Part shown: piece after piece, positions 1-64,000 of the stretch | Numbering within the stretch: position 1 is the first letter of the stretch | How the letters are laid out: each line of letters opens with the position of its first letter | From: Scenedesmus sp. PABB004 | Taxonomy: Eukaryota | Assembly (NCBI GenBank): GCA_014905635.1 | Contig: JABVCE010000002.1 | Location: forward strand, 1,302,001 to 1,366,000 | Reading direction: 5' to 3' | Length of the DNA stretch: 64,000 bases | Translations under genes and position numbers: made by a program | Notes under the pieces: model-generated | Seen by the model: the letters and a program-made list of their open reading frames with translations, nothing else | The model's database searches: none | What the model was told of the DNA's origin: nothing

Positions 1-33
1 GACGACGTGCCGCTCGCGCAGCGGGTCAAGTGA
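1..33 (+). CDS. 3' end of an upstream gene (partial)
   Basis: Reads DDVPLAQRVK* with coding-like codon usage, ending TGA at 31-33; too short to identify. Confidence 0.4.
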   Translation, partial: DDVPLAQRVK

Positions 34-425
34 ACGTCGCGCGGTGCCGTGCGCGGCGTGCGTGCGCGGATCGCGCGCGAGCGAGAGCGCTGGCGGCGGA
101 CGGGCAGACCAACCGGAGGGTACGGCCGCTCTGTGCGCCCCAGAGCGTGCGCCGCTACTGCTGAGCGCCCCGCGCGCGGGCCCGTGGACGGGGCCTCCAG
201 AACTGCAACCGGAACCCGGCAGCAGCGTGTCCGTTTTTCTTGTGGCTGGGCCCTACGGACGGCCGTTGCAACACTGCGGGGGCCGGCCGCCGCCGCTCGC
301 GAGCGCGCGCGCGCGCGCGCGTGTGCCCAGCCCGGCACAGCCTCGTCTCGTCGCCAATACAGAGTTACTCCCAAAGCGCCCTCCCGCCTGCGCCCCCTCC
401 CGCCTGCGCCCCCCGCGCGGCCGGG

Positions 426-1335
426 TCAGTGCGCCGCGCCCTCCGCCGCCGCTGCTGCCCGCTGCGCCGCCTTGTGCGAGTCGCCGGCCACCACGGAGCG
501 GATGCCCAGCTCGACGACGAGGCGGTCGTACGACGCCCTGTCGGCGGGCGAGGAGGGGGGGGGGGGACGAGGTGAGGCGGGCAGACGCCGGCAGACGCCG
601 AGTGGGCGCGGCGTCCCGCCGCCCCGGCGCGGCGTGGCGCGGCGCGGCGGCGGCGTGCGCGCCTGTTGGTGCGGTAGAGGTACTGCATGAGGCTCTTGCG
701 CTGCGCCAGCACCGCCTCGAGGCCGCGCTTGCTGCTCGAGTCCTTGCGGTTCTCCTTCAGGTGCGAGCTGATCTGCTGCACGCGCGCGGAGAGGCGCGCG
801 ATCTGCACCTCCGTGCTGCCCGCGTCGTTCGCGTGGCGCGCGTAGTTGGCGACCTTGGAGAGGTCCACGTTCTCCTTGTTCTTGAACGAACCGCTGCGGC
901 GGGCGGCGGCAGCGGCGGGGCGGCAGGCGGCCGTCGGCGGCCGGCGCGCGGGCGGCGGCGCCTCGCCGCCGCCGATGCTGCGGCCCGTTGCCACCGCCGC
1001 TGCTGCTCCCGCTGCTGGTGCTGCTGCTGCTTCGGGTGCCGCGACCGCCGGTGCCGGCGCCGCTGCTCGGCGCCGCCGCTGCCGCCGCCGCCGCGGCGCG
1101 CGCCGCCCGCGCCCCTCGGCTGCCCCGCGCCAGGGGGGCCTCACCAGATCTGCACGCGCGCCCGCTGCGGCCGCGCCGCTGCCGCCTGGCCGCGGGCGCC
1201 TGCGAATGGGGCGTCCGTGCGGCGCGGCGGCGTCAGGGCGGGCCCATTGGCGCGCGCAGGCGCGCCCGGAGGCGCTGCGCGTGCGTCCGTGCCCCGCGCA
1301 CCCGTCAGCGCGGGCCTCTGGCAGAGCGACGCCAT
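426..1335 (-). CDS. PRPS15: Plastid ribosomal protein S15 (nuclear-encoded, 4 exons)
   Basis: S15 core [69 protein letters not shown]; transit-peptide-like start [11 protein letters not shown]; last intron 662-538 is GC-AG. Confidence 0.92.
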
Positions 1336-1627
1336 CCCCTGGCTGCGCTGTGGCCGGCCGCTGCTGCTGCGCTCGCGCGGGGCGGCGGCAATGGCCAGCA
1401 GTCGGGGAGCGCACCGGGGAGCAATTGGCGGGCGTGGGCAGCGTGCAGCAGCGCCTGCGCGGCCAGGAGCGCCGCCCAGAACCCGGCGGCGAGGCCGACA
1501 CTACGCGCGCTGCGCGCTCGCAGCTCCCTCGCCACACCGCGACGCGCCCGTGCAGTGCCGGAGCTGCGGAGCGGCCTGAATTGACGGCCCCGCCGTCGAC
1601 AATCGGCCCACCCCTGCGCCCGGCCAC

Positions 1628-2946
1628 ATGCAGCTGCAGCAGCGCCTGGCCGGCCCGGCCGCGGGCGGGCGCGCCAGCGCGGTGAGACGCGCTGCTGACG
1701 GCGCCGCGCGCGGGCCTCGGGGCCCGCCGCGCGCGCGGCCGGCGCATCGGGCGGCCGCCCCGCCCTCACCGCGCCGCCCCCACGCCGCAGGCGCGCCCCG
1801 CGTTCGCCGCCGGCGTGGTGGCGCCGTTGCGCCGCGCGCAGCCGCAGCGCGCGGGCAGGCAGAGCTGCAGCCCGGTCTGCCAAGGTGAGGGCGCCTGCTG
1901 CCCGGCCGGGGGCGCCCGCCAGGGCCCGCCGGCCCGCGGGCTATGGCGCGGGGCGCGAGACAGACAGCGGGCCGCCAATGGGCCCCCGGCGGAGGCCGCG
2001 GCGGCGCCCGGCGGCGAGCAGCGGGCGCCGGCGGCCAGCGGAGCAGCGGGCGCCGGCCGGCGGCGAGCGGCGGCGATGCAGCGGACGGCGGCGGCCTCAG
2101 CAGCACCAGCACCAGCACCAGCACCAGCAGCACCAGCACCGCGCCAGCAGCGAGCCTGCAGGGGAGGGAGCCGGGGCCGCCGCGTCGCCACACCCCGACG
2201 CCGCCGCCGTGCCGTCACGCCGCTGCCGCGCCCCCGCGCCGCGCAGCCGCCGCCGCAGCCGCGCCGGCGCCTGCCGGCGACCTGCTGAACAAGTCCTACT
2301 ACCCCACGCGCGCCGACGCGGCCAACTCGGCCAAGCGCTGGTACATCATCGACGCGGAGGGGCAGACGCTCGGCCGCCTCGCGACGCTCGCGGCGACCTA
2401 CGTCAGGTGCGCCACCCCCCCCCCCCCGCCCCCCTGCCGCGGTCGGCAGAGGAAGCACGCCGCCGCGCGCGCGCCGCACGCGCTGCGCAGGCCTCGCCCG
2501 CCGCCGCGCGGCGGACCCCTCGGCGCCGCTCACGCGCCCGCGTCCGCCCCGCGCGCCCGCGCCGCGCTCTGCGCGCCCGCGCCCGCGCGCCCGCCCGCGC
2601 GCGCCCGCGCCGCGCCCGTCCCGTGCAGGGGCAAGCACCAGCCGACGTACTCGCCGAGCATGGACATGGGCGCGTACGTGGTGGTCATCAACGCCGACAA
2701 GGTCGTCGTCACCGGCAACAAGGCCGCCGACAAGACCTACTTCAGGCACGTCAACGGCCGCCCCGGGTCGTGGAGGATCGAGAGCTTCAACGAGCTGCAG
2801 AAGGTGCGGCCCCTCCTGCGGCGGCGGCCACGCGGGCGCGGGCGCACCCGGGGACGCGGACGGGCGCGCGGCGCTCGGGGGCGCGGGCGCCGCGGGCGGG
2901 CCGGCGCCGCCGCGGGCGGCGCGCGCCGCCGCCGCCGCCGCCGACG

Positions 2947-2981
<35 letters not shown>

Positions 2982-3201
2982 GCCCGCGCCGCCGCAGCGC
3001 ATCCCGGAGCGCATCATCGAGCGCGCGGTCAAGGGCATGCTGCCCAAGGGCCGCCTGGGTCGCGACATCCGGCTGCACCTCAAGGTCTTCAAGGGCACCG
3101 CGCACCCCCACGCCGCGCAGCAGCCCGTGGACATCACCAAGCAGATCAGCACGCGGCCGTCCAAGGTCCCCGCCGCGGTCGCGGGCAAGCAGCAGCAGTA
3201 G
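1628..3201 (+). CDS. PRPL13: Plastid ribosomal protein L13 (5 exons)
   Basis: L13 motifs [60 protein letters not shown]; transit-like exons from ATG 1628. Confidence 0.95.
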
Positions 3202-3552
3202 CGCGGCGGGGGGCGCGCGCTGCGGCGGGCGGGCGGGCGGGCGGCGCGGCGGGGACGCAGGTGGCGGGCTGGCAGGGTAACGTGGGGACCGTGCGCGAGG
3301 CGCGGGCGTCGCGCAGGGCCAGGGCTCGGCGCCGCTGGGCCGCCGCCGGCCGGCGCTGCCCGCTTGATCGGAGGAATGGCAGCCCCCTCCTCGCAGTCTC
3401 CGATCTGCTGCCCGCCCCCCGAGCGTGAGGAGTGCCGCAGCTGCGCGCGCCGAACTGCCGCCGCGGCACCCTGCGCGCTCTTGGCGCCCCCGCAGCGCCC
3501 GCCCGTCCAGCAGCGGGACGCTACACCGCACGTGTCGCTGCACCGGGCGCGA

Positions 3553-4262
3553 ATGCGCGCGGCGTGCAGCTCCGTGGCCGCGGCGGGCTGCGGCAGCGGC
3601 AGCAGCAGCCGCCGAGCGGCGGCGTCGCCGGCGCGCCTGCAGCCCGCGCGGCCTTCAGCGTGCGCTGGTATCCTAGGCGGAGGCGCCCGGCCGCGCCGGC
3701 GCGGCGGGCGATGCCGCAGTGCTGCGCCGGGCGACGCGGCGCTGCCGCAGCCAGCGCAGGCGCAGCAGCCGCAGCCAGCAGGGCAACCCCAGCAGCTGCA
3801 GCCGGAGCAGCAGCAGCAGCAGCAGCCGCAGCAGCAGCAGCCCCAGCAGCAGGCCGCGGCGCAGGAGCCGGAGCAGGGCGGCGCGCCGCCGCCCTGGGTG
3901 CACATGCAGCCGCCGACGCCCGCGAGGTGGGGACACGGGGCGCAACGCGCCGCCGCGCCCGGACGCCGTCTGGCGCGCGCCCACCCCGCCGCCGGCCCGC
4001 GCGCGCCGCCCGCAGCGCGCCGCAGATGCTGGCGTGGCTGCCGCCGCCGGTCGTGGCGCGCCTGCAGGCGCTCTGGGTGTTCCTCGCGGCGAGCTGGGCG
4101 CTGCGGCCGCAGTTTGTCGCGCCGAGCCTGCCCGAGGCGCTGCGTCGCCTGGTGCTCGTGCTTGCGGCGAGCCTGGCGATGGTGGTCGTGATCAGCAGCA
4201 TCGACAGCGCCTGGCTCTACGTCTACCTCGCCACCGCGCGCCGCGTGCCCCTCGCCGCCTGA
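3553..4262 (+). CDS. SecE-like plastid translocon subunit (SECE2-like), 2 exons
   Basis: Ser/Arg/Ala-rich transit-like N-terminus and Gln-rich linker, then PQFVAPSLPEALRRLVLVLAASLAMVVVISSIDSAWLYVYL, matching the SecE pattern (V-x-P-x-x-x-E, hydrophobic helix, late Asp); TGTAA at 4341. Confidence 0.55.
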
Positions 4263-4358
4263 CGCCCGCGCGCAGCCGGCGGCGCCGCCGCGGCCGTGCA
4301 CGCGTCTTCAGGCACGGTGGTGATGACGCACGCAAGCACATGTAATCACACTGCCTGC

Positions 4359-4962
4359 TCAGACGTCGTAGACCGTGGCCATGTGCTTCTGGGCGCGCAT
4401 GGCGTTGACCTTGAGCTTCAGGTTGTGCAGCAGCGCCTGCGCCATGTCGCTGCTCGCGGGCGAGGGCCCCTCGAGCGCGAGCAGCGCGCTCGCGACCGCC
4501 TCGGCCGTGCACACGCGCTCCGCCGCGCTGCCAGCGTACTTGCGCAGCGGTGAGAACAGCGACGCGCCGCCCGCGGGCGGCACGTCCTTGACGCTGACCG
4601 GCGCGCGGCCCGCGCCGCCGGTCCCGCCGCCGCCGCCGGCCGCCGCGCCGTCCGCGCCCTCCCGCGCCCCCCGCTCGCCCGCGCCGGGCAGCACCATGTG
4701 CGCGGGCAGGCGCAGCGTGAGCACGCTGGGCGGGTACTTACCCTTCATCCTGCGCGCGCCTTGAGGGGAGGGGGGGGGGGGGTGGCAGTGTGGGTGTGGT
4801 GTGGGCGTGGGCGTGTGGGCGTGGGCGTGGGCGTGGGCGTGGGCGTGGGCGTGGGCGTGGGCGTGGGCGTGGGCGTGGGCGTGGGCGTGGGCGTGCGTGG
4901 GTGCGAGTGAGTGGGAGTGAGTGCGAGTGAGCGGGAGTCAGTGCGAGTGGGAGTGAGTGCGA

Positions 4963-4997
<35 letters not shown>

Positions 4998-5706
4998 GTT
5001 GGCGCGCCGCCGCACCGTCCCAGGTCGCGTCGATGGCGAGCAGCACGATGCGGCCGCCGCTGCGCTCGTCCGCGAGCGCGCGCAGCTGCTCCGGCTCGAG
5101 CGCGTCGGGCCCCGGCCACAGCATCGCCACGGTGGCGCCGTCATTGAGCAGCTCGGCGAGGCGCTCGTCGTGAGGGCGGTGGCCCCGCATGAGCAGCTCC
5201 GCGCCCGCCAGGCTGCGGCACAGGCTGCCGGTGTTGGACCCTGCGCCGCGGGCGCGCGCCGAGCGTCGCCGCGAGCCGCCGCCGGCGCCGCCGCCGTCAC
5301 GTGACGTGGTGCACCGCCGCCGCCGCCGCCGCCGCGCGCACATGCGCCGCGTGCGCGCACCCTTGGCCCACTCGTCCGGGTGGAAGTGCACGACCACCTT
5401 TGTCGACGCGGGCGCGGCGCGGCGCATGCGGGCGCAGATGCAGAACCCGGGCAGCAGCCAGCAGCCGCCGCACTGGAACGGGAGCCGGCCGTACGCGTGG
5501 ATGTACTCGCAGCGCGCCCAGCCCTTCTCCTCGCCCGAGAGCCCCGGCGACGCGAGCCGCGCGACGAGCGCGTCCCGCGCCGCCGAGCGCGCCGCGCGTG
5601 CCGCCGCGACCTCCTCCCGGCTGCCCGCGCCGCGCTCCTGCAGCTGCGTCGCGCTCATGCCGCAGTCTACCCCGTTCCGCGGCGGGCGCCAGGGCTTGCT
5701 GGTCAT
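4359..5706 (-). CDS. DTW-domain protein (tRNA acp3U transferase, DTWD2/TapT-like), 3 exons
   Basis: CGGCWLLPGFCIC zinc motif, HPDEWAKGSNTG, LAIDATWDGARRM, LRK...VCTAEAV. Confidence 0.9.
4817..4894 (+). repeat. (GGGCGT)13 microsatellite inside DTW intron 2
   Basis: Perfect hexamer array seen directly; flanked by G13 (4770-4782), degenerate GAGT repeats and C30 (4966-4995). Confidence 0.95.
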
Positions 5707-6181
5707 GGCGCGCCGGCCAGCCGCGCCCGGGCCCCGGCCCGCTGCTCGCCGCGCTGCGCCGCGTGGCGCCCGCCGCCGCCGCCCTGCGTCCGCCGGGCGG
5801 GCTGGCCAGGTGCGGGCAGCTGTGGAGCGGGCTGCTGCGATCCGGCAGGCCCCCCCCGGTGCGGCGGCGGCAGGCTGCTGCCAGCAAGCGGCTCGGCGGC
5901 AGCGCAGACGGCGAGCCGGACGGCGTGGTCCAGGTGGCGATGGCGCAGTGTGGCGGGTGCGGACGGGGGTGCAGAGTCTGAACCACAGCGCCCTGAGACG
6001 CGAGGGCCCACCTGACATCGCCGTCGCTCCACTTTCCGCATGCCGAGCGCCTGGGACCGCCGCCTGCACACGTGCCGGCACTTCGCGCTGCGCGCATCCC
6101 TTCGCGCCAGGCGAACGCCTCCCCCCGAACGTACGCGGCCGGCGGCGCCAGGTCGGCGCAGCAGCGGCGCGCCTCGCCGGC

Positions 6182-8099
6182 ATGCAGAGCAGCCTGCGGG
6201 GCCCCTGCAGGTCGGGCGCTCGGCCTGTCGGGCGCTCGGCCTCAGCAGCACCCGCTCGGCCGCCTGGCCTGGCGCTGCCGTGGCTGGCGCGGCGGCGCGG
6301 GCAGCCGCTGGCCACACCGCCTGCTGCGGCCACGGACGGCGCGCCGGCGTCGCTGGTGCTGGCGGGGCATGACCTGACACGCACCATCTTTGATGCCGTC
6401 GACGCGCGCGGCGCGGCCAAGCAGGCCGGCGGCGCGGGCGGGCGGACGACGTTTGAGGGGCTGCTCGCCGCGGACCAGGCCTGGTCGGCGCTGCGCACCA
6501 TGAAGGCGCGGCGCGGGCGCGCTCCAACGCGCCGGGAGCAGGCCTCACCCTGGCACAGGGGGCCCGCCACGGCCGGCCGAGGCGCGCCGCCGCCACTCCG
6601 CCCCGCACGCGCAGACCGGCGCCGACGCGGGCCCGCCGCCGAGCTTTGTGACGAGTGCGCCGCGGCAGTCGGTCGCGCGCGCGAGCGCCGCCGGCGCCGG
6701 CGCCGGCGCCGGCCCGTGCAGCTACGACGCCGTCGTCGCGGGCGGCACGCTCGGCGTGTTTGTCGCGGCGGCGCTCGCGGCGCGCGGCTGGCGCGTGGCG
6801 GTGGTCGAGCGCGGCCCGCTGGCCGGGCGCGCCCAGGAGTGGAACATCAGCCGCAAGGAGCTGCAGGAGCTGGTGGAGGTGCGTGCGGGGGGAGGGGGTG
6901 GAGAGGGGGCAGCGGCGCCTGGCCGGCCGCGCTGGAGGGCTCACCCGGCACTGCCGCTGTCGCAGCTGGACCTGCTCACGCCGGCCGAGGCCGAGTCGGC
7001 GATCGCTATCGAGTTCAACCCTGTTCGGGCCGGCTTTGCGGGCGGCAAGGGTGCGCGCGGCGGCGCGTGGGCGCAGGCGCGTCTGCGCGCCGCCGAGCGT
7101 GCTGCGCGGCCGCGCCACCTCCCGTGCTGCGCGGCCGCGCCTCCTCTGCGGGTTCCGGCTGAGACGCCGTCCGCGCCGTGCCCGTCCCTCCCTCCCTCCC
7201 GGCAGACGTGTGGACAAAGGACATCCTCAACCTGGGGGTCAAGCCCGACCGGCTCGTGCAACTGGTGCGGCGCGCCGGCGGGCAGCTGCGCGCGCTGGCG
7301 GGCGCCGCGCCGCGCCGCGCCGCGTGGTCCGACGCTGCGAGGGCCGACGCCGGTGGGCGGCCCACCACGCCACGCGGTCGCGCAGATGCGGGCCAAGCTC
7401 GAGGCGACGGGTGGCAAGGTGTACGAGTGCGTGCAGCTGGGCGGCGTGGAGGTGGCGGGCGACGGCGTGACGCTCACGCTCACCAGCCAGACCGCGCCCG
7501 GCGGCGGCGCCGCGCCGAGCGGCGGCGTCGGCGCGCGCGTGCAGTTTGCGTCGAGCCTGACCACGCGCCTGCTGCTCGACTGCTGCGGCCACGCGAGCCC
7601 GATCGTGCGGCAGCTGCGCTGGGGCGTCAAGCCCGACGGCGTGTGCCTCGTCGTCGGGGGCTGCGCGCGGGGGTTTGACCCCGAGGCAAACACGACGGCC
7701 GACATCATCTACACCTGCGGCGACGCGCGCCCCGTCGGCGCGGCCGCGGCCGCGGGCGGCGGCGGTCCAGGCGGCGCGTCGCAGGCGGCGCAGGCGGCGC
7801 AGGCGCAGTACTTCTGGGAGGCCTTCCCCGCGGCGGACGGCCTGCTGCCTGGCGGCGGCGCCGGCACGCGCGCGGGCGAGTGGCGCAGCGACGCGCGGAC
7901 GACCTACATGTTTAGCTACATGGACGCCCAGCCCAGCCGGCCGAGCCTGGCCCAACTGTTTGCCGACTACTGGGCCGCCATGCCGGAGTACCAGGGCCGC
8001 CCAGGCGGGCTGGAGGGGCTCGAGTTCCAGCGCCTGCTCTTCGGCTGCTTCCCGACGTACAAGGACTCGCCGCTCAGGCCGGGCTTCGACCGGTGCGCA

Positions 8100-8134
<35 letters not shown>

Positions 8135-9075
8135 CGTCCAAGGTCCACTGCTGCGGCGGCGGCCACGCCACAGGGCGCGCCCGCGCGGCGGCCCGACGCG
8201 TCCGCAACGTCGCCGCGCAGGGTGCTTCAGATTGGGGACGCCAGCGGCATCCAGTCGCCGCTGTCGTTCGGGGGCTTTGGCGCGCTCACGCGGCACCTGC
8301 GGCGCCTCACCGACGCGCTGCACGACGCGCTCGACTCGGGTGCGTGCGCGCCCGCGCACGCCCGTCCCCCCCCCCCCTTCCCCCTTGGGTGGCCGCCCGC
8401 CCGCGCGGCCCCGCTCGCCGACCCGGCACCCTGCGGTCGCGGCGCCGGCGGCCGCAGACGCGCTGTCGCAGTCGGAGCTGGCCCTGGTCAACGCGTACAA
8501 CCCGGGGCTGAGCAGCGCGTGGATGCTGCAGCGGGCGATGATGGGCTCCACGTCGCCCGACGGCGCGCAGCCGCCGCCCGGGCTCATCAACAAGATGCTC
8601 GCCGGCAACTTTGCAGCGATGGCGGGCATGGGCGACGAGGTGCTCAAGCCATTCCTGCAGGTGACAACGGCCCCGCCGGCCACATGTCACGGGGCGGGGC
8701 GCGGCGCGCGCAGCCGCGCGGCGCTCTGTTGCCGGCCCGCCAACGCGCGCCGCCGCTGCCGTCGGGGTCCGTGTGCGACGCGCGCGCGCGCAGGACGTGA
8801 TCCAGTTCGGGCCGCTGATGCGCACGATGGCCAACCAGGTGGTGCAAGACCCGGGTTTTGTGCCGCAGCTCATGGCGCACGTCGGCCCCGCCGCGCTCGC
8901 CGACTGGCTGCTCCACGTCGGCGCGCTCGGCGGCTTCACCGCCCTCGACGCCGCCGCGGGGCCGCCGCTGCGCGCGCTCGCGGGGTCGGGCGCGCTGCCG
9001 CCGCGCACGCGCTTCGCGCTGCGCCGCGCCCTCGACGCGCTCAAGTACGGGTCGGGCGCGGACTTCAAGCTGTAG
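6182..9075 (+). CDS. CruP: CruP/CruA-family FAD-dependent lycopene cyclase homologue (8 exons)
   Basis: YDAVVAGGTLG...VERGPLAGRAQEWNISRKEL, IEFNPVRAGF, QYFWEAFP, RTTYMFSY, IGDASGIQSPLSFGGFGALTRHL, C-terminal KYGSGADF; transit-like N-terminus. Confidence 0.88.
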
Positions 9076-9322
9076 CTGCGCTGTGCGCGGCTCCTGGCCG
9101 GCGCCGGCTGGCGGTGTGCCTGGCGGTATTGCGCGGCGCTTGGTTGGCGCTCGGGGCTTTGGGGCTCTGGCTGGGAACGCCGCCTGCCCGGTGCCGCCTG
9201 GCCGCACCCCAGCTGGACAGCAGACGCCGCAGCGGTCGCCCCGCAGCGCCGACAGACGCCGACGCAGAGGCAGCGACAGGCGCAGCAGCAGCAGCAGCAG
9301 CAGCGCCAAGCGCCGGGCCGCG

Positions 9323-11561
9323 ATGTCGCCCTCGCTGCCCCACGAGCCGCTGTCCAGCGCGTCCGTCGCGCCGCGCCCGCACTCGGGTGCGGCAGCGGCG
9401 CACCTGGCGACAGCGGCGGCGGCGCGGCGCGGCGCCCAAGCTCGACGCCGCGCCGCTGCCGCGCCGCCGCCACCAGACGACGCACCGGACGCGCATGACC
9501 CTCGGCACGGCGTGGTGCATCCGCACGCCGCGGACGGCGGCGCCGGCGCGGTGCCAGCGGAGCAGCGGCAGCCAGCCGAGGCGGATGAAGCGGAGGAGGC
9601 GGAGCTCGAGCAGCTGGTGCAGCTGCTGGGGCAGCGCCTCGCGCTCGGCGACGACGGCGCGGCGCAGCAGCTGCTGCAGCAGGTCAAGCGCCCGCTCGCG
9701 CTGCCGAGCCTCGACCTGCGCGGCGTGGCCGAGTACATCAAGAGGTGCGTGCGTGTCTGTGTGTCTGGTGCGTGTGTGGGTGGGTGTGGGTGTGTGGGTG
9801 GGTGGGGAGGCATCAGCTGCCACCGCCGCCACGTGACGCGCCCCTCGCACTGCGCCGCCCGCAGCGGCAAGGCGCGGCGCATCGTGACCATGACCGGCGC
9901 GGGCACGAGCGTGAGCGCCGGCATTCCAGACTTCCGGACCCCTGGCACGGGGCTGTACAGCCAGGTGCGGCGGCGCTCACTGAGCGCCGCTCAGGGCCCC
10001 GCCCGCGCGCGCGCGCCGTGTTGCGGCGGCCGGCCGGCCGACCGCCGACCGGCGTGCGCCGCAGCTCGAGCGCTTTGCGCTGCCCGAGCCCGAGGCTGTC
10101 TTCAGCATCAAGTTCTTCAAGAAGGACCCCAAGCCCTTCCACCTGCTGGCAAAAGAGCTGTTCCCAGGTGGGCGGCCTGCCCCCCTGTGCGGGGCCTGCA
10201 CGCGCCAGCCCGCCTGCGCGCCAGGCCGCCTGCGCGCCGCCCGCCCGCCCGCCCGCTCGCGCGCCCGCCCAGCCCCGCCACCGGCTGGCGCGCGCGGCCA
10301 CGCCGCAGGCAACTTCAAGCCCACGCCGACTCACTACTTCATCCGCCTGCTGCACGACAAGGGCCTGCTGCTGCGCGCGTTCACCCAGGTCTGCGCTGCG
10401 CCGCACCGCCCACGACACGGCGCGCCGCCGCTCGCCGCCCGCCCGACCGCCCACACCCACCCCCGCTCCCTGCGCCCCTCGCTGCCCACGCAAGAACATC
10501 GACTCACTCGAGCACGAGGCAGGCCTGCCGGCGAGCGCGGTCGTGGCGGCGCACGGCAACTTTGACTCCGCGCACTGCATCCGCTGCGCCGCCGAGCACA
10601 GCCTCGCGCATGTCAAGGCCGCCGTGTTTGCCGACGAAATCTGCACCTGCACGCAGTGCGGGTGCGCGCCGTGCGGGCTGCGCCGCGTGGCCCGCGCCAC
10701 ACGTGGGCCGCGCCACGCGGCGCCGCCTGCGCGCACGCGCGCCTGGCGGCCCAGCCCCGCCGCGTGCGTTGCTCTCTGCTGCCGGCGCCGGGGCACGCGC
10801 AGGGGCCTGGTCAAGCCGGACATCGTGTTCTTTGGCGAGCAGCTGCCGGACCGCTTCTACGAGCGAATGGAGGTGCGCCGGGGCCGCTCTGACCTGAGCG
10901 GGGCGGCCGCGCGGGCCCGTTGCCCCCCGCGCGCTGCCGCCGACGGGCCGCCGCGGCGCCGCACGCACGCCGCGCAGGCCGACCTGCCCCGCTGCGACCT
11001 GCTGCTGGTGATGGGGACGTCGCTGGTGGTGCACCCCTTTGCCAGCCTCATCGGTGCGGCGGCGCCGCCTCTGCCTGCCTTTGGCCGCGGCAACGCGCGC
11101 AAGGGGCGAGCCGCTGGCGCTGGCGCCGACGCTGCCCTGCCGCCCCGCGCCGCGCAGACGCGGTGCCGGACGACTGCCCGCGCGTGCTCATCAACCGCGA
11201 GCGCGTGGGCGAGGGCATGGGCGGCGGGCTGGGCCTGCTGAGCAGCCTGCTCGGCGCGCGCGGCGGCGGGGGTTTTGTGTTCGACGAGGAGGACGGCGCG
11301 TGGCGCGACGCGCTGTACCTTGGGGACTGCGACGACGCGGTGGCCGAGCTCGCGGAGCTGCTCGGCTGGGGCGACGACCTGCGCGCGCTCATCGAGGCGG
11401 GCGGCCCGCCGACGGAGCGCCAGCTGCAGCAGCAGCGGGAGCAGCGGGAGCAGCAGCAGCAGCGGGCGCGGGAGCAGGAGCAGCAGCGGGAGCAGCAGGA
11501 GCGGCCGCCGGCGGGCGCGGGCACGGGCGACGGCAGCGGCGGGCCGCCTGGCGGCGCGTGA
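9323..11561 (+). CDS. NAD-dependent deacetylase, class I sirtuin (SIRT2/Hst2-like), 8 exons
   Basis: GAGTSVSAGIPDFR, PTPTHYFIRLL, FTQ|NIDSLE, AHGNF, CIRC...CTQC, VKPDIVFFGE, GTSLVVHPFA, LINRE, LGDCD. Confidence 0.95.
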
Positions 11562-11691
11562 GCGCGCGGCGTTGCACGCGCACACACGTGCGCGTGCGCC
11601 GCATCTCAGCGGCGCTCTGCAATCGACGTCCGGCGCGCGCGCGTGTGCCGCCACCGCTCCCGCCCGCGCTCGTGCTCGCGCTCGCGCGGCG

Positions 11692-13731
11692 TCAGAGCTT
11701 GGCGGCCCCGCCCAGCTGCAGCGCGTCGCCCGGCTGGCGCGGCGCAAAGAAGCTCTCCACCAGCTCTGGCGGCACCTGCGGGCGGCGGCGCCAGGCCCGG
11801 GTCGTCGTCGGCGGCGGCGGCGGCGCGCGGCCTCAGCCAGCCCCTGCTGCGCCGGGCGCCGCGCCGCGCCGCGCCGCGCCTGCTCGGGCCCCGCGTGCGC
11901 CCAGCGCGGCGCGTCGTCCTTGTCGACCAGCCGCGCGCGCACGCCCTCCACAAAGTCGCCGCGGCCGTCGCAAAAGTGGCCCGCCAGCAGCGCGTCGGTG
12001 GCGAGGCAGTCGAGGGGGCCGAGCGCGCGCGCCCGCGCGCGCCGGTAGTAGGCCAGCGTGACCGCGGCCGACAGCGGCGACCCCCTGCGCCGTGCGGCGC
12101 GGCGCGGCGCGGGGTGGGCGCGGAGCGGCGCGGGCGCGCGCGCGCCGGGGCCACGCGCGCACCGTTGCAGCGCCGCGAGCGCGCCGTCACAAAAGGCGCG
12201 CTGCGCCGTCTCGGCGCGCAGCGCGGCGGCGACCTCGGCCACGCTCGCGCGCCCGAAGCAGCGGTTGATGACCGGCAGCGCCGCGGACAGCTCGCCGGCG
12301 CCGTCGCTCGGGCTGTACGCAGCCGCCGCGCCGCCGGCGCCGCCGGGCTGCGCCGCCGCCGCCGCATCGGCCTCGATGCTGCGCAGAGCTGCGTCCACGG
12401 CCGCGAGGTCGCGCCCGCCGGCGCCGCGCGCCACCGCCGCGAGGCGCGGGCGCACGAGGTGCAGGTGCGCGCTCGGGATGAAGTGCGTGGCGAGGCCCGC
12501 CCACACCAGCTGCGCGCCTGCGCAGCGGGCGCGGGCGCGCCGGTCGCGGCCACGGGGGCGCCGCGCCGCGCGCGCGCGCGCGTGCGCACGCGCGCACGCG
12601 CGCGCGCACGCCAGGCGGCGGGGGCCGGCCGCGCACGCGGACACGCGTGGTCCGGGTCGCACCTGTCAGCCGCGCGCCTGTGAGCGCGAGGTATGCGCCG
12701 AGCTCCCCGGGCAGGTGCGGCAGCAGCGCCATCATGCCGACGTCGGGGAAGAGGCCGATGGCGCACTCGGGCATCGCAAACACGCTCCTGCGCGCCGCGC
12801 GCGGGCGCGCCGCGGTGGGGCGCCGCCCGCCCGCCCGGCGCCGCGCCTGCCCCCGCCGCGCGCGCGCGCGCGCGCACCGCTCGGTCGCGACGCGGAACGC
12901 GCCGTGCATGGCCAGCCCCGCGCCGCCGCCCATGACGATGCCGTCGAGCAGCGCGACCTGGCCCAGCCCCGCGCCCGCGAGGCACGCCACGTCGCCGTCG
13001 GCCGCGTACTCGGCGCGAAAGAAGGCCAGCGCGGCGCGCGCCTCCCCCGCCGCCACGTGCGCGGCGACCGCCTTGACGTCGCCGCCGGCGCAGAAGGCCT
13101 GGACGGAAGGGGCCGGGGAGGGGCGCAGCCGCGTGGTCGGGGCGCGCGGCCCGGCGAGGCTGGCCCGGCGCGGCGAGACGCGGCGCCGTGGCGCGCGCGC
13201 ACCTTGTCGCCCGCGCCCTGCAGCACCACCGCGCGCACGCCACTCCCCGGCGCGGCCCAGGCGGTGTAGAGCTGGTGCAGCGTGGTGACCATGTCGGTGT
13301 TGAGCGCGTTGAGCGCGCGCGGCCTGCGGCACGGCACGTGCCCGGCGCAGGCGTCGGCGCGGGGCTCGCGGCTGCGGCCTGCTGCGGGTGGCCGCCCCCT
13401 CCGGCTCGGACGCACCTGTTGAGCGTGATGACGCCGATGCCGTCCTCCACGGAGGCCAGCACCTGCGCAGGGCGGGCAGCAGCAGCGGTCGGCAGCGGCG
13501 GGGGCTGGGGCGACGCGGCCGTGCCGCGTCATCGCCCCGCCTGACGCGTCGCGTCGCGTGCAGTCGGTAGGCCGCGGCCCTGCTGCGTGGGGCGCGCGGC
13601 GGTTGCTGCCGGCGCACCGGCGGCTCCGCTGCCGCCATGCTGCTGCTCGCCGCGCGCCGCGCGCAGAGGAGGCGCGAGACCGCGCTCAAGCTCGAACGCG
13701 ATGGAGGGCGTGGCAGGCGCGCCACGAGCAT
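11692..13731 (-). CDS. HIBCH: 3-hydroxyisobutyryl-CoA hydrolase-like (crotonase family), 8 exons
   Basis: ITLNRPRALNALN, AFCAGGDVK, DGIVMGGGAGL, FAMPECAIGLFPDVG, YLALTGARL, GLATHFIPS, DFVEGVRARLVDKDDAPRW; mitochondrial-type presequence. Confidence 0.92.
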
Positions 13732-13855
13732 GAGCGGCGGCGGATGCTGTCGTGCCAGACGCAGCGGCGCCGCTGCGTGTGCGGGAGTGTGTGCCGGCCG
13801 GCGAGCGCCGCGGGCAAACGGGGTTGCCGCCGCAATCCCAGCCAACGCGGCAGCA

Positions 13856-14003
13856 TCACGGCCGCACGTCACCCGTGCCGCCGCAGCACGTGCCGCCGCT
13901 CGTCAAGGCGCAGAACCTCGGCCGACTGACGCAAGCTGCCCCGCCGCGGCAGCGCAGAACGCGGCCAGCACGGCGTGCGCGCCCGCCCAGCAGCCGCCCT
14001 CTG

Positions 14004-14047
<44 letters not shown>

Positions 14048-16789
14048 CGCGCGAGGTGTGCTGCGGCCGCGCCGCCCAGCCACGTGCGCGTCCCCTCCAG
14101 CAGCTCCGCCTCGCTGCGCCGCTGCTGCTCGCGGCACTCGCCGGCGTCGCCGTCCGCTGCCGCCGCCGCCTCGGCGCTGCCGCTGGCGCCGCTCGGTGCG
14201 TCGCCCGGCAGCAGGAGAGGCGGCGCCGGCGGCCGCAGCGGCGGCGGCGGGCGCGCACGCGGGCGGCCCCGCGCGCGCCTCGGCGGCGGCCGCCAGCAGG
14301 CGCTGGTTGGCCGGGTCTGCCAGCCCCAGCGCGGCCGTCGCGGCCGCGCACGCCGCGGCCGCGATGTCCTCGAGCGCCGCGGCCGCGGCCACGGCCGCGC
14401 TGTGGCGCGCCCGGCCGGCGTGCTGCTGCCGCACCGAGGCCGCGGCGGCCCCAAACTCGGCAAGAAACTCATCGAGCGAGGCAAACCACCCCCGCGCCGC
14501 GCGCATCGCGACCGCCGCCAGCGGCAGCGCCTCTGCCGCCGCTGCCTGCGTCCCGCCGCGCGGCGGCGCCGGGCGGGCGCCGCGCTGCCTGCCCGGCTGC
14601 GGCGCTGGCCGTCCGCGCGCCTCGCGGATGCGCGGGTCGCGCAGCAGCAGGCCGCCCAGGAGCTGCAGCTGCTGCTGCACCTGCCTGAACAGCGCCGCTG
14701 CCTGGGCGCGCTGCGCGTCGTTCAGCGGCGGCGCCGGCGCCGGCTGCGCCTGCTCCGCAGCACGCCCGACCGCGGCTGCTGGGGCGTCAGCCGGGGCTGG
14801 CCCGGCTGGCTGCTGCTCCTGCTGAAGCTGCTCCTGCGGCTGCTGAAGCTGCTCCTGCGGCTGCACGACGGCGGCCGCAGGCACGGGCGCCGGTGCCGCG
14901 GCCCCCCAGACCGACAGCTGGTGCTGGAGGTGCTGCAGCGCGGCGGCCGACGCGCGCTCGAGCGCGCCCCCCAGCGCGCTCGCCGCGTCGCCGGCGGCGT
15001 GGCAGCACGCCTGCACCACCGCACTGCTGCTGCTGGTGCCGCCGGCCTGCTGTGCTGGCGGCGACCCGCCAAACACGCCGAGCACCTCTGGCGGCAGCTC
15101 CTGCGCCGCGAGGTGGCTGGTCGCCAGCAGCAGCACGCCGCGGCCCTGCAGGGCAGCCAGCTGCTGCTCAAACGCCGACCAGGCGGCCGACAGGCGCCGC
15201 CGCGGCGCGCCCTGCTCGCCGCGCTGCTGGTCGCGCGGCCGGAGCCGCCGCGGGGCCTTCCTGCCCACCCCCGGCGACACACCGCCTGCCGCCGTCAGTA
15301 GCAGCAGGTTGTTCAGCTGGTCGCGCTGCGCTTCGCTCGGCGCGGCGTCCTCGCCGTCGCTGCCTCCGTCGCTGCTGCTGCTGTCGCTGCTGCCGCCGCC
15401 GCTGCTGCTGCTGCTGCTGCTGCTGCTCATCACGCCCTCCATGGCCCGGCCTCGGCTGCTGAGCGCTGACTTGCTGTGCCGCCATGACCCGGGCAGCCAG
15501 GGGGCGTCCTGCTCACCGCTGCGGCCCTGGCCAGCGGCGCCGGCGCGCTTGGGCGACTCCAGCGCCCACAGCTGCGGGCCGCAGCAGGCAGCGGCGGGCA
15601 GCGGCAGGCAGCGGCAGCTCAGCGGCGACGGGGAGGGCGGCTGGGCTGGGCAGGGCAGGCGGCGCGCTCTCCCGCACCTCAAGGCGCGGCAGGTGCAGCA
15701 CCAGCAGCTGGCCCCGCCCGCCCTTGCTGAGCGCCTCGCGCATGCCGCACGCGAGGCCGCGCCCCACGTCGCCGTCGCCGGCCAGCAGCATGCCCGGCAG
15801 GCTCAGCGTGTGCACTGCCGGCGCCGAGCAGGCGCCCAGCAGCTGCAGCGTCGCCGCCGCGAGCTCGCCCTGCCCCGCGGCGCCGTGGCCGGCCAGCAGC
15901 AGGGCGTGGCAGCCCTGGCTGCCGTCGGCGGCGGGGCCGCCGAGCGGGCCGCCGCCGCTTGCGACGGGCGCGTCGTCGCCGCTGCCCACGTCTGGCTGCT
16001 GGGCCTCGATCACGCCCAGCCCGGCCAGCAGGCCCTCCAGCTGCCGCTGGCCCTGCTGCCCCTGCTGCCCAGCGCGCGGCGCGCCCGCGGCGGCCGCCGC
16101 CAGGCGCTCCGAGCCCTCGGCCGGGAGCAGCAGCCAGCGCGCCAGCACGAGGACCACGCGCGCGAGCGCCGGCAGCAGCAGCGGCGCCAGGGGCGCGGCC
16201 AGGGGCGCCGCCGGGCTGAGGCCCGCCATGCTGCTGAGCTCGCGCTTGCTCGCCGGCGGCCCGGCGGTGGCGAGGGCGTCAAACCAGTCGCAGGGCAGCA
16301 CCTCGACCGGCGGCAGCAGCGGCAGGCCTGGCGGCGCGGCGCTGAGCGCGTGCGCGGCCTGGCATCCAGGCGACTCTGCCCGCTGCGTCTGCGTCTGCTC
16401 CGCCTCCGCCTCGTCGTCGTCACAGGCCATCGCAGCGCCGGCGCCAGCGTCGCACTCCATCGCCGCCGCTGCCGCGGGGTCCTGCTCGGCCGCCGCCGGC
16501 GCCAGCCGCTGGGGTTCCAGCGGCGCGATCGGCTGCAGCAGCGGCATGTCCAGGGGCGCCGTCATAAAGTCAGTCAGCGCCGCCAGGAAGCAGCCGCCGG
16601 GCTGCGCCGCTGCGTCCGCCGCACGTGTGCCACCGCCCGGGCCGCCCTCTGGCGACGCGCCCGGGCTGCCGCCCCCGCCCGGCGCGCCCTGGGCGGGGCC
16701 GCGCGCCACGGCGCCTGCCGCGTCGGGCGGCGGGCTGGGCACGGGCTGCTGCTCCTGCTGCTCGCCCCCGTCCTCGCTCCCCAGCAGCA

Positions 16790-16839
<50 letters not shown>

Positions 16840-19073
16840 GCCTGCCGCTGCTGCTGCTCGACGCGCGCCAGGAGGTCGGGCGCGGCGCGCCGCACCGCCG
16901 CGAGCAGCGCGCCGGCGGCGAGGGCCGTGAGGTCGGCGCCGGCGTAGCCGTCCGTCGCCGCCGCGAGCCGCGCCAGCAGCGCCGCCGGCGGCGCGGGCTG
17001 CCACCGCCGCGTGAGCACGTCCAGGATCGCGCGGCGCTCGCCGAGGCTGGGCAGCGCGAACGCGACCTCCCGGTCGAAGCGCCCCGGGCGGCGCAGCGCG
17101 GGGTCGATGGCGTCGGGCCTGGCCGCGGCCGCGGGGCGGCGGCCGCGTGGGCGGACGCGCGCTGCCGGGCGGCGCCGCGGGCGCGGGCGGCGGCGGGCGC
17201 GCACCGGTTGGTGGCGCCGATGACGAGCACCTGGCCCCGGTCAGTCAGGCCATCCATGAGCGCCAGCAGCACGCTGACCACGCTGGCAAAGATCTGGTCG
17301 CTGCTGCCAGCCCTGCGCCCGGGCCGGAGGGCGGCGGTCCGCGCCGGGGCGGTGAGCGGCGGGCCGGCGCGCGCGCGCGTGCGTGCGCGCGCGCTGGGGG
17401 CGCGAACCTGAGCGCCGCCGCGCCCCGCGCCGCGGCGGCGCCCCCGGCCGCGCCGCCGCGCGGGCTGACCTGACGCTGCGCGGCGGCACGAGGCCGTCGA
17501 GCTCGTCGAGGAAGATGATCGACGGCGCCGCTGCTGCGGCCATGTCAAAGAGCAGGCGCAGGTGCAGCTCCGCGTCGCCGGCGTACTTGCCGAGGCAGTC
17601 GGTGCCCTTGCGCGCAAAGAGCGCGACCGGGCGCCGCGCGGCGCCGCCGCCGCCCGGCGCGGCCGCGGCCGCGGCCGCGCACTCGGCGGCGAGCGCGCGC
17701 ACGATCGCGGTCTTGCCGGTGCCGGGCGGGCCGTGCAGGAGGATGCCGCTGGGGCGGCGCGGCGCGCACGGCGCGGAGGTGGGTCCCCGGCGTGAGGCGC
17801 GGCCGCGCGGCGCGGCGCGGGGCCTGGCCCGGCGTCGTCGCCGCGGCGGCTCGCTCACCGCGGCGGCGTGATGCCGAGCTGCGCCATGAGCGCCGGGTGC
17901 GCCAGGGGGACGAGCACCATCTCCCGCAGCGCGCGCTTCACCTCGTGCAGGCCGCCGACGTCGGCAAAGCCGCCACCCGGCGGCGCGCCGCCCGGCGGCG
18001 GCGGCGCGAGCGTCACCGGCGCGAGCAGCCCGCGCGCCTTGCGCAGGCGCTTGGCGTCCTTTGCCGCGATGACCGCCTCGTCCGGCTCGGAGCCCGCCTC
18101 GTGCGCGGCCAGCTCCTCCGCCAGCGCGCGGGCGGCGGCCTGCGCGCGCGGGCGCGGGGAGGGCGTGGGACCGTGCGGCCGGGCGGCGCGGCGGCGCCGC
18201 GCCGCGCGCCGCTCGCGTAGCAGCGCGCACCCGCGCGGCGTCCACGTGCGCGCCCAGCGCCTCGGCGGTCATGGCGTTGCGCCGTCGCCGGCCGCCGCCG
18301 CCGCCGCCGCCGCCGCCGCTGCTGCGCGGGCGCTTCCCGGCGAGCTTGAGGTGCGCCAGCGGCCTGCCCGCGGCGGGGCGGCGCGCGGCGCTCGGCGCGC
18401 CGCCGCTGCCGGCGCGGGGGCGCCGCGCCGCGCCCGCCGCGCCCGCCTGCGCGCGCACCCGGCGGCCGCGCCGCTGGCGGCCGCGGCGCCGCGGGCGCGG
18501 CGGGTCTCCGCTTCAAAGAGGGGCGCGTGGTCGGGGCAGGCCATGAGGTACAGCTCGGCGTTGAACCCCGCGCCCGCCTCGATGGCGCAGGGCAGGTGGA
18601 ACGTCCGCGCGCACGACGGCAGGCGGCACCCGATCGCCGCGCCCGCGCGGCCGCAGCCGGTGCAGCGCAGGTTGCGCGCGCGCCTGACCTCGCCGCCGAC
18701 GGAGCGCAGGCGCAGGCGCTCGTCCTGCGACGTCTGCGGTCGCGAGTGCGGCGGGGCGGCGGCGGCGAAAACGCGCGGGGCGCCGGCGCGGGTCGGCCGG
18801 GCCGCCGCCGCGCGCTGCCTGCCCCCTGCCCGCCAGCGCGCGCGTCCCCACCCACGCCAACCGCCGGCGCACCATCGGGCTCCAGACCGCGCACTCGTGG
18901 TGCACCCACACGGCGTCGTAGCCGGACCGCGAGGCGTTGTAGGGGCCCTCCATGCGCCCCAGCCGGCCGCCGTGCGCGCGCGCGTCGCCGCCGCAGAACG
19001 CGCAGAGCCGCGTCGGCGGCGGCGCCGCTGCCGGCGCGTGCGGCGGCGGGGCCGGCGCCGCCGCCGCGGCCAT
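13856..19073 (-). CDS. ePHD zinc finger plus AAA+ ATPase, ATAD2/Yta7-related (plant BRP1-like); C-terminus uncertain (13856 or 13903)
   Basis: CAFC...WVHHECAVWSP...CTGCGRAGAAIGCRLPSCARTFHLPCA...CPDH; [79 protein letters not shown]; degenerate second AAA module. Confidence 0.88.
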
Positions 19074-19783
19074 GGCGGCGGCCGGGGGGGGGGGGGGGTG
19101 TGCGGCCAGGCTCAGGCCCAGTCCGGGCGATCGGGCATGCGCTCGCCGGCGGCAACGCCGCGCGGCGGCGCCGCCGTGCGTTCGAGCGGCGGCGCGCGCG
19201 GCGCTGCTGGCGGGCGGGGCTGATCGCTCGGCGGCCGTGCCGGGCGGAGGCGACGGGAGTCCCTCCGCTGGGCGGAGCGGAGCTGCAGGCGCGCCGGGCG
19301 CGGCGGCGCAGCGGCGCGCTTCACGCCGCGGCGGGCGCGCGGACATGCGCTCCCGGCGCCGCCCGCTGCGCGGGCAGTAGTGCGCTGTTCGTCTGCGCAG
19401 CGCCTGACGCCCGCCGCGGCCTCCAGACGCCTGTGCAAGGCGCTCGCCCGCGCGCCGCGCTCCGGCACCCCGCAGCCGCCCGCCCCCGCCCCGCCCTCTT
19501 GCACCCGCAGCTGCGTGCCCCGCGCGCACCGCCAAGCCACGCCGGGAGAGCGCGGGCCTGCGCGCGGTGGGCCCCGCGGCCCGCATCTTCCTTCCCCCCG
19601 CTCGCGACGCCAGCCATGCGCTGAGCCGGCGCGCCGGGAGCGAGGTGCGAGGCACAGGCGCAGGCGCAGGCGCAGCGGCCGCGCGCCCGCGCCCGCGGCC
19701 CCGCGAGCTCAGCGCGCCGCCGCCGCGCCGCGCCCGCCGCTGCTGCTGCTCGCGCGCGCAGCGGCGTAGGCGGCGCCGCGGCG

Positions 19784-22363
19784 ATGTCGCAGCCCTACGC
19801 GGGCTACACCTGGCCGCCGGGCTACGGCTACCCGCCGCAGCAGCAGGCGCCGTCGGCAGCCCCGCACGGCAGCTACGCCGGCTGGCCGGGCTACGCCCAC
19901 CCGCAGCAGCAGCAGCAGGCAGCGTACGACCCCGCGTACGCGGCGTGGTACGCGCAGCAGGCGCAGGCGCAGCAGGCGCAGCAGGCGCAAGCACAGCAGG
20001 CGCAGGCGCAGCAGGCGGCCGGGGCGCCGCCGCTGCCGGCCGAGGCGCCGCCGCCGCTGCCGCCCGGGGCCGGCGCGGCGCCCGCGGCGGCGACGCCCGG
20101 CGCGGCGCAGGCGCAGTACCAGCAGCCGTACGCCGCCTACGCGTACACGCCGCAGCAGCAGGCTCAGGCGCAGGCGCAGGCGCAGGCGCAGGCGCAGCAG
20201 CAGGCCTACGCCGCCTACGCCTACCACAGCGCGGCGCAGCACCAGCAGGCGCAGCAGGCCCAGCAGCAGCAGGCACAGCAGCAGGCGCAGGCGCAGGCGC
20301 AGGCGCAGGCGCAGGCGCAGCAGCAGGCGCAGGCGCAGCAGGCGCAGGCGCAGCAGCAGCATTCGTACGCTAACGCATACGCCCCGCAGGTGGTGACGGC
20401 GCCCCCGCCCGCGCCCTCGCCCGCGCCCGGGGGCACCCCCGACTACTCCCGCATGCCGCCCCCCGCCTCGCTCGGGACCCCCGGCGCGCGGCCGCCGCTG
20501 TGCGGCGCCGCGCCGCCCGCCGGGGCGCCAGCGGCGTCGCCCGTGGTCGAGGCCATGCGCGCGGCGGCGGCGGCGGCGGCGAGCCGGGCCGCGACGGGCG
20601 GCGTGCCCGCGCCCGCGCCCGTGCCCGCGCCCACCCCCGCCGGCGCCCCGGTCGCCGGAAGCCATCACGCGCCGCTGTTCGTGTCGGTCGGCGGCGCCCC
20701 TGCGGCCGCGCCGGGCGCCGCCGCGGCGGTGGCGGCGGCGGCGGCGGGGGCGGCGGCCGCGGCGGCGGCGGCGGCGCAGCAGCAGCAGGCGGCGGGCGAC
20801 CTGCCCAAGTCGCTGCAGCAGTTTGTGGCGCGCGCGCTCGCGCTGCTCGGCCGCAGCAACGAGACGCGCGCGGAGCTGCGCACGGTGCTGCGTGACGTGA
20901 TTGCGAAGCACAAGAAGGAGGGCACGCTCTGGAGCACCGACTGGGACCGCCAGCCCCTGCCGACGCTCGCCAGCGCGGCGCACCTCAACGTGAGCATCGA
21001 AGCCGCGGGCCGCGCCGGCGCCGCCGCCGCCGCCGGCGGCGGGCGCGGCGGCGTGTGGGACCGCCTCGGCGCCGGCGCCGGCGCCGGCAACAAGCGGGCG
21101 CGCGGCGACGGCAGCGGCAGCGGCAGCGACGACGATGAGGAGGGCGACGCGTACGGCAGCTGGGGCCGCGGCCGCAAGCAGCGCGTCGAGATCGCGAGCC
21201 CCGGGTCGGGCAGGAAGGGGCAGAAGGGCAAGAAGGGCAAGAAGGCCCAGTGGGCGGCGGCGGCGGCGGACGAGGCGTGGCCGGTCGACCCGGCCGAGGC
21301 GGCCAAGGCGGCCGCGCGCAGCGCGCGCTTTGCCGGCGCGGGGCGCGGCCGCGGCCGCGGCGGCGGCGGCACGCTCGCGGCGTACGGCTGGGACGAGCGC
21401 GGCGTGGCGAACGACGAGTTCATCGTCGGCACGAGCGGCAAGCTCGAGAAGGGCTACCTCCGCCTCACGCGGCCGCCGCTGCCCGAGGAGGTGCGCCCGC
21501 AGCGCGTGCTGGCCGTCGCGCTGTCGCGCCTGCTGGGGCTCGTGGCGTCCAAGGGCGACAAGTACCTCTACTACAACGACCAGTTCAAGGCGATGCGGCA
21601 GGACCTCACCGTGCAGGGCATCAAGAACGACTTCACCGTGCAGGCACGCGCCGCGCGCCCGCGCCCCGCGCGCGCGCACCCCACCCGCGCGCGCGCGCCC
21701 GCCCCGCCCGCGCGCGCCCGCGCGCGCCCGCTCACGCCCGGCCGCCCTTCGCGCGCGCGCCGCGCGGCGCTCAGGTGTACGAGGCGCACGCGCGCGCGGC
21801 GCTCGAGTACGGCGACGGCGCCGAGTACAACCAGTGCCAGACGCAGCTCGCCATCCTCTACGCGTCGGGCCTGCCCGGCGCGCACGCCGAGTTTGGCGCG
21901 TACCGCCTGCTGTACCAGAGCGTGCACGCGGCCGCGGGCGAGGGCCGGCGCCTGCTCGGCACGCTGCGCCAGCTGCTGGGCAACAAGGTCGGCGCCGTCG
22001 CGGACGCGCCCGAGGTGCTGCACGCCATGCAGGTGCGCGACACGCCCGCGCGCGCCGCGCGCGCCGCGCTGCGCGGCAGGCCTGAGCCAGGCCGCCGCAC
22101 GCGCCGCGCGCCCACGCGCCGCGCCGCGCGCGTCAGGTGCGCGAGGCGCTCGCGGCGTCCAACGCGGGGCGCTTCTTCGCGCTGTACGCCACCGCGCCGC
22201 GCCTGGGGCGGCGCCTGATGGACGTCGCGGTCAAGCCGCTGCGCTGGCGCGCGCTCAACACGCTCGTGCGCGCGCACAAGCCGCTGCCGCTGCCGCTGGC
22301 CTTCCTCGCGACCTGCCTCGGCTTCCTGCTGCCGCCGGAGCCGCCCGCGGAGCAGCAGCAGGC

Positions 22364-22395
<32 letters not shown>

Positions 22396-22847
22396 CGCAG
22401 GGCGGGCGCGGCGCGGGGGGGCTGCAGCGGCAGCTCGCGGGCGTGACGGTGGACGCCGCAGGCGACCTGCTGCCGGGCTGCAGCGAGCGCAGCTGCACGG
22501 GCGACAACGAGCCGGCGCGGGACGAGGCCGAGGGGCTGGCGGCGTGCCTGGCGTGGTGCAAGCGCCACGGCGCGCTCTTTGACGACGAGTCGGGTGCGCG
22601 GGGCTCGCAAGGCCGCCGCGCTCCGCGCCGCCGCGCCGCCGCGCCTGGGCCGCCGCCCACCCGCCCGCCCGCCGCCCGCCCGCCCGCGCCGCCGCCGCCC
22701 CGCCCGCCCGCGCCGCCGCGCGCAGACCTGCGCAGCTGCTGCCTGCTCACCAAGGACTGCTGGGCGCGGCTGGAGGTGCCTGAGGACACCACCAAGGTCG
22801 CGCACGGCGACGCAAACCTCGACATTCGGGACTTCCTCGCGCTCTGA
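19784..22847 (+). CDS. SAC3/GANP-domain protein (LENG8/THP3/SAC3A-like), 4 exons
   Basis: Gln/Ala/Tyr-rich low-complexity N-terminus; [89 protein letters not shown]. Confidence 0.92.
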
Positions 22848-23488
22848 GCCCTGGCAGCGCCTCGCAGCGCCGCGCTGCGCCGGCAGGGGCGCCGCGGCGA
22901 GCGCGACGAGGAGCGCGGCGGCGGCGGCGCGTGGCGCCCGCGCGCGTGGGCCGCGGAGCCGCCGAGCGCCGCGTCGCTGGCCCCCCTGCTGCCAGCCCTC
23001 CCCGCGCGCCGTCGGCCCTCCCACCCTGCGACGGCCTCCCCGCGGCGACGCTGCAGGTGCGCGGCTGGCGAGCTCTGCAGGAGCACAAGGTATGCGGGTG
23101 GCCGCGCTGCCGCTGGCACCCACCCACACCCACCCACACCCACTCATGCGGATCTGACGGGCTGGTCCGTGCACGCTCATGCGTGTGTGTGGGTGCGTGC
23201 TACGCACGCTGTGGGCCCCTCCTCGCTCCGGCGCCTGCCTGCCCGCCCATGCCTCTCACTGCCCTGCCTGCGCGCTGCGGTCGCGTGCTGCGTCGGCTGT
23301 GCAGTTTGAATTTTGCGGGGCGGGGGGCGGATTGCACAGGCTCGATTGAGGGGGGTGTAGGTAGCGGCAGGCACAGCAGGGGGGGGGGGGGCGGGCGGGG
23401 TGCCCGCGCGCCCGTGCGCGTGGCCGCGAAGAAGCGAGGCCGAGCTGCCGAGCTCTCAAACACCGACCTGGTAACCACTCGTTACCGA

Positions 23489-24884
23489 TTACCACTGCGC
23501 CGCCGCCCACGGCCGCCAGCCGCGCGCGTACGCCTGCAGCGGCGCCGGCACGGCCGCCAGGTCGTCCGTCGTCAGGGGCGGCCCGCTGACGGCGACCAGG
23601 TTGGCGGCGTGGCCCGTCACCATGCTGCAGCAGTTGAGCTGGCCTTCAAACGCCTCGGCCATGGCCGCCAGCGCGGCGCGCGTGGTGGCGGCGTGGGGGT
23701 CGCCCGCGGCGCGTGCTGCGTCGGGCGCCGCGCCCAGGTTGGCGATCGCGCGCCCGCCCGGCGCCAGCCGCGCGCGCACGCCGCGCCACGCGTCCGCCTG
23801 CGGCCGGCCGGGGCGCCCGCGTCGGCAATTGGGCGGGCCGTGCGGCGTGTGCCGCGCCGGCGCCGCGGCCGCGGCCGCTGGCCGTTCCCGCGCGCGCGCG
23901 TCGCGCCTCTGTGAGCTGCGGGATGAGCGCGGCGCGGGCAAAGAGGTCCACGACGATCCCCGCCGCGCCCGCGGGGCCCACGCTCGCGGCGGCGGCGTCG
24001 AGCGCGTCGCCCACGTGCACGACCTGCGCGCGGCGCGGCGACGCGACGTGCGCCTCGGCCCCGCTGCTCGCGCGGCGCTGGGCGGCGGCGGGGCCGCGGG
24101 GCCGGGCGGCGGCGGGGCCGCGCGGCCGCGCACCAGCGCGCCGTCGCGCACGAGCGGGGCGAGGCCCATGTGCTGCTGCGCGAGCTCCACGACCGCCGCG
24201 TCCAGCTCCCAGCCGTGCGTCACGCGGCCGGGGAAGAGCGCCGCCACCAGGTGCGCGACCGTCCCCGCGCCGAGGCCGAGCACGGCGAGCGGCCCCGGCG
24301 GGCACCAGGCGGGCAGCACGGCGAGCGCGTCCCTGCGGCGCGCGGCGGCGGTGAGCCTCGGCGCGCGCGCCGCGCGTCTGCTAGCTGGTGGCGCCCGGCC
24401 CTGCGCACCAGTACGCGCCCGTCAGGGGCTGCCCGGCGCGGTAGACCGAGTGCAGGTTGCCTGCGCGCGCAGCGCCGGCGCCGCCGCGGTGAGCGCGGGT
24501 GAGCGCGGGCGAGCGCAGCGGAGCCCGCCGCGCCCCGGCGGCTGGCCGCCCGCGCGGCGCGCGGCCGCGCCCGCACCCGAGCTGTCCAGCAGCAGCACGC
24601 GCGCGCCTCGGACTTCGGCGGGGAAGTGGCGCGTGTCCGGCACCTAGCGTGTTCGGCCGCCACTGTCAACGGCCAGCCGCCGGCGGCGCGCGCGCGGGCC
24701 GGGGCGCGCGCACCTCGTAGACCGCCACGACCTCGTTGTGCTCGCTGTCCAGCTGCCCCAGGCACACCGGCTCGGGCTGCGCCCTGCAGGCCGCCGCGGC
24801 GCGACGGCGGCAGCGGCGCTGCGCCGGCCACGGCGCCGGCCGCGCCGCCGGCGCGCCGGCCGCTGCTGCGCCTGAGACCCGCAT
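23489..24884 (-). CDS. SAM-dependent methyltransferase of the spermidine-synthase-like fold, probably plastid-targeted (6 exons)
   Basis: RVLLLDSSGNLHSVY, TGAYWD, LAVLGLGAGTVA, GWELDAAVV, VHVGDAL, IVVDLF, LAPGGRAIAN. Confidence 0.85.
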
Positions 24885-25088
24885 GCTGGCCAAGTGACTC
24901 CGTCGGAGCTCCCCGGGCCGCTGTGGACAGCGCCTGCGCAACACAGCGCACCGGCAGACGAAGCGGGTTCTGACAACCCATGATCAGCTGCGGTCCCTCG
25001 CCCCGCGGTCATGCGCTGAGTGGATCGCTCGTCGCAGCGGCTGCCTGGCGGGCGGGCGTGCGCGATGCCGGCCTGAGATCAAGACTGC

Positions 25089-27012
25089 ATGGCGCAGGCG
25101 CTGCGCCTCGGCCTCCCGGGGCCTCCGCGCGCCCCCAGCGCGTCCGCTCCCGGCGCAATGCGCCGCCCGGGCGCCGCTGCGTCGCAGCTCAGGTGGGGTG
25201 ATGGCGCGCCTGCTGCGCGGCCCGTCGCGCCCGCACGCGCCCGCTCGGTGCCGGAGCGCCCGGTCAGCGCCCAGCGCGCGCCGGCGCCACGCCGTGCGCG
25301 GCCGCGGGGGGCCTGCCGTGCGACCGCTCACGCCGCGCCCCGCCGCGCCGCTGCTGCTGCCGCCGCCGCCGCGCCGCGCAGGCCCGCGCCGTGCGCGCCG
25401 GGGCTCGTGTGCCGCGCGCAGGCGCGCGCGGGCGCCAGCACGTCGGTGCGCGCCGCGGTCGCGGCGCCCAACGTCGAGCAGCTGACGTGCGCGGCGGACG
25501 CGGACGCTGCCGCGGCGAGCATGCAGGACCTGCTGGTGCTCGTGCGGACGACCGCGCGGCGCGCGGCGCGCCAGCAGCAGCGGCAGGCGGCGCAGCAGCG
25601 GCAGGCGGCGCAGCAAGCGGCGCAGCAGGCGGACGCGGAGCAGCGGGCGCTGGAGCACCACTCGGTGCTGCTCCTGCGCGGAACGCTCACCGACGACCGC
25701 CAGCGGCAGCAGGCCGTGCAGCGGCAGCTGCAGGAGAGCTACCGCCAGGCGGCGCCGACGGACCACCAGCAACCCCAGCCGCAGCAGCTGCTGGCACTGG
25801 AGCCGCCCGCGCTCGACGGCGGCGACGCGGTGGTGCAGTCCCAGCGGGCGCGCCCGCGGGCGGGCGCGCGGGACCCGGCCGCGGCGCTGCTGGCGGAGGC
25901 CGACGCGCTGCTGGGCGCCACGGCCAGCGCCGCGGCGCGCCACGACGCGACGTGAGTGGCCCCTGCGCGTGCACGCAGCCGCGCCGCGCCGCGCCGCGCA
26001 AGACGCCGGCGGCCGACTGCCCCCCCCCCCCCCCCGCTGGCGCCGCCGTCCGCGCAGGCGCGGCTGGAGCAGGCGCGAGGTGCTGCAGGGCTTCCGGCAC
26101 CGCCCGACGGACGGCGTCGCACGCACGCCGGACGGGCTCGCGAGCGTGCGGCTGAGCGCGCGCTGCACGCCGCGCTGTGCGGCGGGCGCGCTGCGCGCGT
26201 GCCTCGCGCGCGAGCGGCGCGCGGTGCTGTCGGCGGCGGGCGGGCGGCTGGCGCTGGCAGCGCTGCAGGGCCTGGCGGAGCTGCAGGAGCAGCTGGAGCA
26301 GCAGCAGCCCGGCGCGCAGCTGCTCGCGAGCGTGGGCGCCAGGAGCAGCAAGCGGCCGGGCGGCGCCGGGCGCTGCCGCGTGTACGCCCTGGCCTGCTCG
26401 CTCGGCGCCGACGGCGAGGCCGCCGGCGACGCCGCCGGCGGCTTGCAGCGGCAGGCGCCGCGGCGCCAGCACGCGGCGGGGCAGCGAGCGCGCGGCGCGG
26501 CGCTGGAGCAGCAGCCCGCGGCGCCGCCGCCGTGCGGGCACGGCGCGGCAGCAGCGGCAGGCCACGCCCTCGGCAGCGGGCGGCACGCCGCGGCGCTGGG
26601 CCTGGGCGCCTGCTGCTGCGCCCACCAGCACCAGCAGCACGCGCCGGCGCCGGTGCAGGAGCAGCGCCTGCAGCCGCCGGCGCCCGCGCAGCAGCAGCCG
26701 GCGGCGGCGGCGGCAGCGGCAGCCGGCTGCGTGCGCCAGCTGGAGGTGCGCGGCAGCAGCTGGGCGCTCGCAGACGCGCTGGAGGCCGCCCTGGCGGAGG
26801 CGCCGGTCGTGTGCCTGCCAGTGGCGCACGCGAAGCAGGCCGCCAAGCTGCTGGAGGCGGCGGCCGCGCTCGGCGGCCGCTGGCAGCTCGCTGCGGCGGC
26901 GCCGGGCGCCGCGCGCGCGCCGGCGCGGCTCGCGCTGCAGCCGCACGCGGCCGCCGGGGCAGGGCGGCGCCGGGGCGCGCTGCATGTGTACGTGTTTGCG
27001 ACTGTACAATAG
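25089..27012 (+). CDS. Uncharacterised probable plastid protein with two SpoVS-like (Alba-fold) modules
   Basis: Transit-like MAQALRLGLPGPPRAPS; last exon has VRLSARCTPRCAAGALRACLARERRAVLSAAGGRLALAALQGLA, resembling SpoVS as I recall it (LKVSAKSSPNSVAGALAGVLRERGAAEIQAIGAGALNQAVKAVA), then a weaker second copy. Confidence 0.6.
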
Positions 27013-27904
27013 CCGTGGCAGTGGTCGTGGTGGACGTTTGGCGGGGAGGGAGGGAGGGCTAGGGGGAGCGTCGAGGGAGAGCAGCGCTCAAACGAGAGGG
27101 AGCAGCGCGAGTAACCGTGTTACCTGCTGCTGCTGGCTCATGAAATCTCGGCCGAGTCACGCGCGCCGACAAGTGCTGGGTTAGGGGCGCGGCAGCGTCG
27201 CCGCCGGCGCGGGTGCGTAGGTGGTGTTGTTTATTCGCGGCGCACAACTGTGCACGACTGTGCACGCGCCCCGCCGCGGCCGCTGCGCCGCCCTCCAGCG
27301 CCGCTGCTGCCCGCGGGGGCTCTGCGAGCGGCGCGCAGTCAGCGGGCCGGCCCGCGCCGCTGCACAACTGCACGCCTGCACAAGCGGCGCCAAGCCGCGC
27401 CGCCAGGCGGGCCCTGCCCGCCCGCCCGCAGTTGCGCGGCCGGGCGTGCGGCCCGCCCGTCCGTCCGTCCTCTCAAAGGCTGCATCGCAGCAGCTAGGTG
27501 CCTCGCAATGCAGCGGCGCGCAATGCAGCGGCGCGCACCATGGGGTACACCCTCGCGCAAACCGCCGAGCGCGGCGCCGCCCGCGCTGGGCGCGTCGCCG
27601 GCGCGCGGCGCCCCGCGCCTGCAGTGAATGGGTAAAGGAACCAATCCGCCGGGCGGCGCGCCCCCGCCCCGGGCGCCCCGTGCAGGCGGGCGCGCGCCCC
27701 CGCCCCGGTCAACCCGGCCGCCCGCCGGGGGCCGCCGGCGTGCAAGCGGCGCCCGCGGGGGTGCGGGCGCTCGTTGCGACGCCGCGCCGCCCCCGCCCGC
27801 CCCGCGGCCTCGGCCGCCGTCCAAAGTGCCCAGCTGCTGCGCCCGCGCCCGCCCCGAGCTGCCCCACCGCCCCGCCGCCCGCCGCGTGGCGCCGCGCGCC
27901 GCGC

Positions 27905-30432
27905 TCACGCGTCGGCGCGCAGGCGCTCGCTGCGCGGGTGGAGGTGGCAGCGGATGCCCTTGGTGCCCGCGGTCTGCAGCGTGAGGTGCGTGGACTCGCG
28001 GCTGATCACGCCCGCGCGGCCGCCCATCTCTGGCGCGAGCTCGATGTTGAAGTTGGCGCAGAGCTTGGCGAGCAGCGTGAGCACCTCCATCTTGGCGAGG
28101 CTCTGGCCCACGCAGTTGCGGGGGCCCTCGCTGAAGGGCATGAACGTGATGCCCCGCTTGCCCCCGCCCGCGCCGCTGGTGCTGTCATACACGTACGTCT
28201 CCACCGGCACGTCGAGCCAGCGCTCGGGCATGAACTCGGACGGGCGGTCCCAGTTGTGGTCGCTGTTCTGGATGGCAAAGAGCGGCGTGCCGACGACGGT
28301 GCCGGCGGGGACCTTGTACGGCCCGACCGCCATGTCGCGCCCCGCGACGCGGCCCATCACGCTCACGACGGGCAGCATGCGCATCGCCTCCTTGGTCGCG
28401 GCGATGAGGTAGGGCACGCGCTTGAGGTCGTCCCACTCGAGCTCGCGCGGCGGCGGGCAGCCGGGCTTGGCGAGCAGGCCGAGGCCGTCGAGCTCCTCCG
28501 CGATGCGCTCCTGCACGCCCGGGACGCTCGCGATGTTGAAGAGCGTCCACGAGGTCGTGTGCCCCGTCGTCTCAAAGCCCTCGACAAAGAGGATCCCGAT
28601 CTCGCTCAGCACGCGCGCCTCGGGGATCTCCGGGTGCTCAGCGAGCACGCGGTAGAGCTGCGTCGCGATGTCCTGGTCGTCCGCGTCGGGCGCGCCGCGG
28701 CGCTTGAGCTCCGACAGCAGCACGCCCATCTCGGCCTGGAACATCTTGTACGCCGCGCTGCCTGCGGCGCCGCGCGCGGGCGCGGGGCCGGGGCTCTCAG
28801 CGCGGCGGCGCGCCGGCGCCGGCGGCGCGCGGCCGGCAGCCTCGGACGCCCCCGCCGCCCCGCCGCCGCGCGCCTCGGTCCCCCGCGCGCGCCGCCGCCG
28901 CAGCCCCAGGCGCCCCGCGCAGCCTTGGGCGCGGCGCGGCGCACCCTTGGGCCCGTTCTTGTAGAGCCCCGGGAGCAGCTCGCGCAGCGGGTTGGCGATG
29001 CGCAGCATGACCTCTGTGAAGCAGCGGGGCAGCACGCGGATGAGGTGCTCGTACTCGGGCACGTCCTTGTGCACGCAGCCGTAGTCGTGGTTGAACCCCG
29101 CCTGCGCGCGTGTGTGAGAGAGACGGGAGAGAGGGTGTGCGTGACCGTGTGCGTGTGTGTGTGAGTGAGAGAGAAGGGGGGGGGCAGCGTCGGCCGCGGG
29201 GGGCGCGGCGCGGGCCGCTGTGCTGTGCGTGCTGTGCGTGCTGTGCGTGCTGCGCTGTGCGTGCTGCGCGCGGTGGGCGGCGCGGCGTCGCACCAGGCCG
29301 ATGACGTCGAGCGTCACGCGCAGCGCCGCCTGGTCGACGTCGATCGACGCGGCCGGGCCGAGCGCCTCGAGGCGCGCCACGAGCTGGTTGATGCGCCCCA
29401 GCACGAGGGGGAACTTCTTCTTGATGTTCTGCAGCACCGCGACACACAAGGGCGGCGGCGAGCAGGCAGCAGCGGCGAGCAGCAGGCAGCAGCAGCAGCG
29501 GCGTGTCAGGGGCGCGGCGCGGCGCGGCGCGCTGCTGCTGCTGTGGGGCTGCAAGCCCGCGTGCCAGCGCCGCCGCCGCCGCGGCGCGCGGCGCGCCTGC
29601 ATGCTGAACGACACCGCGACCGCCTTGCGAATCGCCTTCCACGTCTCGTCCGCGGGCGAGGTCAGCAGGTTGGCCGAGGCGTGGGGGTCGCACATCTTGT
29701 TGATGGGCGCGTACACGAGCGCGGCCTTGTCCATCGCGCCGTCGCCGCGGCCCATGATGGCCGCCAGCGCGGCGGGGTCGGTCACCACCAGCGCGTCCTG
29801 CCAGAGGAACTTGAGGCGGTAGATGCCGCCATACTGGTTGGACCACTGCGCGGGGGGCGCGGCGGGAGGGTGAGCGATGGCGGGCGTGATGGCGGCGGCG
29901 ACGGCGGCGGCGACGGCGCGGGGCGGGAGGGCAGGGGGCAGGGGCGCGGCCAGCCGGCGGCGGCGCGCAACGCGCTGTGCAGGGGGCCGGCAGCGCGGGC
30001 GCGCGGGCGCGCGGGCGGCGCGGGCGGCGCGGCGGGCGCGCGCCTCGAGCAGCTTGCGGTGGAAGTCGGGGCGCAGGCACTCCAGGATGTTGCCCACGAT
30101 GGGCTTGGCGTTGGTCCAGGGGCCGGGGATCTTGTCGAGGTCAAAGCTCGGGCGCCTGGCGGCGCGGCGGCGGCCGCGGGCGCGGGCACGGGCGCACGGG
30201 GCGTGGGCGCGCCGCGCCTGCAAACGCGCCAACGCCGCGCCCGCCGCCGCCGCCGTCGCGCGCCGCGGCCGCCCGCGCTCCTCTGCGCCCCCTGCGCTCA
30301 CCGCGTCATGTAGACGTACACCGCCAGCAGCAGCCCCGCGAGCAGCGCGACGGCGGCCGCCTCCGAGTTGCTGGTCGCGAGCAGCTGCCCGACCGTCGTG
30401 CCGCCCAGCACGCCCTGCACCGCGGACGCCAT
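27905..30432 (-). CDS. Cytochrome P450 (ER-type, 6 exons)
   Basis: N-terminal TM, IPGP hinge, I-helix EGFETT, K-helix EAMR, PERW, heme motif FSEGPRNCVG. Confidence 0.96.
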
Positions 30433-31430
30433 GGCTGCCCGCCTGAGCAGCCGCGCCGCGCGAGAGCCTGCGGCGCCGGGCGGCGGCGGGGCGGCGGCGG
30501 CGCTCAGGCGGCGGGCGGCGGGCCGCGGGGCAGCGCCGCGCCCGGCGGCAGCGCCGGCGGCAGCGCCGGGCGGCCGCGCCGGCGGCCGCGCGACCGCCGC
30601 CGCCGCCGCGTGGGCGCGGAGATCGACGGCCGCGCCCGCGCGTCGCAGGGGCCGGCCGCCGTGCGCGCCGCGCGCCCAGGCCGGGCCGCTGAGCAGTCTG
30701 TTGCGCGAGCAGCAGCAACGCCCCCTGCCCGCGCGCGCGCGATGCGCGCGTGCCCGCCTGCCTCCGCGCGGGCCCGCCGGCGCGTCGCGACGTCGCCACG
30801 AGCGCGAACCAGCCCGCGCGCCCCGCCAGCCCGCGCCGCGCCCACCCGCGCGGCCGGCCGGCGGGCGCGGCCGCCGGTACGCCGCGTGGGCGGCGCCATC
30901 AGCGTTGCACCCGCACGCCCGCGCCGATCCGCGCCGCCCGGGCCCGCCAGGGGGCCTGTGCGCGCGGCAGTGCGGCGATGCCGCGGCCCCCACCTGCCGC
31001 GCCGACGCTGCCGGTCGACCTCTCGCGGCGCTATCCGCGGGATGAAGCTTTGCACGCTTCGTCTGGGGCGCGCGACCCAATCTGGACGCGCTGCGCTGTG
31101 CCGGCGCCGAGCGGGTGGGCGCGCGAGCCGCCTGTCGCTGCGTGCGCCAGGACGCGGTCCTGGGTGTGGCAGGAGTGCCCGGCCGTGATCGGCGGGCGGG
31201 CGGGGCGCGACGTGCCCGGGGCTGCAGCGCGGCTGCGACGGTTGCCGCACCGCAGGCCGAGTGTTTGGGCTCTTGCCGGCACCTCGCGCGGCCGCCGCGA
31301 TCGCGACGCGATCACCCGAGCTCGCTGGACCAGCGCCCGCGGGCGTCGCGCTCGCACGCGGGCCGCGTCACACTGCGCGGTCAACGTGGGCCCGCCGCCA
31401 GCCGCCGCCGCCGCCGGCCCTCCCCTCGGC

Positions 31431-32639
31431 TCAGCTGTAAAGCCGCCCCACCACGCGCCCGGTGACGCTGTAGGCCAGCAGCGTGGGCGTGGCGGCGTCC
31501 ATGAGGTTGACGCCGGGGTCGAGCGCCTTTGCAAAGCCGACGAGCACGCACACGCTCACGACGAGGCTCGCGTAGCAGGAGTCGATGCTCACGCCGTGCC
31601 GGCGCGCGAGGCCCAGCACCGCCTTCATCACGGCGTCGAGGTCGATGCCGGCGGGGCTGGTGATGTCGGCGGCGCGCGCAAAGAGGTCGACCATGTCCGC
31701 CGCAAACGCGCCGCGGTCGGGGCACGCCTGCGCGCCGCTCCAGCGCAGCAGGTGCCGCGACGCGGCCAGGCCGTCGCCCGCGGCGATGGCGTTGAGGAAA
31801 GAGATGAAGTGCCGCCGCACCGCCGGCGTGAGCTGCTCGGCGAGGCCAAAGTCGAGCAGCACCAGCTGCGCCGCCAGCCCCAGGCCCGCGCCGGCGCCGG
31901 CGCCGGCGCCGGCGCCGGCGCCGCCCGCGCCCGCCTCCGCCAGCAGCGCCTCGTCCAGCGCGGCCTGGCTGCTCGCGGCGGCCGCGTCGGCGGCGGCCGC
32001 CGCCGCGGCCGCGGCGCTCGCGCCCGGGTGCTTGCGCGCCCAGCGCCGCTGCTGGCCGTCGATCATCTGCTGCAGCTCCAGCTCCCACTGCTCCGGCGCC
32101 GGCGCCGCGGCGCCGCCGGCGCCTGCCACTGCTCCGGCGCCGGCGCCGCGCCGCGCCCACGGCCGCCACGCGCGCGCGCCGACCGCCCCGGCGCCGCGCG
32201 CCGCGCCGCACCGCGCGCGCCGTGCGGCGCGCGCGTGGCGACCGCGCGAAAGAGGATGTTGCCGGGGTGCAGATCCTGCGCCGGCGCGGCCGCGCCGCGC
32301 GCGTGAGCGGCCGCGCCGCGGCGCCCCGCCGCCCGCCCGCCGCCCGCCGCCCGCCGCCCGCCGCCCGCCGCTGCGTCCAGCCGCGCCGCGCCGCGCCGCG
32401 CCGCGAGGCGCAAGGCGGGGCCCCCTCCCTCACTGTGTGCACGAAGTTGTCAACCAGCAGCATCTTGAGGAACGCGTCGACGCCGAGGGCCACGATCTGG
32501 GTGTTGATCGGGCTGGGCACGCGCATGAACGCGGCCACGCTGCGCCCCGGCTCGTAGCTCTCCACCAGCACCGCCTCCGACACCAGCCCCGGCACGGGCC
32601 GCGGGATGCGCACCGCGGAGCGCACGCCCTGCGCGCGGC

Positions 32640-32671
<32 letters not shown>

Positions 32672-35600
32672 ACGGCGCGCGGCAGAGTGCGCGCGGCCGG
32701 CAGCGCGCGCCCGGGCAGCCTGCGTCGCGCCGCACGTCAAAGTTGTTGGCGAAGCGCAGCGCGTGCGTCGCCTCGACGCGGAGGTCGGTCTGCGCGGTCA
32801 TGGTGTGGCTGAACTGCGACACGCTCTGCCGCAGGCTCAGCCCGCGCAGCGCGGGCAGGCGGCTCGCGGCGGCCGAGAGCGCGGTGAGGATGCGGAAGTC
32901 GAGCCGGATGTGGGCCGCGACGTTGGGGTGGCACACCTTGACCACGACCTGCGCCAACGCGCCGCCGCGGCGCAGCGTGGCGCGGTGGACCTGCGCGATG
33001 CTGCCGCTCGCGAGCGGGCGGGCCTCGATCGACTCAAACAGCTCGTCCAGCCGGCAGCCAAACGCCGCCTCGACCTGGCGCCGCGTGTGGCGGAAGCCGT
33101 GCACGGGCGCCCTGCGCGGCGCGCGCGCGCGCGGGGCCGGCCGGCGCCAGTCGGTCGGTCGGCCAGCCGGCGGGCGCGGCGCCCCCGCCGCCCGCGGCCC
33201 CGCGACGCGCCCCGCCGCGCGCGCCGCGCGCGCCTGTCGTGCAGCGCGGCGAGGGTGTCGCAGAAGTCCTCTGGGAAGATGTCCGGCCGCGCGGCGGCCC
33301 ACTGGCCCCACTTGATGAACGCCGCGCCCGCGCGCGAGCAGCTCCACAGCAGCAGCCGCCACGCGCGCACGCGCAGGAACAGGCCCGCCGCCTCCCACGC
33401 GCTCACGCCCGCCGCCCAGTGGCCGCCGAGCAGCAGCACGAGCAGCAGGTCCAGCAGCGTCGCGAGCGTCGCGAGCGCGGACAGCAGCGCGGCGCCGCCG
33501 CGGCGCGACAGCGCGGCCGCCGCGCCGGCCGCGTCGGCCCACGCGCCGCGCAGCCGCCGCGCCAGCGCCGGCGGCGCCGACGCGACCGCACCGCGCCGCG
33601 CGCCCGGGCGCAGCGGCGTCACCACGTGCATTGCGCCGCCGCCGCCGCCAGCACCGCGCGGCTGCTGCGCCGTGCCGCCTCCGCCGCCGGCGGCGCCGTC
33701 GCTGCCGGCGTCGCCCGGCGCGCCGGCGCCGCGCGCGCCGTGCTGCTGCTGCTGCTGCGCCGACGCCGCCGCCGCGGCGGCGCGGGTGATGAGGTACCAT
33801 GAGAGCGCGAGCATGGGCAGGCCGAGCAGCAGGAAGGGCGCAAACACGAGCGCCAGGTACGCGCCGCGCAGCGCCAGCGTCGCCGCGTCGCGCGGCGCGA
33901 GCCGGCGCGCCCCCGCCGCCGCGGCGGCGCCTCCGGCGTGGTCCTGCTGGCCGTACAGGGGCAGGCCGTCCAGGAACGCCAGCGGGTCGCCGCCGGCACC
34001 GCCGTCCGCGCTGCGTCCCCCGCTGCTCCGTCTGCTGCTGGCTACGCTGTTAGCATTGCTGCCCCCCGCTGCCTGCCTGCCGCTGCCGCTGCTTCTGCTG
34101 CCCCCGCTGCCGCTGCTGCTGCTGCTGCTGCTCTGCGCGCCGCCGGCGCTCTGCCCGCTACCGCTACCGTCGCTGCGGGCGCCGCTGGGCAGGCGCGCCA
34201 GGGCGCCCGGCTCGGCCGACTCGGCGACCTCTGCGTCTGCTCTCGGCTGTGCTTCTGCCTCTGCCCCTGCTGCTGCTGGGCTGCCGCCGGGCTCGGCGGG
34301 GCTGCCGGTGAAGAGCTCCAGCAGCTGCTCGCGGCTCAGCCCTGCCGCCGCGTGGGCCTTGTCGCCGCCCTCGGCGCCGGCCGCCGCGTGCACGCTGCCG
34401 CACAGCAGCAGCCGCGCCCCGCCGCCGGGCGGCCCGCCGCCGCGGCCCGCCTCTGCCGGCGCTGCCTGCTGCGGCGGCACGAGGCCCGACAGGCCGACGC
34501 CCTCAAACGCGAGGCCCGCCGCGATGCTGCAGTGCCCCGCGATGCGCAGCAGCGGCTGCAGCGGCGGCGTGGCGGGCAGCTCGCCGCAGTACGCGGCGAG
34601 GCGCTGCGCAGCGGCCTTGTGCTGCCGGTGCCAGGCCACCTCGGTCTCCTTGCCTGCGCGGCGGCGCGCGGCGCCGTGGCGGCGTCGACAGGTGGATGCT
34701 CAGCCCCGCCCGGCGCAGCCCCCGGCGCAGCCCATGTGCGGCGCAGCCGCCGCGCCGCCGACTCGCACCCGGCGCAAGGCGTCCCCGGCTGATGTCCCGC
34801 CCCAGCCGGTTGTAGTCTGCAGACACCGCCAGCAGCGCCGCGAGGCAGCCCGCCAGCGCATTGCTGGAGGGGTGCAGCACGCCCCACAGCCAGCCCGCGG
34901 TCGCCAGCGCCGCAGCGGGGCCTGACAGGCAGCGCAGCACGTGCAGCGAGCCATCCAGCGCGCCCGCCGCGCCGTCCACCCAGCCCAGCTCCCGGTCGCG
35001 CCTGCGGTGGCCCTGCAGGCGGTCGCGCAGGCGGCCCGCGCGCTCCGCCGCCGCGTGGCGCGCGGCGGCAGGCACCGCCGCGCCGACGCCCGCCGCGAGG
35101 TCGGCCAGCGCCACGGGCACCGCCAGCCAGCTCAGCAGGCCGTGCGTGTGGTCGGGGTACAGCGCGTGCGCCAGCACCAGCGCGCCGGAGCGGCAGGCAA
35201 AGCCGGCGGACGGCGAGCGCGCGGGCAGCAGCCGCGGGCGGCGCGGGCCTGCGGGCGGCGCGGGCAGCAGCGCGCCGTCGCGGTGGCAGCGCCGCCGGCG
35301 GTCGGCTGCGGCGATTGCGCGCCCGGCGGCTGCGCCGGCTGCGCACCCGTGTCGGCGGGCCGCTGCGCCACGGGCCAGTCCGCCGCCACGCCGAGCAGCT
35401 GCATGCGCACGTCGAGGCCGCCCGCGTGCGTCGCGCAGAGCTGCAGGCCGGGCGGCAGCTGGAGGGCAACATCTGCGCCGCGCAGCGGCAGCTGCAGCAC
35501 CGCCTGGCCTGCGGCGGGCGGCGGGCGGCGGGCGGCTCGTCCGTCGGCGCCCGCCGCTGCCGCGCAGTGCGCGCGCTCTCCACCAACACCCCGCCCGCAC

Positions 35601-35796
35601 CTGCCCTGCCGCCCGTGAGCTCCGCCGGCCTCCGCTGTCGGTCGCCGCCGAGCCGCGCCGGCTGCAGCGCCCAGCCCGGCGCCGGGCGCTGCTTGGCCGC
35701 GCGCAGCGCGTCACCGGTCCGCCCGCCGCACGCCGGCAGCGACCGGATGGCCGCCGCCGCGCGCCGGGAGGAGCGCCGCTGTTGCGGCGAGGCCAT
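31431..35796 (-). CDS. ABC1/UbiB atypical kinase (ADCK2-like) with long N-terminal extension; start uncertain
   Basis: AFIKWGQW, LASGSIAQVHRA, VVVKVCHP, QTDLRVEA, NFVHT|DLHPGNIL, LLDFGL; upstream exons join in frame to about 35.5-35.8 kb. Confidence 0.85.
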
Positions 35797-36333
35797 GCGG
35801 CCCTGGGCGCTCACGAGCGGCAGGCGCCTCGCGTGCGCTGCTGCCGCCGCTGCATTCGCCGCCGCGCCGCAGCCTCACGACCGCGGCCGAGCCGGGCGCG
35901 TGAAGCCACGGTGACTGCACGCGCCTGCGCTGCGCTCGCCGGGCCGCGCACGCGCACGGCGCCGCGCTGCAATGCCTGGCGCAGAGGCAAGGCAAGGCCT
36001 CGCGGGCGCGCCGCGGCGCCGGGTCGACAGTGCGCGCTGATCGAAGCGCAACGTCGTGCGGGGTGTCGCGGCGTGTCGAGAGGCCGCGCTGGCGCTTGTG
36101 CGGAGCGGGGTGTCGCAGCAGCGCCGGCTCCGAACGCTGACCTCGTGCCTGGGTCTACGCGGTGGCAGCTGGCTCCGGAAACAAGCGGCCGCGCCGGCAG
36201 GGCGGCGGAGCAAGGGCAGTGATGACGGGCGGCGGCGTTCATCGACTGACCGCAGCGCGCGGCGCGCAGCGCGCGGGCGCCCGCCCGCGGCCACGTTACA
36301 CCGCCACGCGCCGCCGTCCCCGCGCGCCGCGGC

Positions 36334-37011
36334 TCAGACCTCCTGCACGTAGTCCTTGGCTTCCGAGTAGTACGCGGCCTCGCTGGCAACCTTCTTGGCG
36401 TTGCGCGCCTCGAACGCGGCCCGGTTGTCGACGATGCGCTGGATGATGGACCGCGTGGTCACGTTGCTCGGCGACGGCAGCAGGCGGAACATGCCGCGCG
36501 CGCGAGGCAGCGCGTACCTGGCCCGCGGCCGCGGCCGCGGCGGCGCGCGGGCGGCGGTCGGCAGGGCGCGCGCGCGCGGCCGCTCGCCCGCCGGCGCGCT
36601 TGCGCCGCACGCGCACCTGACGTCGTCGCCGCTGTCGCGGCCGGCCGTCTCGGTGAGGCTGCCGCGCACGACGCGCTGGATGTTGAACGTGCGCAGCAGG
36701 TCCTCCCCGACCACGACGGGCGCACCGATGATGACCTGCCGGCCGGCCCCAGGGGCGTGGCGGGGCGGGGCGGGGCGGGGCGGGGCGAGGCGGTCAGCGC
36801 GCGCTGCCTCTGCCCCGCGCGCCCCACCGCGCCCCGCGCCCGCGCGCCGGGGCTCTCACCTCGTCGACGTACTTGCAGGCCAGCACGCTCAGCGCGCGCT
36901 CGTGCACGTTCATGATCGGCGTGTGCGGCCCGCGCCGCGCCTCGACGTCCTCGTCGGCGTGCAGCCCCACCATCAGGAAGTCGCCCGCCGCCTTGGCCAG
37001 CTGCGGCAGAA

Positions 37012-37059
<48 letters not shown>

Positions 37060-39166
37060 TGGGTCGCGGCGGGCCCCGCGGGCACGTGTGCCTCGCGCAC
37101 AGCGTGCGACGCGCTGCGCGGGCCGGCCGGGCGGGCGCGGCCGGGCGCGGCCGCCGCTGGCGCCGGCGCCGCGTGCTCTTGACGCACGCGCAGGATCTCA
37201 ACGTGCCCCACGTGGAAGACGTCAAACGCGCCGTCGATGTAGACGATCGTCGCGCCCTCGGGCGGGAACTTGCCCTCGCTGAACTGCACCAGCCGCCGGC
37301 TCGTCGGCAGGAAGCGCGACACGCCTGCGCGCGCCGGGCGGCGCGCGGCGCGTCGGGCGCGCCCGGCGGGACGGGCAGCGACGGCGAGCTGCCGCGGGAC
37401 GGGCAGTGACGGCGGGCGCGCGGCGCCCGCGCCACGCACCGACGCGCAGGTCGCGCGGCACGGGCTGCGCCGCCGCCGCGGACGCGGCCGCCGCGGCGGA
37501 CGTCGAGCTGCTCGCCTCGTCGCCGCTGCTGGTGGGCCCGCTGAAGCTGCCGCCGCCGCCGCCGCCGCCGCTGGACGACGGGGCGGGGCTCTCGCCGCGC
37601 CCGCCGGGGCCGCCGTGGCTGAAGGACCGCGTGAGCGGGTGCACCTGCGCGCGCGGGCAGGGGCCCGGGCTCGGGCTCGAACCGGCGCCGGCGGGCCGCT
37701 GAGGAGGGCCCGGCCGCCCGCGCCGCCCCGGCCTCGTGCCGCCCCGCCCCGCCACGCCCTGCGCCGCGCCGCGCCTGGTCTGCCTCCTTGTTCATGTGTG
37801 GGTTGACGCGCGTGCAGGTGAGCATGCGGCCGACGATGTCGGTCGTGCTCACGCCCTCCGTGCGCTTGATCTGCGCGGCCACGCGGCGACGCGGCGCCGC
37901 CCCCGCCGCCGCGTCAGCGCGCCGCGCGCCCGGCCGGCGCCGCGCGGCCGCGCCCCGGTGGGTGCCCGCAGCGCCGTGCGGCGGTGTGCGCGGCGCGCAC
38001 CATCTTGAATCGCCCGCGCTTCTTGGCGTACGCGTACGCGTCGGTGCCGTCTGGCAGGAGGCAGGGGTCGTCGCCGTGGATGATGACGTCGACCTTGTGC
38101 TTCGTGAACAGCTGCTCCACAAACTCGGGGCTCAGGTCGTACGGCACGCCTGCGCCGCGGCGGCGGGCAGCGGGCGCGGTGGGCGCGGTGGGCGCGGTGG
38201 GCGCGGTGGGCGCGGTGGGCGCGGCGCGCGGGGCCTCTCGCAACCGCGCGGCGCCCCGCCCCGCCCGTCCTGTCTTTGCGCGGCGCGACGCGCGCGCTCC
38301 GCCCTGCCGGGGGCGGGCTGCGCCGCCGCCTGCCTGGCACGAGGCCGTGCGGCGGTGAGCTGCTCTCACCCGTGAGCACCTCGTCGACCCACTTGACGTT
38401 GTCGACCAGCAGGTAGCGCTCGCGCTCGTTGAGCACGGGCGGGCCCTTGCAGCGCAGGATCTCGCTGTCCGGGATGAGGCCCACCACCAGCACGTCGCCC
38501 AGCGCCTTGGCCTGCGCGGCGCGGCATGCGGTGCGCGGTGCGCGGTGTGCGGCACGCAGCGCGCGGTGTGCGGCGTGCGGCGCGCACGCGGCGCGCGGTG
38601 CGGTGCGTGCGCGCCGCGCCGCGCGTCGAGGGCGTGCCTGGCGCAGCGCGTTGGCGTGGCCGTAGTGCATCATGTCAAAGCAGCCGTCCATGTACACGCG
38701 CACCGGGCGCCGGCCTGCGCGCCGGCGCCGCGCGGCGCCGCGGCGCGGAGCCGTGGCGCGCCCGCCGGCGGGCGGCGGCGCGCGGCCGGGCTGCCAGCGG
38801 CGCGCGCCCGCGCCGGCGCGAGGCGCTGCCGCCCCGCACTCACTGCGGCGGCGCTGGGAGTAGTCATCCAGCACGTGCGCCATCCAGCCCGTGATGGTGC
38901 CGGGGCGGTACTGGTACTGCGCGCGCGGGCGGGCCGCGGGGGGCGTCGGCTGCCGCGCGCGAGCGACGGCCCCGCGTGCGCGCTCGCTGCCTGCGCCCCG
39001 CCCCGCCCCCCGCCGATGCCGGGCGCCGACCGACCTGGTACGGGACCCACGACTCCAGCGCGCGCTTGGCCGCCCACCACGCCGCGCCGACCGCCACCAG
39101 CCCGCTCGCGCCAAGCGCCAGCAGCTGCGCGCGCTCCCGCGCCGCCGCGCGCTGCTCCGCGGCCAT
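36334..39166 (-). CDS. PECT1: Ethanolamine-phosphate cytidylyltransferase (11 exons)
   Basis: N-terminal TM; two cytidylyltransferase domains: VYMDGCFDMMHYGHANALRQ...HGDDPC...KRTEGVSTTDIVGRML and YIDGAFDVFHVGH...PIMNVHERALSVLACKYVDEV; TGTAAC at 36295-36300. Confidence 0.96.
38172..38222 (+). repeat. 9-mer tandem repeat (GGGCGCGGT) x ~5 in a PECT1 intron
   Basis: Seen directly. Confidence 0.85.
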
Positions 39167-40475
39167 GGCTGGCGGCGCGCCGCGCGCTGGTGTGCCGCCG
39201 GCGCCGCCAAGCGCGGCGGCGGCGCTCCCGCGCGGCGACGGACGGCGAAGCTGTCAGGCGCGGACGCGCAGGGGCAGGGGCCTGCGGCGGCGGCGACGGC
39301 GCGGCGCGTGGGCGGCAGCGGCGCGGCGCGCAGCAGCGGCGCCGCTGCGCGGCCGCGGCCCCGGCGTGCGGCCGGCGGCGTCCCCGGCGAGCGCGCGCTG
39401 ACGTCGCCCCGGATCGGCGGTCGCCGCGCGGGCTGGCGCATGCTGCAGCGCGCAGGGGCTGGCGCAGGCCGCTCGCATGCGCAGCGAGCTCTCACCCGCG
39501 CCGCCCGGCGCGATGCAGCGCCAGGAGACGGCCGCCCGGCGCCTGTTGCGGCTCAGGAAGCCGGAACAGCAGCCCGAGCGAGCGCAGCGGGGCGTGGGCG
39601 CACACAGTCAGGCGCAGCCCGCATGCCGCTCAACGTGATGCGGGCTGGGCTCGGGAGATGCCGCGTGTGGGCCGACGTTGAGCAGGTCTGGGCGAGGCCG
39701 CAACGCGTGGCGGCCGTCGGCGGCGCGGCGGCGCGACGCGGCGCGGCGCGGCGCGGGGCACAGCGCCGGGGCGGGCGGGCGCGGCGACCGCCGTCGCGAA
39801 GCGCGCGCGCCGGGCGCGGTGGCGAGTCGGCACCGCCGATCCAGCGTGATGTGGTCCGCTGGTGCAGGCGCCGGGCGCCGGGCGTCGGCGGCGCCGACCC
39901 GCCGCCCGCCACGCGCCGCGCGCGGTCGCTGCCGCCGCCATCGCCGACGCAACCTCAGGTCTTTCGGAGCTCTCACAGTTCGCCACGCTGTGTAGCGCGG
40001 CGCGAGCTCGACAGTTAATGCGCCTGCACGGTTCTTAGACACGCCCCGCCCAACGCGCCCCCCACGCCCCCCGCCCGCCCCTCCCACACTGCTGTCTTGC
40101 CCGTTAACACCTCCTCAGCATCGCCACGCCCCGCCGCGCGCCGCACCGGGCCGGCCAGCCGCAGCGACCCGCGGACCCGCGCGCCAGCGCCGTCGCGCGC
40201 GCCCCTCGATTCATCGCCGCCGCCGTCTCGGTGCGGCGCGTGCGAGCGCGGCCGGGCGCGGCGGCACCTGCCCGCGGCTGGCGCTGCGGCCTCGCAGCCG
40301 GCTGCGCTGCCCGGGCGCCGGCGCGGGCTGAAGGGGTGTCCCGGCGGACCGTGCAGCTGCACGGCGCGCCAGCGCGGCGCGACGCGCCGAGGACGCGCCG
40401 CAGTCGCCGCTCGCGCGCGCGCCAACAGCTGCGCCGCGTCGCCGCCGCCGCAGGCCCTCCCGCCCGCCCGGCACC

Positions 40476-43254
40476 ATGCATCTCGTCGACTTTTACAACT
40501 TCAAGCCCCCCGCGGACCTCATCGTCGTGCGCGATGAGTCGCAGGCGATGCGCGTGCAGGCGGCCAAGACGAGCCTGGTGCGGCGCGCGCGGGTCGCGCA
40601 GCACGCGCCGCGCCGGGCGCCGCGCCTCGAGCCGCCCGCCGCAAACCGCCCGCCGCCGCCGCCGCCGCCTGCCCGCGCGCCGCGCTGCGCGCAGGAGTTC
40701 CGGCGTAACGCGTTCAACACCGACAGCGTGGACGAGGCGCTCGACACGCTCGACTTTTGCTACAAGATCGTCTCCCGCAGCGGCCTGAGCGACAACGGGA
40801 CCTACCTGCCCAAGGCCATCCACCCCAAGGTGGGCGGTGGACGCGCGGCGCGCGGGCAGGCGGGGAGGGCAGGCCTGCCGCGCCCCCGCGCGCCCGCGTC
40901 AGGCTGGCGCGCGCGGGGGAGCGGGAGGGGCCGTCGGCCGCGAGCGCAGCGGCGGCGGCCGCCGGCGGGGGCAGGAGGGCGCCGCCCAGCGCGCTCACGC
41001 GCTCCCCGCCCCGCTCCCCGCCGCCCTGCCCGCTCGTCCGGGCAGTACAACTGCATCGCGCCCAAGACCTCCATCGACGACGCCATGGAGGAGGCGCGCA
41101 TGGTCATCTGCGGCGCCATCGACGGCCTGCTCAAGAAGCAGGGTGCGCGCCGCGCGCCGCCCGCGTGCGCCCCGCCCCGCCCCGCCCGCCCGCCCCGCGC
41201 CGCCCCGCCAGCCTGTGGGGCGCCGTGCGCGCGGCACCCGACCCCGCGCGCCGCCGCGCCCCGCCAGGCCTGGCGGCCAAGGACATCGACGTGCTCATCA
41301 CGACCTGCAGCGTCTTCTGCCCCACGCCCAGCCTGGCGAGCCTGGTGGTCAACCACTTTGGCATGCGCCCCGACGTGCAGAGCTACCACCTCGGCGGCAT
41401 GGGCTGCTCCAACGGCGTCGTCGCGGTCAACCTGGTCAACGACATCCTCGGGGTGCGCGCCGCGCCGCCGCTGCCCCACGCGCTGCTGCACGCGCGCCGC
41501 TGCGCGACGCAGCCAGGCGCGCGCGCGGCGGCCCGCCCGCCCCCCGGCCCGGCGCCGGCGGCGAGAGCCCGCGCCCCGCGCCGGTCGCAGTCGCGGCGCA
41601 ACGTCAACGCGATCCTGCTGACCACCGAGATCACCACGCCCGCCTTCTACAAGGGCACCGACAAGCACCGCCAGGCGCGCGCGGCGGCCGGCGCTCCCCG
41701 CCCCGCCGCCCCGCCGGCCCGCCGTCTCCCCGGCCGCGCGCCCCGCTCCGGCGCGCCCTCGCCGCGCGCCCACCCAGCGGCCGCCCGCCGACATCCCCGC
41801 CCCCCTCCCAGGTGACCAACATGCTCTTCCGCACCGGCGCCAACGCTGCGCTCTTCAGCAACCGGCGCCGCATGGCGGCGCGCGCCAAGTACGCGCTCAC
41901 GCGCAACGTGCGCGTGCACCTCGCGGCGCGCGACCCCGCGTACAAGTGCATCTGGTGGGGCCCCGACGCGGAGGGCAACAACGGCATCTACCTCGGCAAG
42001 GACGTCGTCAACGAGGCGAGCAGGGGGCTCAGGTGCGCGCCTGCGCGCACCGCCGCGCCGCGCCGCGCGGGCGCGGTCGGCCGCTGGGCGAACGCGCGGC
42101 GGCCGGCGGCGGCCCGCCCACGCGCGCGCGCCGCCCACACGCGCGCGCCGCCCACACGCGCACCCGCCCCCGCGGCGCAGCATGGCCATGTTCAAGGTCG
42201 CGCCGTCCATCCTGAGCGTGGGCCAGATCGCGGCGTACGCGGCGACCGAGGCGTCGCGCCGCCTGCTCGGCAGCAAGGCGCCGCCGTACAAGCCGCGTTT
42301 TGCCGAGTGCGTCGACCACTTCCTCATTCACGCGGGTGCGCCGCCGCGCCGCGCCGCGCTGCGCGGGAGGGCCCTTAACCCTGGCCGCGGCACCCTGCAC
42401 CGCTGGGGCCCGGCCTGGGGCGCGGCCCGCGGGCCGGCCGCGCGCCCGCGGTGCGCCGTGCGGCGCGCGCGCGGCCTGAGCGGCCGCCGCCCGCCGCCGC
42501 GCGCCCGCCTCGCCCCCCACACACGCACGCACGCACGCGCACACGCAGGCGGCGCCAAGGTGCTGGACGGCATCGGCAAGGAGCTGCAGCTCGACGACGC
42601 CGCGCTCGAGCCGAGCCGCGCGGTCCTGCACGACTACGGCAACATCAGCAGCAGCACCACCTGGTACACGCTCGGCTTTGTCGAGAGCGTGCGCGGCGTG
42701 CGGCGCGGCGAGCGGCTGCTGCAGATCGGCGTCGGCAGCGGCATCAAGTGCGGCGTCAACGTGTGGACCGCGCTGCGCGACATCCACGACGTGCAGGCGC
42801 GTTGCAAAGAGGGGGGGGGGGGCGCACGGCGTGTGGGGCCTGCTGGGCGCGACGAGGGCGCGCGCGCGCGCGCCCGGCGGCAGGCCGGCCACGCGCCGAC
42901 GCCGTGCACCGCCGCCGACGACGCTGACGCCGCGCCGCCGCCGCCGCCGCCCCGCAGGACGCGTGGGCGCACCGCGCGACCGACCCGAGCGTGCTGCGCG
43001 CGCGCCGCGGCCGCGCGAGCGCGGTGGCCGCGCTGCTGCGCGTGCTGCTGTTTGCGGTGGTCGCGGCGCTCGCGCTGCACTGGGCGCTCGGCGCGGGGCT
43101 GCTGGCCGAGTACGAGCCGACGCTCGCGCCGCTCGTGGCGCCCGTGGCCAAGGCGCTCGCGCCGGTCGGCGAGGCGCTCGCGCCGCTCGCCGCGCCCGTC
43201 GCGGCGGCGCTGGAGCCCGTGGCGGAGCGGGTCCGGGGCCTGCTGCAGGGCTGA
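40476..43254 (+). CDS. KCS: 3-ketoacyl-CoA synthase (FAE1/KCS, type III condensing fold), 9 exons
   Basis: HLVDFYNFKPP, IDVLITTCSVFCPTPSLAS, HLGGMGCS (Cys), NMLFRTG, HFLIHAGG (His), YGNISSSTTWY (Asn), IGVGSGIKC. Confidence 0.94.
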
Positions 43255-43748
43255 GCGACCGCCGCGGCGGCGGCGGCGGCGACGGCGACGCAGGCGGGCG
43301 GGCGCCGCGCCTGGCGCGCGCGCACGGCAGGACGGGAGACGCGCGACGCGGGCGGCGCAGCAGCAGCTCGGGCGGCGCCCGGGCACCCCGAGGGCGCGCG
43401 CTGACACCGGGACGGAGCGGCCGGCGACGCGGGGCGGGGCGGGCGAGGGGCGGCGGCGGGAACACGGCGCAGTCGTGCGCAGCAGCAGGGCATCGTGGGC
43501 GCGCGCTTGCACATACCTAGACGCGCGCGGCGGCGGCCGCTCCCGGGCGGCCGGGCGCGCGCCGCCGGCGGCAATAAAGGGCTGCTGCGAGCGCAGCGGT
43601 GCGCTTGGGCGCACAGCACAGCACTATCCTCGTCGTCGTCCGCCTGTCACGCTGCACTGCGCAGCAGCAGGCTTGCTGCGCGCGCGCGCGCGGAGGCGCC
43701 GCGCCGGTGCCGGCGGACTGGGCTCGGCGGAGGCCCCGAGCCGCCGCC

Positions 43749-43791
43749 TGTAATCCACTGCCGAGCGTCGCCGCGGCCGTGGCGCGTTACA
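43749..43791. promoter_or_regulatory. Facing UGUAA polyadenylation signals of KCS (+) and the unknown membrane gene (-)
   Basis: TGTAA at 43749-43753 and TTACA at 43787-43791. Confidence 0.7.
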
Positions 43792-43870
43792 CCGCCACCC
43801 GCTGCGCCGTGCGGCGCCCGCCGCCACCACCGCGCGCGTCGCCGCCGACCGCTGCCCGCTGCGCGCGTCG

Positions 43871-45126
43871 TCAGCTCCACTTGAGGAAGAAGGCGAGCAG
43901 GGCCAGCACCTGGTCGCCGCACTTCCAGGCGAGGCCGTAGGCCATGATGACCCACCACTCCATCTGGCCCGGCCCCGGCAGCCGCCCGCCCTGCCACGCG
44001 AGGAGGCAGTAGGGCACGAGCACGCTCCACAGCAGGCTCGCCGGCACGACGACCTGGTAGCACACCGCAAACGCGAGCGGCACGAGCAGCCTGCGCGGCG
44101 GCGGGCCGGTGGCGGCGGGTCGGCGCGGGGTTGGCACAACGCGCGGCGGCAGCGCGCGGCCGGCGGCGGCGCGGCCGGCGGCAGCGGCGGCGGCGCGGCT
44201 GCACGGCGGCGGCGGCAGCGGCGGCGCGCCTGTCCATGGCAAAGACCTCCCAGAACCAGCGCTCGTTCTCGGTGCGGTTGCGGAACGCCCACACGCGCTC
44301 GCCCTCGCTGAGCAGGAAGTGCTCGTAGGCCTGGCTCTCAAACAGCGCGCGCCAGCGCGCCGCCGCGGCCGCGGGGAGCGTGAGCGGCGCGAGCACGAGC
44401 GCGCGGAGCGCGCTGCGCAGCTGGAACACGGTCAGCGCGAGGAGCTTGACGCGCGGGCGGTGCAGCTGCGCCGCCGCGGCCAGCATGTCGCTGACGACCT
44501 GCGGCGCGGGCGCGGCGCGGGCGCGGTCAGCGCGCGCCGGCGGCGGCGGCGGCGGCGGGCGCTGCTGCGGGGGCCGGCGCGCCCCGCTGCGGCCGCCGCG
44601 GAGCGCGCCTGCTTGTCCTGCTCCACCGCCTGCGCCTGCAGGGCTGGGCTCTGGTCCATCTCCTCTACGCTCTTCCGCCTGCGCAGCAGCACGGCGCCGG
44701 CGGGGCAGGGGCCGCGCGCGTGGGCGGCCGCCACCGCCGCCGCCGCCGCCGCGCCATGCCCGCGCTCTGCCGCGCGGCGCCGGCGCGGCGCCGCACCGCG
44801 CCGCCATGCGCGCCTCCTCCAGCCGGTCCTCCTGCAGCTTGATCTGCGCGTCGAGCTTCTTCACGATCTCGGGCGGCTCCTGGCGCTTGCGCGTGAGGTC
44901 CAGGTACTGCCGGCGCTTGCTGAAGAACTCGCGGAACTTGAGCGACCAGTAGGCCGAAAAGTCGGCCTTGCTCGGGTTCTCCCGCTCCGGCGCGGGCTCG
45001 TCCTTGCCCGCGCGCGCGCGCCACCGCGCCGGGCAGCCCGCCGGCGCGCGGGGGCGCGGCGCCGGCGCCGCCGCGGGGCGGCGCGCGCGCGCGCGCGGCC
45101 GGCGGCTGCGCCGCCGCTGCCTGCAT
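43871..45126 (-). CDS. Uncharacterised coiled-coil plus C-terminal multi-TM protein; start uncertain
   Basis: Coding-like exons KADFSAYWSLKFREFFSKRRQYL..., RNRTENERWFWEVFAMD|RLLVPLAFAVCYQVVVPASLLWSVLVPY...EWWVIMAYGLAWK...FFLKWS*; TGTAAC at 43786-43791; the nearest ATG (45126) is out of frame. Confidence 0.7.
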
Positions 45127-45523
45127 GCTGTGCCGCCGCCGCCGCGGCGCGGGCGGGCCGGCGTGAGCTGCGCCCGGGCCTAGCACGCGTCCGGTGGTGC
45201 CAATGGGCGCCCGCCTGGCGGCTGGACCCGCGCTGGCGGGCGGGGGCGGGCGCGGCCGCGAGCAGCAGCAGCCGGGTCGGGCGGTGCGCGTGCGTGCGGT
45301 GCCCGCGCCAGCGTGGCGTGTAGGCGTGTGGGGTGCTGGCGTCACGGCGAACGGGCGGCGCCCGATGACGGGGTGGCGGGGTTTGAGGCTGCACCAGGGC
45401 CCTGCCCGCCGCCGCCGCACGCCCAAAAGCTGCCCGCAGCCGGTGCAGGCGATCCAGAGGTCGGTGACGCGCCCCCACAATCACGCACGGCCACGATAGG
45501 GATCGCCGCCGCGGCCGGCGAGC

Positions 45524-47086
45524 ATGCCCGCCGCGCGGCGCGGGCAGCGCCGGGCAGCGCTGCTGCTTCTGGCGATGCTCGGCCTCGCGCAGCCGGGGCT
45601 GGCCGGCGGGCTGGCAGGCGGGGGGCGCTGCTGCCGGCGTGTTCGCTTCGCAACGTTCAACACCAGCCTCAACCGCGACCGCGCGGGCGCGCTGCTCGCG
45701 GAGCTGGCGCGCGGCGAGAGCGCGCAGGCGGCCAACGTGTCGCACATGCTACAGATCATTAGGCCCGACGTTCTCTTGCTGAACGAGTTTGACTTTGAGC
45801 CCAGCGGCGCGGCGGTCGACGCGTTCCTGGAAAACTTTCTCGCAGTCCCGCAGGCGCCCGGGCTGCGGGCGCTGCGGTACGAGCACACCTTCATCGCGCC
45901 CGTCAACACCGGCGTGCCCAGCGGCCGTGACTGGGACCACGACGGCCGCAGCGAGGGCCCGGAGGACTGCTTCGGCTTTGGGCGGCACCCCGGTGCGCGG
46001 CGCGCGCGCGGGGCTGGCGGCGCCGTCCCGTGCGCGCGTCGCGGACGTCCGTGCATGCGCGCCGCGCGCAGGCCAGTACGGGATGGTGCTGCTGAGCCGC
46101 TTCCCCATCGACGCGGCCGCGGCGCGCACGTTCCAGCACTTCTTGTGGCGGGACATGCCGGGCGCCGCGCTGCCGACCGACCCCGCGACCGGGCAGCCCT
46201 GGTACGACGAGGACGACCTCGCGGTGCGGCGGCGCGCGGCGGCGCGCGGGCCGGCGGCGGCTGCGGCGACGGCGGCTGCGGCGACGGCGGCGCGCGGCGG
46301 CCAGCTGCTGCGCGGCGCTGGCTGAGCGCGGCGCGGCGCGGCGCCGCGCAGGTCTTCCGGCTGTCGAGCAAGAGCCACTGGGATCTGCCGATCGACGTCC
46401 CGTGCGGCCCGCCGCGCGGCGGCGGCGGCGGCGGCGGCGGCGCGCCGACCGCGCGCATGCACATGCTGCTGCACCACCCCACGCCGCCCGCGTTTGACGG
46501 CCCCGAGCGCCGCAACGCGCGCCGCAACCACGACGAGATCAGGCTCTTCAGTGACTACATCGGCTGCGGCGCCGGCGGCGCCGGCGCAGGCGCAGGCGCC
46601 GCCTCGTACATCTACGACGACGCCGGCGCGCGCGGCGGGCTGCCTGCGGGCGCGTCGTTTGTGATCATGGGCGACCACAACGCCGACCCGCGCGACGGCG
46701 CGTCGCACCGGCACGCGATCCGGCAGCTGCTCGACTGCCCCGCCGTGTCGGCGGGCTTCACGCCGACGAGCCCCGGCGGCCGCGAGGCGGGCAACCGGCG
46801 GCGCGGCGACCGCACGCCGCCGGAGACCAAGACGTCCGACTTTGACCTGCGCGTCGACTACGTGCTGCCGTCGGCCGACCTGCGCGTGCTCGGGGGCGCC
46901 GTGTTCTGGCCCGTCCGCGCCGACCCGCGCGCGCGCCTGCTGTCCGCGAGCGACCACCGCCCGGTGCACCTCGACGTCCTCGTCTGCGCCGGCGCCGGCG
47001 GCGGCGCGGACGGCGCCGGCGGCGGCGCGGACGGCCAAGGCGGCGGTGCGCGCGCTGCGCGCGACGCCGGCGCGGCGGCCGTGTGA
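45524..47086 (+). CDS. Secreted endonuclease/exonuclease/phosphatase (EEP) family protein, bacterial type, 3 exons
   Basis: Signal-peptide-like AALLLLAMLGLAQPGLA; RFATFN, PDVLLLNEFD, PVNTG, FGFGRHPGQYGM, RLSSKSHWD, HPTPPAFDGPERRNARRNHDEI, GDHNAD, LRVDYVLPS, SDHRPV. Confidence 0.9.
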   Translation: MPAARRGQRRAALLLLAMLGLAQPGLAGGLAGGGRCCRRVRFATFNTSLNRDRAGALLAELARGESAQAANVSHMLQIIRPDVLLLNEFDFEPSGAAVDAFLENFLAVPQAPGLRALRYEHTFIAPVNTGVPSGRDWDHDGRSEGPEDCFGFGRHPGARRARGAGGAVPCARRGRPCMRAARRPVRDGAAEPLPHRRGRGAHVPALLVAGHAGRRAADRPRDRAALVRRGRPRGAAARGGARAGGGCGDGGCGDGGARRPAAARRWLSAARRGAAQVFRLSSKSHWDLPIDVPCGPPRGGGGGGGGAPTARMHMLLHHPTPPAFDGPERRNARRNHDEIRLFSDYIGCGAGGAGAGAGAASYIYDDAGARGGLPAGASFVIMGDHNADPRDGASHRHAIRQLLDCPAVSAGFTPTSPGGREAGNRRRGDRTPPETKTSDFDLRVDYVLPSADLRVLGGAVFWPVRADPRARLLSASDHRPVHLDVLVCAGAGGGADGAGGGADGQGGGARAARDAGAAAV

Positions 47087-47355
47087 GCGGCGGCCCGCCC
47101 GCTCGGCATCGGCCGTCCCTCGCTTCTCTCTCCGGGGTCCCGGGTCTCCCGGGACTCCCCGCCTTTGGCGCTGGTGCGCAGCGGCCGGCGGCGGTGCAAG
47201 TTACCCTGCAGCGCCCAGCCGGCGCGCAATGAGCCTGCCCGCGGCACTCCCCGGTGGCCACATCGGCGCAACAACCCGCCCGGCATTGCCGCCATCGCCC
47301 GGCGCGCCCGCGCGACCGGCCAAGCCCGCGGCGAGCGCCGCGGCGCCGGTGAGGG

Positions 47356-49475
47356 ATGGCGGATCCGGCGCAGCTGCTGGAGGACGAGTACGAGGAGGTG
47401 GTGAGCCCGGGGCTGGGCGGCGGGCGCGCGCGGCAGCATTCGACGGGCAGCAGACGATCGCCGCTGCTGCCGGCGTGCTGGCCCCGCGCCCGGCCGCACC
47501 CGCGCTGCCAGGGACCGGCTCGTGCCCGTGCCCACGGCGGGCGCACCGCAGCGGTGCCAACGCCCCGCCGCGGCAGCCACCGGCGGCGGCCGCCGGCCGG
47601 CGGCAGCAGCAGCAGCAGCCGCGGCGCCGGCCGCCCGGCACGCGTCGCAGCGGCGCGGGGCCCACGCCCCCGACGCGGCGGCGCCCGCAGGAGTATGACG
47701 AGGAGGACGAGGCCGAGATGGTGGACGACGAGGAGGAGACCGACCCCGACTTTACGCCCGGCGACGCCGAGGCGGACGAGGACGAGGACGAGGACGTCAG
47801 CCTCGAGGAGGAGGAGGGCCTGGACGGCCTCTCCGACACCAACGCGCCCTACGCCGATGCCGGCGCGGTCGGCGGCGGCGGCAAGCGCGGTGCGCGGCCG
47901 GCGTGGGCGGCAGAGGCGGCCGGCGCGGCGGCCGGCGCGGCGGCCGGGCGCCGCGCTCACGCCGCCCGCGCCGCGCCGCAGGCGGGCTGGGCAACCCGCT
48001 GAAGCTGCTGGGCAACCTGCGCCCGAAGCGCCTCGCCGCCGCGGTCACGGGCCAGCGCGAGCGCCTGCAGCGCCTGCTGTGGCGGCTGGAGGACGCGAGC
48101 GTGTTCACAGCCAAGTTTGCGGCGCGCGCGCTCATCAAGGGCGCGCGCCCCGCGCTCGTGTGTGAGTGCCCGCCGCCGCCGCGCGGCCGGCCAGCCCCGG
48201 CGCAGGGCGCGCACGCGCCCCAGCTCCGCGCCGCGCCGCGCCCACGCGCCCGCGCGCCCGCGCACTCGCCGGCGCGCCTGCAGGGCTGGTCGTCGCGCGC
48301 GCGCTGCGCACGATTGACCGGTCGGAGGACCTCGGGCTGCGCATGATGCGGCAGCCGGCGCACAAGCAGATGGACTACTACTACAGCCACCTGCTCGGCG
48401 ACGACTGGGAGCAGCAGCTCGAGCAGGCGCGGCGCGCGCCGCCGCGCGCCGCCGCGCGCCTGACCGCCCGCGCGCGCGCACGCAGGCGGGCCCGCCGCCG
48501 CCAGGGCTCACGCTCAAGCTCACGCGCGCGCCGTGCAGGACTTTGTGGACGCGGTGGCCGAGGTTGACGAGGGCTACATCACCGACGACATGGTCCGCGA
48601 GCGCCGCGGCCTGCAGGCGACCATCCTGCGGCGCCTCGAGGTCGAGGAGTGGGACAAGGAGCGCATGCGGTGAGGACCCCGCGCCGCGCCGCGCCGCCCC
48701 GCCCCGCCCGCGCGCGCGCGCGCGCCGCCGCGGCCGCCGCGGCCGCCGCCGCGGCCGCCGCGGCCGTCCCTTTGACCGCCCCCGTGCCCCGCGCGCCCCG
48801 CGCGCCCCCCTTGCGCGCCGCGCGCCTGTCAGTCACTTTTACTACGGCCTCTACGGCCTGGGCCCCTGGTACTGGGACATGGAGGAGCGCCTGCACAACC
48901 CCTTCTTCATCGGCGCGCGCGCCTGGAACGGCCCCGCGGAGAGCTGGATCGGCGAGAACCAGGCGCGCCCGGGCCCGGGCCCTGCCGCGGCGGCGCGCGG
49001 GCGGCGCGCGGGCGGCGCGCCCGCCGGGCCCCCGCACCGGCCGACGCCGCCCGCGCCCCGCGCCCCGCCCGCGCAGGTCTTCCCCGGCGACATGGAGCCC
49101 GCGAGCCGCGACGCGCGCCTCGCCGTCGCGCAGCGCCTCGAGGACGCGCGCGGGCGGCCGCTGTCGCGCGGCGCGCTCAACCGGCTGCTGGCGAGCGAGC
49201 GGGTGGGCGGCGGCGGCGGCGCGCCGGCTGCGCGCGGGGGGTCTCGGGCGCCGTCAGCGCGCGGCTGCGCGCGTGCGCGTGCCGCCCGCGCTCACGCGCG
49301 CGCCTCTCTGCCCCTCCTCCTGCCGCAGGTGCGCGGCGCGGACCAGGTGCTGGCGGGCCGCCTGCTGCAGGGCGCGGGCGACCCCGTGCAGGTCAAGCTG
49401 CGTATCGAGCAGCAGCGGGAGGAGCGGGAGCAGCAGCAGCGGCAGCGGGAGCAGCAGCAGCAGGTGGCAGCCTGA
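47356..49475 (+). CDS. Uncharacterised protein with acidic N-terminus and aromatic-rich core (8 exons)
   Basis: Exons join in frame: MADPAQLLEDEYEE, a D/E tract, DYYYSHLLGDDWEQQLEQ|DFVDAV, EEWDKERMR|HFYYGLYGLGPWYWDMEERLHNPFFIGARAWNGP. Confidence 0.75.
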
Positions 49476-50409
49476 GCGCCGCCGCTGCTGGGCGGGCGGG
49501 CGGGCGGGCGGTGGAGGCACTGCGGCGGCGGGCCGCCAACTGCGGGCGAGGCGGGGCGGGGCGGGGTGCCAACTGCGGGGCACGGACTGTCACGTCGTCA
49601 TGTGTGCCTGGGCCGGAGCGTGGGCCGGCCGGCGCCATCGATCAGCGTCCGCGCTGGCCGCTGGCGAGTGGCCCCAGGCTGGCGCTGCCAGCGCCAGCCT
49701 GGCGCGCGGCGGTGCCAGCCGCGGCGCAGCTGCCCCGGCAGCTCAGGGCAGCCGCAGGCAGCGCAGCTCGTGCAGCCCGCAGCTCTCCCGCGCCGAGCGG
49801 GCCGCGCCGTGAGCTCCGCTGGCCACGCGGCAGCACCGATCGGGCGGCGCGCGCCGCCGCGCCGCGCGCGCCCTGGTCGCTGCTGGGCGGCGTGCGCAGC
49901 TGGCTGCGGGGGGAGCCTGGCGTCGCGCCCCGCACGATCAATCCAGCTCCCTGACCAGTCCACGCCCGACGGCTGCACGATGCCCGCGCAGCGTCGGCCG
50001 CGCGCGCTCGAGCCGCGCCAGCTCGGACGCCGCACGGATCACGCTGACCAGCGGCTTGGCCGCGGCGGCCGGGCCTGATGGCACGCGGGCGGCCGCGCGC
50101 CAGCTCTCTGGCGCTGGACCCCGAGCGCTCGCTGTCAGCCCGCCGCCGGCGCGTGGGGGCCGCCCGCAGCTGCATGCCTCCACTGGCAGGCGGCAGGCGC
50201 TCGGCAAATCAGTGCGCCCACATCATCGGGCAGCCACCAAGCGCGCCTTGGCCGCCGGCGCCAGGGCAGTCGTCCGCGCCCGCCAGGCGAGCGCCCAGAC
50301 ACGGCCCTACTCTCCCCACCTCGGCGCGGCCGCGTCGGCGCCTGAGCAGGCCGGGAGGGCGCGCCAGCATCAGGCGTGAGGCGCCAGCCCGGGCGGAGGC
50401 GCCCCAGCC

Positions 50410-53400
50410 ATGGCGGAGTCGCCCAGCTTCCCCAGTGAGTGCCCAGACCGCCGCAGCCGCGGCAGCGGGCGGCTGGCAGCCAGCGGCGGGCGCGGTGCGG
50501 CGCTTGGCGCCGCCGCGGCAGCGCTGGCGGCCAGCCACGCAGCGCCGCAGCTCTGCCGCGCCGCGCGGCGGCCATGCGCGTCCTGGCCGGGCTCGGGCGG
50601 GCGCTGATCCAGCCGGGGGCAGCGGCCAGGCTGGATCGCACGCGCGCCGCGACGCGCCCAGCGCCCGGGCGCGGCCGCTGCCAGCGCCCGGCCGCCAGCG
50701 GCCGCCGCCGCCCCGCGCGCCGCGTGTGCCCGGGCGCGCGCCGTGGCCGCCGCCCGCCCGCCCGCCTGGCGCGCCCGGCGCGCCGCTCATCACGCCGCGC
50801 GCCGCCGCGCCGCAGAGCCGCGCTACGGCAAGGAGGTCGTGGGGCGCCGCGTGCGCGTGCTGTCTGATGGCGTCTACAAGGAGGGCTCCATCCGGGCGTA
50901 CCACGGCGGGTACTACCGACACATGAGTGAGCCCCGCGCCGCCACGCGCCACGCGGCGGCTCCGCGGGGGCCGCGGGGGCCGCAGCTCCGCGGCGGACGG
51001 CGCCGCCGCTCGCGCGCGCGCGCGCGCGGTCCGCGCCGCGCCCGCGCCGCTCACGCGCCGCTGCTCGGTCGCCGCCGCAGTCGACTTTGACGACGGCGAG
51101 CAGCTCAACACTCACCTCTACTCAGAGGAGTATGCGTTTGTGCCCGAGCCTGGCGCGGGTGCGGCGCCCGCCGCCGCCGCGCGCCCCGCTCTGCCGCGCC
51201 GCGCCGTCGCGGCCACGCGCGCCCGCGTGCGCGCCGACCCTCCCTCGCCGCGCCGCCGCCGGCGCGCCGCGAAGAGCCGATCGCGGAGCTGCTGCACTGC
51301 GCGGTGTCTGTGTTCTGGCCGGACGAGGGCCGCTGGTACCGCGGCATCGTGGTCGGCTGCGACGGCCTCAAGCACACAGGTGACCGCGCCCGCGCCGCTG
51401 CTGTGCCGCAGCTGCTCTCTACGTGCGCGCCCGCGCCGGCACGCTCGCGCCGGCCCGCCCGTGCCTGACGCCGCCGGCGCCGCGCAGTGGTGTACGAGGA
51501 CGGCGACAGCGAGCACATCACGCTCACGCCGGACCGCTACAAGCTGCTGGAGGGCCCCGGCCCGCACCACATTCCCGCGCTCAAGGCGCGCCCCAGCGGC
51601 GGCAGCAGCAAGCCGCGGCCCGACCTCGTCACGCCGCCGACCGAGCGCGCACGCCCGCGTGCGGCGTCGCTGCCGCCCGCCGGCGCCGGCGCCGCGGGCA
51701 AGCCGCCCACGGCCAGGCCCGCGGCCAAGACGCCCAGCGGCGGCGACAGGGGCGACGACAAGGCCGGCAGCGCGGCCAAGCCCGGCAGCGGCGAGAAGCG
51801 CCCGAGCTCAAGCGGCGGCGGCGCGGCGGCCGGCGCGGCCGCAGCGAGCGCCGCCGCCGCCGCCGCTGCCGCCGCCGCCGCCGCGGCCGCGGCCGCGCCG
51901 GCCGCTTCCGCTGTGGTGCGTCCCAAGGTGCCCTCGCTCAACATGAGCCACGTCAGCAAGAAGGACCGCGAGGCGGCGCGCATGCTGCTGGGCTTCAGCA
52001 CGCCCAACGAGGTGCGGCGCCGGGGCGGCAGCACGCGGCGCCGCGCGGACAGCGCCGCGTGGCGGCGCGTGGCAGCGCGCGCGGCCGCCGGTGCGCCCCG
52101 CCGACGCCCGCGCCGCGCCGCCGCCGCAGGCCTTCTTCAGCAGCCCGCCCGACGCCGGCAGCGGCGGCAGCTCCGGCGGCGCGGCGGCGCGCGCGGCGAT
52201 CGCGGCGGTGGCGGCCGCCGCCGCCCAGGCGGCCGGCCTGCCCGACCCCACCACGCTGGGCGCGGCGGGCACGTCCGCCGCGGGCGCGGTCGAGGACGCG
52301 CCGCCGGCGCTCACGGGGCGCCTCTCCGGCGGCGGCGGCCGGCGCAGCAGCGACGGCGGCCGCGGCGGCGACCGCGACCGCGGCGGCGACCGCGACGGCG
52401 CGGCCAGCGACAGCGGCTTTGCGGGCGCGGGGCGCAGCTCCGCGCCGCCGGCCGAGGCGGCGGGGCTGGCGCAGATGAGCAGCGAGCTGCTCGCGGGCAT
52501 GCAGTGGCAGCTGCAGCAGCTGGTGTCGCAGGAGGAGCACCGCTGGGTGGAGATCAGCCGCGTGCAGACCCAGGTGCGCGGGCGCGCCGCCGCCGCAGCA
52601 GCCCCGCGCGGCGGCGCCGCCGGCGCCCCCGTCCGACAACGCCGCCGCCCGCCGCCCGCCCGCCCGCCCGCCCGCCGCCCCCGCCCGCCCGCCCGCCCGC
52701 CCGCCCGCCCGCCCGCCCGCCCGCCCGCCCGCCCGCCCGCCCGCCCGCCGCCCGCCCGCCCGCCGCCCGCCCGCCCGCCCGCCGCCCGCCGCAGCTATCG
52801 CGCGTGATGCGCGAGCGCGACGACGCGACGCGGGAGCGCGACCAGGCGCTCGTCGAGCGCGACGTCGCGCAGCACCAGGTGCGCGGGCGCGCCGCGCGCA
52901 TGCGCGCGCTGCGGGCGCCGCCGCTGCGCCTGCGCGCGCAGCCTGGCGCGCCGGGGCCTCACTCGCAGCCGCCGCCGTCGCTCGCGCGCGCGCGCGCGCG
53001 TGCGCGCAGCTCAAGACGCTGCAGGAGGAGAGGTCGGGGCTGGTTGCGCAGGTGCACGCGCTGGAGCAGGACGTGATGAGCCTGAGCGCCCAGCTGCACG
53101 CGGAGCGCGGCTGCACCTCCAACGCCAGCCTCGACGCGGCCAGCCTGCGCGTGCAGCTGCAGAACCTGCGCAGCGAGCTCGCGACCTGCCGCGGCGAGGT
53201 CGGGCAGATGCTGGGCCAGGTGCGCGGCGGCGGCGCGGCCGGCATGGCCGCGGCCGCGGCCGCGATGATGGGCCTGGCCCCCGACGGCGCGCCGGCCTTT
53301 GGCAAGGCCCTGGGCGGCGAGCTCGAGCCCGCCGCGCCCGCGGTGACGGGCGGCCTCGGCGGCGGCCCCGCCGCGCCGGCCAAGGCCCCCGCCGCGCTCG

Positions 53401-54278
53401 GCAAGCTCGCCGGCGGGTCGACCTTCCAGCTCGGCGGCGGCGCCGCGGCCGAGCGCGGCGGCGTGGGGGCGCTGATGCAGGTCGGGCCCGGCACGCTCGT
53501 GGTGGGGCCGCGCAGCCGCAAGGCCAACGACACCGCGGCGGCGGCGGCGGCGGCCGCCGCGCTCGCCGCGGCCGCGGGCGAGGCCGGCGCGGGCGACGCG
53601 CCGGAGCAGCAGCAGCACGACCAGGAGGGCCCTGAGGCCAGGCCGGCCCCGGGCGGGCAGAGCGCGGACATGAACAACGGCGGCGAGGCGGGCGGGGACG
53701 CGCCGGCGCCGCGCGTTGCCGCGCTCGACCTGCGCAGCGAGCAGCACGACGACGCCGCGGGCCTCACCGCCAGCGAGGCCACGCTCGGCGCGGACGACGA
53801 CGACACCACGTCTGGCGCGGCGGGCGGCGGCGGCAGCGGCGGCAGCGGCGGCGCCGAGCCCGGCGCGGAGCCGGAGCTCGCGGGGCGGCGCTCGGGGCGG
53901 CCGAGCCGCAAGCCCGCCGCGCCCGGCGCCGGCGGCGCGGGCAGCGACGTGCGGGTCGCGGACGCCGACATGACCCGGAAGCGGCCGCGCTCGGGGCCGC
54001 AGCACCCGGCGAGCGCCGGCAAGGCCGCGCTGGCGGAGCGGCCGTCGGCGGCCGTGGCCGCCGCGGCCGCCGCGGCGGCCGCCGCCATCGCTGCAGGCGC
54101 AGCGGCGGTCAAGCCCGAGCTGGCGCGCGCGTCGCCCGCGCCGGCGGGCGCGCGCGGCGCGAGCCCGAGCCCCCCGCCCGGCGCGGAGGGGCGCAGCCGC
54201 AGCGCGTCGCCGGACGGCGGCGCGGGCGGCGAGCCGAAGCGGCCGCGGCTGGAGTGCGACGAGGGCATCGGCGCGTGA
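50410..54278 (+). CDS. Tandem Tudor-like domain protein with coiled coil and low-complexity tail (probably nuclear)
   Basis: VVGRRVRVLSDGVYKEGSIRAY...IDFDDGEQ and VSVFWPDEGRWYRGIVVG...VVYEDGDSEHITL; heptad region RERDDATRERDQALVERD...; basic RKRPR and KRPR motifs. Confidence 0.8.
52654..52790 (+). repeat. (CCCG)n microsatellite in an intron of the Tudor gene
   Basis: Seen directly; slightly interrupted. Confidence 0.9.
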
Positions 54279-54894
54279 GTCGGGCGTTCCGCGTCGTCGT
54301 GAGTTGGTGCCAGCCGGTCGGCTGTGTGCGCGGCGGCCGCGCGCGGGCGGCGCAGCTGAACGAGACGGAGCCGGGCGCGCGCGTGCAGTGAGGGGGGCGC
54401 CGCCCGGCGCGGTGCGTGCGGAGAGTGTCGGCCGGGCGGGAGGGTCGTGGGGGAGGGGGAGGGCAGGGGAGCGCGCCTCCGAGTTGTGCAACCGAGCACC
54501 ACCGACGGCGGCGTCGCTGCGCGCCCGGCAGCGGGACGCGCTGGGAGTGCCGCGCGGCGGTGCAGCGGCGGCGGGGCCCCGTCGCGCGCCGCTGCCCTGA
54601 GCTGCCCCTGGCCCGCAACAGGCTGGCCTTCCCCCCACCCGCGCCAGGCACGCGGCAGGGACCCCCGCGAGTGTGCAGGCCTCGCCAGCAGCAGGCCCCG
54701 CTCTTGCCCGGCGCGCACCGCCAGCGCGGAGCTCGGCCGGCCTGCGAGATCCCCGGCCAGCGCCAGGCCCCGCCCGCCGGGCCTTGCGGCGCGGGGGCAG
54801 CAGCAGGGCGAGCCGGGGCGCGCGCCTGGCGCCTGGCGCCGCGCCCCTGGGACGTGTGCACGCAGCGGGCGCCGTCACGCACCCGCGCGCCGCC

Positions 54895-57800
54895 ATGGCG
54901 GGCCGGGGCAGATCGGTGAGCGGGGATTGGGGCGGCATGCCACCTCGCTGCGGGCGCAGCAGCCTCCCGCCGCCCTCCCGCGGCGACGCGTGCCGCTCTG
55001 CGGCGAGGCCGTGGCACCGCCGCTCTCGAGGCGCCGCGAGCGCCTCCGCAGCAGCGCCGGGCGGCCGGCGCGGGCGCTGGGCGCGGCCGCGTGCTGCTGC
55101 TCGCCGCCGCCGCCCAGCGCGGGCGCCGCCGCCGGCCCCGCAGACGTTCAAGATAGAGCCCTTCAAGCACCCCATAGCCATGGACCCCAACTACGCGGGT
55201 GCGGCGGCGCGCGGGCCGGCGGCGCCGCGGCGGGCGCGGTGGGCGGGGGCGGTTGGCGGCGCAGCGGCGCTGCTGCGGCCGCGCCAGGCGGCGGCCGCGG
55301 CGGCGGCGGCGGCGGAGCCGCGCCGGGGCCCCCTTGAGCGCGGCGCCGCGCGGCGCGGCGTCCGCGGCGCAGACAAGACGTGGCGCATCCTGGAGAGCGC
55401 GATCAGGGAGATCCACAACCAGAACGCGAGCGGGCTGAGCTTCGAGGAGCTCTACAGGCGCGCGCGCGGCGCGGCCCCGGCGGCCCCGGCGGCAGCGGCG
55501 GCGGCCGCCTCACAGCCGCGCCGCCGCGCGCGGCGCCCGCCCTGTCGTGGCGCGCGCGCTTGCAGGAACGCGTACAACATGGTGCTCCACAAGTACGGCG
55601 ACCGGCTGTACAGCGGCGTCGCGGCGGCGCTGCGGGGGCACCTCGCGGGCGTCGCGGCGCGCGTGGAGGCGGCGCAGGGCGTGCCGTTCCTCAAGGAGCT
55701 CAAGGCCTGCTGGGACGACCACAACAAGAGCACCCAGATGATCCGCGACATCCTCATGTACATGGACCGCACCTACGTCACGCAGCAGCACAAGACGCCC
55801 GTGTTCCAGCTCGGACTCGACCTCTGGCGCGAGCAGGCGCGCCGCGGCGCGCGCGGCTGCTGCGGCGTCGTCGGCAGCTGCTGCGGCTGTGGCAGCGGCG
55901 GCGGCGCACCGACGCGCCGCCCGCACGCGCCCGCGCGCGCGCGGCCAGGTGGTGCGGCACCCGCAGATCCACCAGCGCCTGCTGAGCATCCTCGGCGACA
56001 TGGTCGCGCGCGAGCGCGGCGGCGAGATTGTGGACCGCGCGCTGCTTAAGTCCACGACGCAGGCGCGGGCGCTGCGCCTGCACGTCCCCCGCGCGCGCAG
56101 CGGCGGCGCCCGCGTGCGCAGCGGCGCCGACGCGCGGCGCCGCGCTGGCGCGCCACGCGCGCGTGCGCAGATGCTGATGGACCTGGGCAAGCCCACGTAC
56201 GAGGAGGACTTTGAGCGCCACTTCCTCGCCGCCGCGGCCGACTTTTACGCCAAGGAGGCCCTCGAGTTCATGGCCAGCAGCAACGCGCCAGACTACATGC
56301 GCAAGGCGCGGCGCGGCGCGGCGCGGCGCGGGGGAGCCGCTCAGCCCCCTCGGCCCGGCGGCGGCGCGCGCGACTGGGCAGCACCGCAGCGGCAGCGCGC
56401 CACGCCTGCGCGGCAGCCGCCGGCCGCGCTTTGCCCGGCCGCCGACGCGCGCGTGCGCTGCGCAGGCGGAGCGGCGGCTGGCGGAGGAGGTCGAGCGCGT
56501 GCGCAGCTACCTGGACGAGTCGACCGAGCCCAAGATCACGCGCGTGGCGGAGCACGAGCTCATCACCGTGCAGGTGGGGTGCAGCACGCGGCAGGCAGGC
56601 GGCGGACGTGGCGCCGCGCGCGGGCGGGCGGGTGGGGCTGGGCGTGCAGCGTGGCGCGGCGCGGCGCGCCGCCCCGCGGCGTGCCAACCCTCTGCGCGTG
56701 CCCGCGGCGCGGCGCGCAGATGAAGGCGCTGGTCGAGATGGAGGGCTCGGGGCTGGTGCCGCTGCTGCTGGACGACGCGTACGACGACCTGGGGCGCATG
56801 TACAGCCTCTTCAGGTGCGCGGGGGACTGCCCAGGGGGCTGGTGACTGGCTGCGCCGGTCGCTGGCAGGGGCGGTGCGAGGTCGGCGGCGCGGGCGGCGC
56901 CCGCGGACGGCTCACCGCCGCCGCCCCCGCGCCGCGCCAGGCGCGTGGACGAGGGGCTCGCGCTGCTGCGCAGCGTGATGGGCGCGCACGTCAAGGAGGA
57001 GGGCCGGCTGCTCGTGAATCACCCGGACAAGACCAAGGACCCGGTGGAGTACGTGAGCGCGCTGCTGGACATGCGGGACAAGTACGAGGCGACCATCACC
57101 CGCGCGCTGCAGGACGACAAGACCTTCCGCAACACGCTCAACCAGGCACGCCGCGCCGCGCCGCGCCGCGCCGCGTAGGTCTGGACCTGCCGCCGCCCCC
57201 CCCCCCCCCCCCGCCCTGCCCTTCCCCCGCACTCACCGCCGCTTTCTCGCTGCTTCCCTCACCGCCGCCCCCCCCCCCCCCGGCCGCTCCCTCACTGCTG
57301 CTCCCCCCCCCCTCTCCCCCCTGCCACGCCGCGGCAGGCGTTTGAGGTCTTCATCAACGGCCAGGGGCGCAGCCCGGAGTTCATCTCCCTCTTCATCGAC
57401 GACCGCCTGCGCAAGGGCCTCAAGGGCGCGAGCGAGGGCGACGTCGAGGCGGTGCTGGACAAGGTCATGGCGCTCTTCAGGCGCGCCGCGGCGCGGGGGC
57501 GCGGGGGGGGGGGGGGGGGCGGTGGTCTCGGGGGCTGCGCGCGGCGGCGCGGGGCCGCGGCGCGTGGCGGCGCGCGTCGGCGGGCGCGCGGCGCCGGCGC
57601 GCGCTGCGCCTGCCGCGCGCCGCGCTCACGGCCCTGCTGTCGGTCTGCCTGCCTGCCGGCCTGCCTGCCTGTCCCCGCGCCGCGGCGCGCCCGCAGGTAC
57701 CTGCAGGAGAAGGACGTGTTTGAAAAGTACTACAAGCAGCACCTCGCCAAGCGCCTGCTCTCGGGGCGCACCGTGTCGGACGGTGCGCCGCCACGGCGCG

Positions 57801-59454
57801 CAGCTCGCGCGTCGCCGCCCCGCGCCGCCGCGCCGCGCCGCCCGCGCGGCCCCTCCCACGCCGCCGCGCCGCCACCCACCACGCCGCCCGCCAGATGCGG
57901 AGCGCAATATGCTGGTCAAGCTGAAGACCGAGTGCGGTTACCAGTTTACGAGCAAGCTGGAGAGCATGTTCACCGACATCAAGACCAGCCGCGACATGAT
58001 GGCGGACTTCAAGGCCCGCCTCGCCGAGCGCGGCACGGAGCTGCCGCTCGACCTCAGCGTGCAGGCGAGGCGCCGCGCCGCCGCCGCCGCCGCCGCCGCG
58101 CGCGCGCTGGCCGCACGGCCGCGCTCGGGAGCCCGGCCGCCTGACGCCGCCGCCGCGTGCCGTCCGCGCCGCGCGCAGGTGCTGACCACGGGCAGCTGGC
58201 CCACGCAGGCGACGGCAAAGTGTGTGCTGCCGCTGCCGCTGGAGCAGGTGCGGCGCGTTGGGCGCGCGCGCGGGGCGGGCCCGCGCGCCACAGTCACGCC
58301 GGGGCCTGGCCTGGCCTGCACGCGCGGACCCGCGCCCGCGCCGCGCCGCGCCGCCTGCCCCCGCCGCCCAGGCCTGCGAGGCGTTCCGCGAGTTTTACCT
58401 CGCCGCGCACAGCGGGCGGCGGCTGAGCTGGCAGACCAACATGGGCACCGCCGACCTGCGCGCCGCGTTCAGCGGGGGCAAGGAGAAGCACGAGATCACG
58501 GTGGGTGGGCGCGTGGGCGGCGGGGTGTGTGTGCGTGTGGGTGTGGGTGTGTGTTTGGGGGGGCAACAGGGGCCCGGGCGGCGCGCCGTCGCGCGGCGCG
58601 CCGCTGGCTCGCACCGGCCGCCCCAGCCGCCGTGTGGCGCGCCCGCCCTCCCACGCGCCCGCCCACACCCACACCCCCCCCCCCCCCGCCCGGCCGCCAG
58701 GTGTCGACGTACCAGATGGTCGTGCTGCTGCTCTTCAACGACGCGGCCGAGCTGACCTACCGCGAGATCGCAGAGGCGACCGAGATCCCGCACGCAGACC
58801 TCAAGCGCAGCCTGCAGAGCCTCGCCTGCGCCAAGGGTGCGCCGCCGCCGGCCCGCCCCGCCGCCCGCCGGCCCGCCCGGCCCTGCCCGGCCCGACCGCG
58901 CCCCCGCCCTCCTCCTGATCCCCCCCCCCACACACACACACACACGCACCCCCCCCCCCCCCCGCGCGCAGGCAAGAACGTGCTGCGCAAGTCTCCGATG
59001 GGCAAGGAGGTGGACGAGGGCGACAGCTTTGCCTTTAACGACGCCTTCACCAGCAAGCTCTTCAAGATCAAGATCGGCACCGTCGCCGCGCAGAAGGAGG
59101 GCGAGCTGGAGAAGCAGGAGACGCGGCACAAGGCGCGCCACCGCGCCGCGCCGCCCGTCACGCCTGCCCCGCGCGCGCCGCGCCGTCGCCCGCGCCGTCG
59201 CCCACTCCGCGCGCACACCGCGCTCCCAGGTCGAGGAGGACCGCAAGCCCCAGATCGAGGCCGCGATCGTGCGCGTGATGAAGGCGCGCAAGCGGCTCGA
59301 CCACAACGCGGTCGTGAGCGAGGTCACGCGCCAGCTCGCGCCGCGCTTCCTGCCAAACCCCGCCGTCGTCAAGAAGCGCATCGAGTCGCTCATCGAGCGC
59401 GAGTTCCTCGAGCGCGACCCGGCCGACCGCAAGGTCTATGTCTACCTCGCCTGA
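54895..59454 (+). CDS. CUL3: Cullin-3 (17 exons)
   Basis: [122 protein letters not shown] at 59600. Confidence 0.98.
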
Positions 59455-59599
59455 CGCGGGGCCCCCTCACGCCGCGACCGCGCCGCCGCCGCCGCCCAAG
59501 CCGCCGCGGCGCGGCGCGGCACGGCGGCGCGCGCGCCACTGAGTTGTGGCGCGCGCGCGCGCGGCGGGGCGCGCCCGCGCGGCAGCAGCTGCTGCCGCG

Positions 59600-59668
59600 T
59601 GTAACGCGCCGCTGTCCCGCGGCCGCGTCGTCGCTGGCCCGGATGCCTCGCGCGGAGCAGCGGTTACA
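59600..59668. promoter_or_regulatory. Facing UGUAA polyadenylation signals of CUL3 (+) and the RPI-like gene (-)
   Basis: TGTAA at 59600-59604 and TTACA at 59664-59668; UGUAA is the established chlorophyte poly(A) signal. Confidence 0.75.
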
Positions 59669-59695
59669 GAGGGTCGCCCGCGCACGCGCTGCCCG

Positions 59696-61119
59696 TCAGC
59701 TGCTGCTGCTGCTGGCGGCGGCCGCGGGCGTATGCTGCACCACGCGCGCGCCGCCCTTGGCGTCGGCGACGACCGCCGCGGCCGCGATGCCGAGCAGCAG
59801 CCCCGTCGCGACGACGCCGTCGATGCGCTCCACCTCGGCCGCGATCGCGCCGTACGACGCCTCCTCGCCCAGCAGGCGCATGCCCTCGTAGAAGCGCACA
59901 TCCACGATGTGGTGCCCCTCCGGGCTCACGTACGGGTTGTCGCCGCCGCGCGGGTTAGCCACGCCCGACGCGGGCCGGCGCCTGGCGCGCGCGCGCGCGC
60001 AGCGCGGCGGCGGCGCGTGAGCGCGGCCACGCCGCTGCCGGGCATGGGGCCCCGCCCATGTGCCCCGCCCCGCCCCCTCCCCCGGCCCCCGCCGCGCACC
60101 AAATCTCTGCGTCGCCCAGGAAGAGGTCGTCCAGCGCCTCCGCCGGCTCCTCCCAGTCGGCCGCCTCAATGAAAACGGGCAACGACGCGCCCAGCCGCGG
60201 GACGACCTGCGCGCGCGTGGGCGCGCGCGCCGGCCCGCGGTCGGCCGCGCCCCACCGCCGCCGCCGCCGCCGCGTGGGCCGGCGCGTGCGCGGCCCCTCA
60301 CGTCCTGCGCCTCGGCCAGCAGAACCACGCGCTCGGCGGCCCCGATCGCCTGGCGCAGGCGCGGCAGCTCCGGCTGCTGCGGCTCCGCGCGGATGCCTTT
60401 GAGCGCCGCGTTGGCGGCCTCGTCGTACTGGTCCGCCTGGTCCAGCAGCAGCGACACGCGCCGCGCCTCCTCGAGCGTCGTGAGCGGCACGCCGTGGAAC
60501 GCCGCCTCGTGCGCCGCCGTGGTGCACGCCGGCACGACCGTCACGTTCTGCGGCGCCGCGCCGGGCGTGGGGCGCGCCCCTGCCTCGCGGCCGCCCGCCG
60601 CTGCGCGCGCGCAGGCCGAGGCCGCCGGGCCTGCAGGGCTGCCGTGCGCACCTCCAGCTTGCCGGCCAGCAGGCACGACCCCAGATGCGCGATGGCCAGG
60701 TTGACCAGCTCGCCCGAGCCCAGCGCGATCACGCTGTTGCTGGTCACGAATTGGTCCACCGCCATCTCCGCCGCGGCGCTGGCGGGCGGCCGCGCGGCGC
60801 GGCGCGGGCGGGCGGCGCGGGCGGCGCTCGGCCCGCGCGCGGCGCGGCCGGCCGCTGCGCGCGCGCTACTCCAGCGCGGCCGGCGCGCGCCTCACCGCTT
60901 GGCGTCGCCCGCGGCGCAGCGCACCGCGGCGGCGCGGCGCCCGCGGCTCCGCAGCGGCGGCGCGGCGCAGCGCCTCGCCCTGCGGCGCCGGCGGAGGGCG
61001 CGCATTGGCGGCGGCGCGTGCCTGCGTGCCTGCGCGCCCCGGCGCTCGCACCTGCTGCTGGCGAGGCCCTGCGGCGCGGCGGCGCGCCGCGGCGGCGCGG
61101 CGCCCCGCAGCTGCTGCAT
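59696..61119 (-). CDS. Divergent ribose-5-phosphate isomerase A homologue (plant RPI4-like), probably plastid, 5 exons
   Basis: AVDQFVTSNSVIALGSG, GVPLTTL, LDQADQYD, PYVSPEGHHIVDV, IDGVVATGL; TGTAAC at 59663-59668. Confidence 0.85.
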
Positions 61120-61462
61120 CGCCGCGGGCCGGTGCCGGGGTCGGCGGCGGGCACGGCGGGGGCGCGGCGGTGGTGGCGTGGCTGCTGCTGCGGCTGGGTG
61201 CTGGGGCCCGGGCGGGGCGCGCCGGGCGAGCACGCCCATTTCGCCGCCGCCGACCGGCCGCCTGCCGTCGCGGTTTTTTGCAGCCGCGCGGCGCGCCGCT
61301 GGGGCTGCCGGCGCGGCTCCCGCGCCCCCGCAGCGATCGCGGCCGACCAGCACGCGCGTGGCAGGCGCCGGCGCGGCCCACGCCGCCAGTCGGACGCGCA
61401 AGCGGGGCGAATGGCCGCCCCGGCCGCCTGAGCGCCGGCGGTGCCCCTGCGTGGCGGTCGCG

Positions 61463-63242
61463 ATGCCGCAGACCGGTGGCTTCCTGGCAAAGCTGGTGCG
61501 GGAGCGCCCGCGCCCGCCGGCGGAGGTGCTGCCCAAGCTGGTGGCGAGCCTGCAGGCGCTGGAGGTCCCAGGCCGCGGCGAGCGGGCGGGCGAGAAGGAG
61601 CAGGCGGCGGTGCACAAGTACCTGACCTACCTCAAGCTCGCGCTCTTCGGCGACGACGCCCACCCCGCGCCGAGCCAGCCCACGGCCGAAATCGTGAACG
61701 CCCTGGTCCACGACGTCGTCAAGACCGACTTCCAGCTCCTCCTCGTCCGCAACCTGGCGGCCCTGGACTTTGAGGCCCGCAAGGACGCGGCCCTGGTGTT
61801 CGGCGCGATCGTGCGCATCAGGGACGCTGCGGACGCCTGCCCCGGCGCCGCCTACGTGCAGGCGCACCCCGAGATCCTCGACATGCTCTTCAACGGGTGC
61901 GCCGCCCGCGCCAGCACGCCGGCCGCCCGCCGCGGCGGGGGCGCTCGCGCCCGCGTCGCCCGCGCTGCGCCGCCCGCAACCTCCGCGCCGCCCGCGCCCG
62001 CGGCGCAGCTACGACGACCCCTCCATCGCGCTCAACTGCGGCAGCATGTACCGCGACTGCATCCGCGACGAGGCGCTCGCCAGGTGCGCGCGCGCGTCGG
62101 CCGGCGCCGCGGGCGCGCGGGCGCTATGGTCGGCGGGCGGCGACGGCGCGCGCGGCGGCGCGCCGACCGCGTGCGGTGCGCCGCGGCAGGCTGGAGCTGT
62201 ACGGCGACAACTTCATGGAGTTTTTCCGCCGCGTGGAGGTGGCCAACTTTGAGATCGCGAGCGACGCGTTCTCGTCGTTCAAGGTGCGCCGCCGCCGCCG
62301 CCCGCGGCTGCAGGGCCAGCCCTGCGCGCGAGCGCGGACCAGCGCGGCGCGGGCGCAGCGCCCCCGCAGCGGCGGCCTCGCGGGACGCCGCCGCCCCACG
62401 CCCGCCCGCCCGCGCGCCCGCCCGCACGCGCCCGGCAGGACCTGCTGACGCGTCACAAGCCCGTGGTCGCGCAGTACCTGCAGGACAACTACGGCCCCTT
62501 CTTTGACGCCTTTGCGGGGCTGCTGCAGTCGAGCAACTACGTCACGCGCCGCCAGTCGCTCAAGGCGCGGGGGCGGGCGGGAGGGGTCACGCGGGCGCGC
62601 GCACCGCGGCAGCGGCGGCGGCGGCGGGCCCGCCGCCCGCGCGGGCCCGCCCCGACCCCTCCCGCCGCGCCGCGCCGCGCAGCTGCTGGGCGAGCTGCTG
62701 CTGGACCGCTCCAACGTGCGGCTGATGATGCGGTACGTGAGCGACGTGAAGAACCTGATGCAGATGATGAACATGCTCAAGGACAGCTCGCGCAGCATCC
62801 AGTTTGAGGCCTTCCACGTCTTCAAGGCGCGCCACCGCCGCAGCGCCGCAGCGCAGCGTGCAGCCAGCCGCGCGCGCGGGCCCGCCCGCCCGCCCGCCCG
62901 CGCGCGCGCCGCGACGCCGCGCCCTCGCTGCTGCGCTCTGCAGGTGTTTGTCGCAAACCCCAGCAAGCCGCAGGCGATCGTCGACATCCTCACCAACAAC
63001 CGCGACAAGCTGCTCAAGTACCTGGAGGACTTCCACACAGACAGGGGTGCGTGCGAGCTGCACGCCGCCCGCGCCTGCTCCGCTGCGGTGGGACGGGGCG
63101 CCGTGCTGTGGGGACGGCCCCGCGCCGAGACGCGCGGCCGCGCGCGCCGCGCGCCCCCGCGCGCCGCGCAGACGAGGACGAGCAGTTCAAGGAGGAGAAG
63201 GCGGTCATCATCCGGGAGATCTCCCTGCTCGGCCGCGAGGCC

Positions 63243-63276
<34 letters not shown>

Positions 63277-63731
63277 CGCAGCAGGCGCAGCAGGCGCCGG
63301 CGCCGGCGCCGCCGGCGGGCGACCCGCGGCAGGACGCGCCCGCCGCGGCCGCGCGCGCGGGCGACGCGCCCGCGCCCCGGCGGCGACGGCGGCGGCGCCC
63401 GAGCCGGGCGCGGCGGGGCCGCGCAGCAGTGAGGGCGTCAGTTAGCACGCGGCGGGGCGGGGCGGGGGCGGCGGCGGGCGGGGGCGGCAGGCGGCTGCAT
63501 TTCATGGGCGGGGCACGAGCGGGCGGGCGGGCGCGGGGGCGGGCAGCGCAGGCGTCCGGCGGGCCATCCTCTCTAGCAAAACCTAACGCATGTGGGGGGT
63601 GCGGCGGGGGCCGCTTGGTTTGGTTGGACGCCGCGTGCGCGCGCGGGGCGTTGGCGCTGAGCGCGGCCAGGCGCGGCGTGCGGCCGGCGGCGGCGCCGCC
63701 CGCCGCGCCCGCGCCCGGCGCGTGCGCATGA
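61463..63731 (+). CDS. MO25: MO25/CAB39 family scaffold protein (7 exons); C-terminal tail uncertain
   Basis: LDFEARKDAALVF, IALNCGSMYRDCIR, FEIASDAFSSFK|DLLTRHK, SNYVTRRQSLK|LLGELLLDRSN, SIQFEAFHVFK|VFVANPSKP, DEQFKEEK. Confidence 0.95.
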
Positions 63732-64000
63732 TGCTGCCCGCTGCAGCCCCCGCGGCGGCGCACCCAGCGGCGGCCGTGTAAGCAGTCGCGCGCGGGCTAG
63801 AGGCGAGGCGCTTGGCAGCGGCGGTGGCAGCGGCGGCGGCGGCCAGCCGCAACCACCACCCTCCCGCAGTGAGGAGGAGGCGCACGCGGGCGGGGAGAGC
63901 AGACGGCCCGGTGGGCCAGGCGTGACTGCCTCTCAGGCTGCCGCAAGCCCCCCGCCACCCATAGGCCGCGCCGCACGCCCCGCCCGCCCTCTCTGGCGGT

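Follow-up and report, generated by a model that had tools for sequence, protein, structure and literature searches.

Abundant GC-AG introns behind an exonic AG in a 64-kb window of the Scenedesmus sp. PABB004 genome

The window, by which we mean the whole 64 kb stretch of DNA analyzed here, carries genes for ribosomal protein S15, a CruP-like protein, a 3-hydroxyisobutyryl-CoA hydrolase-like protein, a SAC3/LENG8-like protein, a cytochrome P450, a ribose-5-phosphate isomerase, an Exo_endo_phos protein, an ABC1 kinase-like protein, a PECT-like cytidylyltransferase, a 3-ketoacyl-CoA synthase (KCS), cullin-3 and MO25, along with genes that lack a family match. The window is matched by NCBI protein P0019 of Scenedesmus sp. 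PABB004, to which it aligns over 546 aa at 100% identity. The G+C content is 79.5% in the window and 78.5% in the genome, for which the table in PMC12571836 lists only 7,092 annotated genes, and these values place PABB004 with the very GC-rich nuclear genomes that are the setting of an expanded GC-AG class. The introns reach 88% G+C (A 5.5%, T 6.1%), and on the plus strand of the window the GC dinucleotide is about six times as common as GT (13,895 against 2,227). Stop-to-stop open reading frames of at least 150 aa number 286 in the window and are of no use for gene finding at such G+C. An Rfam scan of the 64-kb window returned no family at the gathering score, and no snRNA gene was found in it.

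Introns were placed by two routes. In the first, orthologous proteins, some of them derived from the transcriptomes of relatives, were aligned with a spliced aligner that charged GT and GC donors equally; in the second, single exons were located by their coordinates on protein-family profiles or solved structures. Homology was required of every counted site, because GC dinucleotides are so common here that false calls do arise. The resulting set comprises 53 introns from this one 64 kb window, as distinct from a genome-wide sample. GC donors open 15 of them (28%; Wilson 95% interval 18-42%), the orthologue alignments contributing 12 among 34 introns and the profile or structure coordinates 3 among 19. 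The acceptor is AG in 53/53 and CAG in 52/53, and introns with a GC donor and an AG acceptor make up more than 10% of those placed in the window. The sequence-only reading had set its proposal of frequent GC-AG introns against a level of about 1% in most eukaryotes, a figure that agrees with passages of PMC2490688. At the level of sequence and homology, the abundance of GC-AG introns in the window is confirmed.

Three of the 15 GC-AG introns were fixed by exon coordinates. In the S15 gene (minus strand), a phase 2 intron at 538..662 opens with cag^GCGCGC, the caret marking the exon–intron boundary, and closes with ACAG. The upstream exon covers positions 9-71 of the 86 in profile TIGR00952, and the split codon with the 14 residues of the next exon supplies 72-86, so that profile length supports the donor at 662, one of seven examples named in the sequence-only reading. 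The consensus GT donor (G^GTG[ACG][CG]) is absent from 60 nt upstream to 90 nt downstream of that site. In the SAC3/LENG8-like gene, the phase 0 intron at 21644..21774 (plus strand, cag^GCACGC) separates exons whose adjoining residues correspond to residues 138 and 139 of the solved structure 9dlr_A (PDB). The phase 0 intron of the PECT-like cytidylyltransferase at 38512..38637 (minus strand, cag^GCACGC) lies where the exons meet between positions 19 and 20 of PF01467, 21 and 22 of TIGR00125, and 33 and 34 of TIGR02199.

Spliced alignment fixed the other 12, all on the plus strand. The KCS gene has two, at 41675..41811 (10/10 orthologues) and 42797..42957 (donor by 10/10, acceptor by 9/10). 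The cullin-3 gene, absent from the examples of the sequence-only reading, has eight. The first, at 55458..55565 (phase 2), was chosen by 8/10 orthologues in gapless alignment; the remaining seven, at 55837..55948, 56063..56170, 56306..56465, 57146..57337 (GCACG), 57481..57696 (phase 2), 58065..58178 (GCGAG) and 59133..59229, were each chosen by 10/10, and in the alignment to the Tetradesmus cullin the junctions are gapless. The MO25 gene contributes 62565..62682 and 62827..62943 (10/10 each). With 21644, both KCS donors and both MO25 donors, five of the seven examples singled out earlier are thus fixed by homology. GC donors account for 8/15 introns of cullin, 2/8 of KCS and 2/6 of MO25 in the spliced alignments, each with 8-10/10 orthologues. 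Cullin is an outlier (8/15 against 7/38 elsewhere, p = 0.018). Transcript-derived orthologues lack the GC-AG intervals, two of which, both in KCS, are also spliced out in the NCBI model P0019. The exonic AG repeats the AG that ends the intron, and mRNA or protein alone is therefore compatible with boundaries shifted by 1-2 nt; with that proviso, GC begins and AG ends the intron at the protein-restoring boundaries of all 15 junctions. The GC-AG boundary was picked because GC-AG is a known intron class.

With the aligner restricted to GT donors, the score fell by 226-272 units for cullin, 78-141 for KCS and 45-87 for MO25. When decoy dinucleotides were allowed in the place of GC, GC gave the largest gain in each gene: 272 against at most 189 in cullin, 130 against at most 108 in KCS, and 45 against at most 23 in MO25. 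An ab initio parse with a high intron penalty recovered 28/29 training introns and was used only to propose junctions; on the training genes it made 3 extra calls, unverified or wrong, all of them GC. Under the strict consensus it gave 29 GC donors among 129 introns, and the removal of one false and two doubtful calls leaves about 26 of about 125 (21%), of which 11 are placed solely by consensus and ab initio parse. The earlier hand count, about 26 GC donors among roughly 115-120 introns, comes close to this figure. An unconstrained ab initio parse was dropped, as it merged genes and chose mostly GC donors (162 GC among 219 'introns' in its largest merged plus-strand model).

Further GC-AG introns are candidates. 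The one in the CruP-like gene at 6506..6614 (plus strand, aag^GCGCGG), also named in the sequence-only reading, is plausible in that donor and acceptor fit the consensus, yet only 2/12 homologues choose it. It sits in the poorly conserved N-terminal part, where decoy dinucleotides score as well as GC, and the homologues are too divergent for alignment to fix either 6506 or the region 7725-7800. The strict-consensus ab initio parse puts forward ten more. On the minus strand these are 11776..11879 in the 3-hydroxyisobutyryl-CoA hydrolase-like gene, where the upstream exon runs up to position 322 of the 335 in ECH_2 and the downstream exon is too short for a match; 29429..29596 and 29846..30043 in the cytochrome P450 gene, both in frame and stop-free; 33112..33233 in the ABC1 kinase-like gene; 37645..37774 in an unconserved linker of the PECT-like gene; and 23798..23906, 44091..44229 and 44499..44608 in genes without a family match. 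On the plus strand, 48427..48538 and 48963..49076 likewise fall in genes without a family match. Per-exon Pfam and NCBIfam scans gave no decision for the junctions of the P450, ribose-5-phosphate isomerase and Exo_endo_phos genes, for most of the PECT gene, for the last hydrolase junction or for the ABC1 junction at 33233. Among solved structures, the N-terminal P450 exons around 29846..30043 found no match, and the upstream ABC1 exon found no relative, only chance antibody matches. One ab initio call was rejected: the GC donor at 12677 in the hydrolase gene (CAG^GCGCGCG) is an exonic decoy 15 nt upstream of the donor of a GT-AG intron at 12518..12662 (minus strand, ACAG^GTGCGA at 12662). Use of 12677 costs 5 profile positions in two profiles, and the GT at 12662 restores them.

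The donor context separates the two classes sharply. Exonic AG stands at -2/-1 of all 15 GC donors, as had been claimed for every such donor, and of 18/38 GT donors (Fisher p = 2.8e-4); put the other way, GC is found at 15 of the 33 donors that follow AG and at 0 of the 20 that do not. The GC donors read GCGCG (11), GCACG (3) or GCGAG (1), the three forms given earlier. GT donors had been described as following varied bases, which holds at -2 (A 19, G 11, C 6, T 2) and fails at -1, where G stands in 36/38. Position -3 is C or A in 15/15 GC donors and 32/38 GT donors. Between the classes there is no difference at the intronic positions +3 to +5, and over all 53 donors these are G in 48/53 at +3, C in 45/53 at +4 (background 48%, p = 2e-8) and G in 52/53 at +5. 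The donor positions at which GC introns lie nearer to consensus than GT introns are thus exonic ones. A strand asymmetry is seen in gene regions: AG^GCGCG occurs 52 times in sense and 28 times in antisense, against 394 and 470 for GCGCG after a non-AG exon end. The consensus of U12-type donors is [AG]TATCC; none of the 15 GC donors has it, which excludes that class. The GC donors are in phase 0 (12) or phase 2 (3), and none is in phase 1.

We consider it likely that these are ordinary U2-type GC-AG introns which GC-biased substitution at +2, tolerated only with full exonic pairing, has raised to a major class with a share of roughly 20-30% among the introns of the window. Strong substitution pressure, which either mutation bias or biased gene conversion could supply, would push the T at +2 to C. 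The resulting C-A mismatch with U1 snRNA would be tolerated only where -2 and -1 pair fully, as argued from the canonical U1 sequence rather than that of PABB004, and donors after other exon ends would be held at GT by selection. Some preference for T appears to persist even after AG, where C makes up 45% of +2 and 89% would be expected from intron composition if the position were free (p = 2e-9). Third codon positions are almost never A, so phase-1 donors would rarely have A at -2, and the lack of GC donors in phase 1 would follow from this. Codon phase may thus limit which introns can change their donor.

The direction of change is suggested by the cullin gene. At residue 54 (the phase 2 intron at 55458..55565), 16 distinct metagenome loci of 37-45% GC have a GT donor, and at residue 145 (55837..55948) one lower-GC locus (L033) has one, with codon position and phase in agreement in both cases. 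Because lower-GC loci have GT at the same positions, GC is probably derived at 55458 and 55837; the T-to-C direction rests on these two positions and on distant relatives (at most 66% protein identity). The metagenome scan for cullin relatives found none above 66% identity, and those found were mostly intron-free, which left two intron positions to compare. The sequence-only reading had GC pressure convert the U at +2 to C wherever exonic pairing compensates. The confinement of GC to donors after AG and the GT at the two cullin positions in lower-GC contigs fit this proposal, but 'wherever' is too strong, as 18 of the 33 AG-context donors still have GT.

An alternative is that the splicing machinery itself has changed, in the U1 5' end, the U6 ACAGAGA box, U1-C or Prp8, so that it recognizes G(U/C)GCG directly and splices GC donors almost normally. 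In its fuller form, this reading would have the entire 5' splice-site code moved to (C/A)AG^G(U/C)GCG(C/G), with co-evolved U1 and/or U6 snRNA or U1-C, for example through a U1 base changed opposite the conserved +4 C or through less strict reading of +2. After AG, a GC donor would then serve nearly as well as GT, which would make PABB004 a natural example of a spliceosome adapted to extreme GC. In favor of such a change, the intronic side of GC and GT donors alike is unusual and tightly kept from +3 to +5, and C at +4 is unpaired with canonical U1. Yet other chlorophycean algae commonly have GTG(A/C)G donors, which counts against adapted machinery, and GT remains the majority even after AG. 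The need for exonic AG, without exception in GC donors and not shared by GT donors, is the mark of compensation for a mismatch at +2 and argues against a U1 that pairs with C there. We regard an altered machinery as unlikely, and the shift of the whole code as equally so.

Selection could instead maintain GC donors for their weakness, as sites of regulated or alternative splicing or of intron retention, as has been proposed for mammals. Passages of PMC2490688 tie GC donors to alternative splicing, those of PMC4028052 describe many GC donors together with much intron retention in Emiliania huxleyi, and several candidate GC introns here, such as those of the P450 gene, are in frame and stop-free. 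The 15 homology-fixed sites, however, are flanked by constitutive, highly conserved exons in housekeeping genes, and median intron lengths are equal in the two classes (GC 125 nt, GT 125.5 nt), which makes a regulatory origin quite improbable. Least credible of all is an artefact, either of introns misplaced where GC is ubiquitous or of T-to-C errors in the assembly: the excess of GC dinucleotides, the yield of the unconstrained parse, the spurious GC introns that single homologues give in low-complexity tails and the decoy at 12677 show how false calls come about, but the 15 counted sites have exact junctions from 8-10/10 orthologues or independent profiles, GC outscores every decoy dinucleotide in cullin, KCS and MO25, all 15 sites share an exonic AG that is invisible to the aligner, and random base errors would not hit +2 of 15 donors all after AG.

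An abundance of GC donors is already described in other GC-rich algae, a precedent absent from the sequence-only reading. For the haptophyte E. huxleyi, passages of PMC4028052 put GC donors at 56% in a curated set of 241 junctions and at 61-65% in sets based on RNA, and ascribe them to GC content. Like PABB004, E. huxleyi combines a nuclear genome rich in GC with a major class of GC donors, keeps the AG acceptor and misleads gene predictors. In contrast, the GC share of E. huxleyi is higher (over half) despite a lower genome GC (65% against 78.5%), the organism belongs to a different supergroup, and its junctions are RNA-verified whereas those of PABB004 are inferred from proteins. The exonic AG rule seen in the PABB004 window finds no mention in the E. 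huxleyi passages of PMC4028052. Among pelagophytes, predicted GC-AG frequencies are about 14-17% in Aureococcus anophagefferens and about 14% in Pelagomonas calceolata, ascribed to high GC, and 0.32% in the lower-GC relative Aureoumbra lagunensis (passage of bioRxiv 10.1101/2024.10.30.620910). Unlike PABB004, these pelagophytes are stramenopiles whose genes contain few introns; the figures are from gene prediction, and the passage is without donor context. Among the papers covered by literature searches on GC-AG introns and on the strain name, none reports such a class for green algae or PABB004.

Animals and land plants have few GC-AG introns (under 1-2%); these are likewise U2-type, with GC in the place of GT at +1/+2, and conversion of GT to GC at conserved positions is documented there. 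The frequency in the PABB004 window is 10-30 times higher. The intronic part reads GCGCG here and GCAAGT there, and compensation is here wholly exonic (AG preceded by C or A at -3). A link to alternative splicing has been drawn for those rare introns.

With the present window, the relation of GC-AG frequency to genome GC would come to include a green alga whose nuclear genome is among the most GC-rich on record. The clean split between 0/20 and 15/33 may show how far mutation pressure erodes the most conserved splice-site base before selection stops the erosion. For annotation, a gene finder that admits GT-AG only, or GC-AG as a token, would model about a quarter of the introns here wrongly, rising to about half in cullin-like genes, and one with free GC donors invents introns; the rule AG^GC(G/A)(C/A)G offers a usable filter. 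In the single NCBI model compared, P0019, one in-frame intron is retained as coding.

The window has a G+C content of 79.5% and is tightly packed with multi-exon eukaryotic genes, the nearest proteins in a protein search coming from Sphaeropleales. Its open frames matched Pfam families for ribosomal proteins S15 and L13, DTW, SIR2, ECH_2 (3-hydroxyisobutyryl-CoA hydrolase-like), a PHD/AAA protein, SAC3/GANP, P450, ABC1, a PECT-like cytidylyltransferase, KCS (3-ketoacyl-CoA synthase), an Exo_endo_phos protein, cullin, ribose-5-phosphate isomerase and MO25. The PABB004 genome is reported as 39.8 Mb with 78.5% GC and 7,092 genes (PMC12571836). Open frames are uninformative on exon limits in this genome, since stop codons are too rare at such a GC content for frames to mark exons in the window. 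One 997-codon open frame (27908-30898, minus strand) covers several P450 exons together with their introns of 198 and 168 nt, which keep the frame and contain no stop codon. The plus strand holds 13,895 GC and 2,227 GT dinucleotides, a ratio of six to one, so that a chance GC "donor" is available almost anywhere. We therefore wrote a protein-to-genome spliced aligner (BLOSUM62, affine gaps, all three intron phases, obligatory AG acceptor), which penalized GT and GC donors equally and ignored the flanking bases, and ran ten orthologues per gene through it. We also trained a small ab initio parser with 29 introns from cullin, KCS and MO25 and used it to propose further junctions. Each predicted exon was scanned singly against Pfam and NCBIfam, and junctions passed when profile positions ran on consecutively from one exon's end to the next exon's start, counting the split codon. 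Verification rests on the window sequence and homology.

The spliced alignments gave 15 solid introns in cullin-3, each with 8-10 of 10 orthologues, and eight of these have GC donors (55458, 55837, 56063, 56306, 57146, 57481, 58065 and 59133); the junctions are gapless in alignment to the Tetradesmus protein. GC donors also begin two of the eight KCS introns (41675 and 42797) and two of the six MO25 introns (62565 and 62827). Restricting the aligner to GT donors cost 226-272 score units for cullin, 78-141 for KCS and 45-87 for MO25. As a control, GC was replaced by another dinucleotide as the permitted donor; the score gain was largest for GC in all three genes, and in the CruP-like gene GC had no advantage. 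Decoy dinucleotides also gained score, because a one-base boundary shift costs little; score alone therefore does not make the case for GC donors, which depends on exact junctions and on their context. All five solid introns of the CruP-like gene are GT, and site 6506, chosen by two of 12 homologues, lies where the homologues are too divergent to decide it. NCBI's protein model for KCS, P0019 ("CUT1 [Scenedesmus sp. PABB004]"), is 100% identical to the window over all 546 residues and is itself spliced at both KCS GC donors. It takes as coding a 117-nt in-frame GT-AG intron (40578-40694, plus strand), which six of nine other KCS orthologues (about 460-530 aa) remove at exactly these boundaries. 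In contrast to this KCS model, no PABB004 cullin protein was found among all 16 protein-search matches and no PABB004 MO25 protein among the best 120 of 651; the searched collection may lack the two genes, or the public annotation may model them wrongly.

Three more GC donors were fixed by profile or structure. At 38637, in the cytidylyltransferase gene, three independent profiles meet exactly at the junction. At 21644, in the SAC3/LENG8-like gene, the flanking exons abut on a solved structure (chain 9dlr_A), the upstream one reaching residue 138 and the downstream one beginning at 139. For the S15 donor at 662 the support comes from profile length. All six of the KCS, MO25, SAC3 and S15 sites had been named by the sequence-only reading. 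Profile coordinates likewise fixed 15 GT introns, in L13 (2), DTW (1), SIR2 (5, one off by one position), AAA (2), ECH_2 (3), ABC1 (1, off by one) and the cytidylyltransferase (1).

Altogether 53 introns were fixed, 38 GT and 15 GC, a GC share of 28% (Wilson 95% interval 18-42%), with 12 of 34 by orthologue alignment and 3 of 19 by profile and structure. In animals and plants the GC-AG share lies below 1-2%. Cullin is an outlier (8/15 versus 7/38 in the rest of the window, Fisher p = 0.018). The spread is uneven, from 8/15 in cullin (55070-59451, plus strand) to none of the verified introns in SIR2 (0/5), CruP (0/5) and ECH_2 (0/4). A second parse, permitting GC donors in the strict context only, predicted 129 introns, 29 of them GC; removal of one known decoy and two in implausibly long introns leaves about 26 of about 125 (21%). 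This parse presupposes the AG rule and is therefore no test of it. Independently of the parse, AG|GCGCG occurs within gene regions 52 times in sense and 28 in antisense, and GCGCG after other exon ends has no sense excess (394 versus 470). The earlier count of 26 among 115-120 introns in 13 genes agrees with these figures, six genes having verified GC donors and seven more having candidates only.

The exon ends in AG before all 15 GC donors, compared to 18 of 38 GT donors (Fisher p = 2.8e-4); equivalently, GC makes up 15 of 33 donors after AG and none of 20 after other exon ends. The sequence-only reading had proposed this rule and the same three pentamers, GCGCG (11), GCACG (3) and GCGAG (1), and both hold. 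Its "varied bases" before GT donors apply at -2 and fail at -1, which is G in 36/38. GT donors mostly read GTGCG or GTGGG. Both classes together have G at +3 (48/53), C at +4 (45/53, far above a background of 48%) and G at +5 (52/53); canonical U1 pairing does not account for the +4 C. The acceptor is CAG in 52/53, with a single AAG at 10494, and the introns measure 78-222 nt (median 125) at 88% G+C. Twelve GC donors are in phase 0, three in phase 2 and none in phase 1, where two of 10 donors have AG context; scarcity of A at third codon positions would explain this absence.

After AG, GC is observed at 45% of donors versus 89% if +2 followed intron composition (p = 2e-9), and therefore either T is still preferred at +2 or equilibrium has not yet been reached. 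The intronic part of the donor, itself drifted to GCG, would be unable to compensate for a +2 C, so that the exon would bear the whole burden. A U1 adapted to pair with C at +2 is an improbable alternative, because such a U1 would have no need of exonic AG; the conserved +4 C speaks for it. An Rfam scan of the window found no snRNA family reaching its gathering score. Exonic compensation has a parallel in the rare GC-AG introns of other organisms, where other donor positions lie nearer the consensus and are taken to offset the T-to-C change (PMC2490688); the pattern is like that in the window.

Metagenome contigs were scanned using the cullin alignment; the scan gave no close relative, and most matches were intron-free. 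At residue 54 (phase 2) the intron donor is GC in the window and GT in 16 distinct metagenome loci of 37-45% GC, in each case after AG; at residue 145 (phase 0), again GC in the window, it is GT in one locus (L033). These comparisons point to GC as the derived state at both positions. High GC-AG shares in GC-rich genomes are already published: in E. huxleyi GC donors account for 56% of a curated set of 241 junctions and for 61-65% in RNA-based sets (PMC4028052), and GC-AG makes up about 14-17% in Aureococcus and about 14% in Pelagomonas (bioRxiv 10.1101/2024.10.30.620910), both papers ascribing them to GC content. Literature searches covering GC-AG introns in green algae, Scenedesmus, Chlamydomonas and algae generally, and the name of strain PABB004, gave no report for green algae or the strain; the supplementary tables of the plant survey PMC6310983 might carry per-species figures. 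Thus the abundance in the window is real and well marked, and is not a new mechanism.

The pattern is useful for annotation. Placement by hand or program without homology over-calls GC donors in the window. The parser called a hydrolase (ECH_2) donor at 12677 (CAG|GCGCGCG), rejected since two profiles then fall five positions short; by sequence reading the true donor is ACAG|GTGCGA at 12662, the exon continuing 15 nt past 12677 and restoring the profile positions. The parser's three extra calls on its training genes were all GC. In the cytidylyltransferase gene (38333-38376, minus strand) its GC donor at 38333 departs from the consensus and extends the protein by about 11 residues past the WVDEV motif; a consensus GT donor at 38369 (cgg|GTGAGA) is likelier. 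In the ab initio ABC1 kinase model a 346-nt "intron" (32088-32433, minus strand) separates profile position 191 from 204 and is followed by 72 residues with no profile match; a small exon was probably missed here, at the point where the conserved His-Pro-Gly-Asn motif of the kinase would be expected. Spurious GC introns also arose in low-complexity tails with single homologues. Long Gln- or Ala-rich coding runs (CAG/GCG repeats) at 16700-17000, 19800-20400 and 63200-63400 sit within otherwise conserved genes and draw spurious "introns" in spliced alignment.
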